NCBI GenBank assembly: GCA_964360965.1
Contig: CAYHYM010000003.1
Span: 29-64,028 of the forward strand
Direction: 5' to 3'
Length of the DNA: 64,000 nucleotides
DNA from: an uncultured Gammaproteobacteria bacterium
Lineage (GTDB): Bacteria; Patescibacteriota; Microgenomatia; Daviesbacterales; UBA10151
Each line of letters starts with the position of its first letter. Positions within the stretch are counted from its first letter, which is position 1. The position numbers and the translations under genes are program-made. Positions 1 through 64,000 of this stretch are shown here, in pieces. Below the pieces are notes generated by a model. That model saw nothing but the letters and a program-made list of their open reading frames with translations, was not told the DNA's origin and did no database searches.

Positions 1-541
1 TGGTAAAAATCCCCCCTCCCAGCCTGGCAAAAACAGAAATCAGCGACCCTCCAAATCCCAGACCAATTAAAGCTCGCAGGTCTCCACCTGAATACTGATA
101 AAAACCCCAAACTGCCCCCAAAGCCAATCCTGCCACCAAAAATCCGGTTACTGCCCCGCCTCTAAAAGCCAGTGAAAAAGCAGGAGATAATCCCTTTTTG
201 GCAGCCTCGGTTACCCTGACATTGGCCCGGACAGCCACACTCATACCCGCAAATCCTGCCAAAGCTGATAAAGCGGCTCCCACCAAAAACCCCAAGGCAC
301 TATTTGTACCTAAAAATTGGTAGATGAAAGCAGCAAAAACCACCGCCACCAGTGCTACCACCGCATACTGCCTTTTCAGATATGCTGCAGCACCCTCTTG
401 GATGGCAGAGGCAATCTCTTGCATTTTAGAATCCCCTGCAGGATGTTTTAAAATATCAACTATCAACCATAGACCATAGAGTAAAGAAACCCCAACCGAG
501 ACCCAAATGATATTGTTAACATTATCTAAAATAACTTCCAT
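1..541 (-). CDS. hppA: Membrane-bound proton/sodium-translocating pyrophosphatase, N-terminal ~180 aa. The gene continues beyond the window start.
   Basis: Reverse-strand translation from ATG at 541..539 reads [10 protein letters not shown]...[10 protein letters not shown]...[48 protein letters not shown]...[24 protein letters not shown]. These are classic H+-PPase N-terminal motifs (RANVRT..AA..G, GGGI(F/Y)TKAADVGADL). Not in the ORF track because it is truncated. Confidence 0.8.
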   Translation of the reverse strand, partial: [180 protein letters not shown]

Positions 542-546
542 AAAAT

Positions 547-2961
547 TCATGCCAAGGCTGGTTGGTGGATAATGGGCAGTTCTTTTTGTATTCGAAGCTG
601 TAGCTGGCCAGTTAAGGCCACTTTTAACACCTCATCCATATGTTTGACAAAGACAAATTTTAGATCCTTTTGCACATAATCAGGAATATCCTCCAAATCC
701 TTTTCATTATCTTTGGGAATTATTACAGTTTTAACTCCGGCCCTGTGGGCTGCCAAGACTTTTTCTTTCAAACCGCCAATTTCCAAGACCCGGCCTCGCA
801 AAGTCACCTCACCTGTCATGGCCACATCACGTCTGACTGGGATTCTGATAAAAGCAGACACAATGGCTGAAGTTAAAGCTATTCCTGCTGACGGCCCATC
901 TTTGGGAATGGCTCCTTCCGGCACATGAATATGAATATCAAACTTATGAAAAAATTTCTCGGGTAGACCTAACTCTCCCCAATGAGACCTGACATAAGAC
1001 ATGGCTGCCTGGCCTGATTCTTTCATCACATCTCCCAAATGCCCTGTTAAAAGCAAATTTCCTCTGCCCGGCATCAGAGTCACTTCAATAAAAAGTACGT
1101 GCCCTCCACCCTCATCAACTGCCAAACCTGTAGCCATACCTATCTCATCCTCTTTTTCTGATAAAATGGATAAAAATTTGATCGGCCCAAGGTAAGTGTG
1201 AATGTCTGCCGGGGAAATTTTAAAGGATTTATGGCCATCCCCTTCAGCAATTTTTCTGGCCACTTTACGAAGGATTGAGGCAATTTCCCGCTCCAAATTT
1301 CTTACCCCTGCCTCTCTGGTATACTCTGTGATGATGGTATGTATGGCAGAATCCTCAAACTCCACTCCTCTTACCTTCAGTCCATGACTGTCAATCTGCT
1401 TGGGGATTAAAAAACTTTTGGCAATGTGGAATTTTTCATCCTCAGTGTAGCCTGGATAGCGAATTACTTCTAATCTGTCTCTTAGAGCTGGTGGGACAGT
1501 ATCTAAAATATTGGCTGTGGTGATAAACATCACATTTGATAAATCATATGGCACCTCCAAATAATGATCGGAAAAGGCAAAATTTTGCTCAGGGTCTAAA
1601 GCCTCCAGCAAAGCAGCAGAAGGATCTCCCCTAAAATCCACTCCAATTTTATCAATCTCATCCAGCATAAAAACAGGGTTGATAGTTCCTGCAGTTTTTA
1701 TCCCCTGAATTATCCTTCCCGGCATTGATCCCACATAAGTTCTCCTGTGACCTCTAATTTCAGCCTCATCCCTGATTCCTCCCAGAGACATTTTGACAAA
1801 TTTTTTGCCCATGGCCCGGGCTATAGATTTTCCAATAGAGGTTTTACCTGTTCCTGGGGGACCGACAAAACAAAGAATAGGACCCCTGACTTTTCCAGAC
1901 AGTTTATGAACTGCCAAATATTCAATGATCCTCTCTTTTACTTTAGACAACCCAAAATGATCTTCATCTAAAATTTGTTGGGCCTTTTTCAAATCAAGCT
2001 TGGTCCTGCTGCCATTTTTCCAGGGAAGGTCTGTTAACCACTCCAGGTAATTTCTAATATAGCCTGCCTCAGGGTTATAGGTGGACATTTTGGAAAGTCT
2101 GGAAAGTTCTTTATGGGCTTTTTCTTGTACCTCTTTGGGCATTCCTCCCTTTTTAATTTTTAGCTCCAGTTCCCGAATCTCCTGATTCTCACCTCCTTCA
2201 TCTAATTCCTCCTGGATGCTTTTCATTTGCTCCCTAAGTATTGCCTCTTTGGTCAGTTTTGATACTCTTTCTTGGGTTTGAGAAGAAATTTTTTGGGAAA
2301 TTTCCAAAATTCTGATCTCTTTTGCCAAAAGTTCGGAAACTCTCTGCAATCTTTCTGCTGCAGAAACCATCTCCAAAAGCTGTTGTTTGTCAATAGTTTT
2401 AAATTCTATAACATGGTGGGCTATTGCATTTACCAGCTGGTTTGGATCATCAGTATAGCCAAAAATAGACCAGTTAGAAAAACCTCCAATCTCAAACATG
2501 GGACTACCTCCAAGCCCTATAAAGCGTTTGAGTTGCTCTCTGACTGTTCTTATTAAAGCTTCAGTCTGATCAGACTTTTCATAAAGTTCAGGGATTTCCT
2601 CAATTTCTGCCTCAAGGTATGGTTCTATTTGGGTAAAACTCTTGATATAAACTCTGCTTAAGCCTTGTGCTTGAAGAGTATATTCACCTTCGGGAGAAAC
2701 CACTACCCTTTTTATTAAACAAACTGTTCCAACCCTGTATAAATCTTTTTCTGCGGGATCTTCTATTTTGGCATTTTTTTGGGTGACAAAAACAATCAAT
2801 TTATCCAAGTTCCAAGCCACATCCAAGGCTGCTTTTGATTTTTGGCGGCCTGATATGATTGGTACAAAATTACCCGGGAAAATAACTGTATCACGAAGGG
2901 GACCTACCGGCATGGTGGGATTAAGTTTAACTGGTTGGGAAAAAGACTTTGAATAATCCAT
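547..2961 (-). CDS. lon: ATP-dependent protease Lon
   Basis: 804 aa. N-terminal LON substrate-binding domain, AAA+ Walker [11 protein letters not shown]-terminal proteolytic domain with catalytic Ser motif PKDGPSAG. Confidence 0.95.
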
Positions 2962-2991
2962 TTATAAATTAGCAGTTTACATCATTGACTG

Positions 2992-3525
2992 CTAAAAGTC
3001 AACACCTTTTCTGGCCATGATTCCCTGTTGATACGGATGTTTTATCTGCTTCATTTCTGTTACCAAATCTGCCATGTCAATAAGTTTTTTATGGGCATGA
3101 TGGCCAGTTAAAACCAAATCCAACTGTTGGGGTTTGGCCTTTATTAATTTTACCACATTTGCCAAAGGCAAAACACCAGCAGAATTGGCTCCCACTATCT
3201 CATCTGCTACTATTATATCCCACTTTGGGGATTTTATCTCATTATACAGTATATCAAAAGCCTCTTTGGCTGCCTTTTTGTGTTGTGTAAGAGGAACTTT
3301 ATCTCCCAAAATATTCAAAAACCCCTTGCCTCCTTGAATAATTTTAACCAAAGGTGAAAGTAATTTAGCTCCCACCAACTCCCCGGTAAACCAGGCTTTT
3401 CCAAACTGCACTATTAAACATTTTTTCTTGTACCCCACTGCGCGCAGTACCAATCCCAACGCGGCCGTGGTCTTCCCTTTCCCCTCCCCGGTATATAAAA
3501 TAACTAACCCTTTTTCATCATTCAT
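2992..3525 (-). CDS. cobO: Corrinoid (cob(I)alamin) adenosyltransferase, CobA/CobO/BtuR family
   Basis: 177 aa. P-loop YTGEGKGKTTAALGLVLRAVG and C-terminal LVLTGHHAHKKLIDMADLVTEMKQIKHPYQQGIMARKGVDF align with BtuR (IITGRGCHRDILDLADTVSELRPVKHAFDAGVKAQMGIDY). Confidence 0.8.
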   Translation of the reverse strand: MNDEKGLVILYTGEGKGKTTAALGLVLRAVGYKKKCLIVQFGKAWFTGELVGAKLLSPLVKIIQGGKGFLNILGDKVPLTQHKKAAKEAFDILYNEIKSPKWDIIVADEIVGANSAGVLPLANVVKLIKAKPQQLDLVLTGHHAHKKLIDMADLVTEMKQIKHPYQQGIMARKGVDF

Positions 3526-3561
3526 GCGCCCATTTTACCAAACTGGAAACAAAGCGTATGG

Positions 3562-4310
3562 ACACCCTTGGGGTGTATTCGTATTGACACCTGCGGATAT
3601 TTGAGATATGCTAGGCTCAAATGCCTTCCAGAATTTTCCCCTTTGTAAATGGGCAGTATTACCACATCTATAATAGGGGTGTAGAAAAAAGAACTATCTT
3701 TGAAAAAAGCTGGGACTACTCAAGACTTAAAAAGACAATGCAGTATTATCAGCTTCTCGGCCCTAAGCCAAGGCTATCTAAATTCCTATTAGGCTCAATT
3801 CTCAAGCCAGATACCAATAAGAAGATCGTGGACATTATTTGCTACTGTTTAATGCCAAATCATTTTCACTTTCTTATAAAACAGTTAAAAGAGGGTGGAA
3901 TTACAGAATTTGTTAGTAAATTAAGTAACAGTTATACCAAATATTACAATGTAAAATATAAACGGGTTGGACCCTTACTACAGGGAGAATTTAAAGCTGT
4001 ATTAGTAGAATCTGATGAACAATTGCTACATGTTTCTCGCTATATTCATTTGAACCCGATTGCTTCTTTTTTGGTAAAAGACTTAAATCTCTATGAATGG
4101 TCTTCTTATAAAGAATATACTAATAACCATAAAGGTATTTGTAATACGGAAGAAATTATGGGCTTTTTTAAAGATAGCTCCTCTTATCAAAAATTTTGTT
4201 TGGACCAAGTTGAATATGCCCAAAAACTGGAACTAATTAAGCATCAATTATTGGAAGAAGAATAATACACCCTTGGGGTGTATTTGTATTGACACCTGCG
4301 GATTTTTGAG
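3562..4310 (+). mobile_element. IS200/IS605-like minimal element. A Y1 transposase gene is flanked by ~44-bp imperfect direct repeats, each starting with a small hairpin.
   Basis: Left copy 3562..3606 ACACCCTTGGGGTGTATTCGTATTGACACCTGCGGATATTTGAGA and right copy 4267..4310 ACACCCTTGGGGTGTATTTGTATTGACACCTGCGGATTTTTGAG. Each begins with the palindrome ACACCC-TTG-GGGTGT. Subterminal hairpins in the same orientation at both ends are the hallmark of IS200-family ends. Confidence 0.6.
3621..4265 (+). CDS. tnpA: HUH Y1 tyrosine transposase (IS200-like / RAYT-like TnpA)
   Basis: 214 aa. HuH motif CYCLMPNHFHFLIK, catalytic Tyr region LHVSRYIHLNP, N-terminal YHIYNRG typical of PF01797 Y1_Tnp. It is longer than canonical 140-aa IS200 TnpA, closer to the RAYT-like subgroup. 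Confidence 0.75.
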   Translation: MPSRIFPFVNGQYYHIYNRGVEKRTIFEKSWDYSRLKKTMQYYQLLGPKPRLSKFLLGSILKPDTNKKIVDIICYCLMPNHFHFLIKQLKEGGITEFVSKLSNSYTKYYNVKYKRVGPLLQGEFKAVLVESDEQLLHVSRYIHLNPIASFLVKDLNLYEWSSYKEYTNNHKGICNTEEIMGFFKDSSSYQKFCLDQVEYAQKLELIKHQLLEEE

Positions 4311-4343
4311 AAAATTTGACCGGCACCCTTGAAGGGAAGATAA

Positions 4344-4907
4344 CTATTTAATCAAATTACTAAAGCAGAGCGGGCATAAAAACTTCCTATAGATATTTGA
4401 TTTAGCCATAGTAGCACCTGGATGCATTACACACTTCGGATCTCTGCAGTGAGCACCCTGATCAAATATAGACTTGGCATAGTCATCAAAATGATCCTGA
4501 TTTTTAACTGCCCAATGACCTACTTCATGAACAGTTAAGTTCTTTATCCTACGTTCGTATTCTTTTTTGCTAACTCTTAGAACAGAACTGTCTTCTCCTT
4601 TTAATCCGCGCAGTCTGGCCAATGAAATTATCACACTTTTTGTTTTAGGACTTGAAACCCCATAACAAAAATCCTCTACTGATTTAGGATAAGCAGATAA
4701 GATTTGGTTGCCAGTTACATATACGGTATTAACAACTTTTGCTGGAAAATTAACCCGATAAATTCCAAACTCCTCATCGAACTCTAAAAAATCCTGATGC
4801 TCTTTTTTTCTTACAGATACTTTATATCCGAATATCTTTTTAATTATATCAGCGACTATTAAACCTTCTTTTCTAATATACGGGTCATAATCAACTGATA
4901 ATTTCAC
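4344..4907 (-). CDS. Archaemetzincin-like zinc metallopeptidase (peptidase M54)
   Basis: 187 aa. HEVGHWAVKNQDHFDDYAKSIFDQGAHCRDPKCVMHPGATMAKSNIYRKFLCPLC matches the HExxHxxGxxH...C...CxM...CxxC archaemetzincin signature. Confidence 0.7.
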   Translation of the reverse strand: MKLSVDYDPYIRKEGLIVADIIKKIFGYKVSVRKKEHQDFLEFDEEFGIYRVNFPAKVVNTVYVTGNQILSAYPKSVEDFCYGVSSPKTKSVIISLARLRGLKGEDSSVLRVSKKEYERRIKNLTVHEVGHWAVKNQDHFDDYAKSIFDQGAHCRDPKCVMHPGATMAKSNIYRKFLCPLCFSNLIK

Positions 4908-4925
4908 AACTTGAGTATACCAGAC

Positions 4926-7511
4926 TTAACACTTACTATATCCACAGGAGTAGCAGGTTTGGCAGCCTTCTTCCAGCACAAAAGAAGCAGTACCACACTC
5001 TGGACACAAATCCGCAGTGGCAGAAATATGCATCTGTCCCAAGGGCATCTTTTCTCCTCCATTACTCTGAGTTAAGTCTAGGGGTACTTGTTCTGGTGTT
5101 TGAGAACTACCATTTAAAGCTAAATCTTCTGCTAAAGCCTTAGCTATAGCATCAGCTAAACTCATCACTCTATCTTTACCAAACCCAATTTGAGATGATC
5201 CACCAATTCCCTTTAGTTGAGAAACTACCTTTACTGCAATTTCTTTTGAATTTGGCCTAGAGATCCTTAAAGCCAAAGAGACCAACCTACCAATAGCTTC
5301 TGCATCAGCTGATGTATGCATACCAGCCTTACCTATTGTCACAAACACCTCAAACGGGTGATCTTCGCTATCGCGATTGATTGTAACAAAGGCCTCTCCA
5401 ACCGGAGTCATCATTTTATAAGTTCTGCCTCTTAAGATTACTGGTCGCTCACCCATAGTATCAGCGCTATTTGTTTCTGTCTTAATTTCTCCGTTAGTAA
5501 GAGTTCCAGTTGAAAAATTAGTCCCTACGGCCAGCTGATCATAATAAGAATTATCTTTTTTAACCTCCAAGACCTGCTTTTCCCGGGATCCATCCCGATA
5601 AATGGTAATTCCTTTACAGCCTGTTTCATAAACCATCATATAGGCTCTTCGGACATCTTCTACGGTTGCTTCATGGGCAAAATTAATGGTTTTAGAGATG
5701 GCATTATCCACATGTTTTTGAAAAGCAGCCTGCATTTTAACATGTTCCTCAGGCAAAATATCATGAGCCACCACAAATACCTGCTGCCATTTTTCCGGCA
5801 CCTCACTCAAGCCTTGGACTGATCCGTAATTTTGCTCAATCTTCTCCATCAGTTGTTCCGAATAAAAACCTTCTGCCTGAGCTATTTGCAAAAATATCGG
5901 GTTAGTATTAAAAAGCCTTTTCCCTTCAATGGTATTTTTGGCGAAAGACAGACCAAAATACGGTTCAATTCCGGATGAGGCATCAGCCAGCATGGAGATG
6001 GTACCGGTTGGGGCTATGGTGGTCACAGCCCCGTTTCTAATTTTTAGGTTTTGTCCTAAAAAGTAGGGGCTTTTGGGATCAAAAATTGATCCACTCCAGG
6101 CCGGGAAAACTCCTCTTTCCCTGGCCAGATCTAAGCTTGCTATCTTGGCTGCCTTTTGAATACAGTCCATTATATCCTCTGCCACCTGTAAACCCTTATC
6201 TGTGTTATAACCCACCCCCAGCTTAAACAGGGCATCGGCAAATCCCATCACCCCCAAACCTATTCTTCTAATATTTCTGGTTGTTTGGGCAATTTCTTCT
6301 ACCGGGTAATTATTCATATCCAAAACATTGTCCAAAAAGTGAACTGACTGCCTGGTTACCTCTTCCAAACCCGCATAATCAATCTGGCCATCTGTGACAA
6401 ACTTACCCACATTGATAGACCCCAAGGTACAAGCATCATACGGTAACAGGGGCTGTTCCCCACAGGGATTAGTAGCCTCAATCATGCCAATTTGAGGAGT
6501 GGGGTTGGCCCCTGATTTATTAATCCGATCAATCATAATCATACCTGGATCACCATAGTGCCAGGCCAGCTGGGTGATAAGCAAAAATACCTTTTTGGCA
6601 TTTAATCTACCAGTCACCTGACCGGTTCTGGGATTAATTAACTCATATCCTTCATCCTTATGCCTCGCCCGGACCAGATCATATAATTTGGCCACCCCAT
6701 CCTCTACCTTTTTTAGCTTCAAATCAATATCACGGATGGCTTGAGCAGCCTTTATTTCCTTCACAATCTCTTCCCAATCCGGCTCACTTAAAACGTATCT
6801 GCTATCCTTTTTCACCTGTTCCATCCACTCCTCAGTGACAGTGACCGAGATATTAAAATTAGTCAGGGAAAATTCATCTACCTTCATCACTGCAAAACGC
6901 AAAATATCCGGATGAGTAATATATAAAATACCCATATTGGCGCCGCGCCTGACCCCTCCCTGTTTAATCTGAGAAGTCACATCATTATAAGCTTGCAAAA
7001 ATGAACATGGCCCCACTGTTTTACCGCCAGAGGAAGAAATCACATCTCCAAAAGGACGCAGTCTGGAGAAAGAAAATCCAGTGCCGCCGCCGGATTTGTG
7101 AATCATTACCATATCCACCATGGTTTTGGCAATTGATTTCATATCATCTTCAATAGGCAGCACAAAACAGGCGGACAGCTGCTGCATTCTCTTACCTGCA
7201 TTAAGCATGGTGGGGGTGTTGGGAACAAACTGCTGACAGGACATGATTTTATAAAACTGTCTGGCTAAATCTGTAACTTCTTTTTTACCTTCACCATAAA
7301 ACAGATCAGCTGATGCAATGTTATAGGCCACTCTCCAAAACATCTCTTTGGCATCCTCAACTGGCTCGCCTTTTTCATCGCGAAAAGCGTAACGGGTTCT
7401 GCCAACATATAAAGCATTTTCAGAAAGCTCAGGCTCCGTCAAATCTAGCGGTGCAGTGGGAATTTGTTGGCCAATTTTCCAGACATCTGCTAATTTATAT
7501 TTCTTTTTCAT
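4926..7511 (-). CDS. nrdJ: Class II (adenosylcobalamin-dependent) ribonucleotide reductase
   Basis: 861 aa. Active-site region NPCGEQPLLPYDACTLGSINV, C-terminal Zn-ribbon-like CPECG...CQTCYSCGYSKC. No N-terminal ATP-cone. Confidence 0.9.
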   Translation of the reverse strand: MKKKYKLADVWKIGQQIPTAPLDLTEPELSENALYVGRTRYAFRDEKGEPVEDAKEMFWRVAYNIASADLFYGEGKKEVTDLARQFYKIMSCQQFVPNTPTMLNAGKRMQQLSACFVLPIEDDMKSIAKTMVDMVMIHKSGGGTGFSFSRLRPFGDVISSSGGKTVGPCSFLQAYNDVTSQIKQGGVRRGANMGILYITHPDILRFAVMKVDEFSLTNFNISVTVTEEWMEQVKKDSRYVLSEPDWEEIVKEIKAAQAIRDIDLKLKKVEDGVAKLYDLVRARHKDEGYELINPRTGQVTGRLNAKKVFLLITQLAWHYGDPGMIMIDRINKSGANPTPQIGMIEATNPCGEQPLLPYDACTLGSINVGKFVTDGQIDYAGLEEVTRQSVHFLDNVLDMNNYPVEEIAQTTRNIRRIGLGVMGFADALFKLGVGYNTDKGLQVAEDIMDCIQKAAKIASLDLARERGVFPAWSGSIFDPKSPYFLGQNLKIRNGAVTTIAPTGTISMLADASSGIEPYFGLSFAKNTIEGKRLFNTNPIFLQIAQAEGFYSEQLMEKIEQNYGSVQGLSEVPEKWQQVFVVAHDILPEEHVKMQAAFQKHVDNAISKTINFAHEATVEDVRRAYMMVYETGCKGITIYRDGSREKQVLEVKKDNSYYDQLAVGTNFSTGTLTNGEIKTETNSADTMGERPVILRGRTYKMMTPVGEAFVTINRDSEDHPFEVFVTIGKAGMHTSADAEAIGRLVSLALRISRPNSKEIAVKVVSQLKGIGGSSQIGFGKDRVMSLADAIAKALAEDLALNGSSQTPEQVPLDLTQSNGGEKMPLGQMHISATADLCPECGTASFVLEEGCQTCYSCGYSKC

Positions 7512-7951
7512 GGTAGACTTTTTAACTCGCTTAAGAAATCTTTTGGATTACCAAAATCCCGATAAACACTGGCAAAACGAAGGTAAGCCACCCCGTCTAT
7601 TCTTTTAAGCTCAGATAACACCCATTTACCCAAGGTAACCGATGGCACTTCTTTTAAACCCCTGACCCTAATTCTACCTTCTATTTTATCAACCACTCTC
7701 TGAGCCCTGTCAATACCAGGTCTTTTCTGAAGGGCTTTTAAAATCCCCGTCTTTAACTTTTCAGTAGAAAAAGGCTCCCTTTTACCATCCTTTTTGATCA
7801 CCTGTAAAGACAAATGAGCCAGTTGTTCATAGGTGGTAAAACGTTTGCTGCAGTGTAAACATTCCCTACGGCGTCTGATCTCTCCCCTGCCGGCAACTGT
7901 ACGTTTGTCAACTACCTTGCTTTGTAAACTGTCACAAAAAGGACAATGCAC
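7508..7951 (-). CDS. nrdR: Transcriptional repressor NrdR (zinc ribbon plus ATP-cone); GTG start
   Basis: 147 aa, MHCPFCDS...CLHCSKRFTTYE followed by an ATP-cone. It overlaps the nrdJ start by 4 nt, forming an operon. The first codon is GTG. Confidence 0.9.
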   Translation of the reverse strand: MHCPFCDSLQSKVVDKRTVAGRGEIRRRRECLHCSKRFTTYEQLAHLSLQVIKKDGKREPFSTEKLKTGILKALQKRPGIDRAQRVVDKIEGRIRVRGLKEVPSVTLGKWVLSELKRIDGVAYLRFASVYRDFGNPKDFLSELKSLP

Positions 7952-7961
7952 TGATTAAAAC

Positions 7962-8011
7962 ATAACATATTGTTATTCAGACATGTCAAGATACAAGATA
8001 TAGTGTCTTGT
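7962..8011. promoter_or_regulatory. Two candidate NrdR boxes upstream of nrdR-nrdJ
   Basis: Perfect palindrome ATAACATATTGTTAT (7962..7976) and ACAAGATATAGTGTCTTGT (7993..8011). Both resemble the acaCwAtATaTwGtgt NrdR box. Centres are ~33 bp (three helical turns) apart, as typical for tandem NrdR boxes. Divergent TTGACA-like hexamers overlap them. Confidence 0.45.
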
Positions 8012-8042
8012 CAATAAGCTTACCTAAATTGACAATGACAGA

Positions 8043-10934
8043 GTGAAATTGCTGCCCCTTTTAATTTTTCTATTCACTTTTATTACGCTTCCCTCCCCAA
8101 TCTATGCTGTCACCATTGCTGAGCAAACCCAAAACTTTGGAAATCAGCTAAATGTCTGGCAGGCAATTCAAGAGCTGGGCAGCTTGCTTGATGGCAAGGC
8201 CGGTTCCTTTACTTTCAGGGTACGTACCACTAAGACCAACCTTGAAATGTTTGATTATACTGCTCAAAATACCAAGATTTATGATAAGGACACAAACACC
8301 AAAGTTGCCAACGGCTGCCACACAGGTTCTGCCTCTGATCCTTTGGGTGGCTTGACCTTTACCACAGCCGGGGTACCTGTTGGTTTTGAAGACGTGACAA
8401 TTGATTTTTCATCCTGTAACTCTTACTCCTTCACTCAAGGACATAAATATTTAATTATTATAAGTAATGCCAATATGGCACAATTTGGTGGAAGTTTAAT
8501 CTATTTTGCAGCCGCTGCTTACGGGTCAAGCAGCACTGACCATTTTAATGGTGGGGGTTTAAGGTATGCTTTTGATAATAAATTTTGCAACCCAATCACT
8601 TACCAATGGAATTCTTCAATAAGTAATGCAAATGAAGACCAATGTAATATTTGGACCACACCCAAAGATGACCTTTATTTTATTTTAGCCAACACCTCCC
8701 CTCCTCCCAAAACCCCGGTTATTTTTATACCCGGGATAGGGGGGTCTGAATTTAAAGCAGGGCAGGATATTATCTGGGCAGATCAGGATGATGGACATGG
8801 AGGAAAGTTTTCTCATGCTTATACATCTGGGGAGAAAATTTGGGTCAATGAGGGTAAGGCGGCCGAACTGGGGGAGGATGATTATTTTGATGTATTAAGA
8901 TTAAAATCTGATGGAGTAACTTCTGAGGCTTCTCTAAGTTTAACAGGAGATCTGACTTCTTTTGGTTATGGGGATATTGATTCATTTTTTACCGGATTGG
9001 GGTATGAGAAAGGTAAAAATTTCTTTGTTTTTCCCTATGATTGGAGAAAGGATGTGAGAGTTACCAAAGATAGTTTGGATGCCTTAATTGAGGAGGCAAA
9101 AACCAAATCAGGACAAACTAAGGTTAATCTAGTGGCCCATTCCATGGGAGGCTTGGTAGCCAGATATTATATTGCTGATTCAGGGAGAGCTTCTAAGGTT
9201 AATAAGCTAATTTCTATGGGAGTTCCCCATTTGGGAGCAACAAAAGCTTTGAAAACCCTAATGTATGGAGATGAAATAAAGAAGGATGTATTTGGTATAT
9301 TTGCACTAGGAATCCCATCAAGTGAGGTCAAAGACGTATTCCAAAATCTCCCCAGCGCATTCCAGCTTTTACCTTCCAAAAAATTTTATGATTTCTATGA
9401 CAACTCTGCTCAGAAACCTTTCCCGTTTAGCGACGAAAGAGATATTGACAGTAACAAAGTTACTGGAGCACTAAACTTTATTCAAATCAAAGGATTGCTG
9501 GAAAATTTAATACACAATATGACAGTATTTGACTTTGGAGAACAACTTCATAATTTAGCTGATCCATTACTTAATCAATCTTCAACAGTCAAGTTGTATA
9601 ACATAGCTGGTACCAGCCAACCTACTTTAGGACAAATCAGGGAAACGTGGTTAATACAGTGGCCTATTAATTTAATCTCTATAAGAGACGAGGTCTTTAT
9701 TAACGGAGACAATACAGTGCCGCTCTATAGTGCCTCACTTAAAAGTGATTCTTTAGATTTTTCAGGCAGTGCAACTATTTATTATGTGGAACAAAAACAC
9801 AGTGATCTGGTTTCAAAAGATGGCACAGCTATGCAAACAGTAAAGTCTATTTTAGAAGAATCTGATTTACCTGTTGAGGTTAAATCCGAAAAGATTGATT
9901 TGGAAGGACAGCATGTGTCTTTGGATGATGGGGAATTGGAATTGTATGATGATGAAGGAAAACATACTGGCATAAAAGATGACGGAGAAATTGAAACCAA
10001 TATTCCTGAAACTTTTTATTCAACATCAGGTAAAACTAAACATGCTTTTGTTAAAAAGAAAGCTAAAAAAGTGAAAGTGAGGGCTACTCGAAAAAAGAAA
10101 ACCTCATCAGATCCCAAAACAACCAATCTAAAAATTAGAAGTTATAAACAGGATAAGGTTTCTAAAACCACAATTTATAGAGATGTCTTAATTGCTGAAA
10201 CAGCCAAAGTTGAATTTGATCTGGATCCAGCAATTGATACTTCTCCAACCCTTGCATTATTTCCTGATTCCACCAAATCTGACAGCACAAATATTAATCT
10301 CACTAGTGAGGTATCAGGTGGTCCTGCCTTAGACCAAACATCACCTTCTACAAAGATAGAACTATCAGGAAGTAAAGATTCATTAGGCAAGTTTATATCC
10401 TCTGCCACAGTAACCTTAAGTTCCTCTGATTCTGAATCGGGAATTTTAAAAACAGAATATAGTTTGGATAATGGTAAGACTGTTCAAACGTACAGTAATC
10501 CATTCACTGTCTCAACTCCTGGTAAAACTACTTTACAGGTAAAGTCTATTGATAAATTAGGTAATGAGGAAATACCACAAGAAAAGGTCATAGAGATTGC
10601 TTCATCAACTTCTAGCTCATCTTCTTCCAGCTCATCTGGCAATAACTCATCAAGCACTGCACAATCCACCTCTGAGGAGTCCGTTCCGGTCACCTCCGAG
10701 GTGTTACGAAGTGACTCCTCGGAGGTGGATAGCACAAGCTCATCACAAGATATCCTGGGACTTAGCACCCAAAATCCAGTTTCATCTGCTCAATTAAAAC
10801 CTCTAACTAACAACCAACCTAATCTACTAACAAGCAGTATGTTGATCTTAACAATGTTTATGGCCCAAAGCGGAATAATTCTTTTGTCATCCTTAAGATC
10901 AGTTCTTTCTTTTCTTAAACCAACCCCAAAATAG
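8043..10934 (+). CDS. Large secreted, C-terminally membrane-anchored alpha/beta-hydrolase (lipase/LCAT-like) with Ser-rich low-complexity linker
   Basis: 963 aa, GTG start. Signal peptide MKLLPLLIFLFTFITLPSPIYA, PVIFIPGIGGSEF oxyanion region, nucleophile elbow VAHSMGGLVARYY, Lys-rich segment, poly-Ser stretch and C-terminal hydrophobic anchor LLTSSMLILTMFMAQSGIILLSSL. Confidence 0.6.
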   Translation: MKLLPLLIFLFTFITLPSPIYAVTIAEQTQNFGNQLNVWQAIQELGSLLDGKAGSFTFRVRTTKTNLEMFDYTAQNTKIYDKDTNTKVANGCHTGSASDPLGGLTFTTAGVPVGFEDVTIDFSSCNSYSFTQGHKYLIIISNANMAQFGGSLIYFAAAAYGSSSTDHFNGGGLRYAFDNKFCNPITYQWNSSISNANEDQCNIWTTPKDDLYFILANTSPPPKTPVIFIPGIGGSEFKAGQDIIWADQDDGHGGKFSHAYTSGEKIWVNEGKAAELGEDDYFDVLRLKSDGVTSEASLSLTGDLTSFGYGDIDSFFTGLGYEKGKNFFVFPYDWRKDVRVTKDSLDALIEEAKTKSGQTKVNLVAHSMGGLVARYYIADSGRASKVNKLISMGVPHLGATKALKTLMYGDEIKKDVFGIFALGIPSSEVKDVFQNLPSAFQLLPSKKFYDFYDNSAQKPFPFSDERDIDSNKVTGALNFIQIKGLLENLIHNMTVFDFGEQLHNLADPLLNQSSTVKLYNIAGTSQPTLGQIRETWLIQWPINLISIRDEVFINGDNTVPLYSASLKSDSLDFSGSATIYYVEQKHSDLVSKDGTAMQTVKSILEESDLPVEVKSEKIDLEGQHVSLDDGELELYDDEGKHTGIKDDGEIETNIPETFYSTSGKTKHAFVKKKAKKVKVRATRKKKTSSDPKTTNLKIRSYKQDKVSKTTIYRDVLIAETAKVEFDLDPAIDTSPTLALFPDSTKSDSTNINLTSEVSGGPALDQTSPSTKIELSGSKDSLGKFISSATVTLSSSDSESGILKTEYSLDNGKTVQTYSNPFTVSTPGKTTLQVKSIDKLGNEEIPQEKVIEIASSTSSSSSSSSSGNNSSSTAQSTSEESVPVTSEVLRSDSSEVDSTSSSQDILGLSTQNPVSSAQLKPLTNNQPNLLTSSMLILTMFMAQSGIILLSSLRSVLSFLKPTPK
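10691..10728. repeat. Family-A GC-rich palindromic module (CACCTCCGAGG-N15-CCTCGGAGGTG) inserted in-frame in the Ser-rich region of the lipase-like CDS
   Basis: 11-bp stem, 15-nt loop. Encodes VTSEVLRSDSSEVDS. The same arm sequences recur at 37955, 40767, 49149 and 54015. Confidence 0.6.
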
Positions 10935-11174
10935 ATGGATAATCCAAAACCAGAAAGTAATGTTTATTAGGTATACTAACAATATTTTTATCTTTTCATA
11001 ATGCTGCAAACATAATGCAACTGGGTATCCTGTAACTGTACACGAACTACCTAAAAGCGAGAAACCTTGTGGCCAATAGCTAGAATTAAAAAGTTGTATA
11101 AAATTACTTACCACCCATACCAATATACTTATACCCAAAGTAACAAAAAATCTTTTTTTAGAAAATCCCCACAT
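10899..11174 (-). CDS. Small hypothetical membrane protein (uncertain)
   Basis: 91-aa hydrophobic ORF overlapping the 3' end of the lipase-like gene by 36 nt. No motif support. Confidence 0.25.
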   Translation of the reverse strand: MWGFSKKRFFVTLGISILVWVVSNFIQLFNSSYWPQGFSLLGSSCTVTGYPVALCLQHYEKIKILLVYLINITFWFWIIHLFWGWFKKRKN

Positions 11175-11209
11175 GTATTAAGAATAACATAAACTTAATT
11201 AAAAAATAC

Positions 11210-12139
11210 TTAAGAACCTAATTTCTTAAAGGAGTAATCCAATAGTTCTCTGGCCTCATCCCTTCTGTTTTCAGAGCCCAAAATTACTCCCAAAACCTCC
11301 TGGCCATTTTTACGGGCCAAAGTTATTAAAACCAATCCAGCCTCCGGAGTATAACCTGTTTTAAATCCTAAAACTCCAGGATAAGTGGTAATTAAATTTA
11401 TCCCTGAGTACATATCATAATCCTGATGCTGGGGAGTCCCTTCAATAAAAATATGTTCAGTTTTTGAGATTTCCACCAAAACCGGATAATTCCTGATGGC
11501 ATATCTTGCCAAAATGGCCATATCATAGGCTGTTGAGTATGAATTTTGGCCGTCCTCATCCAGCCCTGTGGGATTAACAATATGCGTATTTTTCATCCCC
11601 AATTGCAAAGTCTTATCATTCATCAGTTTGATAAATTCCTTCAGATCTCCTGTTGTACCTTGGGCTAAAACCTCTGCCGCATCGTTGGCTGAAATTAAAA
11701 ATATGCCATATAAAAGTTCTTTTAAAGTTAATCTTTCTCCTGGAATTAAAAGCATCTTGTCAGGTTCCATATCAGCTGCTCTTTGAGAAACCACATACTG
11801 ATCATCCAAGCTTTTATGTTCCAAAGCAATCAAAGCTGTCATGACTTTGACCAAAGATGCAATTGGTAATTTTTCATGAGCATTTTTATCATAAAGCACC
11901 TGACCAGTTTTAGTGTCCACCAAAAAGGCCGCTTTGGCTGTGATTTGCGGAGCATTAATTTGCACCCCTAAAGTATTTTGAGGAAACCACAAATTTATTC
12001 CCAAACTTTTACCACTTTTTAAAACAGGGGCTATTAGTGTACCATCACCTTCTTGCCTAAAAGAAATAATAAAAAGAACCGTCAAGGCAATTGTTAAGAT
12101 ACCAATTAAAAAGGTGTAGCCTAACTTGCCTCTTGACAT
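11210..12139 (-). CDS. D-alanyl-D-alanine carboxypeptidase (peptidase S11, PBP5-like)
   Basis: SxxK (ASLVKVMTA), SxN (LISANDAA), KTG (KTGYT). N-terminal TM anchor. Confidence 0.85.
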   Translation of the reverse strand: MSRGKLGYTFLIGILTIALTVLFIISFRQEGDGTLIAPVLKSGKSLGINLWFPQNTLGVQINAPQITAKAAFLVDTKTGQVLYDKNAHEKLPIASLVKVMTALIALEHKSLDDQYVVSQRAADMEPDKMLLIPGERLTLKELLYGIFLISANDAAEVLAQGTTGDLKEFIKLMNDKTLQLGMKNTHIVNPTGLDEDGQNSYSTAYDMAILARYAIRNYPVLVEISKTEHIFIEGTPQHQDYDMYSGINLITTYPGVLGFKTGYTPEAGLVLITLARKNGQEVLGVILGSENRRDEARELLDYSFKKLGS

Positions 12140-12168
12140 AATATTAAATATTACTACACACTGAAATT

Positions 12169-12873
12169 ATGCTCCATCGTTTTCTGCCTCTTACCGCAGT
12201 CTTATTTTTAATAAGCCTTATCGCTTTTAATTTTCCAACTGTTAAGAGGGATCTATCATATAAGTTAAATCTGGATAATGATCCTACCACCTCCTGTTGC
12301 AAGCTGAATCAGATATCCAAAACCGGTGAATTTGATGAAAATGCCTCTTTGGCTGTCTTTAACAACCAATCCATTGATTATCCTAAAACTTCCCTTGCTT
12401 ATGGCAGTATACCTTATGAGTACAACCCCAATGTTTTGGGTACCACCAATGCAGCCGGGGAGGAGAAATGGATTGAGGTATCTTTAGATGACCAAAAAGT
12501 CAGAGCCTGGGAGGGGAATAAAATGATAATTGAATTTCCTATCTCATCCGGTAAATGGGCTCCCACCCCCAAGGGAGATTTTAGAATCTGGTATAAAACC
12601 AGGAATCAAAAAATGGAGGGAGGGTCAAAAGAACTGGGAACCTATTATAATCTACCCAATGTGCCGCACAGCATGTTTTTTTATCAAGCATATGCTCTAC
12701 ATGGAGCTTATTGGCATAACAACTTTGGCCAACCAATGAGCCACGGCTGTGTTAATGCTCCTTTGGCCAATGCGGCCGAAATTTTTGAATGGGCAGGACC
12801 GGTACTGCCACCGGGAGTAAATGCACTGCGAGCTTCTGCTGATAACCCCGGCACCCGAGTCTTTGTACATTAG
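12169..12873 (+). CDS. L,D-transpeptidase (YkuD domain)
   Basis: 234 aa, N-terminal TM. Catalytic HGAYWHNNFGQPMSHGCVNAP (H...SHGC) motif. Confidence 0.75.
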   Translation: MLHRFLPLTAVLFLISLIAFNFPTVKRDLSYKLNLDNDPTTSCCKLNQISKTGEFDENASLAVFNNQSIDYPKTSLAYGSIPYEYNPNVLGTTNAAGEEKWIEVSLDDQKVRAWEGNKMIIEFPISSGKWAPTPKGDFRIWYKTRNQKMEGGSKELGTYYNLPNVPHSMFFYQAYALHGAYWHNNFGQPMSHGCVNAPLANAAEIFEWAGPVLPPGVNALRASADNPGTRVFVH

Positions 12874-13139
12874 GATATATCCCTGTGGGTGGTGTACATA
12901 AAGGCTGCATCTTTGTTTAGATGTTTTAGTTCCTCCCCAACTTTTCTGAAAATTTGATCACTAGTCATTTCCTCTTTCCCCTCCAGCCACTTTTTCACTT
13001 CCTTTATCACAAGATTTGCCGTTACTGCTGCCTCCTCTTTATCAATATTGGCAGATAAACAGGCAGCATAAACAGAAGCATACAATTTACGCTCATCAAA
13101 TTTTTGTTTATGCCCCTTACGTTTGACAATATGTGTCAT
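12870..13139 (-). CDS. Stand-alone ATP-cone domain protein
   Basis: 89 aa. IVKRKGHKQKFDERKLYASV...DAAFMYTTHRD matches the ATP-cone profile (ViKRdGr.e.Fd..KI......aYi.YR). Confidence 0.6.
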   Translation of the reverse strand: MTHIVKRKGHKQKFDERKLYASVYAACLSANIDKEEAAVTANLVIKEVKKWLEGKEEMTSDQIFRKVGEELKHLNKDAAFMYTTHRDIS

Positions 13140-13157
13140 GTTTTTCCAGGTGTCTTA

Positions 13158-13862
13158 CTATCCAAAATTAATCGTACCATTGGCAATCAGAATCAACAAC
13201 CATCCCAAGCCTACCAAAAGCAGTCCTATGGCAAGTCTCATTAAACCTCTTGATTCCTGTTTCCAACTCTTAACAGCAGGCAATTTGGTACCCCCGGCAA
13301 CCATCAGTAAAATTACAACAAGTGGCAAAACAAACACTATGTTGTATAAAACCAGCATTAGAAAAGCCATGAAATTAAAATTTGTAGATAAAATTGTGAT
13401 AATTGCCAAATAGGGCGCGCCTGTACAAGGCAGTTCCACCCCTGCCACAAAAGCCCCGGTTAAAATTACCCCAGGCACGGTGACATTTTTGGCCAAATCA
13501 TGAATTTTTTTGACAAAATATACAGGAATCCCTAAAGAAAAACCCCTGCCGTACCAAAAGTAATCTTTGACCTCCACCAAACCTAAAAGAACAATTATTG
13601 TCCCCACAGCAATGGAGATGTATTCAGTTACAAGCAAAGGGATGGATCCCAAGAAAAATAGCAAACCCAGCCCTGCCAGAAGGTAAGTCACAAAAATAGA
13701 AAAAATATAAAGCCCGCCCAAATAAAGCATTCTGCCCACGGATTTATGACCACCCAAAATCACAGAAATCATCAGTATTAAAACCCCAATAGCGCAAGGG
13801 TTTATGGAATCAATGGCAGCAGAGCCAAGAACCAGTCCTAATGTTGGTAAATGAATATCCAT
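13158..13862 (-). CDS. DsbD/CcdA-family thiol:disulfide-transfer membrane protein
   Basis: 234 aa polytopic. Conserved Cys in TM segments DSINPCAIGVL and VELPCTGAPYL (DsbD_2-like). Confidence 0.5.
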   Translation of the reverse strand: MDIHLPTLGLVLGSAAIDSINPCAIGVLILMISVILGGHKSVGRMLYLGGLYIFSIFVTYLLAGLGLLFFLGSIPLLVTEYISIAVGTIIVLLGLVEVKDYFWYGRGFSLGIPVYFVKKIHDLAKNVTVPGVILTGAFVAGVELPCTGAPYLAIITILSTNFNFMAFLMLVLYNIVFVLPLVVILLMVAGGTKLPAVKSWKQESRGLMRLAIGLLLVGLGWLLILIANGTINFG

Positions 13863-13868
13863 ATTATG

Positions 13869-14507
13869 TCATTCTGAGCGCAGCGAAGAATCTAACTTTT
13901 CTATTAGTTCCCCCTTCTCCACTGACACCTGGTAAAAATTACAAAGCTTATTAGTTTTTTCTTTAGGTTTATCTAGTTCAATAATGATACAATCCCCGGG
14001 TGGAACTTGTGGATGAGGTGAGAGTATATGGGAAGCAGGATCAGCTAATTTTTTCTGATGAAAATTACTGCCAGAAGTTTGATATACAAAAACCTGTAAC
14101 TCCCCTGGTAAACCATTACATATCACACCACTTTCTAAACTAACCACTCCATTATTAGTAGGCGCAACCAATGAACTTGCAGTCATTCTTCCACCTATCA
14201 CTTTAAAAAATTCACCCAAACTAATATCTTTATACTCTATCACCGGTCCCTCAACATGAATCCTATTATCATTATGCTCATGTAGAATTGGTGTGCCAAT
14301 TTTGTTAGATAATCCCTTGGGGTCTATTAAGTCCACTTTGTTTCCGCAGTTCCAAATTCCAAAATCAGCATGCCAGTGAACAGGACCACCAGTAACAGAG
14401 GTTTGGTTTGTGGAGATGGTTGACCAAACAAGATAAGCTGTAATTCCCAAAACCAGCAAAACAATTGTAAGAAATAAAAAATATTTTAAAATTTCTCTTT
14501 TTTCCAT
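13869..14507 (-). CDS. Exported or membrane-anchored hypothetical protein with His-rich motifs and 4 Cys
   Basis: The track ORF extends to 14576. The probable start is the internal MEKREILKYFLFLTIVLLVLG (signal anchor). Motifs HWHADF and HEHNDNRIH. It is divergent from the P-type ATPase gene. Confidence 0.4.
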   Translation of the reverse strand: MEKREILKYFLFLTIVLLVLGITAYLVWSTISTNQTSVTGGPVHWHADFGIWNCGNKVDLIDPKGLSNKIGTPILHEHNDNRIHVEGPVIEYKDISLGEFFKVIGGRMTASSLVAPTNNGVVSLESGVICNGLPGELQVFVYQTSGSNFHQKKLADPASHILSPHPQVPPGDCIIIELDKPKEKTNKLCNFYQVSVEKGELIEKLDSSLRSE

Positions 14508-14557
14508 CCATTTTCCACTATACCATCCAGTACTTATGTAATACAATTTAATTTGTA

Positions 14558-17161
14558 GTGGAAAAGGCATATACAAAAACCGCTGAGCAAGTTATTAAAG
14601 ATCTAAAAACTGATCTTAAAGACGGGCTGACATCAGCCCAAGCCCAAAAAAGATTAGCACAATATGGCCCAAATGTCTTAAAAGAAGAGATCGGTAAAAA
14701 TCCTTTGCTGATTTTATTTTCCCAGTTCAGAAGCTTTTTGGTGATTATTTTAATAGTTGCCTCCATCATCTCATATCTGTTGGGTCATAGCCTTGACGCC
14801 TTGATGATTTTGGCCATTGTCGCAATTAATGCTGTCTTAGGCTTTATTCAAGAATATCGGGCAGAGGAATCCATCAAACATCTGAAAAAACTGGTCACTG
14901 CCAATGTCCAGGTGATCAGAGATGGCCGGTTAGTAGAGATTCCCCACTTTCAACTGGTACCAGGAGATTTGGTAATTGTAAGTGACGGCCAAAAAGTCCC
15001 GGCTGATTTAAGAGTAACACAATCCATCTATCTGCACCTTAATGAAGCACCACTGACCGGAGAATCAATTCCTGTCACCAAAGTAACAGACAGCTTACCC
15101 CCCAACACCAACATAGCTGATCAAAAAAATATGCTTTTTGCAGGCACCTCAGTCTCTTCTGGCAAGGGTATGGGGATAGTTGTATCAACAGCTATGAAAA
15201 CAGAAATTGGCCAAATTGCCCATCTGGTATCACAAGAGGTGGAACCAGAAACCCCCCTCAAACAAAAGCTGGATCGTTTGGGCAAACTTTTGGGCAGAAT
15301 TGTTTTAATCGTCGCCTCCTTAATTGCCCTGGAACAAATAATATTGGGTGAACCAGTTATTGAAGCTCTCATCTCATCAGTGGCCTTGGCAGTAGCAGCC
15401 ATACCAGAAGGCTTGCCTGCCATTGTCACCATCTCTTTGGCTTTGGGCACCAAAAGGCTTCTTAAACAACGTGCCTTAATCAGAAATTTGCCTGCCTCAG
15501 AAACCTTAGGATCAACAGAGGTAATATGTGTAGACAAAACTGGCACCCTAACAGAAGGAGAAATGTCTGTGAGAGAGATTTACGGCGCAAATATTCAAAA
15601 AATTCTCACTGTGGGGATACTTTCAAGCAATGCCAGAAAAAATAAAGACAGAATTATTGGAGATGCCACTGAGGCAGCTTTAATACAAAAGGCCATAGAT
15701 TCAGGACTGGATCAGGATCAATTGGATAAAAAATTTCCTCGAGTACAAGAAATACCCTTTTCTTCAGACAGAAAAATGATGACCACCATCTGCAAAGAGG
15801 ATAATCAATACCGGGTGACCAGCAAAGGTGCAACCGAAGTCATCTTGGACAAATGTTCACATATTGAGGAGAATGGCCAGGTTATACCATTAACTGAGGA
15901 GAAAAAAGAACAGATTTTAAAAGTTAATGACCAAATGGCCCAAGATGCCTTGAGGATTTTGGCTTTTGCCGAGAAGCGCATACACCTTGCAGGTGAAGAA
16001 AATGCAGTTACACCTGCGAGGTGGAAAGAAGAAGAGATAGAAAAAGATCTGATCTTTCTAGGCCTTCAGGGAATGATGGATCCACCAAGGGAAGGTGTTA
16101 AAGAGGCTATTGAGGTTTGTCAAAGAAAAGCAGGAATTAAAGTAATAATGATCACCGGAGATCACCTGTTAACTGCCCAATCCATTGCCAAAGAAATTGG
16201 TATCAAGGGGGAGAGCATCAGCGGTCAAGAGCTTGACAATCTTTCTGAAGAAGAATTTGTCAAAAAAGTTCAGGAAATTAACATCTATGCCAGGGTCAGC
16301 CCCACTCATAAAATTAGGATCATCAAGGCCCTAAAAGCCCGCGGTCATCAGGTGGCCATGACAGGTGATGGGGTCAATGATGCTCCGGCCTTAAAGGCTG
16401 CTGATACTGGGGTGGCCATGGGGGTTACGGGCACCGACGTGGCCAAAGATGCCTCAGATATAATTTTACTGGATGATAATTTCACCACCATTGTGCAAGC
16501 CATAAAAGAAGGAAGGACAATTTTTGACAACATCAGAAAATTTGTTAATTACCTGTTATCTTCAAACATTATGGAAATAATGGTGATATCTTTGGCTGTA
16601 ATTTTGGGTGGGGGACATTTGCCGCTTTTACCTATTCATCTTTTATGGATCAATCTGGTCACTGATGGGCTGCCGGCCCTGGCTTTGGGAGTTGATCCGC
16701 CCAGAGCAGACATCATGAGTTTACCGCCCCAAAATTTTAGGCAGCAGATATTGGGTGGTAGATCTTTAGGGCCTTTAACTGCCGTCAGTGTACTTTTAAC
16801 CATAGCTATCCTTGCTATTTTCTTTATCTATCAAAAAGATCCAATTTATGAACAAACCATGGTTTTTACATCCATTGTCTTTTATGAAATGTTAAGAATT
16901 ATTGCCATAAGGTCTGAATATAAACTGCCGTTTTTCTCAAATAAATTCTTAATCCTTGCTATAGCTGGATCATTAGCACTGCATCTTGTGATTCTTTATC
17001 TACCATTCTCTTTTGCAGGAGTAACATTGCAAGAATTATTTAAAGTTCAGCCGTTAAATCTTTTTGACTGGGTACTACTGCTTGGAATTGGCATCTTCCT
17101 TCTATTTATCATGAGAATCTTGGTCATTACACCTGTATTTAATTTTTTAAAAAAGCCTTGA
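14558..17161 (+). CDS. P-type cation-transporting ATPase, type IIA (Ca2+/SERCA-like)
   Basis: 867 aa. DKTGTLT, PEGLPA, TGDGVNDAPAL, 10 TM segments. Carries an in-frame palindromic insertion at 15983..16023. Confidence 0.9.
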   Translation: MEKAYTKTAEQVIKDLKTDLKDGLTSAQAQKRLAQYGPNVLKEEIGKNPLLILFSQFRSFLVIILIVASIISYLLGHSLDALMILAIVAINAVLGFIQEYRAEESIKHLKKLVTANVQVIRDGRLVEIPHFQLVPGDLVIVSDGQKVPADLRVTQSIYLHLNEAPLTGESIPVTKVTDSLPPNTNIADQKNMLFAGTSVSSGKGMGIVVSTAMKTEIGQIAHLVSQEVEPETPLKQKLDRLGKLLGRIVLIVASLIALEQIILGEPVIEALISSVALAVAAIPEGLPAIVTISLALGTKRLLKQRALIRNLPASETLGSTEVICVDKTGTLTEGEMSVREIYGANIQKILTVGILSSNARKNKDRIIGDATEAALIQKAIDSGLDQDQLDKKFPRVQEIPFSSDRKMMTTICKEDNQYRVTSKGATEVILDKCSHIEENGQVIPLTEEKKEQILKVNDQMAQDALRILAFAEKRIHLAGEENAVTPARWKEEEIEKDLIFLGLQGMMDPPREGVKEAIEVCQRKAGIKVIMITGDHLLTAQSIAKEIGIKGESISGQELDNLSEEEFVKKVQEINIYARVSPTHKIRIIKALKARGHQVAMTGDGVNDAPALKAADTGVAMGVTGTDVAKDASDIILLDDNFTTIVQAIKEGRTIFDNIRKFVNYLLSSNIMEIMVISLAVILGGGHLPLLPIHLLWINLVTDGLPALALGVDPPRADIMSLPPQNFRQQILGGRSLGPLTAVSVLLTIAILAIFFIYQKDPIYEQTMVFTSIVFYEMLRIIAIRSEYKLPFFSNKFLILAIAGSLALHLVILYLPFSFAGVTLQELFKVQPLNLFDWVLLLGIGIFLLFIMRILVITPVFNFLKKP
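15983..16023. repeat. Family-B 41-bp hairpin module (CACCTYGCAGGTG-AAGAAAATGCAGTTA-CACCTGCGAGGTG) inserted in-frame in the P-type ATPase CDS
   Basis: 13-bp perfect stem with 15-nt loop. 35 nt are identical to the intergenic copy at 40403..40443. Encodes RIHLAGEENAVTPARW in the cytoplasmic domain. Confidence 0.7.
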
Positions 17162-17197
17162 CAGATTTAATTAAATTTATTTATTATGAAATACAAT

Positions 17198-17332
17198 ATG
17201 GCCCAAAAAAGATGTGTTAAGTGCGGCAAAGTTATCAAACTTGGGCAAAAGTATACCCATCAAGGAGAGGTTTATTGTTGTGAAAATTGTTGCAAGATCA
17301 AGAATACTCCTGGAGTTTGTGAATTTTGCTAG
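17198..17332 (+). CDS. 44-aa Cys-rich TRASH/YHS-like metal-binding mini-protein
   Basis: MAQKRCVKCGKVIKLGQKYTHQGEVYCCENCCKIKNTPGVCEFC. C-x2-C-x17-C-x3-C fits the TRASH/YHS pattern (CxxC-x19-22-CxxxC), plus an extra C-terminal CxxC. Promoter-like TTGACA(17158)-18-TATTAT(17182) gives a nearly leaderless transcript. Not in the ORF track (<60 aa). Confidence 0.5.
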   Translation: MAQKRCVKCGKVIKLGQKYTHQGEVYCCENCCKIKNTPGVCEFC

Positions 17333-17544
17333 GATTTTTTAAACCATCGCCTCATTAACCCCTTGAACTTATCATGGTCAACTATTAATTCAGAAAATAC
17401 AGCAAAAGGTAATGCCACAAAAAAGGCAATCCAAAATATCCTAAAATCGATTGGTTCCCCAGTAACCAAAAAAATGGCAATTAAATCCTCTATTACCCCT
17501 AAAGCAAGTCCCACTATAAAGAATTCTAGGAATCTATTTAACAT
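17329..17544 (-). CDS. Small 2-TM hypothetical membrane protein
   Basis: 71 aa, hydrophobic, tandem with the next membrane ORF. Confidence 0.35.
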   Translation of the reverse strand: MLNRFLEFFIVGLALGVIEDLIAIFLVTGEPIDFRIFWIAFFVALPFAVFSELIVDHDKFKGLMRRWFKKS

Positions 17545-17554
17545 AATTTTAAGA

Positions 17555-18112
17555 CTAAATCACTTTAGCCACTGATGCAATCATTAAAATTCCCACAGAG
17601 TTTGAGATATAGGATATTAAAATAAATCTTGCCTCGGACATTTTGGAAATTCCCAAAAGGGATACTCCCAGCTCATCAGGCAGTGGCGAGGCAATTATAA
17701 ATACACCTATTATGGGAAGAGTCCAAGCAATATATTTTGAATGAAGTAAAGCTTTTATATGCGATGTTTCTTGCTTGCCAAAAAGTATAGCCAACTCCTC
17801 TTGCAGACGACTCCTTACCAACTTAAAAACCAGATAGTCTCCCCAAACCGCTCCCACACCACCAATCAAAGCAATTGCCATGGGATGTAAATTTTGAGTC
17901 ATGATGGCAATAACTACTGTTGAGATGGCCACAGTGAATGAGGAAACAAAAAGCATCCCGGCAATTAAAGCTCCAATATATTCCAAGGATCCTAACCCTA
18001 AAAGCCAGTTTTTAAAGGCTTCATTTTGTGCCAATATTATGGCCAATAGAATACTTATTAAAACAGCAGTCAAATACGGATATCTCCACTTTTTCCAGAA
18101 ATTAGGCACCAT
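17555..18112 (-). CDS. Hypothetical polytopic membrane protein
   Basis: 185 aa, 5-6 TM segments. No confident family assignment. Confidence 0.45.
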   Translation of the reverse strand: MVPNFWKKWRYPYLTAVLISILLAIILAQNEAFKNWLLGLGSLEYIGALIAGMLFVSSFTVAISTVVIAIMTQNLHPMAIALIGGVGAVWGDYLVFKLVRSRLQEELAILFGKQETSHIKALLHSKYIAWTLPIIGVFIIASPLPDELGVSLLGISKMSEARFILISYISNSVGILMIASVAKVI

Positions 18113-19157
18113 GGTGTGCCTCCGCAGCCGGGCTTTGTTTTTTCCGCTTCAATAAATAATTATATGCAGCCAAGGCAGCCCTTACCCCATCACCTGCAGA
18201 AATATTATTTTGTTTATAAGGATCATTGGTGACGTCCCCACAAGCAAAAACCCCGGGATGGGAGGTGGTGGCATGTTGAAAATTCACCATGATTTGTCCA
18301 TGGTCATCAATTTGTACCAAATCTTTAACCATCTCAGAGTTAGGAACTGAGCCTATTTCCACAAATATCCCGCCCACTTCCAAAGTCTTTTCTTCTGCAC
18401 TTCCACTCCCGATGTGGGATTGAGCTGACACATCGGGAGTGTGTATTCGGTATTTGAGCCCGGTTACCAATGCTTCCCCCACCACTTCCACAGTTTGGGC
18501 ATTAAGAATAATTTGTCTAAGTTTGGGGTTTTTCTTGATTTCCTCAATAGTTGCCGGATCAGCTCTTAAGATCTCACCCCTCTCCATCAGGTAAATTTCT
18601 GATGCATAGGGAAAAAGGTCCTGTACTGCCTCGAGTCCGGCATTTCCTCCACCAACAACTGCCACCTTTTTATCGCGAAAAAGGGGAGCATCGCATGTTG
18701 AGCAATATACCACACCCCTACCTTCAAACTTATCCTCCCCTGGAATGCCTAGTTTCCTACGTCTGGCACCTGAGGCCACAATGACGGTTTTCCCCTGATA
18801 TACTTGTCCTGAGCCTGTCGAAGGATCTGTAGTCACCTCAAAATCACAGATCCTCCCAGCAGACACCTCGGATGGTGTGGACTCAGTAGACCTGCATGCA
18901 ACAGATTTTACCTTCACCACCTTTTCTGTTTTTATATCAACAATATCTGGATAAGCTCTAACATGAGCTTCCAGTTTTTTAGCTAAATTGAGTCCAGAAA
19001 TATGTACCTCTCCTATCCAGTTTTGAATATCATCTGAGACAATTGACTGCCCGCCAAAAGATTCTGTAATAAGGAGAGTTTTCATCTGCTTTCTTGCCGC
19101 ATAAACAGCAGCAGCACAAGCTGCAGGTCCTCCACCAATGATAATTACGTCATACAT
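18102..19157 (-). CDS. trxB: Thioredoxin-disulfide reductase carrying two in-frame palindromic insertions
   Basis: 351 aa. FAD site IIGGGPAACAAAVYAAR, redox-active YCSTCD, NAD(P) site VAVVGGGNAGLE. It is ~40 aa longer than typical TrxB because of insertions at 18405..18440 and 18801..18824. Confidence 0.8.
   Translation of the reverse strand: MYDVIIIGGGPAACAAAVYAARKQMKTLLITESFGGQSIVSDDIQNWIGEVHISGLNLAKKLEAHVRAYPDIVDIKTEKVVKVKSVACRSTESTPSEVSAGRICDFEVTTDPSTGSGQVYQGKTVIVASGARRRKLGIPGEDKFEGRGVVYCSTCDAPLFRDKKVAVVGGGNAGLEAVQDLFPYASEIYLMERGEILRADPATIEEIKKNPKLRQIILNAQTVEVVGEALVTGLKYRIHTPDVSAQSHIGSGSAEEKTLEVGGIFVEIGSVPNSEMVKDLVQIDDHGQIMVNFQHATTSHPGVFACGDVTNDPYKQNNISAGDGVRAALAAYNYLLKRKKQSPAAEAHHGA
18405..18440. 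repeat. Family-D hairpin module (ACTCCCGATGTG-N12-CACATCGGGAGT) in-frame in trxB
   Basis: 12-bp perfect stem. Encodes SAQSHIGSGSAEE. A near-identical copy at 20492..20528 sits in an unrelated aldolase gene and encodes HTQSHIGSGTTKA. Confidence 0.7.
18801..18824. repeat. Family-E module (TACTTGTMCTGAGCYTGTCGAAG) in-frame in trxB
   Basis: Encodes DPSTGSGQV. Related copies lie at 24398..24429 (cop[11 protein letters not shown]) and 47781..47806 (DUF3048 protein, STSSVQV). Confidence 0.6.
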
Positions 19158-19159
19158 AC

Positions 19160-20119
19160 TTATACCTTAACAGGAGTAAGTGGAGGTTGTCCAGATAAAA
19201 CCGCAATTATATTTTTGGCTGCCAATTCTCCCATGGCTGAACGGGCTTCTATTGTTGCAGAAGCAATATGAGGAGTTAGAATCACATTTTCTAAATCCAC
19301 CATACCAGCAGCCCATTTAGGTTCTGTTTCACCCACATCTAAAGCTGATCCGGCAATGACTTTATTTTTCAAGGCTTCGACAAGCTCAGCCTCATCAACC
19401 ACAGGACCACGGGAAGTATTGACCAGATAGGCCGTGGATTTCATCATCTTCAGATGCTCGGCGTTAATTAAATGTCTTGTAGAATCAAGTAGGGGGACGT
19501 GAATTGAAACCACATCTGATGTGGAAAGTAGTTCTTCAGGTGTTGCTTTAAAGACTGCTCCCACCTTAGTTTCAAAATCCGGATTTTGTTTAACATCGTA
19601 ATAGATCACATTCATACCAAAACTTTTCCCAATCTCAGCCACCCTTGAACCAATCCTGCCGAGTCCTAAAACCCCCAAGGTTTTATCTTTAAGTTCCATC
19701 CCCAACATGACTTCCGGACCAAACTGCGCAGACTCTGTAAGAGCCAATTTATGGGCTTCAACAACTCTTCTTGAGATTGCCATTATCAGTGCAAATGTAT
19801 GTTCAGCAACAGCCTCTGTTAACACATCCGGGGTGTTGGTGACCACAATACTTCGCGACAAAAGGGCGGGGAGGTCTAAATTATCTGTACCTACAGCGTA
19901 ATTGGCAACTATTTTTAAATTAGCCCCAGCAGCGTTAATAAACTCCTGATCCACCTTATCAGTCAACATGCTCAACACCCCATCTGCACCCTGTATAAAA
20001 TTCAAAAGTTCCTGTCTTTCCAAAGGCCGATCATGTGGTGAAACCACCACTTCATACCCAGCATCCTGCAACATCTTTATCCCACTGCCGGGAATTTTTC
20101 TGGTAACTACAACTTTCAT
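19160..20119 (-). CDS. D-isomer-specific 2-hydroxyacid dehydrogenase (glycerate/phosphoglycerate dehydrogenase-like)
   Basis: 319 aa. NAD-binding GLGRIGSRVAEIGKSFGMNVIYYD, catalytic His region. SD GGAGGTG lies 7 nt upstream. Confidence 0.85.
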   Translation of the reverse strand: MKVVVTRKIPGSGIKMLQDAGYEVVVSPHDRPLERQELLNFIQGADGVLSMLTDKVDQEFINAAGANLKIVANYAVGTDNLDLPALLSRSIVVTNTPDVLTEAVAEHTFALIMAISRRVVEAHKLALTESAQFGPEVMLGMELKDKTLGVLGLGRIGSRVAEIGKSFGMNVIYYDVKQNPDFETKVGAVFKATPEELLSTSDVVSIHVPLLDSTRHLINAEHLKMMKSTAYLVNTSRGPVVDEAELVEALKNKVIAGSALDVGETEPKWAAGMVDLENVILTPHIASATIEARSAMGELAAKNIIAVLSGQPPLTPVKV

Positions 20120-20143
20120 CTTCTTCCACCTCCGAGGTGTTTT

Positions 20144-20989
20144 CTAATCCATCATAACAACTTCTGTTAAAACTTTAAATCTTTCTGGTAAGGTTTTTGT
20201 TAAAAACTGTTGTTTTTCTTCCCCTTGCAAACTGCAAACCTCCTGCCACAGCGCCCTTCCTGCTAAAAAGCCTTTGGCCCCTGCTTTTATTGCAACTTTC
20301 AAATTTTCTTTAAAAACCTCAAAACTATCTCCTCCTGTAAGTAAAATCCATGGAGTATCACCTACCATATTGGTAATTTCCACGCATACATCCAAATCAC
20401 CCGGATATTCCAACTTCCACACATCTGGAACTATCCTAACCTCCTTAAAAATTTTCACTGACTCGATCACCAACCCTGCTTTAGTGGTCCCACTCCCGAT
20501 GTGAGATTGAGTATGCACATCGGGAGTGTACGTGACAATTTCTAAAAAAAATGGGAAATCATGAATCTTACAATCCTCTAAAACTTTCCTGGCAGTTTCC
20601 AGCTGTTTTTTTGCACTTTCTAAGTTTGGATTAAAATAAATCAAAAGTTTGGCCCCAGAAGCCCCCAGCTCTTTTAACTGCCCAACTATGTATTCCAACT
20701 CCGTAATTCTTTCTCCAGCCTGGTTAACGTATCCGCTTTTTTCTAAAGGTAATAAAAATGGTTTTGTTTGGCAAGCTTCTTTACATGCCTCTATGCCATA
20801 GTGTTCATCAATCAACAGTCCTGAAACTTGACCTGCTAAAGCATTGATAATTTCTGATTTCAGGGAAACAACAGTCTCATCAGAAACACTATCAGCATCC
20901 TGTGGATTTATTAATTTCTTAAATGATCCCCTATGGTCCAAAGCCAACATCAAAAATTTGCCATCAGATGTAAACTTACTTAAATCCAT
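20144..20989 (-). CDS. Class I aldolase of the tagatose-bisphosphate aldolase (LacD)/DhnA-like family
   Basis: 281 aa. N-terminal GKFLMLALDHRGSFKKL resembles LacD ALAFDQRG. Carries Family-D insertion 20492..20528. Confidence 0.55.
   Translation of the reverse strand: MDLSKFTSDGKFLMLALDHRGSFKKLINPQDADSVSDETVVSLKSEIINALAGQVSGLLIDEHYGIEACKEACQTKPFLLPLEKSGYVNQAGERITELEYIVGQLKELGASGAKLLIYFNPNLESAKKQLETARKVLEDCKIHDFPFFLEIVTYTPDVHTQSHIGSGTTKAGLVIESVKIFKEVRIVPDVWKLEYPGDLDVCVEITNMVGDTPWILLTGGDSFEVFKENLKVAIKAGAKGFLAGRALWQEVCSLQGEEKQQFLTKTLPERFKVLTEVVMMD
20492..20528. repeat. Family-D hairpin module copy, in-frame in the aldolase gene
   Basis: ACTCCCGATGTG-AGATTGAGTATG-CACATCGGGAGTG. Same stem as 18405..18440; the loop differs at 4 positions. 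Confidence 0.7.
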
Positions 20990-20992
20990 AAT

Positions 20993-21976
20993 CTAAATTT
21001 CCTTGGCTATTATTTTAGAATTTTCTTTTAATTTTTCCTGCATCTTATCATAAGTTAAAAGACCTGCTTGAGGACCAATTTGTTCAACCACAGCTGCTCC
21101 ATTGGCAGCTCCCCACCGCATAGCCTCTGGTAAATCTTTACCATAAAAAAGTCCTGCTAATACTCCTGTAGCATACCCGTCTCCTGCCCCTGTCATTTCC
21201 AAAAGTTTGGCTGGAAAAATCCCCAAATGATAATATTTGCTTCCATCAAACCCATATGAACCTTCCTCACCATCTGTAATAATAATCATTCTTGGTCCTA
21301 AATCACAAAGTCCTTTCAGCAATTTTTTAATGGCTATATCTTCCTCATCTTGATATCCTAATATTCTTTTGGCTTCCTCTTCGTTCACTATAAATAGTTC
21401 TGTTAGCAACAGCAGCTGTGGACTCTTTTTAATTCCTGCCTGAATTTGATAAGTACCGGGATTATATAGTAGCTTGCCTCCAACTCTTTGTAAATATTGT
21501 ACCAGCTGGCTGATTATATTAGATTGAGTAAATGAGCGCGACACGGAGGTAAAATATACCCATTTTGTTCTATCCAGATCTGGCAGATCATACTTCCAAG
21601 CCTGATGATAAACCAAGATTGTCCTTTCCCCCTGAAAGTTGATAACCGTTGATAAGTTGGACTCCATTCCCTTATTTATTAATACATACTGCGGACTGAC
21701 TCCTTCTTGTTTAAACTTATCCAATATTTGTTTGCCAGCTGGGTCTGAACCAACGTTGACATAAATTGCGCTGTTAAGCTTAAGTCTTGCTCCACCAACT
21801 GCATTATTGGCAGCATTGCCAGCCACCAGATGTGTCAGCTTATCAACCGCAATCTTATCCCCGTAATCAATGCAAAGTTTGCAGTCTTCTTTATTTAGGC
21901 TGCACCTGACTTCTGCATCTTGAATTTGCACAAAATTATCAATAGTTGCATCACCAACTGAGATTAAATCATACAT
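20993..21976 (-). CDS. PfkB-family carbohydrate kinase (ribokinase/phosphofructokinase-like)
   Basis: 327 aa. GG motif near the N-terminus and C-terminal anion hole TGAGDGYATGVLAGL. Confidence 0.8.
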   Translation of the reverse strand: MYDLISVGDATIDNFVQIQDAEVRCSLNKEDCKLCIDYGDKIAVDKLTHLVAGNAANNAVGGARLKLNSAIYVNVGSDPAGKQILDKFKQEGVSPQYVLINKGMESNLSTVINFQGERTILVYHQAWKYDLPDLDRTKWVYFTSVSRSFTQSNIISQLVQYLQRVGGKLLYNPGTYQIQAGIKKSPQLLLLTELFIVNEEEAKRILGYQDEEDIAIKKLLKGLCDLGPRMIIITDGEEGSYGFDGSKYYHLGIFPAKLLEMTGAGDGYATGVLAGLFYGKDLPEAMRWGAANGAAVVEQIGPQAGLLTYDKMQEKLKENSKIIAKEI

Positions 21977-21978
21977 AA

Positions 21979-22010
21979 AGTTAGGGTCTAGGGTATAGCG
22001 TATAGGGTAT
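21979..22010. repeat. Tandem direct repeat TAGGGTATAG x2 (with partial third) between copZ and the sugar-kinase operon
   Basis: TAGGGTCTAGGGTATAGCGTATAGGGTATAG lies immediately upstream of the PfkB kinase start. Candidate operator. Confidence 0.3.
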
Positions 22011-22014
22011 AGTT

Positions 22015-22236
22015 TTAAAAATCAACTGGCTCTGCCTTATAGCCGGATTTTTTAATAGTCTCCAGAATCAGTTGGCCAGTTACCTTATCTGGATCAAATT
22101 CTATTTCTGTTTCTGCTTTAGCATAACTGGTCTTGACGCTCTTTACTCCTTCTACCTCCTCCAAATCCATATCTATGGTTAGGGCGCAAGAAGTACAGTG
22201 CATATCAGTTATTTTAAATTTCTTTTTAATCATCAT
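22015..22236 (-). CDS. copZ: Copper chaperone CopZ (HMA domain)
   Basis: 73 aa, MHCTSCAL (MxCxxC) metal-binding motif. Confidence 0.85.
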   Translation of the reverse strand: MMIKKKFKITDMHCTSCALTIDMDLEEVEGVKSVKTSYAKAETEIEFDPDKVTGQLILETIKKSGYKAEPVDF

Positions 22237-23264
22237 ATTATCTCTATAGTCCCACTGTACATCCCCATAGAACAGGTCCAGGTAAGTTTACCGGGAGTTG
22301 TTGGAGTAAATTCAACCGGAGTAGTAACATTCTGAGCAAGCGTCTTACTAAGTCCCAGTTGAGGAATCCTAAAAGCTGCTGTGCATCCATATCCTCCTTT
22401 GGGTGTCAAATTAAGTCTTACTGGTAAACCAGACTGAACTTTAATATTGTTTGGAGTATAACTTGTGGGAAAAACTGTGATATCTGCAACTTGCACCCCT
22501 TCCTCATTTCGAACTAAAGATTCTGAAGTGGATTCTCCAGACAAATCAATATAAATTGGGATGGCATCTCTTATTGTGGCAAGGGTAATTGGAGATCCTG
22601 CCAAAACCAAGCTACTGTTAAATGTGGTAATTCCCAAATACATAACCAGAGCTCCTGATAACTTAAAAAACTTAAGTTTAAAAGCATCTCCCAAAGTTGT
22701 TGTTAAAAACCCCAAGCCAAAAAACAATGGCACTGTTCCTATAGTAAATACCCCCAAAATAGCTGCTCCCAAAATTGGGGAGCCGGAAGATATAGCAAAA
22801 GCTTCCATGGCCAAGGTGGTGCCACAAGGAATAAATACTGTCAGAGCTCCCAAGAGTGCCGGAGCAAATAGGTCACGGCTTTTAGTGGTATCCTTAACCA
22901 TTATCATCATAAACCTGGGAGGTTGAATAATTGCATACCTGAAAACGGGATGAATATTTAAAAGATTCAAAGCCACAGCAATCATATAAACCCCAGCCAG
23001 TAGTTGCATTACAATCCTAGCTGTATCTGATAAAGCCAAGGCAGAGCCAAATGCTCCTAGTATAAAACCTAAAGTGACATAGGCTAAAAATTTGGTAGTC
23101 AAGAAGGCCAAAATAGGAAAGAGATTGTGTTTTCTCCGGCTACCTTCTTCCAAATCCTGTTCCTCGCGTACAGCAATAGTTGATGCCAAAAGCCCACCCT
23201 GTACTGCCAAACAGGTAAGTCCTCCAACAGTTAAACCAGTTAAAAATATAAGCCAAAGATCCAT
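22233..23264 (-). CDS. Polytopic membrane protein with paired-Cys TM motifs and a C-terminal cupredoxin-like domain (copper operon)
   Basis: 343 aa. TM motifs GLTCLAVQGGLL and FIPCGTTLAME (DsbD/CcdA-like). C-terminal LTWTCSMGMYSGTIEII is paralogous to the C-terminus of the 119-aa protein at 25276..25635 (YTYSCGMNMFHGKIIVK). Confidence 0.45.
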   Translation of the reverse strand: MDLWLIFLTGLTVGGLTCLAVQGGLLASTIAVREEQDLEEGSRRKHNLFPILAFLTTKFLAYVTLGFILGAFGSALALSDTARIVMQLLAGVYMIAVALNLLNIHPVFRYAIIQPPRFMMIMVKDTTKSRDLFAPALLGALTVFIPCGTTLAMEAFAISSGSPILGAAILGVFTIGTVPLFFGLGFLTTTLGDAFKLKFFKLSGALVMYLGITTFNSSLVLAGSPITLATIRDAIPIYIDLSGESTSESLVRNEEGVQVADITVFPTSYTPNNIKVQSGLPVRLNLTPKGGYGCTAAFRIPQLGLSKTLAQNVTTPVEFTPTTPGKLTWTCSMGMYSGTIEII

Positions 23265-23265
23265 A

Positions 23266-25272
23266 CTATATTTTCACTCTTTTTAATAATAACGAATTAG
23301 TAACAACAGATATAGAACTTGTGGCCATAGCAACTGATGCAAAAATCGGATTCAATAGTAAATGAAAGAATGAATAGAGAATTCCCATAGCAACAGGTAT
23401 CAGTATAATATTATATCCAAAAGCCCAAAACAGATTCAACTTAATAGTTCTCATGGTTTTTTGGGATAACTCAACTGCATGAGCTACGGATTTTAAGTCT
23501 TTATTGATTAGTGTAATATCAGCAGCTTCTATTGCTACATCCGTACCAGTTCCCATGGCAATGCCTATATCTGCAGCAGCCAGAGCTGGAGCATCGTTAA
23601 TCCCATCACCAACCATAGCAACTTTTTTACCCTCTGCCTGAATTTTTTTCACCTCTGCTTCTTTCTGATCTGGTAAGACTTCTGCCAAAACTCTTTTAAT
23701 ACCCACTTGATCTGCAATAGCGTCAGCAGTCCTCTTATTATCTCCTGTAATCATCACAACTTCTATGCCCATTTTTTGCAATGACTGCACACCTTCTCTG
23801 GCAGTGTCTTTTAAAGTATCGGCCACAGCAATTAAACCCGCTAATTTTCTATTTGCAGCCAGCATCATTACTGTCTTACCATCATTTTCAAATTTCTCAA
23901 TATCTGTGAGATTTTTTTCATAAATCACGTTCTCCCTGTCCATAAGCTTGCGATTTCCCAGGAAAACTTTCTGGTTGTTAACTACCCCTTCTATCCCAAA
24001 TCCAGGGATTGCTTTAAAATATTTAACCTTCGGAATAGTCTCACCCTCTATGCCAAGATTTCTTCCATACTCTAAAATTGCTTCTGCAAGAGAATGTTCT
24101 GAAGACTTTTCCAGAGCAACTGCCCGAGAAAGTATTAGCATATCACTGTTATACATTCTATTACCCGTTGTCTTAATATCTGTAACCACTGGTTTCCCTT
24201 TGGTGAGTGTTCCTGTTTTATCAAAAATCACGGTATTTATTTTATGGGCTGTTTCCAAGCTTTCTGCATCTTTTATTAAAATCCCATGCTCTGCCCCAAT
24301 CCCTGTTCCCACCATAATAGCTGTGGGAGTAGCCAGACCCATGGCACAAGGGCAGGCAATAATTAAAACTGCTATGGCATTTAACATGGCAAATAAGAGG
24401 GGGACCTGCCCTGAGCTTGTCGAAGGGCCAAACACATACCAACCGACAAATGTGACAATTGCCAGCATAATCACAATGGGCACAAAATAAGAGGAAATTA
24501 AATCTGCAATCCTTTGGATTGGAGCTTTAGAGCCTTGTGCTTCCTGGACTAACTTAATAATTTGAGCGAGCATGGTATCAGAACCTACTTTTGTGGCTTT
24601 ATAAGTAAAAGTGCCTGATTTATTAATTGTTGCCCCGACAACTATATCTCCTTTAGCTTTATCAACCGGCATACTCTCACCAGTTATCATTGACTCATCT
24701 ATAGAGGATTCACCTTCAACTATCACTCCATCTACTGGAATTTTCTCACCAGGTCTGACTCTGATTACATTACCAACCACAACCTGATCAATAGGTATAT
24801 CTTTTTCCTGACCATCAACTAGAACCCTGGCAGTTTTAGCTTGTAATCCAATTAATTTTTTAATAGCTTCAGAAGTTCCAGCTTTGGCTTTGGCCTCAAA
24901 ATAACGGCCAAGCAAAATCAAACCGATAATAATTGTGGAAACATCAAAATACGGTTCCGGTTTGATGCCAATATTTTCCATCACTTGAGGAAAAATAGTC
25001 ACAAAGGCGGAATAGGAAAAAGCCACACTAGTACCAATGGCAACCAGTGTGTCCATATTGGCAGTACGATGACGCAGTGCAGGCAGTGTTGCTTGATAAA
25101 ATTCCCATCCTGCCCAAAATTGAACTGGGGTGGCCAAAAGCAGTTGTACCCAGAAGTTTTGTAAAATAGTTGGGGAAGTTACCATTAATCCTGGAAAAGA
25201 ACCCCATAAAATCAGTCCACCTAAAACCAAACTTATTACCACTTTAATTTGTAAATCCTTCTCTCTGTTCAT
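23266..25272 (-). CDS. copA: Cu+-exporting P1B-type ATPase (no N-terminal HMA domain)
   Basis: 668 aa. TM CPC motif [29 protein letters not shown]. Carries Family-E insertion 24398..24429. Confidence 0.9.
24398..24429. repeat. Family-E module copy, in-frame in copA
   Basis: GGGGGACCTGCCCTGAGCTTGTCGAAGGGCC shares the CTGAGCTTGTCGAAG core with 18801 and 47781. Encodes [10 protein letters not shown] between TM helices. Confidence 0.6.
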
Positions 25273-25275
25273 AAG

Positions 25276-25635
25276 TTATTTCACAATAATCTTTCCATGA
25301 AACATGTTCATCCCACAGGAATAGGTATATTCACCCGTATTTTGTGGGGTTATTTCTACAGTTACTTTTTCATTCAAAGGTAAGTATTGGCGGATTCTAA
25401 AATCACCCAACACAACCTCTTCTAAACAACTACCTGGATCTTTACGGATAAAATTAATCTTTGTCAGTTTTCCTTTAGGTATAGAAATCATCTCTGGAGA
25501 ATAACCACCTTCAACCACAACATCCACCTCGTTCTCCACTACCACCTCTTTTTCTTTCTTCATCAGGAAAAACCAATAAGTAAAGATTATTCCAGCTATT
25601 CCCATAAACAATACCAATAACTTATCAAAACTCAT
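25276..25635 (-). CDS. Membrane-anchored cupredoxin-like copper-binding protein
   Basis: 119 aa, N-terminal TM. C-terminal YTYSCGMNMFHGKIIVK (Cys/Met/His ligand cluster). Confidence 0.5.
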   Translation of the reverse strand: MSFDKLLVLFMGIAGIIFTYWFFLMKKEKEVVVENEVDVVVEGGYSPEMISIPKGKLTKINFIRKDPGSCLEEVVLGDFRIRQYLPLNEKVTVEITPQNTGEYTYSCGMNMFHGKIIVK

Positions 25636-25901
25636 TGTGATTTTTTAAAAACGTTCATAATTTCAAAAATGGCTTCCTTTTGCCGACCTGCTTTAATAGC
25701 TTTTGCAGCACAAGTTTTTAAATGATTTTCTAAAGTTAAGGCATCTGCTTCCTGCAAGGCTCTTTGGACTGCTTTAGATTGATGAATCACATCAATACAG
25801 TATTCACCACCCTCTACCATCTTAATAACCCTCTTTAGGTGTCCCTGAGAAATCTTTAGTCTATGAAGAATTCTTTCCTGAGTATCCTTAGGTCTATACA
25901 T
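25632..25901 (-). CDS. csoR: Copper-sensing transcriptional repressor CsoR
   Basis: 89 aa. RLKISQGHLKRVIKMVEGGEYCIDVIHQSKAVQRALQEADALTLENHLKTC is the CsoR/RcnR (DUF156) fold with the Cys-His-Cys ligand set. Confidence 0.85.
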   Translation of the reverse strand: MYRPKDTQERILHRLKISQGHLKRVIKMVEGGEYCIDVIHQSKAVQRALQEADALTLENHLKTCAAKAIKAGRQKEAIFEIMNVFKKSQ

Positions 25902-25910
25902 AATACCTAT

Positions 25911-25939
25911 ACTATATCCCCCGGTAGGGGATATGTCAA
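25911..25939 (-). promoter_or_regulatory. Copper-operon promoter with a CsoR-type GC-rich palindromic operator filling the spacer
   Basis: Read on the minus strand: TTGACA (25939..25934), a 17-bp spacer containing the palindrome ATATCCCC-CGGTA-GGGGATAT (25914..25934), TATAGT (25916..25911), then csoR ATG at 25901. The G/C-tract inverted repeat resembles known CsoR operators. Confidence 0.55.
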
Positions 25940-26072
25940 GTCAACGAAAATACTTATTTTCTCCCTTTCTTAATTCCGGAATCAGTCAGTTTTTCTTAAA
26001 GCCCGCAGTGTAAAGAGGTGTAGGAAACTCTAAAGCTAAATTCTTTTGCGGACTAGGAGTTGACAATTAGAT

Positions 26073-27005
26073 TTGAATACTGATATCATTAAATTAATGC
26101 TCACTTCAGCTAAATTCAGTGTAAACGGACAAAAAGGATTTATCTATACTCCAATTTTAGTAGTCTTAATTACTGTAGTTACTGTGGGTACTATGTTAGC
26201 CAGCCAAAATCCCCTCCCAGATGTTAAAGGAACATTAATTGCCAAGGATGATGATTCATCTGGATCATCAGGAAGTGGAACAGGTGGAGATAACACCAAA
26301 ACTGAAACCACCACCCCAGAAGGAGTAAGAATAAAAGCCAAAACAGATGAAGATAAACAAAAGACAGAAATAAGATTTGGTGAAGGTGAAAAGATCAAGA
26401 CTAAAGTTGAAGAAGGGAGAACCAGAATTGATGTTTATTCGGGTGGAATAAAAGTCAGATATGAGGTTAGAGATGGTAGAGTAACAATTAAGGCTAAAAC
26501 AGAAGGAGGTGAAAATGTAGAAGAACAGGAACTTTTCAAAATTGTAGATAGACTTAATAAAACAGGTATAAAAGTGGCCACAGAAGGAGGTAAACTTTTG
26601 GTAGTAAGAAATAATATAGGAGCTCTATCCAATTTTCCACTATCGGTTGATCTAAATACCAATCAACTAATTGCCTCAACCTCTGCAGGGACAAGAGTAT
26701 TAACAGTTCTTCCTGATCAAGCAGTCCAAAACATGCTTGCGGCAAATGTTATCTCTAGGCTTGGTCCAAAGGCAATTACAGAGGCTGCAAGGACAGGACA
26801 GGCAACCACTGTAAGTAGCATTATTCAACTTGGATTAAGAAATAATATTCCTGTTTATGAAATTCTAGGAATACGCGACTTCCGATTGTTGGGATTCATC
26901 CCAATATCTTTACCTGTTACAGCAGTAGTTTCTGCAGAAACAGGAGATTTAGTTAATGTAGATCAACCATTAACTACCACCATAGTAGACTTACTTTCCC
27001 CTTAA
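26073..27005 (+). CDS. Secreted or anchored hypothetical protein with Gly/Ser/Thr-rich linker
   Basis: 310 aa. The track start is TTG; ATG at 26097 (MLTSAKFSVNG...) is more likely. N-terminal TM, then DDDSSGSSGSGTGGDNTKTETTTPEG. Promoter-like TTGACA 26059..26064. Confidence 0.5.
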   Translation: MNTDIIKLMLTSAKFSVNGQKGFIYTPILVVLITVVTVGTMLASQNPLPDVKGTLIAKDDDSSGSSGSGTGGDNTKTETTTPEGVRIKAKTDEDKQKTEIRFGEGEKIKTKVEEGRTRIDVYSGGIKVRYEVRDGRVTIKAKTEGGENVEEQELFKIVDRLNKTGIKVATEGGKLLVVRNNIGALSNFPLSVDLNTNQLIASTSAGTRVLTVLPDQAVQNMLAANVISRLGPKAITEAARTGQATTVSSIIQLGLRNNIPVYEILGIRDFRLLGFIPISLPVTAVVSAETGDLVNVDQPLTTTIVDLLSP

Positions 27006-27715
27006 CTTCCTCTAATAACTTTGACTAACTGTCTAAGACGATTTGGATCAAAATCTTCAGTTCCTGGGACAAGCAAACTGGTAGCTACTAAGAAAGCATC
27101 GGTATAAGGCATATAAACTTCTACGTTTTTGGGGGAGATGCCACTGGCGATAGCTAAAGGGTAATTACCAATAGCTTCTCTGAATATCCTAATTTTTTCT
27201 GGATCAGCCTCTTGTCCAGTGGCAGGACCAGAGGTAGTAATTACATCAGTATAGACCATAGTTTTTCTGGCAGCCTCACCTAACATATCTTTGGGAACTG
27301 GACGCTGATATTTAAAAGCTACCCCGCCAAAGTCTAATCCCTCCCAGCCACTATTCTCCCTTACCTTTTTATTTCTTTCTGCCATGACTTGCTCCTCCAA
27401 CCTCTCATCGACCTCGACATTATCGAACCATAAACCTGGTACTCCCTGGCTTAAATACCTAAATACCAAAGGTGTCTCTGCACCCAAATAATTTACTCCC
27501 ACCCAAAAATCAGGTATTTGCTGCTGAACTACCTGGTGTACATTCCACAGATTTCTATGATCCATCCCCCTCATGCTAATCAGGAACGCTCCATTGCAAC
27601 CAGTATCTTGAGCAATTCTGATATTATGTACTGCTTGAGTAACATTTTCTACATGAACAACAGACAAGATAGTATGTTCACTGGTAAAAACTTCTCTGAA
27701 ATTAGCCATCATCAC
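27002..27715 (-). CDS. BtpA/SgcQ-family TIM-barrel protein
   Basis: 237 aa. C-terminal VITTSGPATGQEADPEKIRIFREAIGNYPLAIASGISPKNVEV...DAFLVATSL matches the BtpA profile (vtGkaTG...PvlvGSGvtpeNv...DgaiVGtsfK). Confidence 0.55.
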   Translation of the reverse strand: MMMANFREVFTSEHTILSVVHVENVTQAVHNIRIAQDTGCNGAFLISMRGMDHRNLWNVHQVVQQQIPDFWVGVNYLGAETPLVFRYLSQGVPGLWFDNVEVDERLEEQVMAERNKKVRENSGWEGLDFGGVAFKYQRPVPKDMLGEAARKTMVYTDVITTSGPATGQEADPEKIRIFREAIGNYPLAIASGISPKNVEVYMPYTDAFLVATSLLVPGTEDFDPNRLRQLVKVIRGS

Positions 27716-27727
27716 CAGGAGTATAGG

Positions 27728-28750
27728 TTATTTATCCTTCATGCGCAAGACCGCAGTCACAGCTTTAATAATAGCCTCTTTGCCCAAGCCAAATTTTTCC
27801 ATTAGTTCACTGGGTTCTCCACTTTCTCCAAACCTATCTTCCACCCCTACTCTTTTAATTGGTACTGGATAATTTTCAGACAAAACTTCTGCTACTGCCC
27901 CACCTAAACCACCAATTATTTGGTGTTCTTCAACTGTTACTATTGCCCCACAATCTTTTGCAGCTTGTAGGATCGTCTTTTTATCCAAAGGTTTTAAGGT
28001 GTGGGAATTTATTACTCGAACACTTATTTTGTGCGATTCTAGCTCTTTTGCAGCCAATAGAGCCTGATAAACTAAAGGCCCACAGGCGATTAGACAAACA
28101 TCTAATCGTCCTGAGCGAACATCGTGAGTCGAGGGACCACCATCCCAGAGTACTTCAGCCCTACCTATCTCAAATGGCGAATCCTCTGTGGTGAATACAG
28201 GTGTTTTTTCTCTAGTAAATCTAAGATAAGTAGGCTTACCATTAAATGCTGCAGCAAGGGTGGCTTTCTTGGCTTCAATGCTATCACAAGGGGCAATCAC
28301 CATTATATTAGGCACAGCCCGCATGATGGCCATGTCTTCCAGTTGTTGATGAGTAGCCCCATCAGGACCAACAGAAATCCCGGCATGGGCTCCGGCAATC
28401 TTAACCGGCACATCGTTTATAGCAATGGTGGTTCTGATCTGTTCCCAATTTCTGCCTGGTGAGAAAGCAGCATATGATGAGATAAAAGGAATTTTGCCAT
28501 AATTGGCCATTCCTGCTGCCACTGTAGCCATCATTTGCTCTGCCACCCCAACTTCAATAAAACGATCAGGGAATTTTTCTTTAAAAAGAATAGACCTGGT
28601 AGACTCTGTTAAATCCGCACATAAAACCACTACCCTTTCATCCCTCTCTCCAGCCAAGACTAATCCCTCCCCATACCCTTCCCTGGTCGGTATTTGTTCA
28701 ATATCCTGATCAAATATTTTTGGATTAAGATGAGCGTTTTTGTTTACCAT
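27728..28750 (-). CDS. tkt: Transketolase, C-terminal subunit (pyrimidine-binding plus C-terminal domains)
   Basis: 340 aa, split-type transketolase B subunit. The partner N-terminal subunit is at 29636..30493. Confidence 0.9.
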   Translation of the reverse strand: MVNKNAHLNPKIFDQDIEQIPTREGYGEGLVLAGERDERVVVLCADLTESTRSILFKEKFPDRFIEVGVAEQMMATVAAGMANYGKIPFISSYAAFSPGRNWEQIRTTIAINDVPVKIAGAHAGISVGPDGATHQQLEDMAIMRAVPNIMVIAPCDSIEAKKATLAAAFNGKPTYLRFTREKTPVFTTEDSPFEIGRAEVLWDGGPSTHDVRSGRLDVCLIACGPLVYQALLAAKELESHKISVRVINSHTLKPLDKKTILQAAKDCGAIVTVEEHQIIGGLGGAVAEVLSENYPVPIKRVGVEDRFGESGEPSELMEKFGLGKEAIIKAVTAVLRMKDK

Positions 28751-28753
28751 ATT

Positions 28754-29260
28754 TTATCCCCACATATCTTTTAAAGCTGGAAATCTCTCAATATTTAATA
28801 AATCCATTAAAGCCAAGTTCCACCCAGTGTGTAATATCTCATGATCATTTAACCCATAAAGCATGGTAACTGCTGAAACTGGTTCTTGACTCCAAGGAAC
28901 TATAATAAGTTTGTTTGCAATATCATCATTAGAAAGTTCCTCTATCAGTTTTTTATCCAATTCCTGAAGTCTTTGTAATGCTTCTTCTCTGCTTAATGAT
29001 TTAAGGTTTTTATCATCACCAGAAACAAATTCTAATTTGCCGGTCTCCAATGCAATTACATAATCTCTCTCAGCTCCAATTTGATGACCCAAACTTTCCC
29101 TTATGGAGTCAGCTTTTCTGTCTGGATTATCAACCATTCTAAAATCTAGTTTATCTTCCGGAACTCTTTTATAGAATTCAATATTAATATTTCTATTGGT
29201 CAGAAACTGTGTAAGAAAACTTTTTACTTTAGAATTAGTAATTTTTTTAATTTCATCCAT
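28754..29260 (-). CDS. DinB/YfiT-like (DinB_2 superfamily) putative metal-dependent protein
   Basis: 168 aa. His at ~57 (ESLGHQIGAERDY) and H143/H147 (NDHEILHTGWN) fit the DinB_2 three-His/Asp pattern. Lies between the two tkt halves. Confidence 0.4.
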   Translation of the reverse strand: MDEIKKITNSKVKSFLTQFLTNRNINIEFYKRVPEDKLDFRMVDNPDRKADSIRESLGHQIGAERDYVIALETGKLEFVSGDDKNLKSLSREEALQRLQELDKKLIEELSNDDIANKLIIVPWSQEPVSAVTMLYGLNDHEILHTGWNLALMDLLNIERFPALKDMWG

Positions 29261-29280
29261 GTTTATATTCCTTACTTAAC

Positions 29281-29630
29281 TTGTCATCCCCGCGCAGGCG
29301 GGGATCCATTTAAATGACCTGACTATATAAATCAGACCATTCTGGATTAAACTTATTAATTAGCTTCATCTTCCAGTATCTTTTCCATTTCTTCATTTGT
29401 TTCTCTCTCAATATAGCATCATTAATATTCTGATGCTGTTCATAATACACCAGTTCATGTACTCCATATTTTTCAGTAAATCCCTTCACTAAATTATTTT
29501 TATGTTCCCAAACCCTTCTTACCAAATTATCTGTTACTCCTATGTAAAAAGTCCCGTTTTTTCCGCTAGCCAGTATATAAACATAATATTCCATTTGTTA
29601 AGTGGATTCCTGCTTTCGCAGGAATGACAA
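29281..29630. mobile_element. GIY-YIG nuclease cassette bounded by ~27-bp hairpin-containing inverted repeats
   Basis: Left end 29281..29307 TGTCATCCCCGCGCAGGCGGGGATCCA. Right end 29603..29630 reverse-complements to TTGTCATTCCTGCGAAAGCAGGAATCCA. Each end is itself an 8-bp-stem hairpin. The element occupies exactly the gap between the tktN stop and the DinB-like start. Confidence 0.5.
29310..29594 (-). CDS. Stand-alone GIY-YIG nuclease-family protein
   Basis: 94 aa. MEYYVYILASGKNGTFYIGVTDNLVRRVWEH...KYGVHELVYYE has GIY/YIG and the conserved Arg/Glu. Confidence 0.8.
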   Translation of the reverse strand: MEYYVYILASGKNGTFYIGVTDNLVRRVWEHKNNLVKGFTEKYGVHELVYYEQHQNINDAILREKQMKKWKRYWKMKLINKFNPEWSDLYSQVI

Positions 29631-29635
29631 AATCA

Positions 29636-30493
29636 CTATTCATGTTCGCCTTTGATCTTGCCACCTAGTGTCCTTAGTTGATGTAGAGCTTTTTTGGCTT
29701 CCTCAGGATTTGGTGGCTTGCTATGCCAAGCTGGATTCCACTCCATGAAATCAACTCCTTTTCCTGGAATTGTGTGAGCAATAATCACAGAAGGTTTACC
29801 ATATTCAGATTTGGCATGACCCACAGCATCCGTGAACTCCACAATGTTATGACCATCAACATGCAAAACATGCCAACCAAAAGCCTCATACTTCTCAACC
29901 AAAGGCTCAAGCGGCATCACATCTTCTGTATGGCCGTCTATTTGAATATTGTTTCTATCAACTACAACTATTAAGTTTGACAGTTTGTATTTGCCGGCAA
30001 AAAGTACTGCCTCCCAGTGATTACCAGCATCATGCTCCCCATCAGAACAGATACAATAAACCCAAAATCTTTTTTTATCCATCCTGGCAGCATATGCATA
30101 ACCTGAAGCTTGGGCAAGGCCAGAGCCTAATGGTCCAGATGTTGTCTCAACTCCAGGCAATTTGGTTCTTTCAGGATGACCCTGTAACCTAGTTCCAAGT
30201 TTTCTGAATGTTTTAAGTTCTTCAATGGGAAAATACCCAGAATGAGCCATGGCCACATACCTGACCGGACAAATATGGCCATTGGATAAAAATAATCTAT
30301 CTCTCTCTTCCCATTCTGGATTTTTTGGATCATGGTTTAAGATATTAAAATAAAAGGCAGTGAAAATATCTGCCATCCCCAAAGGTCCTGCAGAGTGCCC
30401 AGACCCTGCCTCAAGGAGCATCTTGATAATATCCTGGCGAATTTCATTAGCTTTTTCCTCTAACTGGTGGATGTCATGACTTAAGATGGACAT
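29636..30493 (-). CDS. tkt: Transketolase, N-terminal (thiamine-diphosphate-binding) subunit
   Basis: 285 aa. GSGHSAGPLGMADIFTAFYF, GDG...N motif region CSDGEHDAGNHWEA. Confidence 0.9.
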   Translation of the reverse strand: MSILSHDIHQLEEKANEIRQDIIKMLLEAGSGHSAGPLGMADIFTAFYFNILNHDPKNPEWEERDRLFLSNGHICPVRYVAMAHSGYFPIEELKTFRKLGTRLQGHPERTKLPGVETTSGPLGSGLAQASGYAYAARMDKKRFWVYCICSDGEHDAGNHWEAVLFAGKYKLSNLIVVVDRNNIQIDGHTEDVMPLEPLVEKYEAFGWHVLHVDGHNIVEFTDAVGHAKSEYGKPSVIIAHTIPGKGVDFMEWNPAWHSKPPNPEEAKKALHQLRTLGGKIKGEHE

Positions 30494-30498
30494 ATTTT

Positions 30499-31158
30499 TT
30501 AAATTGTAAAGGCATTTTCCCCATCACTGGTCACTGCAAGATGGGCATGTTTGCCTTCTTTAATTTCTTTACCAAATTGAGTAATATTTACCAGTACCTC
30601 ATGTGGAGAATTGGCAATTTTAAAAACCAGCAGGTCATCCCCTCTTAAATTCATATTTTTTTTAAAAGCTTCAATAATCTCATGCCAAAATGATCCATAT
30701 AAAATCAAGGGTTTGTGATGGCCAAAATATAATCTGGCCAGCCCCCAGGCCATGCCAAATTCAGAAATGGTGCCAGTCCCACCATTAAAAATAACATAAA
30801 CCTGTCCTCTTTCCAAAAGTTTTAGTGTTCTTTCCACATAATTTTGAGTTATAACTTCCTCATCAACATTATTTTGTGGATCTTTTCCTTCAAAATTTGG
30901 TATCTGTTTGGGATAAAAAGTCACTCCCACAACTTTTCCTCCACCTGCCTTTGCCCCATTGGTGGCAGCCAGCATCACTCCCGGACCACCTCCATTAACC
31001 ACCAAATATCCATTTCCAGCTAAAGTTTTTGCCACCCCGTATGCATCTTTATAAAGCAGGTCTTCCTCTTTGGCATCGGCAAAACCAAAAATAGCCACCC
31101 TGTCAATTATATCCGGTTTTTGATGATCCAAAGCATTGTTGCATCCAAAATTATCCAT
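30499..31158 (-). CDS. LOG-family (TIGR00730) nucleotide-binding protein / cytokinin riboside 5'-monophosphate phosphoribohydrolase-like
   Basis: 219 aa. VVNGGGPGVMLAATNGAKAGGGKVVGV and FNGGTGTISEFGMAW. Confidence 0.8.
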   Translation of the reverse strand: MDNFGCNNALDHQKPDIIDRVAIFGFADAKEEDLLYKDAYGVAKTLAGNGYLVVNGGGPGVMLAATNGAKAGGGKVVGVTFYPKQIPNFEGKDPQNNVDEEVITQNYVERTLKLLERGQVYVIFNGGTGTISEFGMAWGLARLYFGHHKPLILYGSFWHEIIEAFKKNMNLRGDDLLVFKIANSPHEVLVNITQFGKEIKEGKHAHLAVTSDGENAFTI

Positions 31159-31822
31159 GGGTTGCCTCCAATATTTTTCTTAAACCTTCTTCCAGATTAT
31201 CATATTTGAAAAGAGCGCCGCCCAAAACCAGATAATCTGCGCCGGCACCGTATAAAACTTTGACATTAGTTTCATTAATTCCCCCATCTACCCCGATGAT
31301 CAAATCCGGCCTCAAGGTTTTTAGCTGTCCAATTTTGGGTACAACTTGCGGGATAAATTCTTGACCTCCAAAACCAGGATTTACACCCATCACCAGCACC
31401 ACATCAAGATCATACAAATATGGTTCAACTAGGTCAACAGCAGTTTCCGGATTTAATGATAATCCCACCTCTATACCGTGATTTTTAATATGTTTAATTC
31501 TTTCTTTAACGCCCTCCGTATCTTCTACCGGAAAAATTATTCTATCTACTTTAATTTTTACCAGTTCATCAATCCAATTTTCCGGATATTCCACCATCAG
31601 TTGCGCTTCCAGTTTTAAACTGGTTGGGTATTTTGCAATAATATCAGGCCCAATACTTTCATTTTGAACAAATTTATTATCCATGAGGTCAATTTGTACC
31701 CATCCTTTGGCCCCAGGGCTAGTCCTTATTTTATTAAGCTTTTCTTTATACTCTTCTTCAGATGTAGCCAAAATAGCTGGAATAATTTGAATCATTTGGT
31801 ATAGTTTAGTGTTTCTCCTCAA
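31151..31822 (-). CDS. rpe: Ribulose-phosphate 3-epimerase
   Basis: 223 aa. QIDLMDNKFV, VMGVNPGFGGQEF, GVDGGIN. Confidence 0.9.
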   Translation of the reverse strand: MRRNTKLYQMIQIIPAILATSEEEYKEKLNKIRTSPGAKGWVQIDLMDNKFVQNESIGPDIIAKYPTSLKLEAQLMVEYPENWIDELVKIKVDRIIFPVEDTEGVKERIKHIKNHGIEVGLSLNPETAVDLVEPYLYDLDVVLVMGVNPGFGGQEFIPQVVPKIGQLKTLRPDLIIGVDGGINETNVKVLYGAGADYLVLGGALFKYDNLEEGLRKILEATHG

Positions 31823-32252
31823 CTTCCTTCATTTCATTCAGTCTTCTAATATGGCGTTCCTCTCCATTAAACTCTGTTTTCAAAAAAGCTTTAACAATCT
31901 CATATAAGTGCTGGTCATCCAAAGTATCAGCAGCAAGGGATATAACATTGGCGTCCTCATGCTCTCTTGCCTGAATAGCCCGGGGAACATCAAAAACTAA
32001 GGCTGATCTGATACCTTTAATTTTATTGGCCACCATATCCACTCCTGCCCCAGATCCGCACAAAATTATGCCGCGGTTACCAATATCACCAACCACAGCC
32101 TCAGCCACACTACTCGCAAAATCAACATAATCATCTTGCGGATCTAAATGATCATTTCCCAAATCAGTCACCTTATATCCATCATCCAAAAGTCTTTTTA
32201 GAAGCCTTTCTTTTAGCTCAAACCCTCTATGATCAGCCCCCAAATAAATCAT
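31806..32252 (-). CDS. rpiB: Ribose-5-phosphate isomerase B (RpiB/LacAB family)
   Basis: 148 aa. MIYLGADHRGFELK...ILCGSGAGVDMVANK. Confidence 0.85.
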   Translation of the reverse strand: MIYLGADHRGFELKERLLKRLLDDGYKVTDLGNDHLDPQDDYVDFASSVAEAVVGDIGNRGIILCGSGAGVDMVANKIKGIRSALVFDVPRAIQAREHEDANVISLAADTLDDQHLYEIVKAFLKTEFNGEERHIRRLNEMKEVEEKH

Positions 32253-32512
32253 TTACTACCTCCTACAATTTCCAAGACCTCATCCAGTTTTGTTTTGTCA
32301 AAGCCCAATATGGTAATTGGAGAACTGCCATCTTTTTTGATAACAGTAAAAGGCACTCCCATCTGTCCTGAAATTTTAACCATCTCCTCTGCCTCTTTTG
32401 GGTCTTGATCAACGTAAATTTCCTCAAATTTTATACCTTTGCTGTTTAAATATTCTGTCTCCATTTTACAAAAGGGACAGGTTGTAGTTTTATATATTTT
32501 CACACTAACCAT
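32249..32512 (-). CDS. Glutaredoxin-like small redox protein
   Basis: 87 aa, thioredoxin fold with TCPFC active site. Confidence 0.7.
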   Translation of the reverse strand: MVSVKIYKTTTCPFCKMETEYLNSKGIKFEEIYVDQDPKEAEEMVKISGQMGVPFTVIKKDGSSPITILGFDKTKLDEVLEIVGGSK

Positions 32513-32574
32513 TTAAATACCTCCCTTCTATATTATTGTATCATGATAGATTTTTGATGTGGTAAACTGATCTT

Positions 32575-33357
32575 ATGTATCTACTTTTTGATATTGGGGG
32601 AACAAAAATAAGATTAACTACATCTGACGGTAAAACCATTAACTCTCCTCAGGTTTCACCAACTCCCATAAACTATCAAGATGGTCTTAAAATTTTTAGA
32701 AATTTTATAAAAGATAAAAAAGTAACAGCTGTCTCAGGAGGAATACCCGGTCCTCTTGATCATCAAAAAACAAAACTGGAAGACTCTCCCCAACTGCCAA
32801 ATTGGATAAATAAGCCTTTAAAGATAGACCTTTCAAAAATTATCAAAGCTCCTGTTTTTTTGGAAAATGATGCGGCGTTGGCAGGACTGGGAGAAGCCAT
32901 ACGAGGCGGCGGTAAAGGTTATTCTGTGGTGGCATATTTAACAGTGAGCACCGGAGTAGGGGGAGCAAAAATAGTTGATGGCAGAATTGATAAAAATGTT
33001 CATGGTTTTGAACCAGGACAGATGATGGTCAAAGACGGAAAACTGGGCCAGTTTGTCTCCGGTATGGCTCTGGAGAAAAAATATAAAATGAAGCCCGAAC
33101 AAATAAAAGATCCAAAGATATGGGGTAAGGTGGCAAAAGTCTTGGCAGAAGGAATAAACAATTTAATACTTGACTGGTCACCTAATGTTGTTGTTTTGGG
33201 AGGATCAATCATGAAAAGCATAGATATTAAAAAAGTAGAAAAATATTTAAGGTCAGATTTAACAATTTATAAAGACATCCCTTCTCTAAAACTGGCTTCT
33301 TTGGAGAATTTGAGCGGTCTTTATGGAGCTTTGGAATATTTAAAGCAGATGCTCTAA
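32575..33357 (+). CDS. ROK-family sugar kinase (glucokinase-like)
   Basis: 260 aa. MYLLFDIGGTKIRL, ENDAALAGLGEA. Confidence 0.8.
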   Translation: MYLLFDIGGTKIRLTTSDGKTINSPQVSPTPINYQDGLKIFRNFIKDKKVTAVSGGIPGPLDHQKTKLEDSPQLPNWINKPLKIDLSKIIKAPVFLENDAALAGLGEAIRGGGKGYSVVAYLTVSTGVGGAKIVDGRIDKNVHGFEPGQMMVKDGKLGQFVSGMALEKKYKMKPEQIKDPKIWGKVAKVLAEGINNLILDWSPNVVVLGGSIMKSIDIKKVEKYLRSDLTIYKDIPSLKLASLENLSGLYGALEYLKQML

Positions 33358-33386
33358 TAAAAATTGAATGACTGCGGCTTTATCGC

Positions 33387-33402
33387 CAAATTCGAATTTG
33401 GA
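33387..33402. terminator. Bidirectional hairpin between the convergent ROK kinase gene and tRNA-Gln
   Basis: Perfect 16-bp palindrome CCAAATTCGAATTTGG, weak flanking T/A tracts. A near-twin AT-rich palindrome occurs at 61417..61432. Confidence 0.4.
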
Positions 33403-33409
33403 ACTCTAG

Positions 33410-33480
33410 CTGCGGAGCAGGGATTCGAACCCCAATACCGACATTCAGAGTGTCGTGTCCTACCATTAGACGACTCCGCA
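33410..33480 (-). tRNA. tRNA-Gln (anticodon CUG), no encoded 3' CCA
   Basis: Minus-strand read UGCGGAGUCGUCUAAUGGUAGGACACGACACUCUGAAUGUCGGUAUUGGGGUUCGAAUCCCUGCUCCGCAG. 7-bp acceptor stem (U1:A72 as in E. coli tRNA-Gln), D-arm GUCUAAUGGUAGGAC, anticodon loop CUCUGAA, T-loop UUCGAAU. The 3' end is followed by TAG, not CCA. Confidence 0.85.
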
Positions 33481-33509
33481 ATATTTTGAAATTATATCAG
33501 ATTTTTACA

Positions 33510-34883
33510 TCACTCGGGGAATTTGCGAAGAAAAAAGCCCACTGCTCTTAATCTTACCATAGTTTCCTCTTCTCCCAAAATTTTAATGCTTTCAAATAAG
33601 GGTGGAGTAACAGTTTGTCCTGAAATGGCTACTCTGATTAACTGAAAAGTTTGAGTAGCAGATAAACCATGTTCTTCGCCAAATTGCCTAAATCTCTTTT
33701 CAAAATCATCAGGACTCCAAGGTCTTTTCATTTTTTCCAGAGTTTCCAGTATACCTCGCATAATACTTTTTAAATCTTGAGATTCTTCGCGGAGTTTACA
33801 CTGAGCGAAGCGAATGTGCTCAGAATGACGTACGAGGATCTTTTTAAAAACATCCTTTTTATATTCCGGTTTTTCAAAAAGAAAATCAGTCAGTGGCACA
33901 AAATCAGATAACTTTTTAATCCTCTCTTTTATTAAAGGGACAACTGGTGCAATTTTTTCCTTATTGGGATGACCCGCTTCGTCTGCGTAGCGAGGCGAGT
34001 CTACCAAGAACTCCTGCAGTCTTTGGGTTAACTCTTTATCAGACATCGCTCTTATATACTCCCCATTCATCCACTCCAATTTAGTTAAATCAAAAACTGC
34101 TGCTGAGCTGTTAATATCTTTGATCTTAAAAAGTGAAGTCATCTCTTCTAAACTTAATAACTCCTTAGCTTGTGGTGGCATCCATCCTAAAAGTGCCAAA
34201 AAGTTAACCAAGGCTTCTGGCAAAAATCCATCTTTTTTAAAATCTAACACCCCAATGCTGCCGTGTCTTTTGGATAGTTTACTTCTGTCTGTTGCTAAAA
34301 TATTGGGAAAATGTCCAAATTGGGGTAAAGCCCAGCCAAAGGCTTGATAAAGCATAATGTGCTTGGGGGTTGATGAAATCCAGTCTTCGCCTCGAAGTAC
34401 ATGAGAGATATCCATTAAATGATCATCCACCACACTGGCCAAATGATAAGTAGGGAAACCATCAGATTTTAAAATTACAAAATCCTCCTGAATACTATTG
34501 TCAAACTCAATTTTCTTATTTCCCACTAAATCTATCCAGGAAGTTTTACCGCTCTTTGGGGTTTTGAAATAGATAGCTTCATCTTGCTCATAGCTTAAGT
34601 CTTTATCCACCAGTTTTTTTGCATGCTCTTTATAAAAAGAGAGTCGTTCAGATTGTAAGATCGGACCTTCATCCCAATTAAGCTTTAACCATTTTAAACT
34701 CTCATAAATTGCTTCATAACTTTCCCTGACCTCTCTTTTTTTATCAGTATCTTCAACCCGTAAGATAAACTTACCATTTTGGCTTTTGGCAAAAAGAAAA
34801 TCAAACAAAGCAGTTCTAATATTGCCTACATGTGGATTACCGGTTGGTGACGGAGCAAATCTAACCCTGATCATAGTGTCCAT
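33510..34883 (-). CDS. gltX: Glutamyl-tRNA synthetase
   Basis: Start placed at MDTMIRVRFAPSPTGNPHVGNIRTALF (HIGH-class motif); the track ORF extends further to 34982. KLSKRHG (KMSKS). Carries GC-rich in-frame modules at 33801..33823 and 33973..33999. Confidence 0.9.
   Translation of the reverse strand: MDTMIRVRFAPSPTGNPHVGNIRTALFDFLFAKSQNGKFILRVEDTDKKREVRESYEAIYESLKWLKLNWDEGPILQSERLSFYKEHAKKLVDKDLSYEQDEAIYFKTPKSGKTSWIDLVGNKKIEFDNSIQEDFVILKSDGFPTYHLASVVDDHLMDISHVLRGEDWISSTPKHIMLYQAFGWALPQFGHFPNILATDRSKLSKRHGSIGVLDFKKDGFLPEALVNFLALLGWMPPQAKELLSLEEMTSLFKIKDINSSAAVFDLTKLEWMNGEYIRAMSDKELTQRLQEFLVDSPRYADEAGHPNKEKIAPVVPLIKERIKKLSDFVPLTDFLFEKPEYKKDVFKKILVRHSEHIRFAQCKLREESQDLKSIMRGILETLEKMKRPWSPDDFEKRFRQFGEEHGLSATQTFQLIRVAISGQTVTPPLFESIKILGEEETMVRLRAVGFFLRKFPE
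33973..33999. repeat. Family-C module (CCCGCTTCG...GCGAGGCGAG) in-frame in gltX
   Basis: GACCCGCTTCGTCTGCGTAGCGAGGCGAGTCTACC encodes SPRYADEAGH. The related copy in miaA (54029..54050) encodes SPRCEAGH. A second gltX module at 33801..33823 is CTGAGC-GAAGCGAATGTG-GCTCAG. Confidence 0.55.
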
Positions 34884-34917
34884 ATTATATCTTCGATTTC
34901 TGTATAATAGAAGGGGT

Positions 34918-35907
34918 ATGACTCTAACTGCCGTTGCCAGAATAACACGCTGGACACTTTTTTTTATTATCATATTTTCCATCCTTTCTTTGGGTGGGTT
35001 TGCGGCCTATCGGATATGGTATAACAATTACCTAACATCCCTTCCTTTGGTTGAAGAAAAACCAGATACTAAATTTGGAATACTGCCATATCCTGATTTT
35101 AAAAAAAGTGATGTTTCTTCCTCCAATTTTTCCTACTCGCTGGATACTGTAACAGGAGGCTTACCAGCTTTTGAAAAAATTATCAAAGTTTATTTTATTC
35201 CCAAATCATATGTCAGCTTTCTTGCCCCGGAAAAAGCTGAAAGTTTGGCCCGGCAATTTGAGTTAGATACACAACCTGAAATTTTATCCGAAACCAAATA
35301 CATATTTAAAAAAAATGACAAGAGTTTAACTTTAGATACTGACAGCGGAAATTTTATTTTTGAGAGGGAAGCAACAGCAGCAGCTCGAGCACCTGCGGAT
35401 GATGAACAAAAGCTGATCCAAGATTTTAAAAATTTACTGGAAAAACAGCAGCTACTTTCGGAAGAGTTAAAAAAAGGGCCACATAAAATTAAATATCTGG
35501 AGGATCAAACAATGGATATTTCTCTTTGGCAGGAAAATATTGAGGATAAACCAATAGCCAACCCCACTTTTATCCATTCTTTAGTCAGGGCAAAAGTGCT
35601 GGGATCCGCATTGGATATTAAAAATTATTTATCTTTAAATTATACCTGGTGGAAGGTTGATAAAAATACTTTTGCCACATATCCAATAAAAACAGCTCAG
35701 CAAGCATATGAAGATTTAAAATCAGGCAAAGCCTCCATTGTAATAAACCCTTCTCAACCTCAAGTTTCCATCACTTCAGTATACCTTGGATATTATCTTA
35801 GTGAAAATTACACTCCCTATCTGATGCCAATCTTTATTTTTGAAGGACCTTCCTTTGTGGCATATGTACCAGCTATTTCCGGACAATTTATTGAGCAGGC
35901 CAGATAA
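34918..35907 (+). CDS. Hypothetical membrane-anchored/exported protein
   Basis: Start placed at MTLTAVARITRWTLFFIIIFSILSLGGFAAY (SD GAAGGGG upstream); the track ORF starts at 34786. Divergent from gltX with a 34-bp gap. Confidence 0.5.
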   Translation: MTLTAVARITRWTLFFIIIFSILSLGGFAAYRIWYNNYLTSLPLVEEKPDTKFGILPYPDFKKSDVSSSNFSYSLDTVTGGLPAFEKIIKVYFIPKSYVSFLAPEKAESLARQFELDTQPEILSETKYIFKKNDKSLTLDTDSGNFIFEREATAAARAPADDEQKLIQDFKNLLEKQQLLSEELKKGPHKIKYLEDQTMDISLWQENIEDKPIANPTFIHSLVRAKVLGSALDIKNYLSLNYTWWKVDKNTFATYPIKTAQQAYEDLKSGKASIVINPSQPQVSITSVYLGYYLSENYTPYLMPIFIFEGPSFVAYVPAISGQFIEQAR

Positions 35908-36805
35908 AATTATTAAATACCCATTCAATAATCTGTTTAGTTTCCTCAAATCTATCATCTGATCCCAAAAGCACTATTAAAACTTGATGTCCCTCTCGCT
36001 CCACCAGGGTAACTAAATTCTCTTTTGACTGCGGTGTTGTCCCTGTCTTCACTCCCAAAACTCCTATCACTTCAGATAAAAGTTTATTTAAATTTTGTAA
36101 TTTATGTTGATATTTTTTATCCAAAGATAAAACTTCTGTTTCTTTGGTGGCAAAAATTCTTTTCAGCTGAGAATCTTTTAAAGCCTCCTGAGTAATTTTG
36201 GCAATATCTTCCGCGGTTGAAAAATGATCTGCAGAATCAAAACCTGCCGGATTATCAAAATGGCTATTTTTAAGGGATAAACTAACCGCTTTTTCATTCA
36301 TTTTATTTATAAATTCTTTTTCTCCTCCGGCATAATTTTGGGCAATGGTATAGGCAGCATCATTGCCGGAAGGCAGCAACATTCCGAAAAGTAACGCCCG
36401 AAAAGTTAATGATTCCCCTTTTACCAAACCTATCCTTGTTCCGGATATTTGAGTTCCTTGATATATCAGCACCGAGTTGGGTCTAAAATATTCTACTCCC
36501 ACCAGCGCTGTCATAATTTTGGTAAGAGAACCAACAGCTAATTTTAAATTTGCATCTTTTTGATAAAGTACCTCATCTGTTGCCAAGTCTTTAATTAGCA
36601 TCGCCCGGGCAAAAATATAAGGAGGAGGAATATTTAAACTTACGGGAGGAAGATTGTATTTTTGCACTCCTGCAATTTGGGCATTATTTTGAGGAATTTG
36701 TAAAGATAAAAGTATATCCTCTGTTGAGTCTATTAGTATTGGAATGCTATTTACCACAATGATTGCACATATAATAAACACTACGGAATACAGATAATGC
36801 TTCAT
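35888..36805 (-). CDS. D-alanyl-D-alanine carboxypeptidase (S11), second paralog
   Basis: 305 aa. SxxK (GSLTKIMTA), SxN (LPSGNDAA), KTG (KTGTT). Confidence 0.8.
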   Translation of the reverse strand: MKHYLYSVVFIICAIIVVNSIPILIDSTEDILLSLQIPQNNAQIAGVQKYNLPPVSLNIPPPYIFARAMLIKDLATDEVLYQKDANLKLAVGSLTKIMTALVGVEYFRPNSVLIYQGTQISGTRIGLVKGESLTFRALLFGMLLPSGNDAAYTIAQNYAGGEKEFINKMNEKAVSLSLKNSHFDNPAGFDSADHFSTAEDIAKITQEALKDSQLKRIFATKETEVLSLDKKYQHKLQNLNKLLSEVIGVLGVKTGTTPQSKENLVTLVEREGHQVLIVLLGSDDRFEETKQIIEWVFNNFIWPAQ

Positions 36806-38160
36806 TTAGTTAATCTAACATCCACTCTTTCCATATCTCTGGGAAAAAGCGAAGCTTGCCTGATATTAGAAAGGTTTAAGACGTGCATGGTAATTCTTTC
36901 TAAGCCGAAAGAGAAACCTCCTTCTGACGGCATGCCAAATTTAAAAGCCATCAAATACATCTCAAAATCTTTAGGATCCATCCCATGTGCTTTAATTGAT
37001 TCCACTAATTGTTTATAGTCATTAATTCTTTGAGAACCACTCATTATTTCAACCCCTCTAAATAGAAGGTCATAGCTTAAGGAATAATCCGGATCTTTTG
37101 GATCAGGTTTGGTATAAAAAGGTTTTGATTGGGTTGGAAAATGAGTAATGGTCACAAAATCGCAGTGATGTTTTTCTTTTGCCCATTTGCAGATATCGAT
37201 CTCATCCTGCGGAGTTAAATCTTTTTCTTTCCTGTTATCCCTTCCAAACTCTTTTAATATAACTTCCTGGGCTTCCCTAAGTGTCAATCTCGGAATATCT
37301 CCGAAAGCTATCTGTTCCATTCCAAGTTCTTTTAAAATATCACCACATCCATTTTCAGTTTGCTTTAATGTCTCCACTGCAACTTTTTCTAAAAGATCCA
37401 AAAGATCTTCAAACTCCACAAAACCTATCTCACAATCCATTTGAGTAATTTCCGATAAATGTCTTGTTGTCACAGAAGGTTCTGCTCTATATGCTTTTGT
37501 GATTGTAAAAACTCTTTCAAGGGATGGAACCAACATTTGTTTGTAAAGTTGCGGGCTTTGGGTCAAAAAGGCTTTATGACCATAATAGTCAACTTTAAAC
37601 ACTTGTGCTCCTCCTTCTGTAGATGAGGCGACAATGGTTGGAACAACAATCTCAGTGCAACCAATTTCTTTTGCAGCCTTTCTGAATCCTTCCAAAATAC
37701 TCGCTTGAACTCTAAATATTGCTTTAACTTTTGGATGGCGCAAAGTGAGAGAGCGAAAATCCAAAAGGGTTGGTAGTTGTAAATCCAAATCTTTTCCTCC
37801 CATATCAAACGGTAGCTCTTCTGCTTTTGACAAGATTTCCATGGAATCTGCAGATATTTCTATTTCACCTGTGGGAATATTTTCATTGACCAGATTTTCT
37901 GGCCGCTTGTTAACTTTTCCAGTTATACAAACTACATCTTGGGAGTGTAGGCTACCCACCTCGAAGGTGGGCTCTGACTCCTTCGAGGTAGATTTTGTCT
38001 GTTGTGATACTACCACTTGTATTAATCCACTTCTATCTAAGATATCCAAAAATAAAATCTTGCCATGGTCACGGCGGGTTTGCACCCACCCACAAACCTC
38101 AACAGATTCCCCAACTTTTTTACTACAATCTAGAATGAGAGTACGTTCCATAAATGTCAT
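36802..38160 (-). CDS. aspS: Aspartyl-tRNA synthetase, archaeal/eukaryotic type (class IIb)
   Basis: 452 aa. N-terminal OB fold, class II motifs, motif 3 GGFSFGLERITMHVL. Carries a Family-A in-frame module at 37955..37989. Confidence 0.85.
   Translation of the reverse strand: MTFMERTLILDCSKKVGESVEVCGWVQTRRDHGKILFLDILDRSGLIQVVVSQQTKSTSKESEPTFEVGSLHSQDVVCITGKVNKRPENLVNENIPTGEIEISADSMEILSKAEELPFDMGGKDLDLQLPTLLDFRSLTLRHPKVKAIFRVQASILEGFRKAAKEIGCTEIVVPTIVASSTEGGAQVFKVDYYGHKAFLTQSPQLYKQMLVPSLERVFTITKAYRAEPSVTTRHLSEITQMDCEIGFVEFEDLLDLLEKVAVETLKQTENGCGDILKELGMEQIAFGDIPRLTLREAQEVILKEFGRDNRKEKDLTPQDEIDICKWAKEKHHCDFVTITHFPTQSKPFYTKPDPKDPDYSLSYDLLFRGVEIMSGSQRINDYKQLVESIKAHGMDPKDFEMYLMAFKFGMPSEGGFSFGLERITMHVLNLSNIRQASLFPRDMERVDVRLTK
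37955..37989. repeat. Family-A palindromic module in-frame in the aspS anticodon-binding domain
   Basis: CCCACCT-CGA-AGGTGGG plus outer arms ACCTCGAAGG/CCTTCGAGGT. Encodes STSKESEPTFEVGS. Confidence 0.6.
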
Positions 38161-38182
38161 TCTGGCTTAATCCAGAATCTGA
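38156..38182. repeat. Hairpin GTCATTCTGG-CTTAAT-CCAGAATCTGA overlapping the aspS start codon
   Basis: Same GTCATTC...GAATC architecture as the GIY-YIG cassette ends. A similar string GTCATTCTGAGCGCAGCGAAGAATCT lies at 13869..13894. Confidence 0.4.
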
Positions 38183-38206
38183 TAGCATCATAACAACAGA
38201 GGTTGA

Positions 38207-38238
38207 CTCTTGACAAGATGGCAAGCCAATGCTAATAT
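38207..38238 (+). promoter_or_regulatory. Sigma70-like promoter TTGACA-17-TAATAT
   Basis: TTGACA 38208..38213, spacer 17 nt, TAATAT 38231..38236. Predicted TSS ~38244, only ~5 nt before the ATG of the small peptide ORF. Confidence 0.5.
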
Positions 38239-38248
38239 ACTACAAGAT

Positions 38249-38377
38249 ATGTCAAAAGTTGAAGTTATAGATTTGAAAAGATTTGTCCTGCCGCAGGCAG
38301 TTTCTTTTGAAACAATTTTGCTTGGCCTCCTTTTGGTGCTCATTATGGGCGCCTTTTTGGGAGGTCTTTTTAGGTAA
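38249..38377 (+). CDS. 42-aa single-TM peptide (leaderless or short-leader)
   Basis: MSKVEVIDLKRFVLPQAVSFETILLGLLLVLIMGAFLGGLFR. No SD; it sits immediately after the promoter. Not in the ORF track. Confidence 0.4.
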   Translation: MSKVEVIDLKRFVLPQAVSFETILLGLLLVLIMGAFLGGLFR

Positions 38378-38403
38378 ATAACACCTAAAAAAGATTGAAA
38401 TTA

Positions 38404-38429
38404 GACCTCCCAAATGGGAGGTTTTTTTA
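38404..38429 (+). terminator. Intrinsic terminator (ACCTCCC-AAAT-GGGAGGT then T7)
   Basis: 7-bp GC-rich stem, 4-nt loop, seven consecutive T. It lies between the small peptide ORF and the SD of the next ORF, an attenuator-like arrangement. Confidence 0.6.
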
Positions 38430-38451
38430 TGGATGAAAGGAGGTGGACATT

Positions 38452-38706
38452 ATGAATGAACGTGATATAGCTGAAGGACAAGCAACTCGTGAATGGTATT
38501 TTAACAGATTTGGAGTTGATGAAACACAACCAGCTCAATCAACTAAGACTAGTATACCGCCAACTACAGGAACGGTAAAGGCAGAACCAGATGAAATGCC
38601 TAAGCCAGAAAAGCCTAGGGTGGAAACTGTATATCGAGGAGATCAACCGGTTACAGTATTTAATCCAGGTATAGATTTTACAAAAGGCGGGAGTATACAT
38701 TTCTAA
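38452..38706 (+). CDS. Hypothetical 84-aa soluble protein
   Basis: ATG preceded by a strong SD AAGGAGGTG. MNERDIAEGQATREWYFNRFGVDETQPAQS..., Pro/Thr-rich middle. Confidence 0.5.
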   Translation: MNERDIAEGQATREWYFNRFGVDETQPAQSTKTSIPPTTGTVKAEPDEMPKPEKPRVETVYRGDQPVTVFNPGIDFTKGGSIHF

Positions 38707-38813
38707 TAAATAGCATTGTTGTAAAACTTTACAAGCTGTTATAGGAATTAGTCGCTTTATTTCAGATAAACTTCCAATAAATCATGAGGTTAAATGAAAA
38801 ATATAGTCACAGT

Positions 38814-40394
38814 TCAAACAATGCGAATATCTTTAACTTTAAGTTGTAATTTTTCATTACCATTGTAGCTATCTATTTCTGGTGTATAGGCTAAATCAAT
38901 GGACTGCCCATTAGTTAAGGTATTTGCCAGATCACCCATGCCAAAAGCTATGGCATCTAGACCATCTGCCTTAAATTTTAAATGCTTCCCTTCCCCCACA
39001 GTCCTAATATCTGAAATTTGAACAGCATCTGTGGTAAAAATGGGTCTGGGGTTACCAAAACCAAATGGCTCAAATTTTTTTAAATCATCCACCAAATCTT
39101 TGGTTAATTTATTAACCTTTATTTCCGCCTCAATTTCCAAAACCTGTTCCACTTCATCAGGTAAAGTTATCACCAGTTCCTCTAATCTTTTTTTGAACCC
39201 ATCAATATTTTTAGTTAAAATAGAAAATCCGGCAGCACGGGGATGTCCTCCCACATCTACTAAAATATCAGCATGTTTCCTGATCACCTCCACAATATTA
39301 ATCCCGTTAATTGATCTTGCAGATCCTTTGGATATCTCTTTCCCTAATGATATGGCAATGGTTGGACGATAATATTCTTGAGTAATCCTTCCGGCAATCA
39401 AACCAATAATGCCGGGCGACCAATCCTTACTGCTTAATACATGAATATTATTTTGGGTATCAATTAGTAATTTTGCTTGCTCTACAGCATCTATAGTCAT
39501 TTTTTGCCTCTCAGTGTTTGTCTTAGATAGTAGTTTTGCCAACCCCTTGGCTTTTGCTGGGTCTTTAGTGCATAAAAGTCTTAAAGAATCTATGGCATGC
39601 TCTAACCTTCCCATGGCATTTAATCTTGGACCCAAAATATGACCAATTTCATACGAAGAAATCTCATCTAAACTTATTCCAGATTCGTTAATAAGAGCAA
39701 GCAGTCCAATATTTGTGGTTCTTTGTAAAACCTTTAAACCTTCAGAAACAAAAGCTCTATTTAATCCAACCAGCGGCATTAAATCACAAACTGTTGCCAT
39801 TGCCACAAATTGTAATAATTCATGAGCCAATTCCTTTTTAATAACTTCTCTTACCAGACACCAGGCTACCGCTGCCCCACACATCTTGGTTGAATAAACA
39901 ATTGCATATGCATCAGGTTTCTTCTCCAAAGGGATATGATGATCTGTAATAATCAAATCAAGTCCTATTTCTTTGGCAAACTTTGCTTGAGGTATGGCAA
40001 CTATGCCGTTGTCTACAGTAATCACAACAGTTGCTCCAGAATCCCTAGCAAATTCCAAACCCAATTTTGATAACCCGTATCCTTCTTTTTCTCTATGAGG
40101 AATATAGGGTAAGGCTTTTGCCCCCATAGATGTCAGGGCTTTATAAAGTATTGCGCATCCACAGATCCCGTCCACATCATAATCTCCGTAAACTATTATT
40201 AATTCATTATTTTTTATAGCTTTATTAATTCTTGCCTGCGCTTTCCCAATACCTGAAATATTTAAATCTTTTTCATAGTCTGAAATTTTGGGGTTAAAAA
40301 ATTGTTCTTTTTCTTTAGGAGTTTTTATTCCACGGTTGATTAGCAACTGCTCAGTAATATCATCAGACCTTTTTGGTAATATCTTCCACTTCAT
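38814..40394 (-). CDS. recJ: Single-stranded-DNA-specific exonuclease RecJ
   Basis: 526 aa. DHH motifs IVYGDYDVDGICG and ITDHH, DHHA1 GGHPRAAGF. Confidence 0.9.
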   Translation of the reverse strand: MKWKILPKRSDDITEQLLINRGIKTPKEKEQFFNPKISDYEKDLNISGIGKAQARINKAIKNNELIIVYGDYDVDGICGCAILYKALTSMGAKALPYIPHREKEGYGLSKLGLEFARDSGATVVITVDNGIVAIPQAKFAKEIGLDLIITDHHIPLEKKPDAYAIVYSTKMCGAAVAWCLVREVIKKELAHELLQFVAMATVCDLMPLVGLNRAFVSEGLKVLQRTTNIGLLALINESGISLDEISSYEIGHILGPRLNAMGRLEHAIDSLRLLCTKDPAKAKGLAKLLSKTNTERQKMTIDAVEQAKLLIDTQNNIHVLSSKDWSPGIIGLIAGRITQEYYRPTIAISLGKEISKGSARSINGINIVEVIRKHADILVDVGGHPRAAGFSILTKNIDGFKKRLEELVITLPDEVEQVLEIEAEIKVNKLTKDLVDDLKKFEPFGFGNPRPIFTTDAVQISDIRTVGEGKHLKFKADGLDAIAFGMGDLANTLTNGQSIDLAYTPEIDSYNGNEKLQLKVKDIRIV

Positions 40395-40402
40395 TTGTAT
40401 TT

Positions 40403-40443
40403 CACCTCGCAGGTGAAGAAAATGCAGTTACACCTGCGAGGTG
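40403..40443. repeat. Family-B 41-bp hairpin module, intergenic copy (5' UTR of recJ, upstream of cca)
   Basis: CACCTCGCAGGTG-AAGAAAATGCAGTTA-CACCTGCGAGGTG. On the recJ mRNA the 3' arm GAGGTG lies 8 nt before the recJ ATG, so the SD is sequestered in the stem. Identical over 35 nt to 15983..16023. Confidence 0.7.
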
Positions 40444-40493
40444 TATTATATGGCAAATTGTACCATACTATGTCAGGGTGTAGAATTAAGCTT

Positions 40494-41906
40494 ATGAACT
40501 ACTCATTACCTAACGAGGTTAAAAATATTTTAGAAAAGTTTAAAAAAGCCAAATTTCAAATTTATATTGTGGGAGGAGCTGTCCGTGATCTTTTAATGGA
40601 AAAAGGGGTTAAAGATTGGGATTTCACCACTGATGCCAAACCGGAGGAGATTATAAAATTATTTCCGGAAGGTTTTTACGATAACAAATTTGGAACAGTA
40701 GGAATTCCTATAGAAGTGGGAAAAGACACTTTGGATGGTGGCAGGCTGAAGCGAAGCGTAATCCATGACTCCTCCGAGGTGGAAGTATATGAAATCACCA
40801 CCATGCGAAAGGAAGGAGTATACAAGGATTACAGACACCCAGACAAAGTGGCATGGACAGATAAAATTGAACAAGATCTAGGCAGACGTGACTTTACTGT
40901 TAATGCCATTGCCCTTTCCGTCATCCCGACAAATGTCGGGATCCAATTAACAGATCCATTTAATGGCCAGCAGGATATGAAGGATAAGATAATCAAAGCC
41001 GTGGGTGATCCTGGCAAAAGATTTCAAGAAGATGCTCTTCGTTTAATAAGAGCAATCAGAATTGCCACCCAGTTAGAATTTGACATAGATGAAAAAACTT
41101 ATTCTGCCATCAAAAAAAATGCTCATCTTTTAAAAGAAGTTTCCCGGGAAAGAATTCGTGATGAGCTCTTTAAAATACTTGCATCTGGCAATCCTCACTC
41201 CGGTATAGTGAAATTGAGAGAAACAGGCTTACTACAAATAATCTTACCCGAACTTGAAAGATGTTTTGGCATTGTCCAGGAAGGACCCAAACATGATAGA
41301 GTTTATGATATTGGAAACCATTCCCTGCTCACTCTTCAACATACACCGTCTACTGATCCGTTAACCAGATTTGCAGCACTTTTGCATGATATTGGCAAAC
41401 CGGACACTGTTAACACTGCTCAAGATGGCAATGTCACTTTTTACCATCATGATGTGATTGGTGGAAAATTGATTTTAAAAATTGGGAAAAAGTTTAATTT
41501 ATCGAAAAAGCAAAAAGATAAATTATACCGCTTAGTGAGATGGCACTTATTTACTGTTGATGAAAATCAAACAGACTCTGCCATCAGAAGATTTATAAAA
41601 AATGTGGGGTTAGATTATATAGAAGATATGATGGCATTACGTATTGGAGACAGATTGGGAGGAGGGACCCAAAAAGCTGTCTCTTGGAGAATGGAAAAAT
41701 TCGCTGATCGAATAAAACAAGTCCTTAAAAAACCATTCTCTATTTCTGATCTAAAAGTAAATGGCCATGATGTAATGGAAGTTTTAAAAATCAAACCAGG
41801 CCCCAAGGTTGGTGAAATCCTCCAAAAACTTTTTGAAGAAGTCCTAGAAGATTCATCTAAAAATAATCGGAATTATCTTATTGATAGAATGAAGGAACTT
41901 GGTTAG
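40494..41906 (+). CDS. cca: CCA-adding tRNA nucleotidyltransferase with HD domain
   Basis: Start at MNYSLPNEVKNILEKFKKAKFQIYIVGGAVRDLLM; the track ORF starts at 40395 inside the hairpin. PolyA_pol head GGAVRD, D..D, HD domain LLHDIGKP. Carries a Family-A/C composite in-frame module at 40748..40782 (GRLKRSVIHDSSEVEV). Confidence 0.85.
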   Translation: MNYSLPNEVKNILEKFKKAKFQIYIVGGAVRDLLMEKGVKDWDFTTDAKPEEIIKLFPEGFYDNKFGTVGIPIEVGKDTLDGGRLKRSVIHDSSEVEVYEITTMRKEGVYKDYRHPDKVAWTDKIEQDLGRRDFTVNAIALSVIPTNVGIQLTDPFNGQQDMKDKIIKAVGDPGKRFQEDALRLIRAIRIATQLEFDIDEKTYSAIKKNAHLLKEVSRERIRDELFKILASGNPHSGIVKLRETGLLQIILPELERCFGIVQEGPKHDRVYDIGNHSLLTLQHTPSTDPLTRFAALLHDIGKPDTVNTAQDGNVTFYHHDVIGGKLILKIGKKFNLSKKQKDKLYRLVRWHLFTVDENQTDSAIRRFIKNVGLDYIEDMMALRIGDRLGGGTQKAVSWRMEKFADRIKQVLKKPFSISDLKVNGHDVMEVLKIKPGPKVGEILQKLFEEVLEDSSKNNRNYLIDRMKELG

Positions 41907-43111
41907 GAAGTAGGCTTTAGAGTTTGTTTTGGTAAAATACGCCATCCTTTGGTGAAATCTTCAGGTTGCTGACTAACAACATTAATATTGAGCTGCAATT
42001 TACCTCTACCTGTGAGCACAGGCAAGCTTGTATATTCTATTAGTTTAGAAAAAACTTCTCCCTTTACAATGTTAGCTTTATCGGGATCTAAAAATTCATT
42101 ACTGTAAAGAGTCACATTTAGTACATTAGATAAATTATCTGGATCTTCAATTATTTGTGTCTCTAATTGAAATGGGATATCTAATTTCTCCCTTAAAAAA
42201 TCATAGAATCCAGAAATGGATAACTTCAACCCCGCAAAAATTAGCATACCATCTTCAGGATTTCTACCAATAGCGCTCAAATAAAGGTTTCCTTCATTAT
42301 CTATATTCAGCACACCTTGGTCTCCGGTAACATATCTCACAAGAATGCTCCCCTCATCTCTAAAAGTTGTAGAGATTATATTACCCCTTTGATCAAATAC
42401 TAATTGTCCTGTGCTATCCAATACTTCAATCAGTCGAGTATTAGCAACTCTATATTTAAAATCTTTCTCTGTATCTCCCTCTTTATATCTGTATGTCCCT
42501 ATGATACCGGTATCATTTTGCCCATAAGTGACAACAAAATCCGGCTCAACACCAACAACCTCTCTTAGCTGCGTAAACCATGTCTGAAGCTCTTGAAAAT
42601 TAACAGGTTCTGAACCAATCTCTATAAATAGCTGTTTCCCTTTGAGTTGTTTAATTATTGAAGGATCTTCTTCTAATAAATTCTTAATTTGATACATAAG
42701 CACTCTAAAGGGTGTTACTTCCGTTATAAGATAAATTGTATCTGCCTTCTTCGCATCTTCTAAAAATCCATTAGCATCATTATAAGATTCTAACCCTATG
42801 TCAGGTCGTATTGCTTGTAAGGATTCCTCGATAATTTTGTAATCTATTGACCAACTTCTGTGTAATAAAACAGGAGTTTTACTCTCCTGAATAGTTTTCA
42901 CAAAGGTCTCAGGAAATCGCACAATAAACTCACTTTTGGGAAAATAAAATTCTTTTGGCCTACCGGTTGTCCCAGTAGAAGAAACACGATACATCTCTTC
43001 AGCATTACCTCTCGTAAAACGCTTTGGATCTTGTCCTAACTCCTTAGATCTGACCAATGGAACTTTTAGAGAAAATTCTTTATAAGATATTCCTTGTGGA
43101 TCTAATCCCAA
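41903..43111 (-). CDS. Adenylate-forming enzyme of the PaaK/CapK/F390-synthetase family; start ambiguous
   Basis: 402 aa from a TTG codon. AMP-binding YRVSSTGTTGRPKEF. The frame stays open upstream to 43252 with no ATG. A separate ATG at 43289 (MPEEGTEVGSPLTTVERGMDT) is in another frame and overlaps, suggesting a frameshift or non-ATG start. Confidence 0.5.
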   Translation of the reverse strand: MGLDPQGISYKEFSLKVPLVRSKELGQDPKRFTRGNAEEMYRVSSTGTTGRPKEFYFPKSEFIVRFPETFVKTIQESKTPVLLHRSWSIDYKIIEESLQAIRPDIGLESYNDANGFLEDAKKADTIYLITEVTPFRVLMYQIKNLLEEDPSIIKQLKGKQLFIEIGSEPVNFQELQTWFTQLREVVGVEPDFVVTYGQNDTGIIGTYRYKEGDTEKDFKYRVANTRLIEVLDSTGQLVFDQRGNIISTTFRDEGSILVRYVTGDQGVLNIDNEGNLYLSAIGRNPEDGMLIFAGLKLSISGFYDFLREKLDIPFQLETQIIEDPDNLSNVLNVTLYSNEFLDPDKANIVKGEVFSKLIEYTSLPVLTGRGKLQLNINVVSQQPEDFTKGWRILPKQTLKPTS

Positions 43112-43373
43112 TGGTTCTATTACTTCTTGACCATAAGGTGTTTCATAAACAGCTTCAAACGTTTTTACTAATTGAGGTCTTTTACCCTCAAAATAGCGCT
43201 CATATAGGTCTGCTTCACCTCTCTCAGGTGTCCATCCCTCTCTCCACAGTAGTTAATGGCGATCCAACTTCTGTACCCTCTTCTGGCATAACAAAGTTAG
43301 TATATCAGGATAAGAAATTATTTATCAAATTGATATCAGGTTAAGTTATTAGTTATGGTAAAATTTTAGAAAG

Positions 43374-44258
43374 TTAATGGCCTAATTTTTCTTCCCACCA
43401 AACAAGTAAGGCTGTGGCATTAAAGATTGAGGAATAAGTCCCAGAAACAATTCCCACCAGAAGTGCCACCACAAACCATTTGATGGTTTCCCCACCAAAT
43501 AAAAGTAAGGCTACCAGTACAAATACCACTGTCAAAGAGGTATTTAAAGACCTTCCTAAAGTCTGGATTACAGATATATTGGCCACCTCTATAAATTTTT
43601 TGCCAATATTTTTTAAAAGGTTTTCTCTAATTCTATCAAACACCACAATGGTATCGTGTACTGAAAAGCCAATTACTGTTAAAAGAGCTGTCACAAATAA
43701 TATATCAACTTCCACTCCCAGAAATTTTCCTAAAATGGCAAACACTCCCACTACCAATAAGACATCATGCGCTAAAGCCACAATGGCTGCAATACCAAAT
43801 CTTAAAGAAGATGCAGGTTTGGGAACTTTTCTAAAAGAAAAGGCAATATATAAAACTATGGCAATACTTGCCAAAATTATAGCCATTAATGCTTTTTGTC
43901 CAAGTTCTCTCCCTATTACCGGGCCAACATTTTCCACTCTTCTTTCTTCCAAGGATCCAAATTTTTTCTCCAGCACAACTCTCAAGGAGTTTATTTTTCC
44001 CTGTTCTGCCGGTTTAGTCCTGATAATTAAGCTTCCGTTTCCTCCTTCCTGTATTTGTCTTACCTCTAAACCTTCTTGCAAAATAGTTTTTGTTAAAATC
44101 TCATTTTTAATTTGTTTTTCAAATTTGTACTCAAGCAAAGCTCCTCCTGTAAAGTCAATTCCTAAGTTCAACCCTGAAGTTAGTAAAAAATAAATCCCAG
44201 GTAAAATTAGAATTAAAGAAAATATAAAATAAAATATTTTGTAACGCATTAAATCCAT
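43374..44258 (-). CDS. secF: Protein-export membrane protein SecF
   Basis: 294 aa. N-terminal MDLMRYKIFYFIFSLILILPGIYFLLTSGLNLGIDFTGG and 6 TM. Confidence 0.9.
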   Translation of the reverse strand: MDLMRYKIFYFIFSLILILPGIYFLLTSGLNLGIDFTGGALLEYKFEKQIKNEILTKTILQEGLEVRQIQEGGNGSLIIRTKPAEQGKINSLRVVLEKKFGSLEERRVENVGPVIGRELGQKALMAIILASIAIVLYIAFSFRKVPKPASSLRFGIAAIVALAHDVLLVVGVFAILGKFLGVEVDILFVTALLTVIGFSVHDTIVVFDRIRENLLKNIGKKFIEVANISVIQTLGRSLNTSLTVVFVLVALLLFGGETIKWFVVALLVGIVSGTYSSIFNATALLVWWEEKLGH

Positions 44259-44260
44259 AC

Positions 44261-44590
44261 CTATTTGACCTTTTTTACCTCCTTTAAATCCTTATACATT
44301 TGAGTCACCAGTTCATCTGCCACTTTTTTAATTCTTTCTTCCACATTCTCTATTTTCTCTTTTAAAAACTTAAGTAATTTTTCATCTTCAGGATTTTCAT
44401 GCAATAATTTTAAAAATAATTTTTTATCTTGCGTCTTTAAATTAGATAAAATTTCATCCAAAATGGCATGATATATTGATGAATCCAAAAGATTTGTCAA
44501 ATGGTGTTTTTCTTCATCTGATAAATCCAGAAGGTGGAGTTCTGCCAAGATTGGATCAATGACAATAATTTTTTGATAAAAATAAATCAT
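44261..44590 (-). CDS. Hypothetical coiled-coil protein between secD and secF
   Basis: 109 aa, Lys/Glu-rich, no family assignment. Confidence 0.4.
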   Translation of the reverse strand: MIYFYQKIIVIDPILAELHLLDLSDEEKHHLTNLLDSSIYHAILDEILSNLKTQDKKLFLKLLHENPEDEKLLKFLKEKIENVEERIKKVADELVTQMYKDLKEVKKVK

Positions 44591-45474
44591 ATTATCTTGG
44601 GTCCCAAAGGAACTTGATCCTGCGGGTCATCAATAAAAAAATAAAATACCGGACCTTGTCTCGGACCGGATGCCAATCCTAAATAATGCATCACCTCGGG
44701 TGATCCGCCTAAGTGTTTGCCGGTCCACTCGGCAGGTCCGGCATCCCCCACCACCGCCACCACAGCCTGTCCTGTTTTGGCATTTACCACCAGCATTTTT
44801 CTAAATTTAAAAAAATCTCTATATTTGTCAACATTCTCGGCAAAACCCGGAGCAAGGAAGGTTTGAACTGCCAAATAATATTTTTCCCTCATTTTGTCTT
44901 TTTCGGAAAATTCTGATTCTGTCGGGGTAAAATATCCCCAGGCTCCCAGAGCGGGCGCAATGCCGGATGATCCATACATGGCCCATTCAGTAAAATTTTG
45001 CGCATGTTTGTATAAATTATCACCGGGAAAACGATAAAGATGCTGCTCTCCTCCAATAATACCATAACTTCTGTTAAGCCTTATTCCCTCCAAAAAGGCA
45101 CTCACTCTCAAGTTAAAATTTTTTGAAAGAATATCCTCCACTTCTTTTTCCTCATCATTTGTTAAAGATTTAGCATCTTTGGGGATTCCAAAAAGTTGCC
45201 GGGCAACTTTTTGGTTTTCATCAATTTGTGCTGTAATGTGCTGGTTGGGTAAAAGTAAAGGAGGCTGGGATAAATAACCTACCGGTTGAGCAAGAAGCAT
45301 CAAAGACCCCAGTGATGAAACTGCCAGCTGTCTTACGGGGATGCTTTTAGTTAACCAGTCAAGAGAACTTTTGTGTTTTTCCCAAACTTTATTTTGGATA
45401 GCCCGATGACGACCGGTCCATCTTTTCTTTAAATATTCATAATGTGGCCTTTTAGATATAAATTTCCTTGTCAT
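44587..45474 (-). CDS. Exported RlpA-like double-psi beta-barrel (DPBB/3D-like) domain protein, putative peptidoglycan-binding/lytic
   Basis: 295 aa, N-terminal signal anchor. C-terminal MLVVNAKTGQAVVAVVGDAGPAEW...GLASGPRQGPVFYFF resembles the RlpA DPBB core (V.V.D.GP...). Confidence 0.4.
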   Translation of the reverse strand: MTRKFISKRPHYEYLKKRWTGRHRAIQNKVWEKHKSSLDWLTKSIPVRQLAVSSLGSLMLLAQPVGYLSQPPLLLPNQHITAQIDENQKVARQLFGIPKDAKSLTNDEEKEVEDILSKNFNLRVSAFLEGIRLNRSYGIIGGEQHLYRFPGDNLYKHAQNFTEWAMYGSSGIAPALGAWGYFTPTESEFSEKDKMREKYYLAVQTFLAPGFAENVDKYRDFFKFRKMLVVNAKTGQAVVAVVGDAGPAEWTGKHLGGSPEVMHYLGLASGPRQGPVFYFFIDDPQDQVPLGPKII

Positions 45475-46733
45475 CAGGTCCTTATAATCAATCTTAAAAA
45501 TGTTCTAGTTACCACATAGGCCGTAAAAATGGACACCAAAACTCCAATTGAAAGAGTGATGGCGAAACCGCGAACCAGTGATGTACCAAAATAATAAAGG
45601 ATGGCAGCAGTAATTAAAGAAGAAACATTGGAAGCCCAAATTGAGACCCAGGCTCTTTTAAAACCCAACTCCATTGCCATAGTTTTACTTTTCCCCCACC
45701 GTATCTCTTCTTTTATTCTCTCAAATATTAAAATATTGGCATCAACAGCCATTCCTACGGACAGAATAAATCCCGCAATACCGGCCAGTGTTAAAGTTAC
45801 CGGAGGCAGAATAAAAAAACCGCTTTTAAAAATTGCCAAAACTAAAAGTGCATAAATTAAGAGGGCAAAATCTGCTACCATTCCCAAAACACCATAATAT
45901 AGCCCCATATAAATCACCACCACAGAAAGACCGATCGCACCAGCTATAAAACTATTCTTGACAGATTCTGCTCCTAAAGTTGGACCAATAAATCTTTGCT
46001 CAATTATTTTAATTGGCACAGGCAGCGCTCCGGCATTGAGCTGGATACTCAAATCACGAGCTTCTTGGGTGGTAAATTGTCCGGTAATAACAGCAGACCC
46101 TCCCACTATTTCCTGCTGTACCACCGGAGCGGATACCAGTTGATCATCCAGAAAAATAGCCAATGGTTTGCCCAAATTTTTCTTGGTAATTTGGGCAAAC
46201 TTCTCAGAGCCCTCTTGAGTAAATTCAATTGCTACCTGTGGCCCTGCTGCCGACCCCTGACCTGACCCAAAAGTAACCTGAGCCTTTTTTAAATCTGCTC
46301 CTGTTAATCCTGTTGGTGTAAACAGCAATGGGATAGCTGAATCAGTTGATTGCCCGGAGGCAGTGGCTGGTAATTCCCGAAAATCCAGTTGTGCAGTTCT
46401 ACCAACCAACTTTGCTGCTGAAGACGCATCTTTTAATCCCGGAAGTTCAACTAAAATTCTCCTATCCCCCGAAACTTTGGAAGTTTGAACAACAGCCTCT
46501 GTTACCCCAAATAAATTAACTCTTTTTTCAATTACCTCTCTGGCAGACTCCAAAGCGGATTCATAATCTTTGGGGTCAATTTTCCCCATATCAGTTAAAA
46601 GAATCATCTGTATACCACCCTTAAGATCAAGCCCCAATTTTAATGGAAAATTAAAAGATAACTTGGGAATGTTAATAAATATAGCAAAAACAGTAGCAGT
46701 AATAATGATCAATAAACTTAACCTGAGATTCAT
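45474..46733 (-). CDS. secD: Protein-export membrane protein SecD
   Basis: 419 aa. MNLRLSLLIIITATVFAIF...LGLDLKGG, periplasmic domain, 6 C-terminal TM. Confidence 0.9.
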   Translation of the reverse strand: MNLRLSLLIIITATVFAIFINIPKLSFNFPLKLGLDLKGGIQMILLTDMGKIDPKDYESALESAREVIEKRVNLFGVTEAVVQTSKVSGDRRILVELPGLKDASSAAKLVGRTAQLDFRELPATASGQSTDSAIPLLFTPTGLTGADLKKAQVTFGSGQGSAAGPQVAIEFTQEGSEKFAQITKKNLGKPLAIFLDDQLVSAPVVQQEIVGGSAVITGQFTTQEARDLSIQLNAGALPVPIKIIEQRFIGPTLGAESVKNSFIAGAIGLSVVVIYMGLYYGVLGMVADFALLIYALLVLAIFKSGFFILPPVTLTLAGIAGFILSVGMAVDANILIFERIKEEIRWGKSKTMAMELGFKRAWVSIWASNVSSLITAAILYYFGTSLVRGFAITLSIGVLVSIFTAYVVTRTFLRLIIRT

Positions 46734-46736
46734 TTA

Positions 46737-47324
46737 CTAAACAATCACACCTTCTAAAAGTTCCTCCTCGCTTCCAAAAAGCATTATTTTGGGCTGGACC
46801 ACAACCCGCAGAATAAACGGATCTCTTCTACGCACCCTAAAACGAAACTCTTCCTCATTCATCACCGAATAGTTAACCTCAGCTTCTTTTTTGGCCTGCT
46901 CATCAGAAATGATGGATTGAAGTTCTGCCAGCACGACCTGACCAACTACCAAAAGATCAATATCTTCAGAACCTGCAGGTTTTCCCTGTAAAAAACGGGT
47001 TGAAATAAAGACAAATTTTATTTTGCCCAGTTTATTTTTGTTTTTTATAATGTTTCCGCCCAAACCAGTTGTTTTGGCTGCCAGGCTTAAAAGCTCATTA
47101 TAAAAAATATAATCCTTGCGAAAACGATATAACCTTCTGTTGGCCCGCCACTCAGATGTAACCATGCCATATTTCTCCATTCTGGCAAGTTCACGCCTGA
47201 CTGCGTTAATCTCCTCTTGAGTGCGCCTGACTATCTCTCTGACATGAAAAAGCTGATCTTGGTGAGATAAAAACAACTGCAATATTTTCACCCTAACACG
47301 GGAGACAAAAAGTTCTTCTAGCAT
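46737..47324 (-). CDS. Putative winged-helix transcriptional regulator with uncharacterised C-terminal domain
   Basis: 195 aa. N-terminal wHTH-like segment VREIVRRTQEEINAVRRELARMEKYGMVTSE. Confidence 0.35.
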   Translation of the reverse strand: MLEELFVSRVRVKILQLFLSHQDQLFHVREIVRRTQEEINAVRRELARMEKYGMVTSEWRANRRLYRFRKDYIFYNELLSLAAKTTGLGGNIIKNKNKLGKIKFVFISTRFLQGKPAGSEDIDLLVVGQVVLAELQSIISDEQAKKEAEVNYSVMNEEEFRFRVRRRDPFILRVVVQPKIMLFGSEEELLEGVIV

Positions 47325-47351
47325 TTATTTTCACCACCTCCCTGAGCAGTT

Positions 47352-48566
47352 TTAATAACTTATCTTTGCGCCTTCCGGCACAGTCTGAATCCAAATCTGA
47401 CCAGGATTAAATTCTATTTCCTTACCATTGCTACTGACAAATTTAGTTCTATCTACTCTTTTATTTTTAACCCATTTACCTTCTATCGCAACACCGTCTT
47501 GAAAAATTAAAGCTTTACCAGTTCCTGTTGTACCATAAAGTAAATGGATATTGCCCGGATATCCGTCATTGGCATTTGCCTCCCTCTGAAATTGAACAAC
47601 TATATTTTTGGCTGCAAGCTGACGCTTATTGTTTAAATCAGTTTGTTCTATACCGCCATTTTTTCTTTTATAAGAATTTGAGACAGCATCATAAATCCAC
47701 TCCACACCATATTCACCCTGTCCTTCCCAGAAACTGACTGTAATTTTACTTATTTGCCCTTTAGTCTCTTGTGGTGAGCGTACTTGTACTGAGCTTGTCG
47801 AAGTAGTCGAACCATTAAACTTCCAAGGTACATAATTTTTGTCCCAGGAATCTCCATCCTCATCTTTTTCTACCCACCCTCTTTTGGCTGCTGTCTCCCA
47901 CAGCTTTTGGGTGGTGGAATACATGGTATGTTCTGTTGCCACCGGATGACCCAGTCTTTGATAATCCCTCCAAAAAATAGGAAAACCAATGCTAAATTGA
48001 TTTAAATCTTTGATTTTATATGCAATAATTTGAGAAAGCGCATCTGCCGGACCTGGGGTATTTGCTCCGCCAACATGGGCATATAAAGCATCATATTCTG
48101 AAAGCCAGTCCAGATAATAAGTCCGAGCAGATCTGACCGGTCCCACCTGAATATCAGACAAACGACAGTAAAAAATAGCCATAAATCTGGTAATTCCACC
48201 TTCTGCCACCGCCTCATAAATAATATCTGCAGAGGATAATCCTGATTGAGGTCTGGCCTCTGAGTGATTTTCAATCATTATTGCCAAGGGCCTTCTTTTC
48301 TCCCAAGCCTCTTTAGCCGCCTTGGTATGTAGACTGCCATTTAAAGGACATTTTTCTGTTTTTGGCTCTTTTTCATCTTCTTCAACAACGCTTGAGGGTC
48401 CCGGCAAAGAACTGATTAGCTCTCCGTTTAATGAGGGTGAGGTAGAGGAGAATACCGAATAAGAAAGTGTGGCGGAGGCACCGTAAATAAAAATTGATAA
48501 AATTATACCTACCAAAATCTGCTGCAGTTTAGTTAATTTTTGAAATGTTTCCAAAATACTGTTCAT
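47352..48566 (-). CDS. DUF3048 (YerB-like) secreted protein
   Basis: 404 aa. Signal anchor, then RPLAIMIENHSEARPQSGLSSADIIYEAVAEGGITRFMAIFY...VGPVRSARTYY matches the YerB/DUF3048 core. Carries Family-E module 47781..47806. Confidence 0.6.
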   Translation of the reverse strand: MNSILETFQKLTKLQQILVGIILSIFIYGASATLSYSVFSSTSPSLNGELISSLPGPSSVVEEDEKEPKTEKCPLNGSLHTKAAKEAWEKRRPLAIMIENHSEARPQSGLSSADIIYEAVAEGGITRFMAIFYCRLSDIQVGPVRSARTYYLDWLSEYDALYAHVGGANTPGPADALSQIIAYKIKDLNQFSIGFPIFWRDYQRLGHPVATEHTMYSTTQKLWETAAKRGWVEKDEDGDSWDKNYVPWKFNGSTTSTSSVQVRSPQETKGQISKITVSFWEGQGEYGVEWIYDAVSNSYKRKNGGIEQTDLNNKRQLAAKNIVVQFQREANANDGYPGNIHLLYGTTGTGKALIFQDGVAIEGKWVKNKRVDRTKFVSSNGKEIEFNPGQIWIQTVPEGAKISY

Positions 48567-48575
48567 GTTAAATTT

Positions 48576-49049
48576 CTAATTTTTTAAAGCTTCTTTAACC
48601 ACCTGATCTTCCTCCTCTGAAAACTGGTATTTATAAGCTTTACCAAGCTTTACAGATTTGGCAAAAACTCTGGTTTCTGATCTGGAATGAAGGCTGGTTA
48701 TAACTATCCCTGATCCTTCATTATCTAAAAAGACAACTGAAAAACTCATATTCCCTCCAGTATCATCATAAGGGTTGTAGCGCAAAAGTGCCACCTTTTG
48801 AATATGTTCCAATCCATCTTTTTCCAATCTTTCCAAAGTTCCCTTGATCTCATCAATACCCTTACCAAAACCCTCTACTTCTTTTAAAACTTCTTCAAAC
48901 TTTTTTCTAACATCCCGTTCACCACTCTTTGGAAAAAGAGATTTTAAAAAATTCCTTTGCTGCCATGCCAAAATTGTCAAAACCGTAAGCCATATAAAAA
49001 CTGCCACTGGCAGCAGCCATCCGGCAAAGTCGAACCAATCCGAATACAT
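48576..49049 (-). CDS. DUF4446-like membrane-anchored protein
   Basis: 157 aa, N-terminal TM. VALLRYNPYDDTGGNMSFSVVFLDNEGSGIVITSLHSRSETRVFAKSV resembles the DUF4446 consensus. Confidence 0.4.
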   Translation of the reverse strand: MYSDWFDFAGWLLPVAVFIWLTVLTILAWQQRNFLKSLFPKSGERDVRKKFEEVLKEVEGFGKGIDEIKGTLERLEKDGLEHIQKVALLRYNPYDDTGGNMSFSVVFLDNEGSGIVITSLHSRSETRVFAKSVKLGKAYKYQFSEEEDQVVKEALKN

Positions 49050-49092
49050 AAGTTACTCTTTTAATATAACTTATGAGTACAATTGTTGTCAA

Positions 49093-49129
49093 CTACGTTC
49101 ATGTAAACGTTCATGTAAACTGAACATAG
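49093..49129. repeat. Reverse-orientation, internally duplicated copy of the rnpB P3 hairpin
   Basis: Reverse complement CTATGTTCAGTTTACATGAACGT-TTACATGAACGT-AG versus rnpB P3 CTACGTTCAGTTTACATGAACGTAG (52398..52422). 19 nt are identical, plus a 12-nt tandem duplication. A Family-A module follows at 49149..49175. Confidence 0.55.
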
Positions 49130-49175
49130 TCAATCAAGTAAAATTTAACACCTCGGAGGTGGACTCTAACTCCTA

Positions 49176-49712
49176 TCAGAAAGTGACTAAGATTGGGCAA
49201 AAAACTAAATAGGTTCTTAAACTATCAATAGCCTTCGTAATTCTTTCAATAGTGAAATAAAATCTTTTACCTTTCCAGGGATCAATAATCACAATTTTAT
49301 CTCCAATCATTTTCTCAACTAACACAAAATGTGGAGCATGTACACTATGTCTTAAGTAATATATGTCTAAGTGTAAAATAAATAATTTTTGCTTATGAAT
49401 TATTTTCTGAATAAAGGGAATATTAATTCTTTGAAATTCTATCTCAAGCTTTCGATTAACAGGTAGATTTTTTAAGACTTTAGTGAAATATTTGTTACCT
49501 ACCCATACTTTCAAGGGAAGATTAAATTTTGTTGAGAACTCATTTAAAATACCTATATGGTAAATCTCTCTCGCAAACAGTATTCCTTTAAACAAAAGTT
49601 CTTGTTCATCCTCCAGCTTAAAACTGGTTCCTTTTATGTAAGATAACCACATCAGCAAACAGGCAGGAAGACAACTTTCGCAGGTGGTCTGTTTATAGGG
49701 AATAATTCTCAT
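49176..49712 (-). CDS. Stand-alone C39-like (papain-fold) cysteine peptidase domain protein
   Basis: 178 aa. QTTCESCLPACLLMWLSYIKG fits the C39 Q..C..ACL.M.L..G catalytic-Cys motif. Downstream His HAPHFVLVEKMIGDKIVIIDPW. Confidence 0.55.
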   Translation of the reverse strand: MRIIPYKQTTCESCLPACLLMWLSYIKGTSFKLEDEQELLFKGILFAREIYHIGILNEFSTKFNLPLKVWVGNKYFTKVLKNLPVNRKLEIEFQRINIPFIQKIIHKQKLFILHLDIYYLRHSVHAPHFVLVEKMIGDKIVIIDPWKGKRFYFTIERITKAIDSLRTYLVFCPILVTF

Positions 49713-49867
49713 AAAGATAACTTAGCATTTAAAAATTATTAAACAAGCCCCAAAATTTAGGTTCAAATTGCAACTTGCATATAAATATTTAAATGCTATA
49801 CTCCTTCCACTTTGAATATAAAAAAATGAAATTTTTATAAATTCAAAGTTAAAAGGAGGTGAAAAAT

Positions 49868-50182
49868 ATGTCAGCAGAAAATTCTCCTGAGCATAGTCAA
49901 TTGATAGAATTTGACGTAGCGTTGCCAGAGAATCTAACACTTGGCTCTGACATAATAATTCAATTACTTGATAGATACTCACATGTATGCGTAGAATACT
50001 GGACATATATAAATAGACCAGCACAAGTACACTTTGGTTTAGGAGATGCTGTTTCGAGTATCCAATCTGATGCTGCACATGTGGCAAGCGTAGAAGAATT
50101 AGGAAAAGTTTTAGAAATAATTGGCTTACAGCCGCAGGCCCAAGAAATTTATAATAGGATTGGAGTTGAATTTAAGAGATAG
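49868..50182 (+). CDS. Hypothetical 104-aa protein
   Basis: ATG at 49868 preceded by a perfect SD AAGGAGGTG (the track ORF starts 9 nt earlier at GTG). Promoter-like TTGCAT-16-TATACT at ~49772..49800. The overlapping minus-strand ORF 49722..50087 is rejected. Confidence 0.55.
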   Translation: MSAENSPEHSQLIEFDVALPENLTLGSDIIIQLLDRYSHVCVEYWTYINRPAQVHFGLGDAVSSIQSDAAHVASVEELGKVLEIIGLQPQAQEIYNRIGVEFKR

Positions 50183-50305
50183 TATATCTCCTAGTACTTT
50201 TCTCAGCCATACTAATAGTTTTTCAACAAAAATCCCATAGTTTTAGCCTCATTTGGTGCTTGACAGGCATGTGGGCTTATGATAGGCTCACACTAGGCTC
50301 AAATT

Positions 50306-50587
50306 ATGGCTATCCTTCAAACCAAAAAACAATCTGATTTAGAAAAACGCCTTAAGTTTCTTCGCCAACAAATCTATGGTCGGGAATCAGTAGCTAGTAA
50401 CAAGCAGTATGTAGTAAGTGAAGAAATGACACCAAAAAATACCCATACTACCAACCTACTTACTGATGTAACCTATCTTAAGGGTGATCTTGCCAAAATT
50501 TCTCTTTTAGCAAGTGCAGCCTTGGGCATGCAGATCCTACTATACTTTCTGATGAAAAATCATATTTTAAATTTTATCAAAATTTGA
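50306..50587 (+). CDS. Hypothetical protein with C-terminal TM helix
   Basis: 93 aa, C-terminal ISLLASAALGMQILLYFLM. Confidence 0.4.
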   Translation: MAILQTKKQSDLEKRLKFLRQQIYGRESVASNKQYVVSEEMTPKNTHTTNLLTDVTYLKGDLAKISLLASAALGMQILLYFLMKNHILNFIKI

Positions 50588-50604
50588 AGGGAGGTGATAA
50601 AAAT

Positions 50605-50742
50605 ATGCAGATGTATTGTGTTAAATGCCGCACCAAAAGAGACGCTGAAGATGTCCAACAGGTCACTATGAAAAATGGCAAAAAAGCCAGCAAGGGTCGT
50701 TGTCCTGTTTGCAGCACTTCAATGTTTAGAATTGGCGGCTAA
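50605..50742 (+). CDS. 45-aa zinc-ribbon mini-protein (CxxC...CxxC)
   Basis: Strong SD GAAGGGAGGTGA 7 nt upstream. MQMYCVKCRTKRDAEDVQQVTMKNGKKASKGRCPVCSTSMFRIGG. Resembles DUF5679-type small Zn-ribbon proteins (recalled from memory, unverified). Not in the ORF track. Confidence 0.55.
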   Translation: MQMYCVKCRTKRDAEDVQQVTMKNGKKASKGRCPVCSTSMFRIGG

Positions 50743-50799
50743 TTACTTGGTGATTTGTTCACCATTTCTAAAAAGTCCTCCAAAATGTTGGGGGATTTT

Positions 50800-52353
50800 T
50801 TAGTGACTTTCATCTCTTGACCTGTATTGAAGGGCTTCGGCAATATGTTCAGTTAAAATACTATCCAATCCATCAAGATCAGCAATGGTGCGTGATAATT
50901 TAAGCACCCTATGATAACCTCTGGCTGATAAATTAATTGATGATATTGCCTGTTTTAAAAGCTCCAACCCTTCTTGAGTAATTTGGCAAAAATTCTTGAT
51001 CTCCGCATTTCCCATTTCCGAATTAGTTAAAATATGGCCGGTTTTAAATCTCCCTCTTTGAATCTGGCGGGCTCTAATTACTCTTTTCCTAATGGCCTTG
51101 GAATCCTCAACAGTCAAATCAGCTGATAATTTATCAACATCAACTGCCGGAATTTCCAGATAAATATCAATTCTATCAAGCAAAGGACCGGAAACTCTAC
51201 GCTGATATTTGGCAATCTGACCAGGAAAACAACTACATTGACGCTTTTTGTCACCCAAAAACCCGCATGGACAGGGATTTTGAGCGGCAAGCAATATAAA
51301 TTGCGCAGGAAATGTTAAAGTTCCGGCAGCGCGTGAGATGGTAATATGATGATCCTCCAGCGGTTGACGCAATGCCTCTAAAACATATCTGGGAAATTCA
51401 GGAAACTCATCCAGAAAAAGTACCCCCCTATGAGCCAAAGATATCTCTCCCGGTCTTGGGGTATTTCCTCCGCCAATAAGACCTATATGAGAAGCGCTGT
51501 GATGAGGTGTTCTAAATGGTCTTTGGGTTATCAAAGATTGCCCGTTGCCTAAATTACCGGATATAGAATAAATTTTGGTTACCTCTATCGCTTCATCAAA
51601 GGTAAGCGGAGGCAGTATTGATGGAAATGATCGGGCAAGCATTGTTTTACCGGCTCCCGGAGGACCCTTTAATAGAACATTATGTCCTCCGGCGGCAGCT
51701 ATCTCCAAAGCTCTTTTGGCGTGCTCCTGTCCTTTAATTTGGGAAAAATCATATCCATAATTTATATCCTCCTCAAACTCAATTTTTTGAGGTTTAACTG
51801 GATTTGTTAATTTTTGACCTAATAAAATTTGAGTTACATCTTTTAAACTATTACATGCCAGTACTTTTACCCCTTTAACTATTGCTGCCTCCTGTCCATT
51901 ATCTTTTGGAACAATCATTGTTTTAAAACCCCTCTGTTTGGAAAGTACTGCCAGCGGCAATACTCCCTTAGTTTTTCTTAAATCACCATCCAAAGACAGC
52001 TCACCAACAACCAGGACTCTATCCAAATCCAATCCGTTATCACTACCATTTGGAACCTGTCCTGATGCCAAAAGCAATCCCAAGGCAATTGGCAAATCAT
52101 ATTGCGGCCCCTCTTTGGGAAGATCTGCGGGAGCAAGATTAACAATTATTTTTCTGGATGGAAAATCACCACCTGAGTTTTTGATGGCAGATCTTACTCT
52201 TTCCTTTGATTCCTCAACTGCCCGATCAGCCAACCCTACTATGGTAAAAGAGGGCAGCCCTTGTGAGGCAATATCAACTTCTACCTCAATTGGTACTCCA
52301 TCAAGACCGACATTGGCACCAGATAAAATTTTAGCAAGCATTGGATTTTGCAA
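50800..52353 (-). CDS. comM: YifB/ComM-family AAA+ ATPase (Mg-chelatase-like)
   Basis: 517 aa. N-terminal Lon-like domain, AAA+ Walker A GPPGAGKTMLA, C-terminal Mg_chelatase_C. Confidence 0.9.
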   Translation of the reverse strand: MQNPMLAKILSGANVGLDGVPIEVEVDIASQGLPSFTIVGLADRAVEESKERVRSAIKNSGGDFPSRKIIVNLAPADLPKEGPQYDLPIALGLLLASGQVPNGSDNGLDLDRVLVVGELSLDGDLRKTKGVLPLAVLSKQRGFKTMIVPKDNGQEAAIVKGVKVLACNSLKDVTQILLGQKLTNPVKPQKIEFEEDINYGYDFSQIKGQEHAKRALEIAAAGGHNVLLKGPPGAGKTMLARSFPSILPPLTFDEAIEVTKIYSISGNLGNGQSLITQRPFRTPHHSASHIGLIGGGNTPRPGEISLAHRGVLFLDEFPEFPRYVLEALRQPLEDHHITISRAAGTLTFPAQFILLAAQNPCPCGFLGDKKRQCSCFPGQIAKYQRRVSGPLLDRIDIYLEIPAVDVDKLSADLTVEDSKAIRKRVIRARQIQRGRFKTGHILTNSEMGNAEIKNFCQITQEGLELLKQAISSINLSARGYHRVLKLSRTIADLDGLDSILTEHIAEALQYRSRDESH

Positions 52354-52370
52354 TCATTATATAGTAAAAT
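52341..52370 (+). promoter_or_regulatory. Candidate rnpB promoter TTGGAT-18-TAAAAT
   Basis: -10 TAAAAT 52365..52370 lies ~6 nt before the predicted rnpB 5' end. It overlaps the 5' end of comM on the other strand. Confidence 0.4.
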
Positions 52371-52375
52371 GTATC

Positions 52376-52662
52376 TGCCTAGGAAGAAGGATGATTGCTA
52401 CGTTCAGTTTACATGAACGTAGAGGAAAGTCCAGACAGCAAAGAGCAGGGTGTCCGGCGTAAGACGGAGGTCGTAAGATCCAGTTAGAGCAACAGTGACG
52501 AACCGAGGTAATGCTCGGATGAAACGGGCAATCCTCCCCGCTGCAATCCTAGAATCGGTCAGGTTGCTCGCCTGATGACCGGAGTAAGGAGCATTAGATA
52601 AATGATCATCAATCCTGACTAAATCGGGATGAACAGAATCTGGCTTACTCTCATCCTAGGCA
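52376..52662 (+). ncRNA. rnpB: RNase P RNA (bacterial type, compact)
   Basis: P3 hairpin 52398..52422, then GAGGAAAGTCCAGAC...AGAGCAGGGTG... (P4 5' strand, cf. GAGGAAAGTCCGGGC...CAGGGTGCC). Internal AGAGCAACAGTGACGAA (cf. GTGCAACAGAGAG). 3' ACAGAATCTGGCTTAC (P4 3' strand, cf. ACAGAACCCGGCTTA) then P1 closing TCATCCTAGGCA pairing with TGCCTAGG..ATGA at the 5' end. The 3' end overlaps the stop of the convergent AI-2E gene. Confidence 0.8.
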
Positions 52663-53624
52663 CTTTTTTCTTCTAATACTTCCATCCAAACTACTTGCAA
52701 AACAACCACAATCGGTACCGCCAAAAGTGCTCCCCCAAATCCTAAAAGTCTGGTCCCCACAGCCACAGCCAAAATAATAATTAAGGGATTTAAGCCTACT
52801 GCTCTTTTCATAACTTGCGGCACTATCAGATTATTTTCCAGCTGCTGAATAATAAAATACCAACCGACAACAGCAGCTGTTATAACCGGAGAAATAGTCA
52901 GCGCCAAAATAACTGCCGGAATTGCGGCAATGATCGGTCCAATAACCGGCACCACCTCCATGATTGCAGCAAGTAAAGCCAGAGGTAGCGCATAGGGAAT
53001 ATTTAAAATAATCAGCCCCAAATATACCAGCAATCCAATAATAATACTCAAAAACAACTGGCCCCTTACCCATGCTCCCAGCTTTTCCTCTATTCTGATG
53101 ATAGATTTTCTGATCTGTCCTGATCTTTCTCCAAATAAAGAAGGAGTTTTTTCTTCTAAACTCTCTTTTTCTAAAAGCAGATAGAAGGTTAAAACTAAAA
53201 CAAAAATCACCGTGATAAGATTACTGAATACTTCCAGGGTTATGGAAAAGATATTTTTGGAAAGATTGACCAATTGTGACTGAAAAACCGTGTCGTTAAC
53301 ATCTGACAGGTTAAATTGATCGGCTAGTAAAGGCGGAAGAGCAGAAATTAACCTGTTGCTTTGTTCAATAAGCGGCGGCAATAAAATGGCCAAAATGCCT
53401 GCCACTGCTGCTATTATGAAAATGTATGAAATGATAATTCCCAATGCTTTAGGCAATTTTAACTTAGTAAAAAAATTCACCAGAGGAGAAAGAGCAGACA
53501 TCAAAATTACTGCCACAAATAAAAGGATTAACAGATCTCTTATTAAGTAAAGCACCCAAAGACCCAAAATAAAAATGGTGATAAAAATAATTGTTTTATG
53601 TGAAATATCAATTTTTCTTGGCAT
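52656..53624 (-). CDS. AI-2E family transporter (UPF0118/PerM-like)
   Basis: 322 aa, 8 TM. Conserved LSALSPLV and PVIGPII motifs. Confidence 0.8.
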   Translation of the reverse strand: MPRKIDISHKTIIFITIFILGLWVLYLIRDLLILLFVAVILMSALSPLVNFFTKLKLPKALGIIISYIFIIAAVAGILAILLPPLIEQSNRLISALPPLLADQFNLSDVNDTVFQSQLVNLSKNIFSITLEVFSNLITVIFVLVLTFYLLLEKESLEEKTPSLFGERSGQIRKSIIRIEEKLGAWVRGQLFLSIIIGLLVYLGLIILNIPYALPLALLAAIMEVVPVIGPIIAAIPAVILALTISPVITAAVVGWYFIIQQLENNLIVPQVMKRAVGLNPLIIILAVAVGTRLLGFGGALLAVPIVVVLQVVWMEVLEEKSA

Positions 53625-54633
53625 TTTTTTTATTTATAGCACTATCATACCATTTAGCTACCAAGTTTTCTATTTGAAGAGAGTAATCTTTACCTGTAAT
53701 ATCAAACCAATTAATACTCTTTTCCTTTTTAAACCATGTTAGCTGACGTCTTACATAGCCGTGGATTTTGTTTTGCATTATTCTAATCAGCTCATTCTTA
53801 TTTTTAATTTTACCCTCCAAATAATCTGCCAAAACTCCATACTCTAACCCTAATTCTCTCATTCTTTTAAGCGATAAGCCATTTCCATGAAGTTTTTTTG
53901 CCTCCTCAATCATCCCCTGGTTTATGCGAGCTACAACTCTCTCATCCACTCTTTGATATAAAATCTTACGCGGAGCACTCAACCCTATTTTTAAAACATT
54001 ATAAGATGCAACACCACCTCGGAGGTGGCCCGCTTCGCAGCGAGGCGAGCCGTAAGGACTCCTCCTAGGTGAAATATCAAGCTCGATTGCCCTTATTAAC
54101 CTTCTTGAATTCTCCCTATCAGATTGATTTAAACTTTCCCATTTTTCAGGAGAAACCTTTTTTAACTTTTCTTGTAACTCTGCTTTAGATAATTTAGCCA
54201 GTCTATTTCTTAATTTTTTATCTACAGGTATGGCCAAATTTGGCAACCCCTCAAATATCGCTTTTAGATATAAACCTGTGCCACCCACTATAATTGGCAG
54301 CTTCCCCTTTGCCCTAATTTCCCCAATCACCCTGTCTGCATCTTTAACATAATCAGCCACACTGTATTGTTTTTTTGGAGAAACCACATCATACATCCAA
54401 ATTTTTATTCCATCTATTTCCCAATAACCTATATCATTAGACCTACAAGGTCTTATGCGTTTGACCTCATAGGTCGAATTAGATGGCATCTTGCCGGTGC
54501 CTATATCCAGTCCCCCATATATTTGTCTGGAATCACAAGATACCAACTCACCATTAAATTTCTTGGCCAAGTAAAGTGCCAAATCAGTTTTACCTGTAGC
54601 GGTCGGTCCCAAAATAACTAAAAGTTTTTTCAT
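53608..54633 (-). CDS. miaA: tRNA dimethylallyltransferase
   Basis: 341 aa. P-loop ILGPTATGKTDLAL, SCDSRQIYGGLDIGTGK. ~30 aa longer than usual owing to composite GC-rich insertion 54012..54072. Confidence 0.9.
   Translation of the reverse strand: MKKLLVILGPTATGKTDLALYLAKKFNGELVSCDSRQIYGGLDIGTGKMPSNSTYEVKRIRPCRSNDIGYWEIDGIKIWMYDVVSPKKQYSVADYVKDADRVIGEIRAKGKLPIIVGGTGLYLKAIFEGLPNLAIPVDKKLRNRLAKLSKAELQEKLKKVSPEKWESLNQSDRENSRRLIRAIELDISPRRSPYGSPRCEAGHLRGGVASYNVLKIGLSAPRKILYQRVDERVVARINQGMIEEAKKLHGNGLSLKRMRELGLEYGVLADYLEGKIKNKNELIRIMQNKIHGYVRRQLTWFKKEKSINWFDITGKDYSLQIENLVAKWYDSAINKKNAKKN
54012..54072. repeat. Composite Family-A plus Family-C GC-rich palindromic insertion in-frame in miaA
   Basis: CACCTCGGAGGTGG-CCCGCTTCGCAGCGAGGCGAGC-CGTAAGGACTCCTCCTAGGTG. 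Encodes ISPRRSPYGSPRCEAGHLRGGVAS. Confidence 0.6.
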
Positions 54634-54655
54634 AATTATCCCTTATAATTGATAT

Positions 54656-55885
54656 ATGGCTAGAAATATTATACTGTCTTATCTATTTCTTTTTTTAGTT
54701 GTCATAACATTACTACTTTTAGCCACTCATCCAGCTTATTATCCTCATTTACAAACAGATGTTTTTGTTTTTTACCAGAGGACTTCTTTTTTTATTAGCA
54801 ACTTTTATTTAACTAATTTAACTGGTAATGAATACCCACCAGGAGCAATGCTATTTTTTATACTGACTTCTCCACTGCTATTGATTAATAACTCTTTTGA
54901 AACCTATAAATTAGTATTATTTATAGCCAACTTTATACTAATATTTTTTCTGTCAGTAATTTATATAAAATTTACCAAAGCGGAAAATATTATAATTTTT
55001 GCAATTATTTTATTATTTACAGGACCAATTATATTTTTTAGGTTTGACCTGTTAGTAGTAGCTCTGGTTGCTCTATCTTTTTATTTATGGAAAGAAAAAA
55101 AGACTGCCTTGTCTTTATTTTTATTATCATTTGCTACTTTAATTAAAGTATATCCCATCATATTTATACCTTATCTATTAATTTTAAGTTATAAAAATAA
55201 TGGCTTAAATCAAATTGTAAAGAATTTTTTAATCTATTTGTTGGGAATTATATTTCTGGTATCTCTGTATCTTTTTATTTTTCAAGCTGACATCAAAAAT
55301 TTATACTACAGCTTAAATTACCATACATTGAAGCCTATCGGTCTAGAAAGTGTCTGGGCAACCATCATAATGTTAATCACTTATTTTAAAAATGGCACAA
55401 ATTTTCAAATTATTACCTCAGAAGGTATCTGGGGAATTTCCAGTAATCTTCAAATTGCTCCGTTGTGGTTATATAATTATATATGGATTGTCCCTTTGGC
55501 ACTTCTACATCTTTGGTTTATCAAAAAAATTAACAATAAACTGCTTAATTTTGATATTAAATTCTGCCTAATAAATATTTTACTGTTTTTACTTTTCTCC
55601 AAAGTAATCGCGCCTCAATATATTTTGTGGTTTTCTTTACTTTTACCTCTGGTAGATATTAAAAACTTAATCTTCAAAACTGAATGGATTATTAATCTAT
55701 TCCTCATTTTATTGATTGTATTTTTGTATCAGTACATATATCCGTTAAATTATAGTGAATGGTTAAACATGTTCAAACTCAATATGGGAATAGCTCCTCT
55801 TTTTCTTATCAATGCTTTACGTAATTTTCTATTAGTATTATTAGCAGTTAGATTATTCAACCAGCTAAAATCAGCATATGCTTAA
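54656..55885 (+). CDS. GT-C superfamily membrane glycosyltransferase-like protein (DUF2029/GT87-like)
   Basis: 409 aa, ~11 TM, very hydrophobic. Topology is typical of polyprenyl-phosphate-sugar dependent mannosyltransferases. Confidence 0.45.
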   Translation: MARNIILSYLFLFLVVITLLLLATHPAYYPHLQTDVFVFYQRTSFFISNFYLTNLTGNEYPPGAMLFFILTSPLLLINNSFETYKLVLFIANFILIFFLSVIYIKFTKAENIIIFAIILLFTGPIIFFRFDLLVVALVALSFYLWKEKKTALSLFLLSFATLIKVYPIIFIPYLLILSYKNNGLNQIVKNFLIYLLGIIFLVSLYLFIFQADIKNLYYSLNYHTLKPIGLESVWATIIMLITYFKNGTNFQIITSEGIWGISSNLQIAPLWLYNYIWIVPLALLHLWFIKKINNKLLNFDIKFCLINILLFLLFSKVIAPQYILWFSLLLPLVDIKNLIFKTEWIINLFLILLIVFLYQYIYPLNYSEWLNMFKLNMGIAPLFLINALRNFLLVLLAVRLFNQLKSAYA

Positions 55886-57116
55886 AAAAATTATCAGAAC
55901 AAAAAATCTTTTAATAATTCTCTTAATCTTTACAGCCATAACTAGACTTTATAATTTAAATTATCCCAATACTTATATTTTTGATGAAGTTTATCACGGC
56001 TTTACAGCCAAAGAATATTTAAAGGGTAATAAAGAAGCATGGAGCCCTTGGGGTAAATCTGAACCAGGTGTTGCTTTTGAATGGTTACATCCTCCTATTT
56101 CCAAAGAAATAATGACTGCCTCAATGTTTGTGTTGGGGAGTACTGATGCCTGGGCATGGAGATTACCAGGAATACTTTTGGGAGTATTAAGCGTTTTTCT
56201 AGTATATAAATTGGGTCTTCTCCTTTTCAAAAAAGAATCCGCAGCCTTAATCTCTGCGTTTGTTTTTTCCATTGACGGACTAAATTTTGTCCAATCTAGA
56301 ACCGGCATGAACGATGCTTATCTGGTAGCTTTTGTTTTAACAAGCATTATCTTCTTTCTTAAAGAAAAATATATTCTTTCAGCATTATTTATGGGGGCTG
56401 CTTTAGCAACAAAATGGCCCGGTATATTTCTAGCTTTAATCTATTTCCCCATTCTATGGTCTCAGCGCAGTTTTAAACGATTATCTTATTTTATATTAAT
56501 TCCTCTAATTATTTACCTACTAAGCTATTTGCCTTATTTTTTAATTGGCTATGGGTGGACAGATTTTGTAGAATTACATCAACAAATTTGGTGGTATCAA
56601 ACTAACCTTAAGGCTACTCATGATTATGCTTCACCTTGGTGGTCCTGGCCTCTCAATTTATATCCTGTCTGGTATTTTGTGGATTATCAGAAAGACAAAA
56701 TTGCCAATATTTTTGCCTCAGGAAATCCACTGGTGTTTTGGTTTGGAACACTTGCAATAATTTTAACAGCGTGGGAAGTAATCAAAGGATTTATCCTAAA
56801 CTCAAGTCGAGAAGTTACCCAAAATTTATTAATCATTTTAGCTGGTTTTTTCATTTTTTGGCTGCCATGGGCAGTCTCCCCCAGAATTATGTTTTTATAT
56901 CATTTTTCCCCGGCAGTTCCGTTTTTATCACTTGCTTTGGGATACCAACTCAATCAATTAAGCAAAATAAAAAATGGGACAACCTTAGTAATTATTGCCT
57001 TACTACTCATGATTATTAGCTTTTTATTTTTATATCCCTTCTTGACAGGAATTCCTTTACCTAAAGATTTAGCTAATTTATTCTTTTTAACAAACCTATC
57101 TAAAAACCCCTTTTAA
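55878..57116 (+). CDS. Phospholipid-carrier-dependent glycosyltransferase (GT39/PMT-like)
   Basis: 412 aa. First-loop motif YIFDEVYHGFTAKEYLKG (DE motif of the PMT/GT39 family), multiple TM. Confidence 0.75.
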   Translation: MLKKIIRTKNLLIILLIFTAITRLYNLNYPNTYIFDEVYHGFTAKEYLKGNKEAWSPWGKSEPGVAFEWLHPPISKEIMTASMFVLGSTDAWAWRLPGILLGVLSVFLVYKLGLLLFKKESAALISAFVFSIDGLNFVQSRTGMNDAYLVAFVLTSIIFFLKEKYILSALFMGAALATKWPGIFLALIYFPILWSQRSFKRLSYFILIPLIIYLLSYLPYFLIGYGWTDFVELHQQIWWYQTNLKATHDYASPWWSWPLNLYPVWYFVDYQKDKIANIFASGNPLVFWFGTLAIILTAWEVIKGFILNSSREVTQNLLIILAGFFIFWLPWAVSPRIMFLYHFSPAVPFLSLALGYQLNQLSKIKNGTTLVIIALLLMIISFLFLYPFLTGIPLPKDLANLFFLTNLSKNPF

Positions 57117-57172
57117 ATAAATTTAGGAACCAACGTCTCATATAATCTTTGACGACGACCCCACTGTCAAAC

Positions 57173-57955
57173 TTAACTGCTGGCTGAGGAATATTGTTTT
57201 AATGACCAGTTCCATACTTTTAATGATACATAAAATAAAACTAGAGAGAAAATAACAGCATAGGCAATAAGCTCAGGTGAAAGCAGGCCTAAAAGAGATT
57301 TAACCGGAAAACTCATCATTATCCCCACCGGTATGGCAAAAGTTAAAATCCCCCTGATTGGTTCACTATAAATATCAATTGGCATTCTGCCCATACTCGT
57401 AAAATCCCGATACATCATAATGGCATGATCAATCTCTGTTGTTAAAATTGCCAAAGATAAAACCAGGATATGAAATGATAAGGCAATGATAAACCCTGCT
57501 GCCACCAGCAGGATATAAATTAAGACACCGCCAAATTCAGCAATCTGCAACCTGTTTATAAAATAAATTATTGCACCCATAAGTGGTATCAGGGTGATAA
57601 AATCCAAAAGATCAGGTCCTACTGCCAGTGATCTAAAAAGAGCATTAATCGGTTTAATAAGATAAAAATCAAATGTGCCGGATACAACTGCGCTTCTAAA
57701 TCTGTAAACTTCCCTAAAGAAAAGTTGGGCCAAAATATCTATTAAATTAAATGTTAAAAAGAAAAAAATGGTTTGATCCAGACTATATCCTGCCAAAGCA
57801 TTTATTTTTTTAAGTAAAATGACAATAAAGAATGTAAAAATACCAAATCGCAGTATCTTACCGACCAGAAAAATAGCCAGACTCCAGCGAACCATCAGCT
57901 GGGTCTGAAAAGAATTAATGGCAAATAACCACCACACTTTTAAATATTTAACCAT
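57173..57955 (-). CDS. ABC-2 family transporter permease
   Basis: 260 aa, 6 TM. Confidence 0.6.
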   Translation of the reverse strand: MVKYLKVWWLFAINSFQTQLMVRWSLAIFLVGKILRFGIFTFFIVILLKKINALAGYSLDQTIFFFLTFNLIDILAQLFFREVYRFRSAVVSGTFDFYLIKPINALFRSLAVGPDLLDFITLIPLMGAIIYFINRLQIAEFGGVLIYILLVAAGFIIALSFHILVLSLAILTTEIDHAIMMYRDFTSMGRMPIDIYSEPIRGILTFAIPVGIMMSFPVKSLLGLLSPELIAYAVIFSLVLFYVSLKVWNWSLKQYSSASS

Positions 57956-57956
57956 G

Positions 57957-58751
57957 TTAGTGCCCTACAGCTGTGTAAATTTTAAGTCCTTTCTCTAAAG
58001 TTTTAATCATTAAAAACCACAAAGTAATAACCCAAAAAACTAAAACTGAAAACCCTTGGATAATTTCAACTGATGGCATGGTACCCAAATATAACTTAGA
58101 AGGAAAATAAATAAGATAAGGAAAGGGTGTCAGCAGAATAATTTGAGATAAAGGATTGGGCAAGATATCTATGGGAAAAAGTCCTCCTCCCAAACCTTCT
58201 AAAAAAATCATCAGTAAGAAAAATGGCCCCCAGCTATTTTCTACCCAAAAAGCTGTCATTCCCAAAATAAAACTAATTGTAAAATACAGTATCATTCCCA
58301 AAATTGCGGAAAGGATAAAAAGAGTCAAAAAAAAAGTGTCAGTTTGAAAAGCAATCTGAGGTTTGAGTAAAAAAATCAGCATGGTTATCTCCACTGCCAC
58401 AAATGAAATATTAAGAAGCTTATCAGCTAAATCTCTGGTAAAATAATAAGTAATAAAATCCAAAGGTTTAATTAAAAAATTTACAATACTGCCTTCATTA
58501 ATCTGCCCTGCCACATCCATCACCCGGGATGAAAGAATGATGGCTCTTATCAGTGCTGCCACCAAAATATAGGTTAGTATCAAAGATTGTGTATACCCAA
58601 AAATTTGCTCTTGATTTTGAAAAACAGTCCACCAGATAAAATATGCCAAAAGCAGCTGCAAAATTGACCTTACTCTCCACAGAGCAAAATTTAACCTATA
58701 AACCAATCCTTGCTCCCAAGTAATTTTAAAAACAGCCAAATATTTACTCAT
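57957..58751 (-). CDS. ABC-2 family transporter permease
   Basis: 264 aa, 6 TM. Stop and start overlap with the neighbouring permease and ATPase genes. Confidence 0.6.
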   Translation of the reverse strand: MSKYLAVFKITWEQGLVYRLNFALWRVRSILQLLLAYFIWWTVFQNQEQIFGYTQSLILTYILVAALIRAIILSSRVMDVAGQINEGSIVNFLIKPLDFITYYFTRDLADKLLNISFVAVEITMLIFLLKPQIAFQTDTFFLTLFILSAILGMILYFTISFILGMTAFWVENSWGPFFLLMIFLEGLGGGLFPIDILPNPLSQIILLTPFPYLIYFPSKLYLGTMPSVEIIQGFSVLVFWVITLWFLMIKTLEKGLKIYTAVGH

Positions 58752-59725
58752 GAGCTTTTGCTGAATACCTTTCTTATGACATCTTCAATCGGAGGCTCTT
58801 CAATAGTTAAGTCTAAAACCGGGAAACTATTAAGAAGTTTGCTTGTTCTGTTGGGCACTTCATCTCTGGGGACATGAATTAAGGCATGATGATTGTCAAA
58901 TTCTCTAACTTGCCCTATACCCTCCAACTTCTTCTGATCTATCTGGCCTTCAAATTCAATATTTATTACTTTGTGGGACACAAATTTTTCTACAATATCC
59001 TCAAGCAATCCATCATATAAAATCTTCCCCTGATCTATAATAATTACCCTTTGGCAAAGTTCTTTAACATCACCCATATAATGGGATGTTAATATAATGG
59101 TGGCTTTGTATTTTTGATTATATTGTTTAATAAAATCGCGCATTCTCTTTTGCGCCACCACATCTAAACCTATGGTTGGCTCATCCAAAAATAAAATTTT
59201 GGGTGAGTGCAAAAGTGCTGCCACCAGTTCACATTTCATCCTCTCTCCCAAAGATAATTTTCTTACCTGGACATTTAACAGGTTTTCTATCTCAAGCATT
59301 TCCGACAATTCAGCAACTACTTTTTTAAACTGCTCACCAGACACCTCGTAAATTTCTTTATTTAATACAAAACTTTCCCAAGCCGGCAGATCCCACCATA
59401 GCTGATTTCTTTGTCCCATCACCAGAGCAAATTGTTTTTGAAAATCGGATTGGCGCTTAAATGGTTCATATCCCAAAACACTGACAAATCCTGATCCGGG
59501 ATATAACAGTCCGGAAAGTACTTTTAAGGTGGTCGTTTTACCTGCTCCATTGGGACCAATGAACCCTACCAGCTCACCTTCATTTATTTCAAAAGATACC
59601 CCGTCAACCGCTTTTACATCTACATATTTTCTTTTAAGTAGTGATTTTAGGGAACCCAAAAATCCCGGATCTTTTTGATGAACAGAATAGTATTTTTTTA
59701 AATTTTTAACGGAGATAATACTCAC
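58748..59725 (-). CDS. ABC transporter ATP-binding protein
   Basis: 325 aa. Walker A GPNGAGKTTTLK, signature LSLGERMK, Walker B ILFLDEPT. Confidence 0.9.
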   Translation of the reverse strand: MSIISVKNLKKYYSVHQKDPGFLGSLKSLLKRKYVDVKAVDGVSFEINEGELVGFIGPNGAGKTTTLKVLSGLLYPGSGFVSVLGYEPFKRQSDFQKQFALVMGQRNQLWWDLPAWESFVLNKEIYEVSGEQFKKVVAELSEMLEIENLLNVQVRKLSLGERMKCELVAALLHSPKILFLDEPTIGLDVVAQKRMRDFIKQYNQKYKATIILTSHYMGDVKELCQRVIIIDQGKILYDGLLEDIVEKFVSHKVINIEFEGQIDQKKLEGIGQVREFDNHHALIHVPRDEVPNRTSKLLNSFPVLDLTIEEPPIEDVIRKVFSKSS

Positions 59726-59744
59726 TAAGTAGATATTACCACAA

Positions 59745-60017
59745 TCATTTAATCAGTCTCTTAATGGTTTTGCCTGCAGTAAAACCGGGAAGTTTTTTGC
59801 TGGGGATTTGAATAATCTCTCCTGTCTGAGGATTTCTGCCCCGCCTGGCAGACCTTGATCTTATCAGAAATGTACCAAAACCAGAAATAACCACTTTCTC
59901 GCCACGAACCAAACTATCTCTTACTAAATTAAAGGTAGAATTGACTGCATCTTGAGCTGCTCTTTTGGTCAAACTAGCTTTTTTGGCAACCTTTTCTATT
60001 AATTCGTTTTTAGTCAT
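59745..60017 (-). CDS. hup: DNA-binding protein HU
   Basis: 90 aa. MTKNELIEKVA...GFGTF...RNPQTGE. Confidence 0.9.
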   Translation of the reverse strand: MTKNELIEKVAKKASLTKRAAQDAVNSTFNLVRDSLVRGEKVVISGFGTFLIRSRSARRGRNPQTGEIIQIPSKKLPGFTAGKTIKRLIK

Positions 60018-60060
60018 AGATTTTATATAACAGAAGTTTTAACTTTTGTAAAGCCCCAAA

Positions 60061-61392
60061 TCAGTTTTGGGGAGTGGTCATGGTATATTCAGAAACTCTT
60101 TTCTCTCTGATGGATGTTATTCTAACTGCACCCGGTACCATCACTTCTTTGGATACTCTTGAAGCTATATCATGGGTTAATTTTGGTAGATCTTCATCTG
60201 ATACCTTTTCAGGGATAACAATCACCCTCACCTCTCTACCTGCTTGCAAGGCATAAGCTTTTTCAACACCCTCAAATTCGGTGGCTATTTTTTCAATATC
60301 AGATAATCTTTTGATATATTCTTCTACATCCTCATGTCTTGCCCCAGGTCTTGCTCCGGATATGGCATCAGCAATATAAACAAGTATGGATTCAATTGAG
60401 GAGAATGGTTGATCCTCATGATGCTGGGCAATACAATCTACCACCTCCTGGGGAAAACCAAATTTTTTGGCAAGTTGGACACCTCTTTCTACATGAGTAC
60501 CTTCATCCCAATCAGTCAAAATTTTTCCCACATCATGAAGAAGACAACCAAGCCTTACCACATTAACATTAGCATGGAGTTCTTTGGATAAGGCAATGCC
60601 AATTCTTGTTTCCTCTAGTGTGTGGGTAATCATATTTTGACCATATGAGTATCTGTATTTGAACCTACCCAAAAGACAAACAACTTCTCTTGGCAAATTG
60701 TAAACCCCAACATCATGACAAAGCTTTTCACCTGCCTGACACATCAATTTCTCTAAATCTTGCTTGGTTCTTTCTACGATCTCCTCAATTCTTTGCGGCT
60801 GTATCCTTCCGTCTGCAATCAGTCTCTCCAGCGCCACCTTGGCAATTTCCCGTCTGATGGGATCAAAAGAAGATATAATCAGACTGTTTGGAGTTTCATC
60901 ATCCATCACTACATCGCAACCTGTTGCCTGTTCAAAAGTCCTAATATTCCTTCCTTCCTTACCGATAATTCTTCCTTTAATCTCCTCATCAGGTAGAGAA
61001 ACTACCGATGTAGTAAATTCGCTGATATAATCTGTTGCTCCATGCAGCATCGCATCTGACAAAATCTGTTTAATCCGCTCATCTACCTCAAGTTTTATCT
61101 CATCTTCCGCTTGCTTTACTTTTTTAGAAATTTCTGCTGATAAGTCTTTTTCAATCTGCTCTAGAAGAATTTTTTTGGCCTCTTCCACATTCATCCCTGA
61201 AGCTTTCTCCATTTTCCCGGTCAAGTCTTTGCTTAAGTTTTCCAACTCTGTTAATCTTAAATCAGCTTGAATTTGTTTTTCAGCAATTTGGCGTTCTCTT
61301 TCCTCCAAAATTCCCTCTCTTTTGGCAAGTTCTGCTACATCTGCAGAGACAGATGAAACAACTAAATTTTTAGGACTGAATGTTTTTTGCAT
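60061..61392 (-). CDS. rny: Ribonuclease Y
   Basis: 443 aa. KH domain IKGRIIGKEGRNIR, HD domain LLHDVGK. No N-terminal TM in this ORF. Confidence 0.85.
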   Translation of the reverse strand: MQKTFSPKNLVVSSVSADVAELAKREGILEERERQIAEKQIQADLRLTELENLSKDLTGKMEKASGMNVEEAKKILLEQIEKDLSAEISKKVKQAEDEIKLEVDERIKQILSDAMLHGATDYISEFTTSVVSLPDEEIKGRIIGKEGRNIRTFEQATGCDVVMDDETPNSLIISSFDPIRREIAKVALERLIADGRIQPQRIEEIVERTKQDLEKLMCQAGEKLCHDVGVYNLPREVVCLLGRFKYRYSYGQNMITHTLEETRIGIALSKELHANVNVVRLGCLLHDVGKILTDWDEGTHVERGVQLAKKFGFPQEVVDCIAQHHEDQPFSSIESILVYIADAISGARPGARHEDVEEYIKRLSDIEKIATEFEGVEKAYALQAGREVRVIVIPEKVSDEDLPKLTHDIASRVSKEVMVPGAVRITSIREKRVSEYTMTTPQN

Positions 61393-61416
61393 AACTAATA
61401 GAAACTAGGGGAAACC

Positions 61417-61432
61417 GAAATTAATTTCGGCT
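61417..61432. repeat. Perfect 16-bp AT-rich palindrome CCGAAATTAATTTCGG between recX and rny
   Basis: Twin of CCAAATTCGAATTTGG at 33387..33402. Possible terminator or operator. Confidence 0.35.
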
Positions 61433-61505
61433 CTGAGGAGTAATATAATTATGTAAGTTTATCTCTTTCATAAAACCTCAGTATCTCTAGTTTTCCAAAT
61501 ATAGT

Positions 61506-62198
61506 TTATCTCTTTTCCAAAACATTTGCAACTACATTTTTAACAACGGAATATTCAAACCCTCTTCTTAATAAAAATTCCCATGCTTTTTTCTTCAAAT
61601 CTCGTAGAGATTTCTCGTTCAATTCATCCTCCGGCAAGCTTTTCCATACCTTCATTTTTTTCTCCAAAGCCTGAGAAGCTACCTCTTCTTCACTGTCCCC
61701 TGTACCCTGTTCACTGATCACTTTTTCAATTATTTCCCTATCAATACCTTTTTGATAAAGTTCCTGCTTTAGAGCAATCTTACCTTTTTTTCTAGACCTT
61801 CTCCTTGCCTCAACCCAACTTTTTGCAAACTCTTCATCGGACAAAAGCCCCTTTTGTTTTAATTTAGTAATTAAAAGTTCTATTGCAGCTTCTGAGATTT
61901 CTTCTTTGTCTTTTATTTTTCTTTTAAAAGATAAGTTCTTTAAATATCTTCTAACTTCTTCCTCTGATCTTGCTCTAATATTAAAAAGTCTATACATTCT
62001 TTCCATCAACTTCCCAACTTCTGCCTCAAATAACAACTTTTCCACATCGGATGTGTCAAGTACTTTTTCCACCATTAACCGATGCTCAACCACTAAATCC
62101 TCATCTGCCCCAAAGGCAAACTGCCCATCAAGATAAATATTAAATCTGTGCGGGTTTTTTTTCTGAGGTTCTACTGATGTAATCTTTATCATAGACAA
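61506..62198 (-). CDS. recX: Regulatory protein RecX
   Basis: 230 aa, three-helix repeat RecX fold. Located immediately downstream of recA. Confidence 0.8.
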   Translation of the reverse strand: MSMIKITSVEPQKKNPHRFNIYLDGQFAFGADEDLVVEHRLMVEKVLDTSDVEKLLFEAEVGKLMERMYRLFNIRARSEEEVRRYLKNLSFKRKIKDKEEISEAAIELLITKLKQKGLLSDEEFAKSWVEARRRSRKKGKIALKQELYQKGIDREIIEKVISEQGTGDSEEEVASQALEKKMKVWKSLPEDELNEKSLRDLKKKAWEFLLRRGFEYSVVKNVVANVLEKR

Positions 62199-63701
62199 TT
62201 AATACTTTTCCCTTTTTTGAACTTTAATTGTACCAAACTTTTGCTCTTGGATTACTTTGGAAAAATAATTTTCCTTGTTGATAAAATCCGCAACAATATA
62301 ATCACTAATACCTACCACAGGTTCAATAATCAAAAACCTGGTCAACGGCAAATCTGAGCGGGAAGTTACAATCTTAAGGTTTCCCGGGAAACCTGCTGCC
62401 GCATCCCCCCCCCAAACCGGTAAGATTCCATACCTTTCTTGTCCATACCATTCAAACAAATAACTCCAGGTGGTGTTTACAAAAAGTGGCACTGTCAAAG
62501 CATTTATTGAAAAAGGTTTTCCACCGGCCTTAATATAAATATAATCTATCACCTTTTTTTGATCTGAAATAAACATCCCCGGTTGGATAATGATATCGGA
62601 GTTAGGTCCAGAAATATTATTTTTTAAAATTAAGTGTAAATTACCTACCACTATCATCAGAGTTAAAATAACCGCCGCAATTTTCCACTTTAAAAACAAC
62701 CTGTAAATTAAATAACTTGCCAAAATAATTAAACTAACAGTTGCCCCGCCGCTGTAATAATAGCTGAAACGGGCAGATAAAATATGCGGAAGAAATCCCC
62801 CTACAAACCAGATCAAAAGAAAGACAATTTTTGGCCGAAGATCTCTACTGCGATAAAGCAAAAATAAAATAACAACTGTCAAAACTAAAATTAAATTCAC
62901 CAGCCCATCAACTGCCACCAGGTTATCTTTAAAAAATCGCTGGATGACAGAAAATATATAAGTAAAATCTGATAGATTGGATCCATCAGATTTTGAGAAG
63001 GAATTCAAAATATTAAAAATTGCCTTTGTGGATCTAAAATTAAATTTTAATTCCCCCAAAATAAAAGTGGAAACACTCAAAAGAAAAACTGCTGTTGATA
63101 TTACAATCGTCTTGAGGGTTAAATTTTTAAATTGTTTTCTAAAAGCTATCACTATTAAAAGAAGTACTAAAATTAACAATCCATAAACTGCTTCAAGCTG
63201 AACTGATAATCCCAACCCCATTAAAGCAATCATTAAACCATACTGTTTATTTTTAAATAAAAAAAGAGCCATCCCTAAGTAAAAAATTAAAACCGTTAAA
63301 GGGGAAGGAGAGGGATGTCCAAAAATTAAAGAATACTGTGATTGTTCATAGGATACGGCAAAAAGAAGGGCAGCTAAAAAACCGATCCATTTATTAAAAA
63401 TAATAGACCCCAAACCAAAAGCTAAAAATATACCCAGTGCGTTTATAATACGAAGTAAAAATGAGACAACTTCCGGATTATGAAACCCCAAAAAATATGC
63501 CGGAGCAATCAGATAATAAAACAATACTCCATGGAAAAGACCACTACTTAAAGAGGTTGGAGGACCGACAATTTTTAAATTCCCTGTCAGAATATCTAAG
63601 GCAGCAAAAGAATCTCTAGCGCCATCGTATGAAAAGTAAATATTTTCCGGAAAATATAAAAAACGGATTAAAATGGCAAGGATAAAAATTGCAATTAGCA
63701 T
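62199..63701 (-). CDS. GT-C membrane glycosyltransferase (GT39/ArnT-like)
   Basis: 500 aa. N-terminal YFSYDGARD motif (cf. DxD/DEArY loop of ArnT/PMT), >10 TM. Confidence 0.65.
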   Translation of the reverse strand: MLIAIFILAILIRFLYFPENIYFSYDGARDSFAALDILTGNLKIVGPPTSLSSGLFHGVLFYYLIAPAYFLGFHNPEVVSFLLRIINALGIFLAFGLGSIIFNKWIGFLAALLFAVSYEQSQYSLIFGHPSPSPLTVLIFYLGMALFLFKNKQYGLMIALMGLGLSVQLEAVYGLLILVLLLIVIAFRKQFKNLTLKTIVISTAVFLLSVSTFILGELKFNFRSTKAIFNILNSFSKSDGSNLSDFTYIFSVIQRFFKDNLVAVDGLVNLILVLTVVILFLLYRSRDLRPKIVFLLIWFVGGFLPHILSARFSYYYSGGATVSLIILASYLIYRLFLKWKIAAVILTLMIVVGNLHLILKNNISGPNSDIIIQPGMFISDQKKVIDYIYIKAGGKPFSINALTVPLFVNTTWSYLFEWYGQERYGILPVWGGDAAAGFPGNLKIVTSRSDLPLTRFLIIEPVVGISDYIVADFINKENYFSKVIQEQKFGTIKVQKREKY

Positions 63702-64000
63702 CTATCCTTCTGCAATTGTACCAGTATCTTCTTGATTATCTTCTTTGCCAACTACCAACTCTTTTCCTTCCTTTTGCTTTCCCCAAGCTTCTATAATTTC
63801 TTTTCCCAGTTTTTCAGCTTCTTTTTTATTGGTTTTTAGCCAAACAATAACTGCCTCTCTTCCCTGACCAAGTACCGCCTCATTCCACTTAATAAATGCC
63901 CCGGCTTTAACCAGTATCCCCAGTTCCACCCCCACATCAATTAGCTCTCCTTCATGCGAGATACCTTCCTCATACATATCAAACTCGGCAATTCTAAAAG
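63702..64000 (-). CDS. recA: Recombinase RecA, C-terminal part (gene continues beyond window end)
   Basis: ...GELIDVGVELGILVKAGAFIKWNEAVLGQGREAVIVWLKTNKKEAEKLGKEII is the RecA C-terminal domain. The ORF stays open to the window edge. Confidence 0.85.
   Translation of the reverse strand, partial: FRIAEFDMYEEGISHEGELIDVGVELGILVKAGAFIKWNEAVLGQGREAVIVWLKTNKKEAEKLGKEIIEAWGKQKEGKELVVGKEDNQEDTGTIAEG

Follow-up and report, generated by a model that had tools for sequence, protein, structure and literature searches.

The 64-kb window (the whole stretch of 64,000 nucleotides analysed here) contains one copy of a Y1 gene, which together with the hairpin-bearing repeats on its two sides is probably a domesticated class-2 Y1 HUH endonuclease of the RAYT/TIRYT type in a REPtron/TIRtron-like cassette, rather than an IS200 element. 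This explanation, which draws on analogy with known systems, has as its observed basis an intact and conserved enzyme, RAYT-like fold and motifs, a fixed locus, locus-specific hairpins that are the same on the left (L) and right (R) of the gene, and low-copy dispersal of the hairpin class. What is new in the cassette is its CPR host, its direct repeats of a hairpin (H) plus a motif (M), and its lack of a GTAG guide. The features of the locus are as follows:

3562..3606, + strand: left-hand 45-nt repeat (H + M), direct; 37-nt core present twice, 0 expected
3562..3576, no strand assigned: left hairpin H, ACACCC-TTG-GGGTGT; 6-bp stem and 3-nt loop, centre 52 nt upstream of the ATG
3584..3598, + strand: left motif M, TTGACACCTGCGGAT; opens with a perfect -35 hexamer (6 nt)
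3607..3612, + strand: -10-like hexamer TATGCT, 8 nt upstream of the ATG, kept in orthologues
3621..4265, + strand: Y1 HUH endonuclease gene, 214 aa, ATG start, class-2 RAYT/TIRYT-like
4264..4284, no strand assigned: right hairpin H, AATACACCC-TTG-GGGTGTATT; stem extended to 9 bp, terminator-like on the minus strand
4267..4311, + strand: right-hand 45-nt repeat (H + M), direct, starting 2 nt past the stop codon
4289..4303, + strand: right motif M, TTGACACCTGCGGAT; no gene downstream on the + strand
4323..4340, + strand: CACCCTTG (5' arm and loop of H), then AAGGGAAG; either half of the hairpin copied or a third hairpin in decay

Judged by its sequence, the product of ORF 3621-4265 is an intact Y1 HUH enzyme. 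The preliminary description had claimed as much from the HFH motif and the catalytic Tyr, and both are confirmed by a match to the Pfam Y1_Tnp domain (PF01797; E 1.1e-8, 35.7 bits against a cut-off of 23) and by an alignment in which H81, H83, Y141 and N145 are invariant across 21 homologues. No Pfam domain besides Y1_Tnp was detected in the protein at E<=1. Its characteristic residues are N80-H81-F82-H83 (H81-F-H83 being encoded at 3861-3869), L120-Q121, in place of which several homologues have FQ, Y141-I-H-L-N145-P146 (with the catalytic Y141 at 4041-4043) and W160-S-S. The sole NCBIfam match is to REP_Tyr_transpos (NF047646), with a score of 47.8 bits that lies below the cut-off of 80. Sequence searches of the PDB gave marginal matches only (E about 0.2), to both the ISDra2 TnpA and TnpAREP, and a comparison of folds was therefore required. 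In the AF2 model of the protein (pLDDT 80.9) residues 163-213 form a helical tail, the last ~15 residues of which are of low confidence (pLDDT 65 and 56). The top Foldseek match of this model in the PDB is the E. coli TnpAREP bound to REP (4ER8; E 3.6e-6, TMt 0.65), with the IS608 and ISDra2 transposases also matching the fold but ranked behind it, and the profile alignment with 4ER8 runs from the HUH motif to the W-x-S tail. PADLOC returned no match for the Y1 protein or for the adjacent ORF 4344-4907. By analogy with these relatives, the enzyme would be a domesticated single-stranded DNA endonuclease of the class-2 RAYT/TnpAREP-TIRYT kind, for which binding and cleavage of ssDNA are predicted.

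The class 2 TnpAY1 proteins are marked by a Y-x3-NP signature, whereas IS200 has Y-x3-Q, in which the Gln is the third metal ligand. Within this class, subclass 2.1 is defined by the motifs NH[YF]H, FQ, Y[IV]HLNP and an SS tail (Quentin et al. 2018, Table 1); it corresponds to the TIRYT/TIRtron group and to Group 1 of Bertels et al. 2017. The NHFH, LQ/FQ, YIHLNP and WSS motifs of the window protein fit this subclass best, and the C-terminal tail beyond the core is a further likeness. Unlike in TIRYT, no Bac_DnaA_C, HTH_23, HTH_28 or other HTH Pfam domain was detected in this tail, to which no domain could be assigned, and the protein has 214 aa against a median of 238. Subclass 2.1/Group 1 is the largest Y1 subclass and has been reported to be without associated hairpins, no REP-like structures being found beside subclass 2.1 genes (Quentin et al. 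2018). Here, in contrast, a clear hairpin is present on both sides in at least 58/83 loci.

The gene order Lon-CobA-[Y1]-RNR-NrdR is shared with 17 other Daviesbacteria-type genomes, with a Y1 amino-acid identity of 61-90%, and no presence/absence polymorphism of the cassette was found among these 18 syntenic genomes. The Y1 genes show dN/dS values of 0.05-0.07 (about 0.06) at saturated synonymous sites (pS 0.61-0.84). The cassette is fixed at one chromosomal site in a Daviesbacteria clade of these ultra-small CPR bacteria, at low copy number, and is vertically inherited. A metagenome scan for filled and empty sites, which took the adjacent CobA-like gene as its anchor, suffered from back-translated patterns of low specificity: of its 80 loci, 78 came from distant non-CPR genomes, and none had the Y1 gene. 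The scan yielded a background control and one informative empty site (L085). In this more distant relative the RNR stop lies 4 nt from the CobA ATG, and neither a hairpin of the class nor H+M was found within 20.5 kb. The cassette would have entered the RNR-CobA junction once, in an ancestor of this Daviesbacteria clade, and would have been inherited vertically from then on.

The repeats on either side of the gene had been described as 44-bp direct repeats opening with the hairpin ACACCC-TTG-GGGTGT; their orientation and opening are as described, but their length is 45 nt. The two copies are identical at 43/45 positions (2 mismatches) with a spacing of 705 nt. A search for further copies away from the gene, which had been proposed as a check, found none in the window: the 37-nt core has exactly 2 occurrences in the 64 kb, against 0.00 expected from shuffles, and ACACCC-N3-GGGTGT is found at the two repeat copies only (0.02 expected). 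Since the gene's own hairpin ACACCCTTGGGGTGT occurs in the 64 kb at the two flanks only, a REP-like amplification of this exact hairpin is unsupported. The right core hairpin (4267-4281) and the left one (3562-3576) lie in direct orientation on the same strand; the palindromic core alone is inverted, and no extended pairing was found between the sequences 5' and 3' of H in the window repeat. On folding, the centroid structure of both flanks is hairpin H, with the 9-bp stem of the right copy reaching z = -4.4. Rfam gave no match within 3300-4600. The hairpin position of -49 to -52 is common to 30/58 family loci, and in the type-B loci TTTAGCTT/AAGCTAAA lengthen the hairpin stem. At the place corresponding to 4323..4340, the orthologues L006, L014, L015 and L020 have CACCCTTGGGGTGGAAAGCTA. 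Motif M is conserved at L, and in the window clade also at R, with 16 occurrences in L flanks, 6 in R flanks and 3 elsewhere. A GT[AG]G guide tetranucleotide is absent from the window and its relatives: the hairpins are preceded not by GTAG or GTGG but by GTATGG/AATAAT in the window and by TATGT, ACTTC or TAGCTTGA in relatives. The invariant part of the flanking hairpins is the CACC/GGTG stem.

The left repeat also carries expression signals. TTGACA-17-TATGCT fits the sigma-70-type consensus at 10/12 positions, and the proximity of TATGCT to the ATG would imply an mRNA with little or no leader. The type-B loci have their hairpin in the spacer between TTGACA and TAAACT. The left H+M overlaps the gene's own sigma-70-type promoter, and binding of the enzyme there would be autoregulatory. 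Both copies of H scored as terminator-like, the right one sitting between the convergent Y1 gene and ORF 4344-4907. The left-end hairpin of IS200 doubles as a transcription terminator that shields tnpA, and the terminator-like left hairpin of the present locus parallels it. Conservation of the flanks may in part be purely regulatory, M with TATGCT making a good promoter and H being terminator-like.

The window gene is a member of an extensive CPR/Microgenomates family, of which each genome has 2-4 divergent paralogues; those within one genome are 48-69% identical. As to decay of the gene to a pseudogene in relatives, which the preliminary description had raised as a possibility, 83/85 family ORFs are intact, and Y..xN[PS] is present in 82/83 of these. 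The hairpins seen on both gene sides in at least 58/83 loci are locus-specific and of the form xCACC-N5-GGTGx; in the 58 scored loci the flanks are direct in 36 and inverted in 21, and in distant family members R is an inverted, TIR-like copy of L. A flank-repeat score >=26 is reached by 72% of Y1 genes vs 3% of 354 control ORFs. The density of the hairpin class at Y1 flanks (5.9 copies/kb) is 63-fold above that elsewhere and 16.6-fold above that of other intergenic DNA (0.36/kb); coding DNA has 0.08/kb, and unrelated genomes or shuffles have about 0.03/kb. Within a locus the 15-nt cores of L and R agree at 14.4/15 positions, between loci at 10.4/15, and hairpin identity correlates with protein identity (Mantel r = 0.30, 0/2000 permutations). 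The 47-nt H+M differs by 2-9 nt between genomes that are saturated at synonymous sites, at R and L alike. A compensatory stem change from A-T to C-G (columns 7/21) is common to L and R, and L013 has the compensatory change AACCC/GGGTT in both. The non-coding flanks are under selection. Given these patterns, H (here with M) would most likely be the cognate ssDNA binding and cleavage site of the Y1 enzyme.

For the closest clade, strong gene conversion between the two flanks is not supported, the mean of 4.2 L-R mismatches in 47 being equal to that of 4.3 for L-L comparisons between genomes. Since the L-R differences are not below the L-L differences, the case for concerted evolution in this clade depends largely on a single compensatory base pair. 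The equality of L and R is a signal of the whole family and not one of recent homogenisation; the exceptions are L003 and L004, whose repeats (46 and 42 nt) are 100% identical. In the half-hairpin tandem duplications the break lies in the loop every time, which suggests a Rep-like cut in the loop. Loop cutting in this branch would be as in rolling-circle Rep proteins, rather than outside the hairpin.

Hairpins of the CACC-N5-GGTG class are also dispersed over the window. The commonest of them, CACCTCCGAGGTG, has 4 copies:

10691..10703, + strand: CACCTCCGAGGTG, within a 67-nt palindrome (10664-10730) inside ORF 8043-10934; candidate cognate solo site
20127..20139, + strand: CACCTCCGAGGTG, intergenic; on the minus strand, its GGAGGTG arm precedes the ATG at 20119 by 7 nt
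49149..49161, - strand: CACCTCCGAGGTG, intergenic, in reverse orientation
54014..54028, - strand: CCACCTCCGAGGTGG, inside ORF 53608-54633, in reverse orientation; 15-mer identical to the L009 flanking hairpin

The flanking hairpin had been held to differ from the dispersed families, and their link to be only hypothetical. The difference stands for the exact sequence, of which there is no copy elsewhere in the 64 kb; but by their sequences the flanking and dispersed hairpins belong to one class, which counts 11 members in the window against 0.46 expected, 9 of them besides the Y1 flanks. The judgement on the link was too pessimistic: CACCTCCGAGGTG is exactly the flanking hairpin of the syntenic orthologues L009, L019 and L020 in sister species, and the second half of the 45-nt repeat has ACACCTGCG in common with the 41-nt doublet module. 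Other paralogue types (L065, L083) are flanked by hairpins to which some of the window modules correspond. The 41-42-nt palindromic doublets of the window lie in frame in protein-coding genes, adding about 14 residues in surface loops, with in-frame modules at 15983, 18403 and 20490, and two solo hairpins place GGAGGTG or GAGGTG 6-7 nt upstream of a start codon. In relatives, solo copies of the locus's own hairpin are found at L053 (2 copies), L035, L059, L070 and L013, and within one genome the L031 hairpin turns up again in L018, there as an inverted doublet. L019 and L064 contain solo H+M units, and the one in L019 points into a convergent gene at its 3' end. Extrapolated to a whole genome, the dispersed copies would come to no more than tens, as opposed to hundreds. 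A match to CACCTGCGGAT at 35390, inside ORF 34786-35907, was set aside as probably due to chance. On sequence grounds a link of the Y1 enzyme to the palindromic modules of the window is plausible but indirect, and a role of the gene as keeper of dispersed small palindromes is likewise plausible, that of mobiliser being putative. Hairpins of the class are dispersed in few copies, both singly and as inverted doublets, and some lie in frame in genes. By analogy with TnpAREP, the enzyme family would nick and rejoin such hairpins and in this way spread or maintain them; this particular paralogue might itself act on the dispersed hairpins of the window.

An active IS200/IS605 element would account for the locus if the hairpins were its LE and RE and the 705-nt unit moved as a single-stranded circle. 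Like IS608, ISDra2 and IS200, the unit encodes a Y1 HUH enzyme, here alone, and bears subterminal hairpins at both ends, direct and on the same strand; the enzyme has further fold matches in the transposases of IS608 and ISDra2, and the right hairpin of L001, which ends 13 nt before the stop of the neighbouring gene, has a spacing that resembles the IS608 right end. However, the metal-ligand residue at Y+4 is the Asn of the class-2 signature Y-x3-NP instead of the Gln of Y-x3-Q, and the protein is of 214 aa with a 65-aa tail as opposed to the roughly 150-aa core of the IS200 type. IS200/IS605 elements are multi-copy and mobile, whereas this gene is single-site and vertical, lacks an accompanying tnpB, has no second copy in the 64 kb, and is found at the same site in 17 other genomes with dS saturated; paralogues within genomes are only 48-69% identical, compared with the about 99% reported for IS200 copies. 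The active-element reading is thus largely refuted and extremely improbable. Of the original IS200/RAYT label, the RAYT part fits (Y-x3-NP, TnpAREP as best fold match) and the IS200 part, with its implication of mobility, is contradicted by the fixed site and the divergence of the paralogues.

The flanks might instead be ordinary expression signals, a portable promoter-plus-hairpin and a bidirectional terminator, unrelated to catalytic specificity. The TTGACA-17-TATGCT promoter, the type-B hairpin in the TTGACA/TAAACT spacer, the terminator-like score of both hairpins with the right one between convergent genes, the solo hairpins that supply GGAGGTG/GAGGTG before start codons, and the enrichment of the class in other intergenic DNA all agree with this. 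The hairpins of the class would then be a general regulatory device, e.g. terminators or SD-sequestering stems. We consider this unlikely, given the 16.6-fold excess at Y1 flanks over other intergenic DNA, the identity of L and R within loci while paralogues differ, the conservation of the R copy of M with no gene following on its strand, the solo H+M of L019 facing the 3' end of a convergent gene, the modules in frame inside genes, and the inverted R of about one third of the loci, which a promoter/terminator reading does not predict. Somewhat less probable still is a resident excisable cassette, in which a circle of roughly 700 nt with one H+M was integrated at a chromosomal H+M through exchange by the Y1 enzyme, such that the direct repeats would be hybrid junctions, and each solo H+M unit either an attachment site left empty or the scar of an excision. 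With its start 1-2 nt past the stop, or with the last codons included, the repeat gives the unit the look of a monomer with terminal redundancy, and the fully identical repeats of L003 and L004, the existence of solo H+M units and the consistent loop breaks are in line with such an exchange; but no circular or tandem form was seen, the 18 syntenic genomes are not polymorphic for the cassette, its sole empty site is without any H+M, and in the closest clade L and R are no more alike than are sequences from different genomes.

The preferred reading as a domesticated RAYT/TIRYT-type cassette brings several likenesses to RAYT/TnpAREP and the REPtron. These include HUH with Y-x3-N-P and 4ER8 as the best structural match; low copy number, vertical inheritance and purifying selection in the Y1 family; a gene bracketed by short GC-rich hairpins of a class that is dispersed as singlets and inverted doublets; and several divergent paralogues per genome, each with its own hairpin type. 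Unlike RAYT/TnpAREP, the locus has no 5' GT[AG]G guide and scores below the NCBIfam RAYT cut-off, the flanks of the window clade are direct repeats of a hairpin and a 15-nt motif in place of inverted REPs, the promoter of the gene has the hairpin built into it, and in this CPR host dispersal is low-copy rather than in the hundreds. Likenesses to TIRYT are the inverted R of distant family members and the only moderate abundance of the flanking repeat families; at 6/8 positions the 3' arm of the hairpin, GGGGTGTA/GGGGTGGA, agrees with the TIR consensus GGGGWSAS. The window clade differs in having direct flanks.

REPIN-RAYT systems best exemplify how mobile DNA can persist through vertical descent, and are known mainly from Proteobacteria and Cyanobacteria. 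A search of the literature on CPR or Daviesbacteria together with REP or transposase found no paper describing such a system. The Microgenomates (CPR, <1 Mb) may, quite tentatively, hold an undescribed multi-paralogue branch of RAYTs with private xCACC-N5-GGTGx families, a promoter-built hairpin, loop cutting, in-frame doublets and a strand-exchanging H+M cassette. On that tentative reading in-frame doublet insertions would hit essential genes, and the window-clade cassette would still exchange strands between its ends. A 2.1-like clade in streamlined CPR genomes shows clear, co-varying and putatively cognate hairpins, with several paralogue/hairpin pairs per genome, which opens the question of why strongly reduced genomes retain such enzymes. 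For annotation, thousands of CPR 'transposase' calls would not be insertion sequences. The system is also a compact one (a 214-aa protein and a putative substrate of 15-45 nt) for the study of hairpin recognition and cutting, for which an in vitro cleavage and strand-transfer assay on cognate single-stranded hairpin DNA is available (Corneloup et al. 2021).

The palindromic modules that lie in frame in housekeeping genes of these CPR genomes have counterparts elsewhere. In Rickettsia, palindromic elements (RPEs) are inserted in frame in protein-coding genes and add residues in surface loops. Their sequences and host phylum, like those of the intragenic REPs (Di Nocera et al. 2013; subclass 2.4, Quentin et al. 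2018), differ from the present ones, and the mobilising enzyme is putative in both; the in-frame placement of palindromes is common to all of them.

The Y1 gene and its hairpin flanks appear to form a cassette that works like a REPtron or TIRtron, i.e. a RAYT (TnpAREP) or TIRYT gene with its flanking palindromes. It comprises or adjoins the following features:

3562-3606: left copy of a 45-nt direct repeat, 43/45 identical to the right copy
3584-3589 (+): -35-like TTGACA, with a 17-nt spacer to TATGCT
3607-3612 (+): -10-like TATGCT, ending 8 nt before the ATG
3621-4265 (+): Y1 HUH endonuclease gene, 214 aa, matching Pfam Y1_Tnp
4267-4311: right copy of the repeat, 705 nt from the left copy
4344-4907 (-): ORF between the Y1 and RNR genes, 187 aa, with an HEVGH (HExxH) motif

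The preliminary description had recognized an intact 214-aa enzyme, and both catalytic motifs are indeed present (HUH, N80-H-F-H83; Tyr motif, Y141-I-H-L-N145-P). The Pfam match lies above the cut-off (E 1.1e-8), and the sole NCBIfam match, to the REP-associated tyrosine transposase model, lies below it (47.8 bits versus a cut-off of 80); no C-terminal HTH domain was detectable in the Pfam search. A search of a 5.8-billion-protein collection recovered ~8,000 relatives, the best 120 of which are full length (212-227 aa), 66-90% identical and, where the source is named, from Candidatus Daviesbacteria or Patescibacteria. H81, H83, Y141, N145, Q121/G122 and W160-S-S are invariant across an alignment of 21 relatives. 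The AlphaFold model (pLDDT 80.9, pTM 0.80) finds its top fold match in the E. coli TnpAREP-REP complex 4ER8 (E 3.6e-6, TMt 0.65), followed by the IS608, ISDra2 and IS200 transposases.

In the window and in 17 other genomes the gene occupies the same site and orientation, Lon-CobA-[Y1]-(variable small ORF)-RNR-NrdR, with a CobA/BtuR-like gene on one side and a class-II RNR on the other. Identity to the window at these 17 syntenic loci is 61-90% for Y1, 55-81% for CobA and 58-79% for Lon. The decay to a pseudogene in other strains that had earlier been considered is not the rule: 83 of the 85 family ORFs are intact, all 83 retain the HUH motif, and dN/dS between the window gene and its orthologues is 0.05-0.07, with synonymous sites saturated (pS 0.61-0.84). 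In a more distant relative (L085, L numbers denoting the compared loci; CobA 66%, Lon 72% identity) NrdR-RNR-CobA-Lon are contiguous and on one strand, with 4 nt between the RNR stop and the CobA-like ATG (9961-9970), and the 20.5 kb examined there contain neither a Y1 gene nor a hairpin of the CACC/GGTG class. This empty site argues that the cassette entered the RNR-CobA junction once and was probably passed on vertically thereafter, and the gene arrangement that its insertion split what looks like an operon. CobA and Lon would now have to be expressed from the ~95-nt divergent region in common with the Y1 promoter. Several genomes hold 2-4 paralogues, whose mutual identity of only 48-69% is the opposite of IS behaviour.

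The slot of the HEVGH-containing ORF, which has no Pfam or PADLOC match, is empty in L001 and holds unrelated ORFs of 143 and 149 aa in L003 and L004. In L004 the RNR gene (5228-8648) contains an intein, in which Pfam places a LAGLIDADG domain; the window RNR (861 aa) has none. L082 has, head to head with its main gene, a second Y1-like frame that is divergent and partial (3445-3942, minus strand; 42% identity, residues 32-192), and in L064 the main gene is followed 1.5 kb downstream by a C-terminal Y1 fragment (6119-6235); both are possibly decayed paralogues.

Quentin et al. 2018 keep the IS200 transposases (Y-x3-Q, about 150 aa, copies about 99% identical) apart from class 2 (Y-x3-NP, low copy), within which subclass 2.1 is the same as Bertels Group 1 and corresponds approximately to the TIRYTs that Di Nocera et al. 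described. The motif set NHFH; L/F-Q; YIHLNP; SS tail fits a placement of the Y1 protein in subclass 2.1. The organisation had initially been described as that of IS200 or RAYT elements; the motifs and the 4ER8 fold uphold the RAYT side, and an IS200 identity is rejected by the Y-x3-NP motif, the fixed site and the paralogue divergence. The cassette nevertheless differs from canonical RAYTs in lacking a GT[AG]G guide and in its score below the curated cut-off, and from canonical subclass 2.1/TIRYT members in lacking the HTH tail, in the clear hairpins at family loci, which are not reported for that subclass, and in the direct rather than inverted flanks in the window. Literature searches pairing CPR (ultra-small bacteria) or Daviesbacteria with REP or transposase found no paper describing such a system, and the RAYT/REPIN papers found under Patescibacteria never mention that group.

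Hairpin-led direct repeats flank the gene as had been noted, their length being 45 rather than 44 nt. The 37-nt core occurs exactly twice in the 64-kb window and never in shuffles; no further exact copy without tnpA, of the kind to be looked for according to the earlier remarks, lies in it. The opening hairpin, ACACCC-TTG-GGGTGT, folds as the centroid structure and was found in the window only at the two flanks of the gene; an Rfam search of the Y1 region matched no family. In the window clade 7 nt separate this hairpin (H) from a motif downstream of it, M (TTGACACCTGCGGAT). The H+M unit is found on the left in nearly all orthologues and on the right in the window, L003, L004, L006, L007 and L011; the right unit is rearranged in L035 and decayed in L001. 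Its 47 nt show only 2-9 differences between genomes with saturated synonymous sites, on the right as well as the left, indicating that both copies are under selection. In every genome left and right agree in the stem pair that changes from A-T to C-G (ACACCC/GGGTGT versus CCACCC/GGGTGG). As left-right identity outside this pair is no higher than between-genome identity, ongoing gene conversion is not claimed, except for L003 and L004, in which the two sides are 100% identical over 42-46 nt.

The sequence analysed comprised 64 kb of the source genome and, for each relative, a surrounding region of no more than 8.6 kb. When 160 nt upstream were compared with 200 nt downstream, 72% of 83 Y1 genes reached a repeat score of at least 26, versus 3% of 354 other ORFs at the same loci. 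A short GC hairpin of identical type stands on both sides at no fewer than 58 of 83 loci by strict criteria (more by eye), with the generic form xCACC[T/C]-N3-[A/G]GGTGx and an almost invariant CACC/GGTG core. This class reaches 5.9 copies/kb in Y1 flanks, 0.36 in other intergenic DNA, 0.08 in coding DNA and about 0.03 in unrelated genomes or shuffles. The stem pairs inside and outside the core covary, T-A with C-G at the innermost pair and C-G with A-T at pairs 6 and 7, and 15-nt hairpin cores agree between left and right at 14.4/15 positions within a locus and 10.4/15 between loci; as hairpin selection took the best pairs, inner-stem pairing statistics are inflated, and support for the covariation and the left-right agreement comes from the outer pairs, the density and flank-score controls and the between-locus comparison. 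Paralogues of one genome each have their own variant (CCACCCcggGGGTGG, ATATCACACCCcaaGGGTGTGATAT, ATATCCAACCcccgaGGTTGGATAT and CAACATCGGGGattgaCCCCGATGTTG in JAUSHL01), and hairpin identity correlates with protein identity (Mantel r = 0.30, 0/2000 permutations). The flanks are direct in 36 of 58 scored loci, mostly with proteins at least 55% identical to that of the window, and inverted in 21, mostly of distant clades, where AGGAGAGGTGCCAA-N6-H mirrors H-N6-TTGACACCTCCTCTT, the arrangement of TIRtrons.

The flanks might be read as promoter or terminator signals only: TTGACA-17-TATGCT matches the sigma-70 consensus at 10/12 positions, both window hairpins are terminator-like, the right one lying between convergent genes, and in another large subgroup the hairpin sits within a TTGACA-TAAACT spacer, centred 25-27 nt before the ATG. 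Yet the right copy of M is conserved although it has no gene that it could drive, L019 has a solo H+M directed into the 3' end of Lon, and the inverted arrangement of a third of the loci is no property of promoters or terminators. The hairpin of IS200 left ends has a regulatory side, and the promoter overlap and terminator-like form suggest that the flanking hairpin probably has one too. As the promoter ends 8 nt before the ATG, we infer a leaderless or nearly leaderless Y1 mRNA.

TnpAREP proteins, which are low in copy and vertically inherited, bind folded single-stranded REP hairpins and cut and rejoin them via a phosphotyrosine intermediate. For the Y1 protein, the fold and motifs, the genomic behaviour and the architecture of the flanks together suggest that it likewise binds H on single-stranded DNA. 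The invariant CACC/GGTG stem would serve as family signature, and the outer pairs and loop, probably with M, as paralogue-specific determinants. Binding at the promoter-embedded left copy would hold Y1 expression low, and the protein may nick and rejoin at H, occasional events seeding or removing solo hairpins and doublets. In 10 of 116 flanking hairpins (L027, L042, L015, L035, L031, L049, L050, L053, L051 and L067) one arm has been duplicated in tandem together with 5-15 nt of the flank outside it; the inner breakpoint is never more than 2 nt from the loop centre (11/11 cases), and whole-hairpin duplication was never seen among the 116. This hints at nick-rejoin in the loop, the way rolling-circle Rep proteins act, with slippage of the polymerase at the hairpin as the alternative.

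Such nick-rejoin activity could also bear on the dispersed palindromes of the window:

10691, 20127, 49149, 54015: hairpin CACCTCCGAGGTG
10664-10730: 67-nt nested palindrome, 18-bp outer stem around CACCTCCGAGGTG; -22.8 kcal/mol, z -5.7
15983-16023 and 40403-40443: 41-nt REPIN-like doublet CACCTYGCAGGTG-N15-CACCTGCGAGGTG, 98% identical, 13-bp stem
18403-18442 and 20490-20529: second doublet family CACTCCCGATGTG-N14-CACATCGGGAGTG, 88% identical

The window contains 11 hairpins of the CACC-N5-GGTG class, to which those flanking the Y1 gene also belong, versus 0.46 expected. Four of them are CACCTCCGAGGTG, the exact hairpin that flanks the syntenic orthologues on both sides in L009, on the left in L019 and on the right in L020, and the 41-nt doublet and M have ACACCTGCG in common; the link, previously only hypothetical, is thus better founded, though still indirect. 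Elsewhere, a locus's own hairpin recurs singly at distances of 1-4 kb in L053 (twice), L035, L059, L070 and L013 (chance expectation about 0.001 per 15-mer in the 705 kb covered), H+M stands alone in L019 and, in interrupted form, in L064, and the L031 hairpin reappears in L018, some 125 kb along the same contig, as an inverted doublet.

Folding of the window modules gives hairpins of 13-18 bp (z -4.6 to -7.1). The nested palindrome is located in an alpha/beta-hydrolase-like ORF of 963 aa (8043-10934), where it falls in the Ser-rich C-terminal part. The first 41-nt doublet extends a P-type ATPase gene (ORF 14558-17161) in frame, adding HLAGEENAVTPARW before the conserved LIFLGL; the second is intergenic, with 6 nt between its GAGGTG arm and the ATG at 40450. 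The other doublet family is in frame in two unrelated genes, for an AhpF/TrxR-like reductase and a DeoC/LacD-family aldolase, inserting nearly alike peptides (HTPDVSAQSHIGSG and YTPDVHTQSHIGSG) and, in the alignment to PDB 1fl2, falling exactly at a gap. CACATCGGGAGTG also occurs in the flanks of paralogue types L065 and L083, and a different paralogue, still present or since lost, is the likelier partner of this doublet family. The 3' arm of CACCTCCGAGGTG is an SD sequence, and its 5' arm equals the 16S rRNA 3' end (anti-SD). In hairpin 20127-20139 the SD arm precedes the start of ORF 19160-20119 (minus strand) by 7 nt, and this hairpin may therefore sequester or supply its ribosome-binding site. 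Other intergenic hairpins, of the form AT(T/C)CC...GG(A/G)AT (e.g. ATTCCTGCTTTCGCAGGAAT; 25914-25934, 29286-29305, 29606-29625 and 40923-40942), have close relatives in L053, L055 and L057 of another Daviesbacteria genome and could be either terminators or a repeat family of their own.

Follow-up and report, generated by a model that had tools for sequence, protein, structure and literature searches.

In a Daviesbacteria-like, ultra-small CPR bacterium from groundwater, GC-rich hairpin repeats of 20-60 bases are dispersed through unrelated genes, essential ones among them, and alignment with orthologues supports their in-frame insertion at permissive loops for 8 of 12 sites in the window, the whole 64,000-nucleotide stretch analysed here (Table 1). 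With moderate confidence, we interpret the repeats as small non-autonomous REP/REPIN-like hairpin elements that RAYT-like enzymes mobilise and host genes tolerate in frame. Hairpin elements are a known kind of selfish DNA; our literature search found no link of REP, REPIN, RAYT or in-frame palindromic elements to Patescibacteria/CPR, in agreement with the original prediction, which knew of no description of the pattern in this kind of genome.

The repeats lie where they had been predicted and stand far above chance. The family A core, the 13-base palindrome CACCTCSGAGGTG, has 10 matches at no more than one mismatch, compared with 0.01 expected from shuffles; the counts are 11 against 0.10 for CACCTSSSAGGTG and 4 against 0.11 for the family E motif CCTGAGCYTGTCGAAGG. 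Identity between the two family B copies is 40 of 41 bases and between the two of family D 35 of 40, with four exact copies of the family D arm in two doublets. In families A, B, and D, a 13-base CACC-N5-GGTG-type core is repeated in inverted orientation to form a doublet; lone cores, half elements, and decayed copies are present beside the full doublets, and on the forward strand all copies of a family share one orientation. Folded as single-stranded DNA, these doublets reach z scores of -4.0 to -7.7, equalled by none of 200 shuffles. Hairpin formation, as originally proposed, holds for A, B, and D but is weak and not convincing for the family E and C copies of the window, whose stability is not significant (z +0.4, -1.3, and -1.65). 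Family E is a local, short-stemmed member of a hairpin family whose 11-base loop is conserved in very diverse genomes. An E-like match at 19374-19390 was rejected as native conserved sequence (AELVEAL in all orthologues). The family C copies in gltX and miaA have CCCGCTTCG and AGCGAGGCGAG in common. In-frame positions and shared peptides, including SPRxxEAGH, are as described before; the family A copy reported in cca is present, but only as a half element.

Table 1. Repeat elements, their host genes, and the Y1 transposase locus in the window.
Feature	Position	Strand	Encoded peptide	Remarks
Left 45-base repeat of Y1 gene	3562..3606	+		hairpin ACACCCTTGGGGTGT, then box TTGACACCTGCGGAT
HUH/Y1 transposase gene, RAYT-like	3621..4265	+		214 aa; called as 175 aa from 3738
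Right 45-base repeat of Y1 gene	4267..4311	+		same orientation as left
LCAT-like lipase gene	8043-10934	+		element in Ser-rich, low-complexity C-terminal linker
Family A inverted doublet, lipase	10691..10727	+	VTSEVLRSDSSEV	-14.9 kcal/mol, z -4.8
P-type ATPase gene	14558-17161	+		
Family B inverted doublet, P-type ATPase	15983..16023	+	HLAGEENAVTPARW	z -5.5
trxB gene	18102-19157	-		
Family D inverted doublet, trxB	18404..18441	+	TPDVSAQSHIGSG	perfect 13-bp stem, z -5.4
Family E module, trxB	18802..18824	+	PSTGSGQ	
Decayed family A core ACACCTCGGATGGTGTGGA, trxB	about 18863..18881	+		absent from original prediction
Single family A core, deoC/2-hydroxyacid dehydrogenase spacer	20127..20139	.		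absent from original prediction
DeoC-type aldolase gene	20144-20989	-		
Family D inverted doublet, DeoC-type aldolase	20491..20528	+	TPDVHTQSHIGSG	z -6.8
copA gene	23266-25272	-		
Family E module, copA	24403..24426	+	PSTSSGQV	
gltX gene	33510-34982	-		
Family C module, gltX	33973..33999	+	SPRYADEAG	weak hairpin, z -1.65
aspS gene, archaeal-type	36802-38160	-		
Family A inverted doublet, aspS	37957..37990	+	STSKESEPTFEV	z -4.0
Family B inverted doublet, recJ-cca divergent spacer	40403..40443	+		fills most of spacer; z -7.7
Half of family A element GACTCCTCCGAGGTG, cca	40767..40781	+	DSSEV	
DUF3048 gene	47352-48566	-		Pfam
Family E module, DUF3048 gene	47781..47804	+	TSTSSVQV	2 mismatches
Family A core and decayed second half (CACCTCGGAGGTGGACTCTAACTCC...), intergenic	49149..49179	+		
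miaA gene	53608-54633	-		
Composite, miaA: family A doublet with family C nested in loop	54015..54072	+	SPRRSPYGSPRCEAGHLRGG	
Nested family C part of miaA composite	about 54028-54056			

Close orthologues reveal clean presence/absence of families D, E, and A in trxB, D in deoC, E in copA, B in the P-type ATPase, A in aspS, and A with nested C in miaA. The proposed insertion at permissive loops is upheld for these sites; the copies in cca, DUF3048, the lipase, and gltX are candidate indels, and the PDB homologues compared with gltX are too distant for a decision. In trxB, family D corresponds to a clean 36-base gap in the closest orthologue and is found in no aligned TrxB relative. Family E adds a net 15 bases relative to the closest orthologue and occupies the same site in four non-sister orthologues and in L042. 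At the site homologous to the decayed family A core, the closest orthologue has an intact CACCTCGGAGGTG, and other orthologues carry TSEV...TSEV inserts or none. A structural model of TrxB places the inserts in loops between strands, as anticipated, with pLDDT <50 for two of the three, including the family D loop.

Family D in DeoC, missing from six of six orthologues, is a net 30-base insertion adjoining a native CCACT, which borders both family D insertions. Family E in copA is missing from both 73%-identical orthologues, and family A in aspS matches a gap of 11-14 residues in the closest cluster representatives. The family B insert of the P-type ATPase is missing from five orthologues, and L006 and L007 carry a diverged version of it in that position. 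Among MiaA orthologues, five have family A alone (SPRRSPYGHLRGG), five carry a different nested module (SFDFAQD), and others have unrelated GC-rich modules in this linker. Family E of TrxB, family A of MiaA, and family B of the P-type ATPase are shared with orthologues or recur among them, and not every insert is a recent event private to one genome. The expectation that hosts are longer than their orthologues holds for TrxB (351 aa compared with 314-333 aa in relatives without N-terminal extensions) but fails for MiaA, whose 341 aa fall within the 314-370 aa of its orthologues.

The elements are most likely spread by HUH/Y1 tyrosine transposases of a RAYT-like clade. This clade has a great many members in Daviesbacteria and other CPR bacteria, with many paralogous clades per lineage, and the window holds one such gene in a single copy. 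It lies just outside the coordinates covered by the original prediction. The protein displays an HUH motif (HFHFL) and a tyrosine motif (RYIHLNP) and matches Pfam PF01797 (Y1_Tnp, E 1e-8); its only NCBIfam match, NF047646 (REP-associated tyrosine transposase), scores 47.8 bits and does not reach the cut-off of 80 bits. The best PDB match of the family profile is a weak one to E. coli TnpA-REP (4er8, E 0.006), in which the HUH and Y-x-x-x-NP motifs are aligned, and ISDra2 TnpA is matched at E 0.19. The gene adjoins cobA/lon in at least eight related genomes, with synteny down to 56% identity.

Direct repeats of 45 bases, identical at 43 positions, flank the Y1 gene, and at about 50 of 71 homologous loci the Y1 gene lies between two directly repeated palindromic hairpins of the CACC-N5-GGTG type. 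Flanks of the homologues contain the exact family A core (L143, L144, L147, and L162), the aspS variant CACCTCGAAGGTG (L098, L151, and L158), or the family D core (L018). Within the window, the exact 10-mer ACACCTGCGR is confined to the two Y1 flanks and the two family B elements.

The inverted A, B, and D doublets fold back on themselves in single-stranded DNA. According to this model, the enzyme would recognise the resulting hairpin on one strand, cleave alongside it, and insert it adjacent to a short target. Most landings would fall within genes because the genome is almost all coding sequence. Presumably, copies would survive selection only where they preserve the reading frame, introduce no stop codon, and sit in surface loops or linkers, thereby leaving short Ser/Thr/Gly/Pro-rich peptide inserts. 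Nested composites result where an element has landed in the loop of an earlier one, a few intergenic copies have been adopted as Shine-Dalgarno (SD) sequences, and families E and C are other small GC-rich modules at the same permissive sites.

Alternatively, the repeats were inserted but moved without Y1, by hairpin recombination or repair, templated gene conversion, or another site-specific enzyme, while the Y1 genes share the hairpin type as a target or as a regulator of those genes. We consider this scenario unlikely, albeit with several observations in its favour. Nowhere in the 64 kb is there a dispersed copy of the hairpin core that flanks the window's Y1 gene (CACCCTTGGGGTG), and over the 10-20 kb covered per locus most other loci also lack dispersed copies of their local Y1 core; if the transposase model holds, A and D need other Y1 paralogues. 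Moreover, non-sister orthologues have the E module at one TrxB codon with identical bases, while their neighbouring synonymous sites differ, which fits targeted or templated insertion and would be unexpected under low-specificity transposition. The inserts also replace a few native bases and are not simple additions, and insertion sequences are known to target REP sequences (PMC3184786). Two further points count against the preferred model itself: families E and C have no Y1 link apart from a single E-like motif next to a Y1 end (L131), and the Y1 flanks are direct repeats in the IS200/IS605 layout, so that the gene might simply be an IS200-like element of the ordinary kind. Movement without Y1 is, however, hard to reconcile with the exact A and D cores beside Y1 genes of related genomes and with the 10-mer common to family B and the local Y1 flank; nor was another candidate enzyme found among the annotated genes, which have Pfam families for most of the window.

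In 1.9 Mb of related DNA, the CACC-N5-GGTG hairpin class lies 24-fold above shuffles, and the window, at 1.7 per 10 kb, is 15-fold denser than 80 other CPR loci. The lineage has further copies, both in other genes and in other genomes, and the latter include single cores within long ORFs. The cores might be DNA uptake sequences, or motifs favoured in uptake or recombination, of competent CPR cells, comparable to the USS/DUS of Pasteurellaceae and Neisseria, and would then pile up in tolerated reading frames. A conserved 13-mer with a preferred frame (TSEV) in variable protein regions, base-level conservation of the E module across species, and patchiness among relatives would all suit this reading, which is nevertheless improbable: known uptake sequences occur roughly once per kb, so that the window's density is well under theirs, and close relatives carry almost no copies. 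In addition, several unrelated families stand side by side, whole 40-base units are copied, non-palindromic spacers included, and the elements appear as 15-36-base insertions rather than as point-mutation drift.

The suggestion that intergenic palindromes may sequester SD sequences holds only in part. Two copies contain an SD: the core at 20127-20139 places GGAGGTG 7 bases upstream of the 2-Hacid_dh start (ATG at 20119), and the left arm of 40403-40443 places GAGGTG 8 bases upstream of the recJ start, but the spacer element supplies no SD for the cca start. SD motifs are rare in this genome (any SD-like 4-mer at 16 of 50 starts), which lends some appeal to an origin of the hairpins in place, be it for a host function (translational pausing, mRNA stability, or ribosome-binding-site masking) or by template switching in replication. 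Perfect hairpins can arise from template switching (PMC10710096), and in both D inserts some of the right arm matches the native bases. A local origin is very improbable given near-identical units, loops included, in unrelated genes and at other sites in other genomes, the nesting in MiaA, and the family E wobble pairs, which favour the strand antisense to host mRNAs. An explanation by ancestral low-complexity linkers or by assembly artefacts is largely refuted: the lipase, gltX, and MiaA linkers do vary in length and distant homologues have segments of similar length, but close orthologues have clean gaps, two independent assemblies of replicate samples are identical in sequence, and related copies occur in DNA from unrelated studies.

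The elements can be compared with several known systems. Mobile GC clusters and double-hairpin elements of fungal mitochondria are likewise GC-rich palindromic mini-elements of AT-rich compact genomes, some in frame in coding genes and with nested insertions, but they belong to organelle genomes, are not known to have an associated Y1 transposase, and are unrelated in sequence. Rickettsia palindromic elements (RPE) are about 100-150 bp long, whereas the present units measure 21-58 bases, are untagged, and occur in an unrelated phylum with a candidate transposase nearby. The likeness to RPE put forward originally applies to in-frame palindromes at loops of functional genes, with a reused frame and surface-exposed shared peptides. 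PMC3733652 and PMC3184786 describe RPE as palindromic repeats in frame in unrelated functional genes, where reuse of the frame yields shared peptide segments at surface-exposed sites, and the former mentions their CGTC tag (PMC3733652). IS200/IS605 elements and their gene-less derivatives (PATEs/MITEs) share the unit of about 700 bases with one Y1 gene between same-orientation subterminal hairpins (spacing 705 bases in the window, 711 in L018, and 719 in L040), and insertion without target duplication adjacent to a short target, which at both D sites is CCACT. In contrast to these, the Y1 gene here is syntenic, apparently fixed, and present once in the window, the dispersed units are 40-base hairpin doublets rather than left-end plus right-end derivatives, and the family profile is nearer TnpA-REP than ISDra2 TnpA.

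The closest known system, rather than RPE, is REP/REPIN with its RAYT-type Y1 transposase, in Pseudomonas and Enterobacteria. REPINs are often longer than the 34-41-base doublets found here; the copies inspected show neither a GTAG nor a CGTC tag, and most copies are intragenic and in frame instead of extragenic. Further differences are the direct, not inverted, repeats at the Y1 flanks, a Y1 protein under the model cut-off with many paralogous clades per lineage, the CPR host, and a local Y1 flank core that differs from the dispersed core. REP elements within ORFs are already on record (PMC3733652). Both systems have short GC-rich palindromic cores, inverted doublets, and hairpins, several families per genome, an HUH/Y1 gene flanked by the same hairpin class and vertically inherited at a fixed locus, and an abundance that differs strongly between related genomes.

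The repeat modules lie in a window of 38% G+C in which GC skew is negative throughout and the minus strand holds most genes. Its nearest relatives are Candidatus Daviesbacteria/Microgenomates, i.e. CPR/Patescibacteria. The sequence is present in two replicate assemblies (ENA ERZ1292623 and ERZ1292627), and exact-protein look-ups place identical proteins in the 0.1 um filter fraction from well H51 of the Hainich aquifer. At Rfam gathering thresholds, only RNase P RNA and one tRNA are recognized in the window.

The short GC-rich repeats, originally predicted as families A to E, are real and not products of chance, as confirmed by counts against shuffles, copy identity, and folding in the window. 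The family A palindrome CACCTCSGAGGTG occurs ten times with at most one mismatch (0.01 expected), its relaxed pattern CACCTSSSAGGTG 11 times (0.10 expected), and the family E motif CCTGAGCYTGTCGAAGG four times (0.11 expected). For short imperfect palindromes of 20-40 bases as a class, 10-11 cores compare with 0.01-0.15 expected in 64 kb. The two copies of family B are identical at 40 of 41 bases, those of family D at 35 of 40. Self-BLAST of the window is too insensitive for units as short as these (21-58 bases), and a census of GC spikes (38 versus 19 in shuffles) is not specific, as many spikes are ordinary Gly/Ala/Pro motifs. One of the four family E matches, at 19374, was rejected as an element; it is native conserved sequence, reading AELVEAL in every orthologue.

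In families A, B, and D, a 13-base core is present as an inverted doublet, with 8-15 bases between the two cores and perfect stems of 10-13 bp. For family D, whose core is non-palindromic, the sequence itself shows the inverted orientation. As single-stranded DNA, these doublets fold at -10 to -16 kcal/mol (z -4.0 to -7.7), and none of 200 shuffles folds as well. The proposed hairpin formation holds for these three families, whereas the window's copies of E and C are not significantly stable.

About 12 of the 15 copies lie inside coding sequences, where reading frames and shared peptides match the original description. Each family uses one frame across different genes, with the exception of family A, for which two frames (TSEV and HLRGG) are found. 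The encoded peptides include QSHIGSG, PSTGSGQV, and SPRCEAGHLRGG. Within each family, the few copies keep a constant orientation on the plus strand, regardless of the strand of the host gene.

The claim that the modules were inserted in frame at permissive loops, rather than being ancestral, stands in its core for TrxB, DeoC, CopA, the P-type ATPase, AspRS, and MiaA, on orthologue comparisons and a TrxB model; the modules in gltX, cca, DUF3048, and the lipase linker are candidate insertions. Among 32 TrxB orthologues (72-86% identity), length varies from 314 to 401 aa, owing to an N-terminal extension and to cleanly delimited blocks that fall at three hot spots. The family D segment of TrxB is missing from every aligned relative; the closest orthologue (80% identical in DNA) has a clean gap of 36 bases there, and relative to it the family E segment adds a net 15 bases. 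At the third hot spot, this orthologue carries an intact family A core while the window's copy is decayed, and the remaining orthologues have TSEV...TSEV inserts or nothing. In an AlphaFold model of TrxB (mean pLDDT 70), all three inserts are located between strands, with pLDDT below 50 at residues 90-101 and 242-252. As to the N-terminal extensions, those of P0007, P0010, P0026-P0029, P0037, and other orthologues comprise 40-55 residues with EIASSSSTPRND-like segments, which look like translated GC-rich repeat modules of another family.

Further host proteins display the same pattern of absence. Family D is missing from six of six DeoC orthologues, family E from two of two CopA orthologues, and family B from five orthologues of the P-type ATPase; two further, more distant orthologues of the ATPase carry a diverged copy at the same site. 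At the family A site of AspRS, the closest cluster representatives are shorter by 11-14 residues. For MiaA, AspRS, and GluRS, homologues in PDB alignments are too distant for indel calls, and the indel status of MiaA and AspRS was read from closer sets; for the lipase, compared with a 55%-identical orthologue, a Ser-rich linker obscures any indel.

The MiaA linker following RAIEL is a landing pad for modules. Family A alone (SPRRSPYGHLRGG) is found there in five orthologues, while in the window family C is nested within the loop of A. Five orthologues contain a different nested module (SFDFAQD), which in one of these lineages is nested further, and other orthologues have unrelated GC-rich modules at this position. 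Comparison of filled and empty sites revealed no visible target duplication at the D, E, and B sites. Both family D insertions adjoin native CCACT on the plus strand, so that one D arm is partly target sequence. At these two sites, the CCACT contact and the lack of target duplication fit single-strand Y1 chemistry.

The family E module is located at the same TrxB codon in four orthologues that are non-sisters on a neighbour-joining tree, and also in L042, a related DNA locus. Over 22 bases, it is identical in the three DNA copies (window, L003, and L042), while the flanking synonymous positions differ. Simple low-specificity transposition does not predict this same-codon pattern; the identity may reflect either recurrent targeted insertion or strong constraint at the base level. 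The 17-mer of family E, which forms the loop region of the hairpin, is present in at least 120 IMG/VR viral contigs with 32% to 73% G+C (L166-L285), often as inverted pairs or tandem arrays (L209 3992-4086, L230 5104-5212, L281), and many copies are extended to CCGTTCG...CGAACGG. The hairpin has a loop of 11 conserved bases, and its stems covary: the pair next to the fixed CCT...AGG is Watson-Crick in 106 of 133 cases, compared to 61 for shuffled sequences and 13 after shifting. Wobble pairs (T-G and G-T) are far commoner than their complements, and this excess suggests a fold on the strand of CCT...AGG as written, which is antisense to the host genes in the window. No known RNA family accounting for the hairpins was found by Rfam in the window or by a permissive scan of E-rich loci; for the E hairpin, no family reached threshold, and the matches of the permissive scan, all to an Aggregatibacter sRNA model, stayed below it. 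The occurrence of the E hairpin across phyla is a separate, testable lead.

Intergenic copies bear on translation initiation. Shine-Dalgarno (SD) motifs are rare in the window, with an SD-like 4-mer of any kind at 16 of 50 starts of larger ORFs, and two of the strongest come from family A and B elements. Two intergenic elements position GGAGGTG or GAGGTG 7-8 bases before the starts of 2-Hacid_dh and recJ. Family B was rejected as SD source for cca; the nearby ATG is out of frame. That the remaining half of the palindrome may sequester SD motifs, as proposed, is plausible.

A candidate enzyme, the HUH/Y1 transposase gene (Y1 gene), lies outside the region to which the original prediction applied. 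The sole NCBIfam match of its protein is the REP-associated tyrosine transposase NF047646, at 47.8 bits with a cut-off of 80. A profile of 27 family members has E. coli TnpA-REP (4er8) as its best PDB match, at an E value of only 0.006, compared to 0.19 for ISDra2 TnpA. Direct repeats of 45 bases flank the gene on both sides; in each, the hairpin ACACCCTTGGGGTGT is followed by the box TTGACACCTGCGGAT. The gene is present once in the window, and in at least eight genomes an orthologue of 56-90% identity adjoins cobA and lon; because of this retained synteny, the gene behaves as fixed and vertically inherited. Related genomes contain further paralogous Y1 clades at other places, and every clade has a flank hairpin of its own. 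In L042, a Y1 paralogue (10945-11520) separates the P-type ATPase gene from the adjacent gene, two genes that overlap in the window (14558-14576). Thus, at least some Y1 paralogues are polymorphic for presence and absence, like insertion sequences. In one Y1 subclade (L098, L131, L127, and similar loci), a promoter-like TTGACA...TAAACT pair, 15-45 bases upstream of the Y1 start, has the left hairpin within its 17-base spacer. With this arrangement, the Y1 gene could be under the control of its own enzyme or hairpin.

The dispersed families and the Y1 flanks share a hairpin class. In about 50 of 71 homologous Y1 loci from metagenomes, a palindromic hairpin is directly copied on both sides, nearly always CACC-N5-GGTG or AACC-N5-GGTT. 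Y1 is flanked by the family A core in its exact form (CACCTCCGAGGTG) in L143, L144, L147, and L162, by the aspS variant of A (CACCTCGAAGGTG) in L098, L151, and L158, and by the exact family D core CACTCCCGATGTG in L018. The class occurs 125 times in 1.9 Mb of related DNA versus about 5 in shuffles; per 10 kb, its density is 1.7 in the window, whereas 80 other CPR loci have 0.11. If a Y1 enzyme mobilises its own flank hairpin, further copies of this core are expected across its genome. In the 64 kb of the window, the flank core CACCCTTGGGGTG has no dispersed copy, and at most other loci (10-20 kb each) no local core is dispersed nearby. Within the window, exact ACACCTGCGR is confined to both Y1 flanks and both family B elements, a sharing limited to the second box of the flank. 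As its own flank core is not dispersed, the Y1 gene of the window was no longer assigned to families A and D, which would therefore have to depend on Y1 paralogues elsewhere in the genome. Other genomes also contain single cores within long ORFs. In L091, a related contig of 574 kb, other hairpin families, including TAGCCTTCCAAGGCCTGGCCTTGGAAGGCTAA and CCTCTCCCTCAGGGAGAGG, occur in long ORFs (236-260, 3142-3166, 5065, and 16481), which makes hairpin modules within genes a general feature of this clade.

Additional palindromes were observed in the window. A GC-rich intergenic hairpin shares an ACTTGT prefix with the family E copies and looks like a sixth family; a module of the same type (WIPAYAGMT) is found within MiaA of other Daviesbacteria. 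Moreover, the window contains an exact 19-base inverted repeat and two AT-richer perfect palindromes that are unrelated to families A to E.

Positions of the Y1 gene, the RNA genes, and the further palindromes in the window
Feature	Position	Strand	Remarks
Y1 gene	3621-4265	+	PF01797 above cut-off; HUH motif HFHFL; tyrosine motif RYIHLNP
GC-rich hairpin	29279-29311		ACTTGTCATCCCCGCGCAGGCGGGGATCC; reverse strand would read WIPACAGMT
tRNA	33410-33480	-	
AT-richer palindrome	45188-45214		13-bp stem; inside coding sequence 44587-45474
AT-richer palindrome	46166-46200		13-bp stem; inside coding sequence 45474-46733
19-base inverted repeat, first copy	49107-49125		CTACGTTCAGTTTACATGAACGTAG region; about 25 bases before intergenic family A element at 49149
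RNase P RNA	52379-52663	+	bacterial class A; 367/367 model positions in 285 bases, i.e. shortened
19-base inverted repeat, second copy	52402-52420		5' edge of RNase P RNA gene

Few known genomes are as small and as gene-dense as those of CPR/Patescibacteria, which are usually called streamlined. If tiny repeat families inhabit their essential genes, this would be evidence that selfish DNA can survive there hidden in protein loops, and it would explain much of the length variation of CPR proteins and many of their odd low-complexity segments. Gene calling, alignment, phylogeny, and structure prediction can all be misled by such segments. The orthologue series offer natural filled and empty sites for studying target choice by single-strand hairpin elements, for example MiaA with A alone, A and C, or A and another module, and TrxB with its three hot spots. 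A far broader reading, which we consider improbable, is an undescribed, lineage-wide system of CPR bacteria in which a very large RAYT-like HUH clade and several tiny hairpin families repeatedly add short peptides to essential proteins, each time at the same permissive loops, by site-recurrent, hairpin-targeted insertion as a distinct mechanism. This targeting is proposed because modules are nested and the same codon is reached in non-sister orthologues. If true, the system would be a standing source of loop hypervariability and not ordinary low-specificity transposition.

Among known systems, the nearest is REP/REPIN with RAYT-type transposases, although membership is incomplete. Families A, B, and D resemble REPs as short palindromes repeated far above chance and REPINs as two cores inverted into a hairpin, and the Y1 gene resembles a RAYT in being single in the window and vertically inherited at a cobA-adjacent locus. 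However, the REP end carries a conserved GTAG or CGTC tetranucleotide (PMC3733652), which was not found at the flanks of A, B, and D copies in the window; one family A arm in aspS ends in GGTAG, by mutation. REPs are usually extragenic, whereas most copies here are intragenic, the flank core of the window's Y1 gene is not the dispersed family, and its protein scores below the RAYT family cut-off. Without the tag, with intragenic copies and with a cognate flank that is not dispersed, this is not a textbook REP/REPIN-RAYT system. Rickettsia palindromic elements likewise insert in frame into functional genes with a common peptide frame, but are about 100-150 bp long, compared to units of 21-58 bases here. 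The in-frame habit itself has been described for these elements and for some REPs (PMC3733652, PMC3184786); literature searches for in-frame palindromic elements, REP, REPIN, or RAYT in CPR, or for typical peptide strings, returned nothing specific. IS200/IS605 elements share a Y1 gene between same-strand subterminal hairpins and the lack of target duplication, but the single Y1 copy of the window occupies a syntenic locus and a multi-copy state was not seen. MITEs share inverted arms, but the D, E, and B sites lack a target-site duplication. The CPR repeat families would extend REP/RAYT-type systems beyond the bacterial classes surveyed to date (PMC5581495).

Follow-up and report, generated by a model that had tools for sequence, protein, structure and literature searches.

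A candidate REPIN-like hairpin family embedded in genes of Candidatus Daviesbacteria

We describe LOOP1, a family of 41-nt hairpins in Candidatus Daviesbacteria that are ancient arrivals in the permissive surface loops of housekeeping genes and have been inherited vertically, with both the complementarity of the stem and the sequence of the loop maintained at the nucleotide level. With moderate confidence, we interpret LOOP1 as a REPIN-like, gene-embedded family that is read as a folded single strand by a trans-acting factor. Two copies, H1 and H2, lie in the window, by which we mean the whole 64-kb stretch of DNA analyzed here.

H1 (15983..16023, plus strand) lies in frame inside a Ca-ATPase ORF and H2 (40403..40443, plus strand) between recJ on the minus strand and a CCA-adding-enzyme gene on the plus strand, and the sequence bears out this pair as an earlier note on the same DNA had located it. 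H1 reads CACCTTGCAGGTG AAGAAAATGCAGTTA CACCTGCGAGGTG and H2 reads CACCTCGCAGGTG AAGAAAATGCAGTTA CACCTGCGAGGTG, identical at 40/41 positions; the 35 identical nucleotides of the earlier note are the longest uninterrupted run, not the total. The sole difference, T in H1 versus C in H2 at arm position 6, turns a C-G pair into U.G, so the 13-bp perfect stem that had been claimed for both is true of H2, while the H1 stem consists of 12 Watson-Crick pairs and one U.G wobble around its 15-nt loop. The H2 loop is in sense on the plus strand. Likeness is confined to the hairpin, with flanks differing right from its ends. Covariance-model scores were 64.9 bits (H1) and 70.3 bits (H2), and predicted RNA folds were −23.4 and −26.4 kcal/mol (z = −5.4 and −6.0, respectively). 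Allowing up to two mismatches, the arm motif occurs 15 times against 0.33 expected, which together with the folding z-scores means that its repetition is not chance. Rfam at gathering thresholds identified RNase P RNA and one tRNA in the window and matched neither hairpin; a permissive scan of 40340-40520 returned only chance miRNA-like matches (≤17 bits), and the H2 region matched no SD-sequestering leader family in Rfam. No T run lies 3′ of H1 or H2, and the sole terminator-like match at either, a 7-bp sub-stem on the minus strand, takes the hairpin loop itself as its ‘tail’. CRISPR array, terminator and attC readings were dropped, as the sequence lacks an array, a U tract and an R/L box pattern.

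In LOOP1, a conserved 15-nt loop, RARAAAATGCRRTTA, is enclosed by two inverted 13-nt arms that each follow the pattern CACC-N5-GGTG. Scanning with an unbiased pattern that left six positions free per arm, and that in metagenomes required just CAC and GTG at the arm ends, we found additional copies as the earlier note had anticipated for a mobile element: GTDB genomes yielded 20 and metagenomes 26 stretches, every one of Daviesbacteria type. The family comprises 30 distinct copies at about 12 genomic sites, with 1–3 detected per metagenome-assembled genome (MAG) and two in the window. Hosts include the ATPase, YchF, a CysRS-like gene, a PMT-like gene (two sites), mevalonate kinase, a wHTH regulator, TrmH, RadA, a prepilin leader and the CCA/recJ region. 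Long open frames contain the element at 10/12 sites, where its in-frame translation is HLxGEKNAxTPxRW in one reading frame and TSEVKKMRLHLGGV in the other. All ten intragenic sites are in sense orientation, bar one flipped variant (L049). The sense strand of the hairpin has a GC skew near −0.12 at some sites and near +0.1 at others, so that orientation goes with the gene and not with replication; a replication-strand account was rejected.

Flanking bases are biased towards CA at −5/−4, counted from the first base of the hairpin, and towards A at the second position past its end. The nested copy in L049 brings CAATT..TAAAG along, which hints at a unit of 51 nt. Evaluated as a classical MITE, the entire element is an inverted repeat and shows no direct duplication at its ends; across the family, we saw no target-site duplication, transposition intermediate or clearly recent insertion. 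A broader pattern, CACCTNNNAGGTG-N(8-30)-CACCTNNNAGGTG, gave 20 matches in viral contigs, mostly direct repeats, and these were set aside as operator-like palindromes of unrelated phages outside the LOOP1 family. A literature search combining candidate phyla radiation (CPR) bacteria with RAYT or palindromic insertions found no earlier description.

The H1 host is a P-type Ca2+-ATPase (14558..17161, plus strand), as assigned by Pfam, orthologue alignment and alignment to LMCA1 (PDB 6ZHF). H1 begins at codon phase 0 of this ORF, encodes HLAGEENAVTPARW and occupies a variable loop of the nucleotide-binding domain. Alignment of 95 ATPase orthologues showed the segment to be absent from most and present in nine sequences including the query, all at the same loop, and this comparison, which the earlier note had proposed, identifies an insertion-type element rather than conserved native sequence. 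The DNA of three segment-bearing orthologues contains perfect 13-bp stems of differing sequence around the same loop. Partial or decayed remnants also occur (EHLGGEKE in P0009, HLTPPRW in P0003). Paired amino acid changes restore base pairing, including A..A to G..P, L..R to P..G, S..E and E..S.

LOOP1 is maintained at the level of its nucleotides. Stems are perfect in 23/30 distinct copies despite 13 stem variants, and copies at the same site in different species stay perfect through compensatory changes, with in-place series running from T-A through C.A to C-G in mevalonate kinase and from A-U through G.U to G-C in the wHTH regulator. Paired cells make up 97.8% of LOOP1 stems versus 88.6% in shuffles (0/500), and slid controls gave 39–57%; double changes occur at five of the six free stem pairs. 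Across species, 9–13 of 13 third codon positions in the hairpin are identical (69–100%), compared with 0.43–0.46 elsewhere in the same genes and 0.30–0.38 at four-fold sites. Eight loop positions are invariant, and the arm ends CACC and GGTG are unchanged in 29/30 copies. Because stem pairing and loop are kept far better than silent codon positions, these comparisons suggest that something in the cell probably still reads the hairpin. Single stem mismatches were equally divided between G.U-type (four) and A.C-type (four), so they are uninformative as a discriminator and do not separate RNA from DNA as the selected form.

Conservation of a peptide, with the hairpin as a by-product, can hardly be the explanation. 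A module HLAGEKNATTPARW selected for protein function would be consistent with the similar peptide found in a surface loop of the nine ATPase sequences, but the same LOOP1 nucleotides are kept in two reading frames, giving unrelated peptides in different hosts, one copy lies in a leader region, and amino acids change in pairs that preserve the stem. The two-frame usage and the conserved third positions led us to reject peptide-level selection.

Two divergent genes have H2 in their leader region, since its loop ATG is in frame with the CCA-adding enzyme and recJ runs opposite. On the minus strand, recJ (38814..40394; Pfam domains DHH, DHHA1 and RecJ_OB) starts at the ATG at 40394, preceded by GAGGTG, the end of the 40403-40415 arm, and then AAATACAA (8 nt); the earlier note's spacing of GAGGTG is thus correct on that strand. 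The arm Shine-Dalgarno (SD) motif lies 7–8 nt before the recJ ATG in three species (L072 and L074 also). A promoter-like site, TCTACA-16-TACAAT with TG (40457..40484, minus strand; consensus match only), would put the entire hairpin in the recJ 5′ UTR; its TACAAT, on which transcript inclusion rests, is conserved in L072, L073 and L074. On the plus strand, the CCA-adding-enzyme ORF (40422..41906) reads from the loop ATG at 40422, where the public gene call P0121 starts the gene. The conserved native start is the ATG at 40494: most of 120 homologues begin at the equivalent M[NK][DN]Y[TS]LP, and 97 have no aligned residues ahead of it. H2 had been called non-coding, a description that the in-frame loop ATG and P0121 make uncertain. 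The plus-strand ATG at 40450 was rejected as a gene start, since its frame is closed.

The geometry at recJ fits SD occlusion, and the translational gate that had been suggested there is plausible from the sequence. As a general role of the family it is excluded, because most members lie deep within ORFs. Locally, the hairpin of about −25 kcal/mol is probably present in both divergent mRNAs, where it would bury the recJ GAGGTG and offer the CCA gene an SD and an in-frame ATG, so that translation of both recJ and CCA should hinge on melting H2.

Both sites in the window are of long standing. Orthologues with just 59–67% protein identity share the ATPase copy, and the recJ/CCA site is occupied in L072 (with the loop flipped) and L074 (with a nested insert), contrary to the recent mobility that had been read into the H1/H2 identity. 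That one of the pair is a very recent insertion is improbable: the 40/41 identity and the boundaries sharp at the hairpin ends would favor it, but each site is also filled in other species, with host proteins of 59–76% identity, and the recJ/CCA site is empty solely in L073, a more distant relative. Orthologous ATPase copies match at 28–35/41 positions between species versus 40/41 within this genome, which points to recent gene conversion or re-copying among resident copies rather than fresh insertion. H1 and H2 have in common the stem center CGC and an identical loop, unlike orthologous H2-site copies, which have CCG-type stems. Likewise, L040 is closer to L045 in the same genome than to its own orthologue, L044.

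LOOP1 belongs to a superfamily of hairpins with further members in the window. Two overlapping hairpins with CACCTC..GAGGTG arms and other loops occupy the Ser-rich tail of an LCAT-like ORF (10661..10727, plus strand). The hairpin CACTCCCGATGTG[12]CACATCGGGAGTG is in frame in a TrxR-like ORF (18404..18441, minus strand; peptide HTPDVSAQSHIGSG) and has a second copy in a DeoC-like ORF (20491..20528, minus strand), with identical stems and loops differing at 4/12 positions; the DeoC-like orthologue in L003 contains a different hairpin at about the same gene position (offset 467 versus 461 nt). Others lie in the OB domain of an Asp/Asn-tRNA synthetase ORF (37957..37990, minus strand; loop family AGYCAAAGCCCA) and in a MiaA ORF (54015..54071, minus strand; 22-nt nested loop motif CCCGCTTCGCAGCGAGGCGAGC). 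Superfamily hairpins other than LOOP1 fall in long open frames in 20/21 cases. At a density of about one per 8–20 kb, a rough extrapolation gives tens to about 100 superfamily hairpins per genome.

The best candidate reader would be a RAYT-like HUH/Y1 transposase encoded at 3621..4265 (plus strand; Pfam Y1_Tnp, E = 1e-8, and homologues) and bracketed by the same palindrome type. The upstream flank repeat (3562..3606, plus strand) consists of a CACCCTTGGGGTG palindrome, a 12-nt spacer and CACCTGCGG, and the downstream repeat (4267..4311, plus strand) is 96% identical in direct orientation. CACC-N5-GGTG occurs 11 times in the window versus 0.46 expected; two of these flank the RAYT-like gene, the rest being hairpin arms or solo copies. 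The flank design is kept around RAYT orthologues, and in one case only, the flank palindrome CACCTCGGGGGTG of L079 equals a hairpin arm in L043, from another genome. Flanks and dispersed hairpins otherwise differ in sequence, having in common the palindrome type and ACACCTGCG alone. Orthologues are 66–90% identical across Daviesbacteria and mostly syntenic, and the gene is apparently single-copy, so it appears domesticated. A second RAYT-like gene, which neighbors the ATPase in L003, has inverted repeats of an unrelated sequence, GGGGACGGTCC, on its flanks and was rejected as a partner, so not every Y1 gene is linked to the hairpins. Many very short contigs carry the RAYT gene, which suggests that assemblies break around it.

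Our preferred reading joins these observations as follows. LOOP1 has the design of a REP doublet, its folded single strand, as ssDNA or mRNA, would still be recognized by a trans-acting factor, possibly the RAYT-like protein, and the near-identity of H1 and H2 would derive from gene conversion within the genome or RAYT-mediated re-copying. Several observations weigh against it. The directly oriented flanks are nearer IS200/IS605 ends than classical RAYT flanks, their sequence is not that of the dispersed hairpins, and the protein scored 47.8 bits against REP_Tyr_transpos, its sole NCBIfam match, below the cut-off of 80. LOOP1 copy number is low for a REPIN and the copies are inside genes. A reader acting on DNA would by itself leave the sense-only orientation unexplained, and stems could stay perfect in the absence of selection if quasi-palindromes were repaired by template switching.

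That last process is central to an alternative that we think unlikely, in which LOOP1 copies are selfish remains that no longer do anything: miniature transposable elements, now dead, that only permissive protein loops tolerate, their arms re-symmetrized by template switching and gene conversion and their sense bias due to harmful antisense translation. Hosts indeed lack a common functional theme, homogenization within genomes is observed, the two mismatch types are equal in number, and elements decay, as in the ATPase remnants and in L029, with four mismatches. The ATPase loop and the CCA-enzyme loop each gather several unrelated hairpin types, and a flipped loop would place TAA in the TSEVKKMRLHLGGV frame and VIAFFS in the HLxGEKNAxTPxRW frame. 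Template switching cannot, however, conserve a loop, yet the eight loop positions never vary; gene conversion would allow drift between species, yet all species have the same loop. The CACC/GGTG ends are constant even though the metagenome scan needed less, and third positions far exceed the roughly 45% identity of the rest of the gene, where synonymous sites are saturated.

It also seems unlikely, on balance, that the hairpin is selected purely as a cis-acting mRNA structure whose loop is bound by an RNA-binding protein or RNase in a post-transcriptional regulon, the RAYT-like gene being irrelevant. Alternatively, the closed stem would mask an internal ribosome-binding site (GGAGGTG, six A-rich bases, ATG), and in the recJ, CCA and prepilin leaders it would act as an SD-occluding translational gate. 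The 5′ arm, A-rich spacer and loop ATG follow one another as a canonical SD, spacer and start codon do, the complementary arm, CACCTCC, is similar to an anti-SD, and the ATG is retained wherever it is in frame, being lost (as ATA) only in ATPase copies. The window CCA gene and the L071 prepilin probably start, or are called as starting, at the loop ATG, the recJ spacing recurs among species, predicted folds are stable (−22 to −32 kcal/mol), and orientation tracks the gene. Against this, translating ribosomes unwind hairpins in ORFs, wobble intermediates show no sense-strand excess, no Rfam family matches, initiation inside mevalonate kinase or TrmH would make useless protein fragments, and the ATG is out of frame in the reading frame of the ATPase copy. 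The palindromes around the RAYT-like gene would also be left unexplained.

Among known systems, the REP/REPIN-RAYT systems of Pseudomonas fluorescens SBW25 and Escherichia coli (PMC3116915, PMC3337134, PMC5581495) are similar in having inverted palindrome units separated by a spacer that form a hairpin in ssDNA or mRNA, within-genome sequence exchange among copies, and a conserved HUH/Y1 gene, here a candidate RAYT that is apparently single-copy, with flanks of the same palindrome type. They are also vertically inherited and long-lived, as described in two accounts (10.1101/2021.07.10.451892; PMC5581495). LOOP1 has two inverted REP palindromes in one hairpin; it differs in size (41 nt, perhaps 51 with flanks, versus arm spacings of about 71–110 bp), in number (about 1–3 detected per MAG versus hundreds to >1000 copies) and in being almost always translated inside ORFs rather than extragenic. 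The RAYT flanks here are related and not identical to the dispersed copies. IS200/IS605 ends and PATEs likewise place a Y1 HUH gene between similar, directly oriented sub-terminal hairpins, as at 3562-4311, and IS200/IS605 chemistry is strand-specific on ssDNA hairpins. The gene described here departs from IS200/IS605 in being apparently single-copy, syntenic and strongly conserved, and the dispersed hairpins have symmetric 13-bp stems and a conserved loop rather than imperfect palindromes with an adjacent cleavage tetranucleotide.

Rickettsia palindromic elements (RPEs), as summarized in a secondary source (Ogata et al. 2000 via PMC10969869), are repeats of about 100–150 bp in Alphaproteobacteria that encode a conserved peptide. 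Within that summary, they resemble LOOP1 as in-frame palindromic insertions retained in unrelated housekeeping genes, translated as extra surface peptides and kept at orthologous sites across species. LOOP1 lacks their size, consensus and Rickettsia host, being found at 41 nt on Daviesbacteria-type contigs only, and differs from RPEs as summarized there in its use of two frames, strict stem covariation, loop conservation beyond synonymous expectation and candidate cognate transposase. FourU and ROSE RNA thermometers resemble H2 in placing an SD in the 3′ arm of a stable leader hairpin near the start codon; unlike them, the stem of about −25 kcal/mol has no mismatch or bulge design, and the same element lies deep in ORFs. 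The very small dispersed repeats (SDR) of heterocystous cyanobacteria, reportedly described by Elhai and colleagues in Genome Research in 2008, are said to be hairpin-forming and mobile, tens of nucleotides long, nested and occasionally in genes, and to differ from LOOP1 in being mainly intergenic, of another lineage and of other sequences; we know of no description of long-term in-gene covariation in them.

Short palindromic repeats are normally seen as extragenic, with RPEs the classic exception and usually treated as tolerated junk. A much smaller element in the ORFs of CPR bacteria now bears the hallmarks of a constrained structured nucleic acid, namely a covarying stem, a loop conserved in two frames and an orientation tied to the host gene. 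LOOP1-type elements also inflate and vary protein lengths, and the hairpins lead gene callers to add false N-terminal extensions, the 494-aa call for the CCA gene being one. With low probability, the SD-spacer-ATG/anti-SD design may make the element a portable, self-masking ribosome-binding site in the recJ, CCA and prepilin leaders. Equally tentatively, LOOP1 may represent an in-gene REPIN-RAYT partnership or a post-transcriptional regulon, with a domesticated RAYT or an RNA-binding factor as reader and the hairpins as functional single-strand signals in ultra-small CPR genomes with almost no intergenic space. Were RAYT the source of the constraint, REPIN-RAYT biology would reach into CPR bacteria and coding DNA; were RNA the source, the hairpins would point to a cis-regulatory layer in organisms about whose regulation very little has been learned.

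Two hairpins of 41 nt, H1 (15983–16023, +; 5′ arm CACCTTGCAGGTG, loop AAGAAAATGCAGTTA, 3′ arm CACCTGCGAGGTG) and H2 (40403–40443, +; CACCTCGCAGGTG, AAGAAAATGCAGTTA, CACCTGCGAGGTG), bear out the earlier note's report of near-identical sequence at two loci. They agree at 40 of 41 positions, the match ends precisely at the hairpin boundaries (repeat family D10), and the sole mismatch turns a C-G pair into U.G. Each is predicted to fold as an isolated 13-bp stem-loop (H1, −23.4 kcal/mol, z = −5.4; H2, −26.4, z = −6.0). The arm motif, with ≤2 mismatches allowed, occurs 15 times in the window against 0.33 expected. A covariance model trained on 25 copies of the family to which both belong (LOOP1; 13-nt arms CACC-N5-GGTG around a conserved 15-nt loop) detects two copies in the window and no more, scoring 70.3 and 64.9 bits. 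The window has a G+C content of 38%, and the closest homologues of its ATPase, CCA-adding enzyme and transposase-like protein are all from Candidatus Daviesbacteria (Microgenomates, candidate phyla radiation (CPR)); contigs with an identical recJ come from Hainich groundwater metagenomes.

On the earlier question of how many further copies exist, a pattern with loop core and arm ends fixed and six positions per arm free returned 20 LOOP1 copies in GTDB species genomes, all of them Daviesbacteria-type MAGs with one to three copies each, and a looser pattern returned 26 stretches in metagenomes. These occupy about 12 distinct sites, in genes for a Ca-ATPase, the YchF GTPase, a CysRS-like protein, a PMT/TPR membrane protein (two sites), mevalonate kinase, an ATPase-wHTH regulator, a SpoU/TrmH methyltransferase and RadA, in one more ORF (record L035), in a prepilin leader and in the recJ/CCA spacer. 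LOOP1 is translated in two frames, as HLxGEKNAxTPxRW or TSEVKKMRLHLGGV; the third has TGA at the stem-loop junction. Several GTDB records (L026, L028, L029, L031, L033–L037, L039, L041 and L044) are 'binchicken' TPA MAGs titled 'uncultured Gammaproteobacteria bacterium'. They have Daviesbacteria-type gene content and G+C and orthologous hairpin sites, and the titles look like placeholder taxonomy.

H1 lies within a P-type Ca-ATPase ORF (14558–17161), starting at codon phase 0, and encodes HLAGEENAVTPARW. The orthologue comparison proposed in the earlier note (n = 95) identifies the segment as an insertion, since most of the sequences have a short loop there (for example, LAIAYG-SSE-KEENLTFLGL); a related peptide is present in nine, including the query (HLAGGKNATTPARW, HLGGEKNAITPPRW, HPGGEKNTITPPGW, HSGGEKNTITPPEW, HLEGGKNETTPSRW and others), and several orthologues retain shortened remnants (EHLGGEKE, HLTPPRW). 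By these alignments the insertion is old. Amino-acid changes at this site are paired so that base pairing is restored, and the DNA of three orthologues agrees; stems are perfect in the ATPase hairpins of relatives L003 (CACCTCGCAGGTG/GAAAAAATGCGACTA/CACCTGCGAGGTG), L004 (CACTCCGGGGGTG/AAAAAAATACGATTA/CACCCCCGGAGTG) and L005 (CACCTCGAAGGTG/GAAAAAATGAGACTA/CACCTTCGAGGTG). Aligned to the solved Listeria Ca-ATPase (LMCA1, PDB 6ZHF), the segment corresponds to a variable loop of the nucleotide-binding domain. Elsewhere the same loop carries unrelated palindrome-type peptides (VIPAQAGIQ.., VIASEAKQS..DRHVANAPRDDG, VILSASE..); the orthologous proteins listed for unrelated inserts are P0001, P0046, P0058, P0062, P0067, P0072, P0073 and P0080.

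H2 is placed between the divergent genes recJ (−, 38814–40394) and the CCA-adding enzyme (+), and reading the minus strand confirms that its GAGGTG arm stands 8 nt upstream of the recJ ATG. The description of H2 as non-coding is uncertain: the ATG in its loop (40422) shares the reading frame of the CCA-adding enzyme, and a gene call, P0121, starts there. That start is called in this genome only; the usual start of CCA homologues, M[NK][DN]Y[TS]LP, corresponds to ATG 40494, and no residues precede it in 97 of 120 aligned homologues. A 15-codon uORF (40450–40497; MANCTILCQGVELSL) starts 6 nt after the hairpin GAGGTG, and its TGA stop and the conserved CCA start share bases as ATGA at 40494; the analogue of this uORF in relative L072 is initiated in the loop, and its TGA overlaps the recJ ATG. 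The corresponding position in the spacer is occupied in L072, by a hairpin with its loop flipped, and in L074, by one in the window orientation with a 22-nt insert nested in the loop; L073 lacks a hairpin and represents an empty site. Wherever the site is occupied (this genome, L072 and L074), the arm brings GAGGTG or GGAGGTG to 7–8 nt 5′ of the recJ ATG. Upstream on the recJ strand is a promoter-like consensus match, TCTACA-16-TACAAT with TG, and its TACAAT is kept in all four genomes, empty-site L073 included, so H2 is probably within the recJ leader. There it would occlude the recJ SD and give the CCA gene an SD and an in-frame ATG. Judged from these relatives, occupation of this site is old, like that of the ATPase site. 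The recent mobility suggested earlier thus does not fit either site: the ATPase insert is found in orthologues 59–67% identical, and the recJ/CCA site is occupied in L072 and L074.

Stems are perfect in 23 of 30 distinct 41-mers, with 13 stem variants. In a 25-sequence alignment 97.8% of cells are paired, compared with 88.6% in shuffles (0/500) and 39–57% with the partner slid, and five of six unconstrained stem pairs have changes on both sides. Stem variants track site rather than genome, and intermediate states can be seen in the mevalonate kinase series (T-A in L028/L042, C.A in L035, C-G in L043) and the wHTH regulator series (A-U in L041, G.U in L039, G-C in L026). Across four ATPase genes (protein identity 59–67%), third-position identity at identical residues is 0.43–0.46, and 0.30–0.38 at four-fold sites; within the hairpin, 9–13 of 13 third positions and 28–38 of all 41 positions are identical. 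The invariant loop positions are the same in both reading frames. Selection on the peptide is ruled out as the cause by this two-frame loop conservation, by the third-position identity and by the paired stem changes; the alignments show constraint acting at the nucleotide level, on stem and loop. RNA and DNA are inseparable as the selected form, because single stem mismatches of G.U type (n = 4) and A.C type (n = 4) are equal in number.

H1 and H2 have a CGC stem centre in common and identical loops; orthologous copies at the H2 site have CCG-type stems, and the L003 ATPase copy differs from H1 at 5 of 15 loop positions. This likeness, exceeding that to orthologous copies, indicates recent sequence exchange between copies within this genome. 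Exchange also fits L040, which is closer to L045 from the same genome than to its own orthologue L044, and it fits the reappearance of the unusual CACCTTGCAGGTG arm in L066, a YchF copy that matches this genome in sample series and coverage. The loop is in sense at 10 of 10 intragenic sites, bar the flipped variant L049, and two frames are open in either orientation. Sense-strand GC skew is negative (about −0.12) at three sites, ATPase, CCA and wHTH, and positive (about +0.1) at YchF, RadA, TrmH and PMT; with both signs present, orientation is set by the gene, not the replication strand. Flipped copies are L049 (nested, wHTH site) and L072 (loop, recJ/CCA site). The arrangement in L049 (1229–1303), CACCTCCGAGG-CAATT-(flipped hairpin)-TAAAG-CCGGAGGTG, in which the inner copy has the usual flank consensus, is a hint that the unit spans 51 nt (17 codons) and that recombination between arms inverts the loop. 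A flipped loop brings TAA into the second frame, which may be part of the reason that flips persist rarely.

LOOP1 is one loop family within a wider superfamily of hairpins with CAC..GTG-type arms. A survey of about 457 kb of Daviesbacteria DNA turned up 70 distinct hairpins whose stems pair perfectly over 11 bp or more, 43 of them starting CAC and ending GTG; other loop families there are AGYCAAAGCCCA, AGTCCGTTCGGCCA and a pair in the window, and 20 of 21 non-LOOP1 superfamily hairpins checked lie within long ORFs. The window pair (CACTCCCGATGTG, 12 nt, CACATCGGGAGTG; 18404–18441 and 20491–20528) is a second hairpin family, in frame in two unrelated genes, TrxR-like and DeoC-like, with identical stems, loops differing at 4 of 12 positions and peptides HTPDVSAQSHIGSG and YTPDVHTQSHIGSG. 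The L003 DeoC orthologue has a different hairpin (17341–17390) at about the same gene position. The CCA-enzyme loop FGTVGI..EITTMR (~40700–40790) is a second hotspot, where roughly half of the displayed orthologues have hairpin peptides of several kinds; the window gene keeps a remnant, DSSEV from CTCCTCCGAGGTG, at 40769. The ATPase and CCA-enzyme loops are hotspots of tolerated insertion, holding unrelated palindrome inserts in different species, AISYQLSDKKQKKSDDRRL.. among them.

A 22-nt motif, CCCGCTTCGCAGCGAGGCGAGC, is nested in the loops of the window MiaA hairpin (54015–54071) and the L074 recJ/CCA hairpin (~2889–2951), and looks like a still smaller element targeting hairpin loops. Short intergenic gaps contain solo CACCTC[CG]GAGGTG palindromes (20127–20139 and 49149–49161); the first of these positions GGAGGTG 7 nt upstream of the ATG that starts a minus-strand gene (19160–20119). 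The SecF-like and SecD ORFs hold perfect 12–13-bp AT-rich hairpins (45188–45214 and 46166–46200) with no sequence relation to the CAC..GTG family. The class A RNase P RNA (52379–52663) is just 285 nt and matches model positions 1–367 (125 bits), a shortening that would not be surprising for a reduced CPR genome.

A candidate partner is encoded by a Y1/HUH transposase-like ORF (3621–4265, +; Pfam Y1_Tnp), whose sole NCBIfam match, to REP-associated tyrosine transposase, scores 47.8 bits, under the cut-off of 80. This RAYT-like protein is 66–90% identical across Daviesbacteria and its gene is mostly syntenic, between a CobA-like gene and nrdA; many public contigs with it are merely 1–2 kb, a length suggesting that assembly tends to break off near the gene. 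The gene lies between two 45-nt direct repeats (3562–4311) that are 96% identical, each with the CACCCTTGGGGTG palindrome, and both flanks read CACCCTTGGGGTG, a 12-nt spacer and CACCTGCGG, a design kept around its orthologues. In record L079 the flank palindrome, CACCTCGGGGGTG, is identical to a hairpin arm in L043. CACC-N5-GGTG occurs 11 times in the window against 0.46 expected: in two RAYT flanks, seven hairpin arms and two solo palindromes. Its presence around the RAYT-like gene is the strongest link to REP/REPIN-RAYT biology (PMC3116915, PMC3337134, PMC5581495), in which systems are also described as vertical and long-lived (10.1101/2021.07.10.451892). The fit is incomplete: unlike REP/REPIN-RAYT systems, LOOP1 is intragenic and low in copy number. 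The two flanks also point the same way and differ in sequence from the dispersed hairpins, and the protein falls short of the NCBIfam cut-off.

REPINs are nevertheless the nearest precedent in architecture and partner, and Rickettsia RPEs (PMC10969869) the nearest for in-frame residence; a literature search on CPR combined with RAYT or palindromic insertions turned up no earlier account in these bacteria. Alternatively, the reader could act at the level of RNA, or the element's own strong internal SD-ATG might have to be kept masked. Comparison across genomes shows LOOP1 to be a repeated, insertion-derived hairpin that is translated in frame and inherited vertically and whose copies exchange sequence within a genome, and a trans-acting factor, for which the RAYT-like enzyme is the most plausible candidate, would recognise its folded strand.
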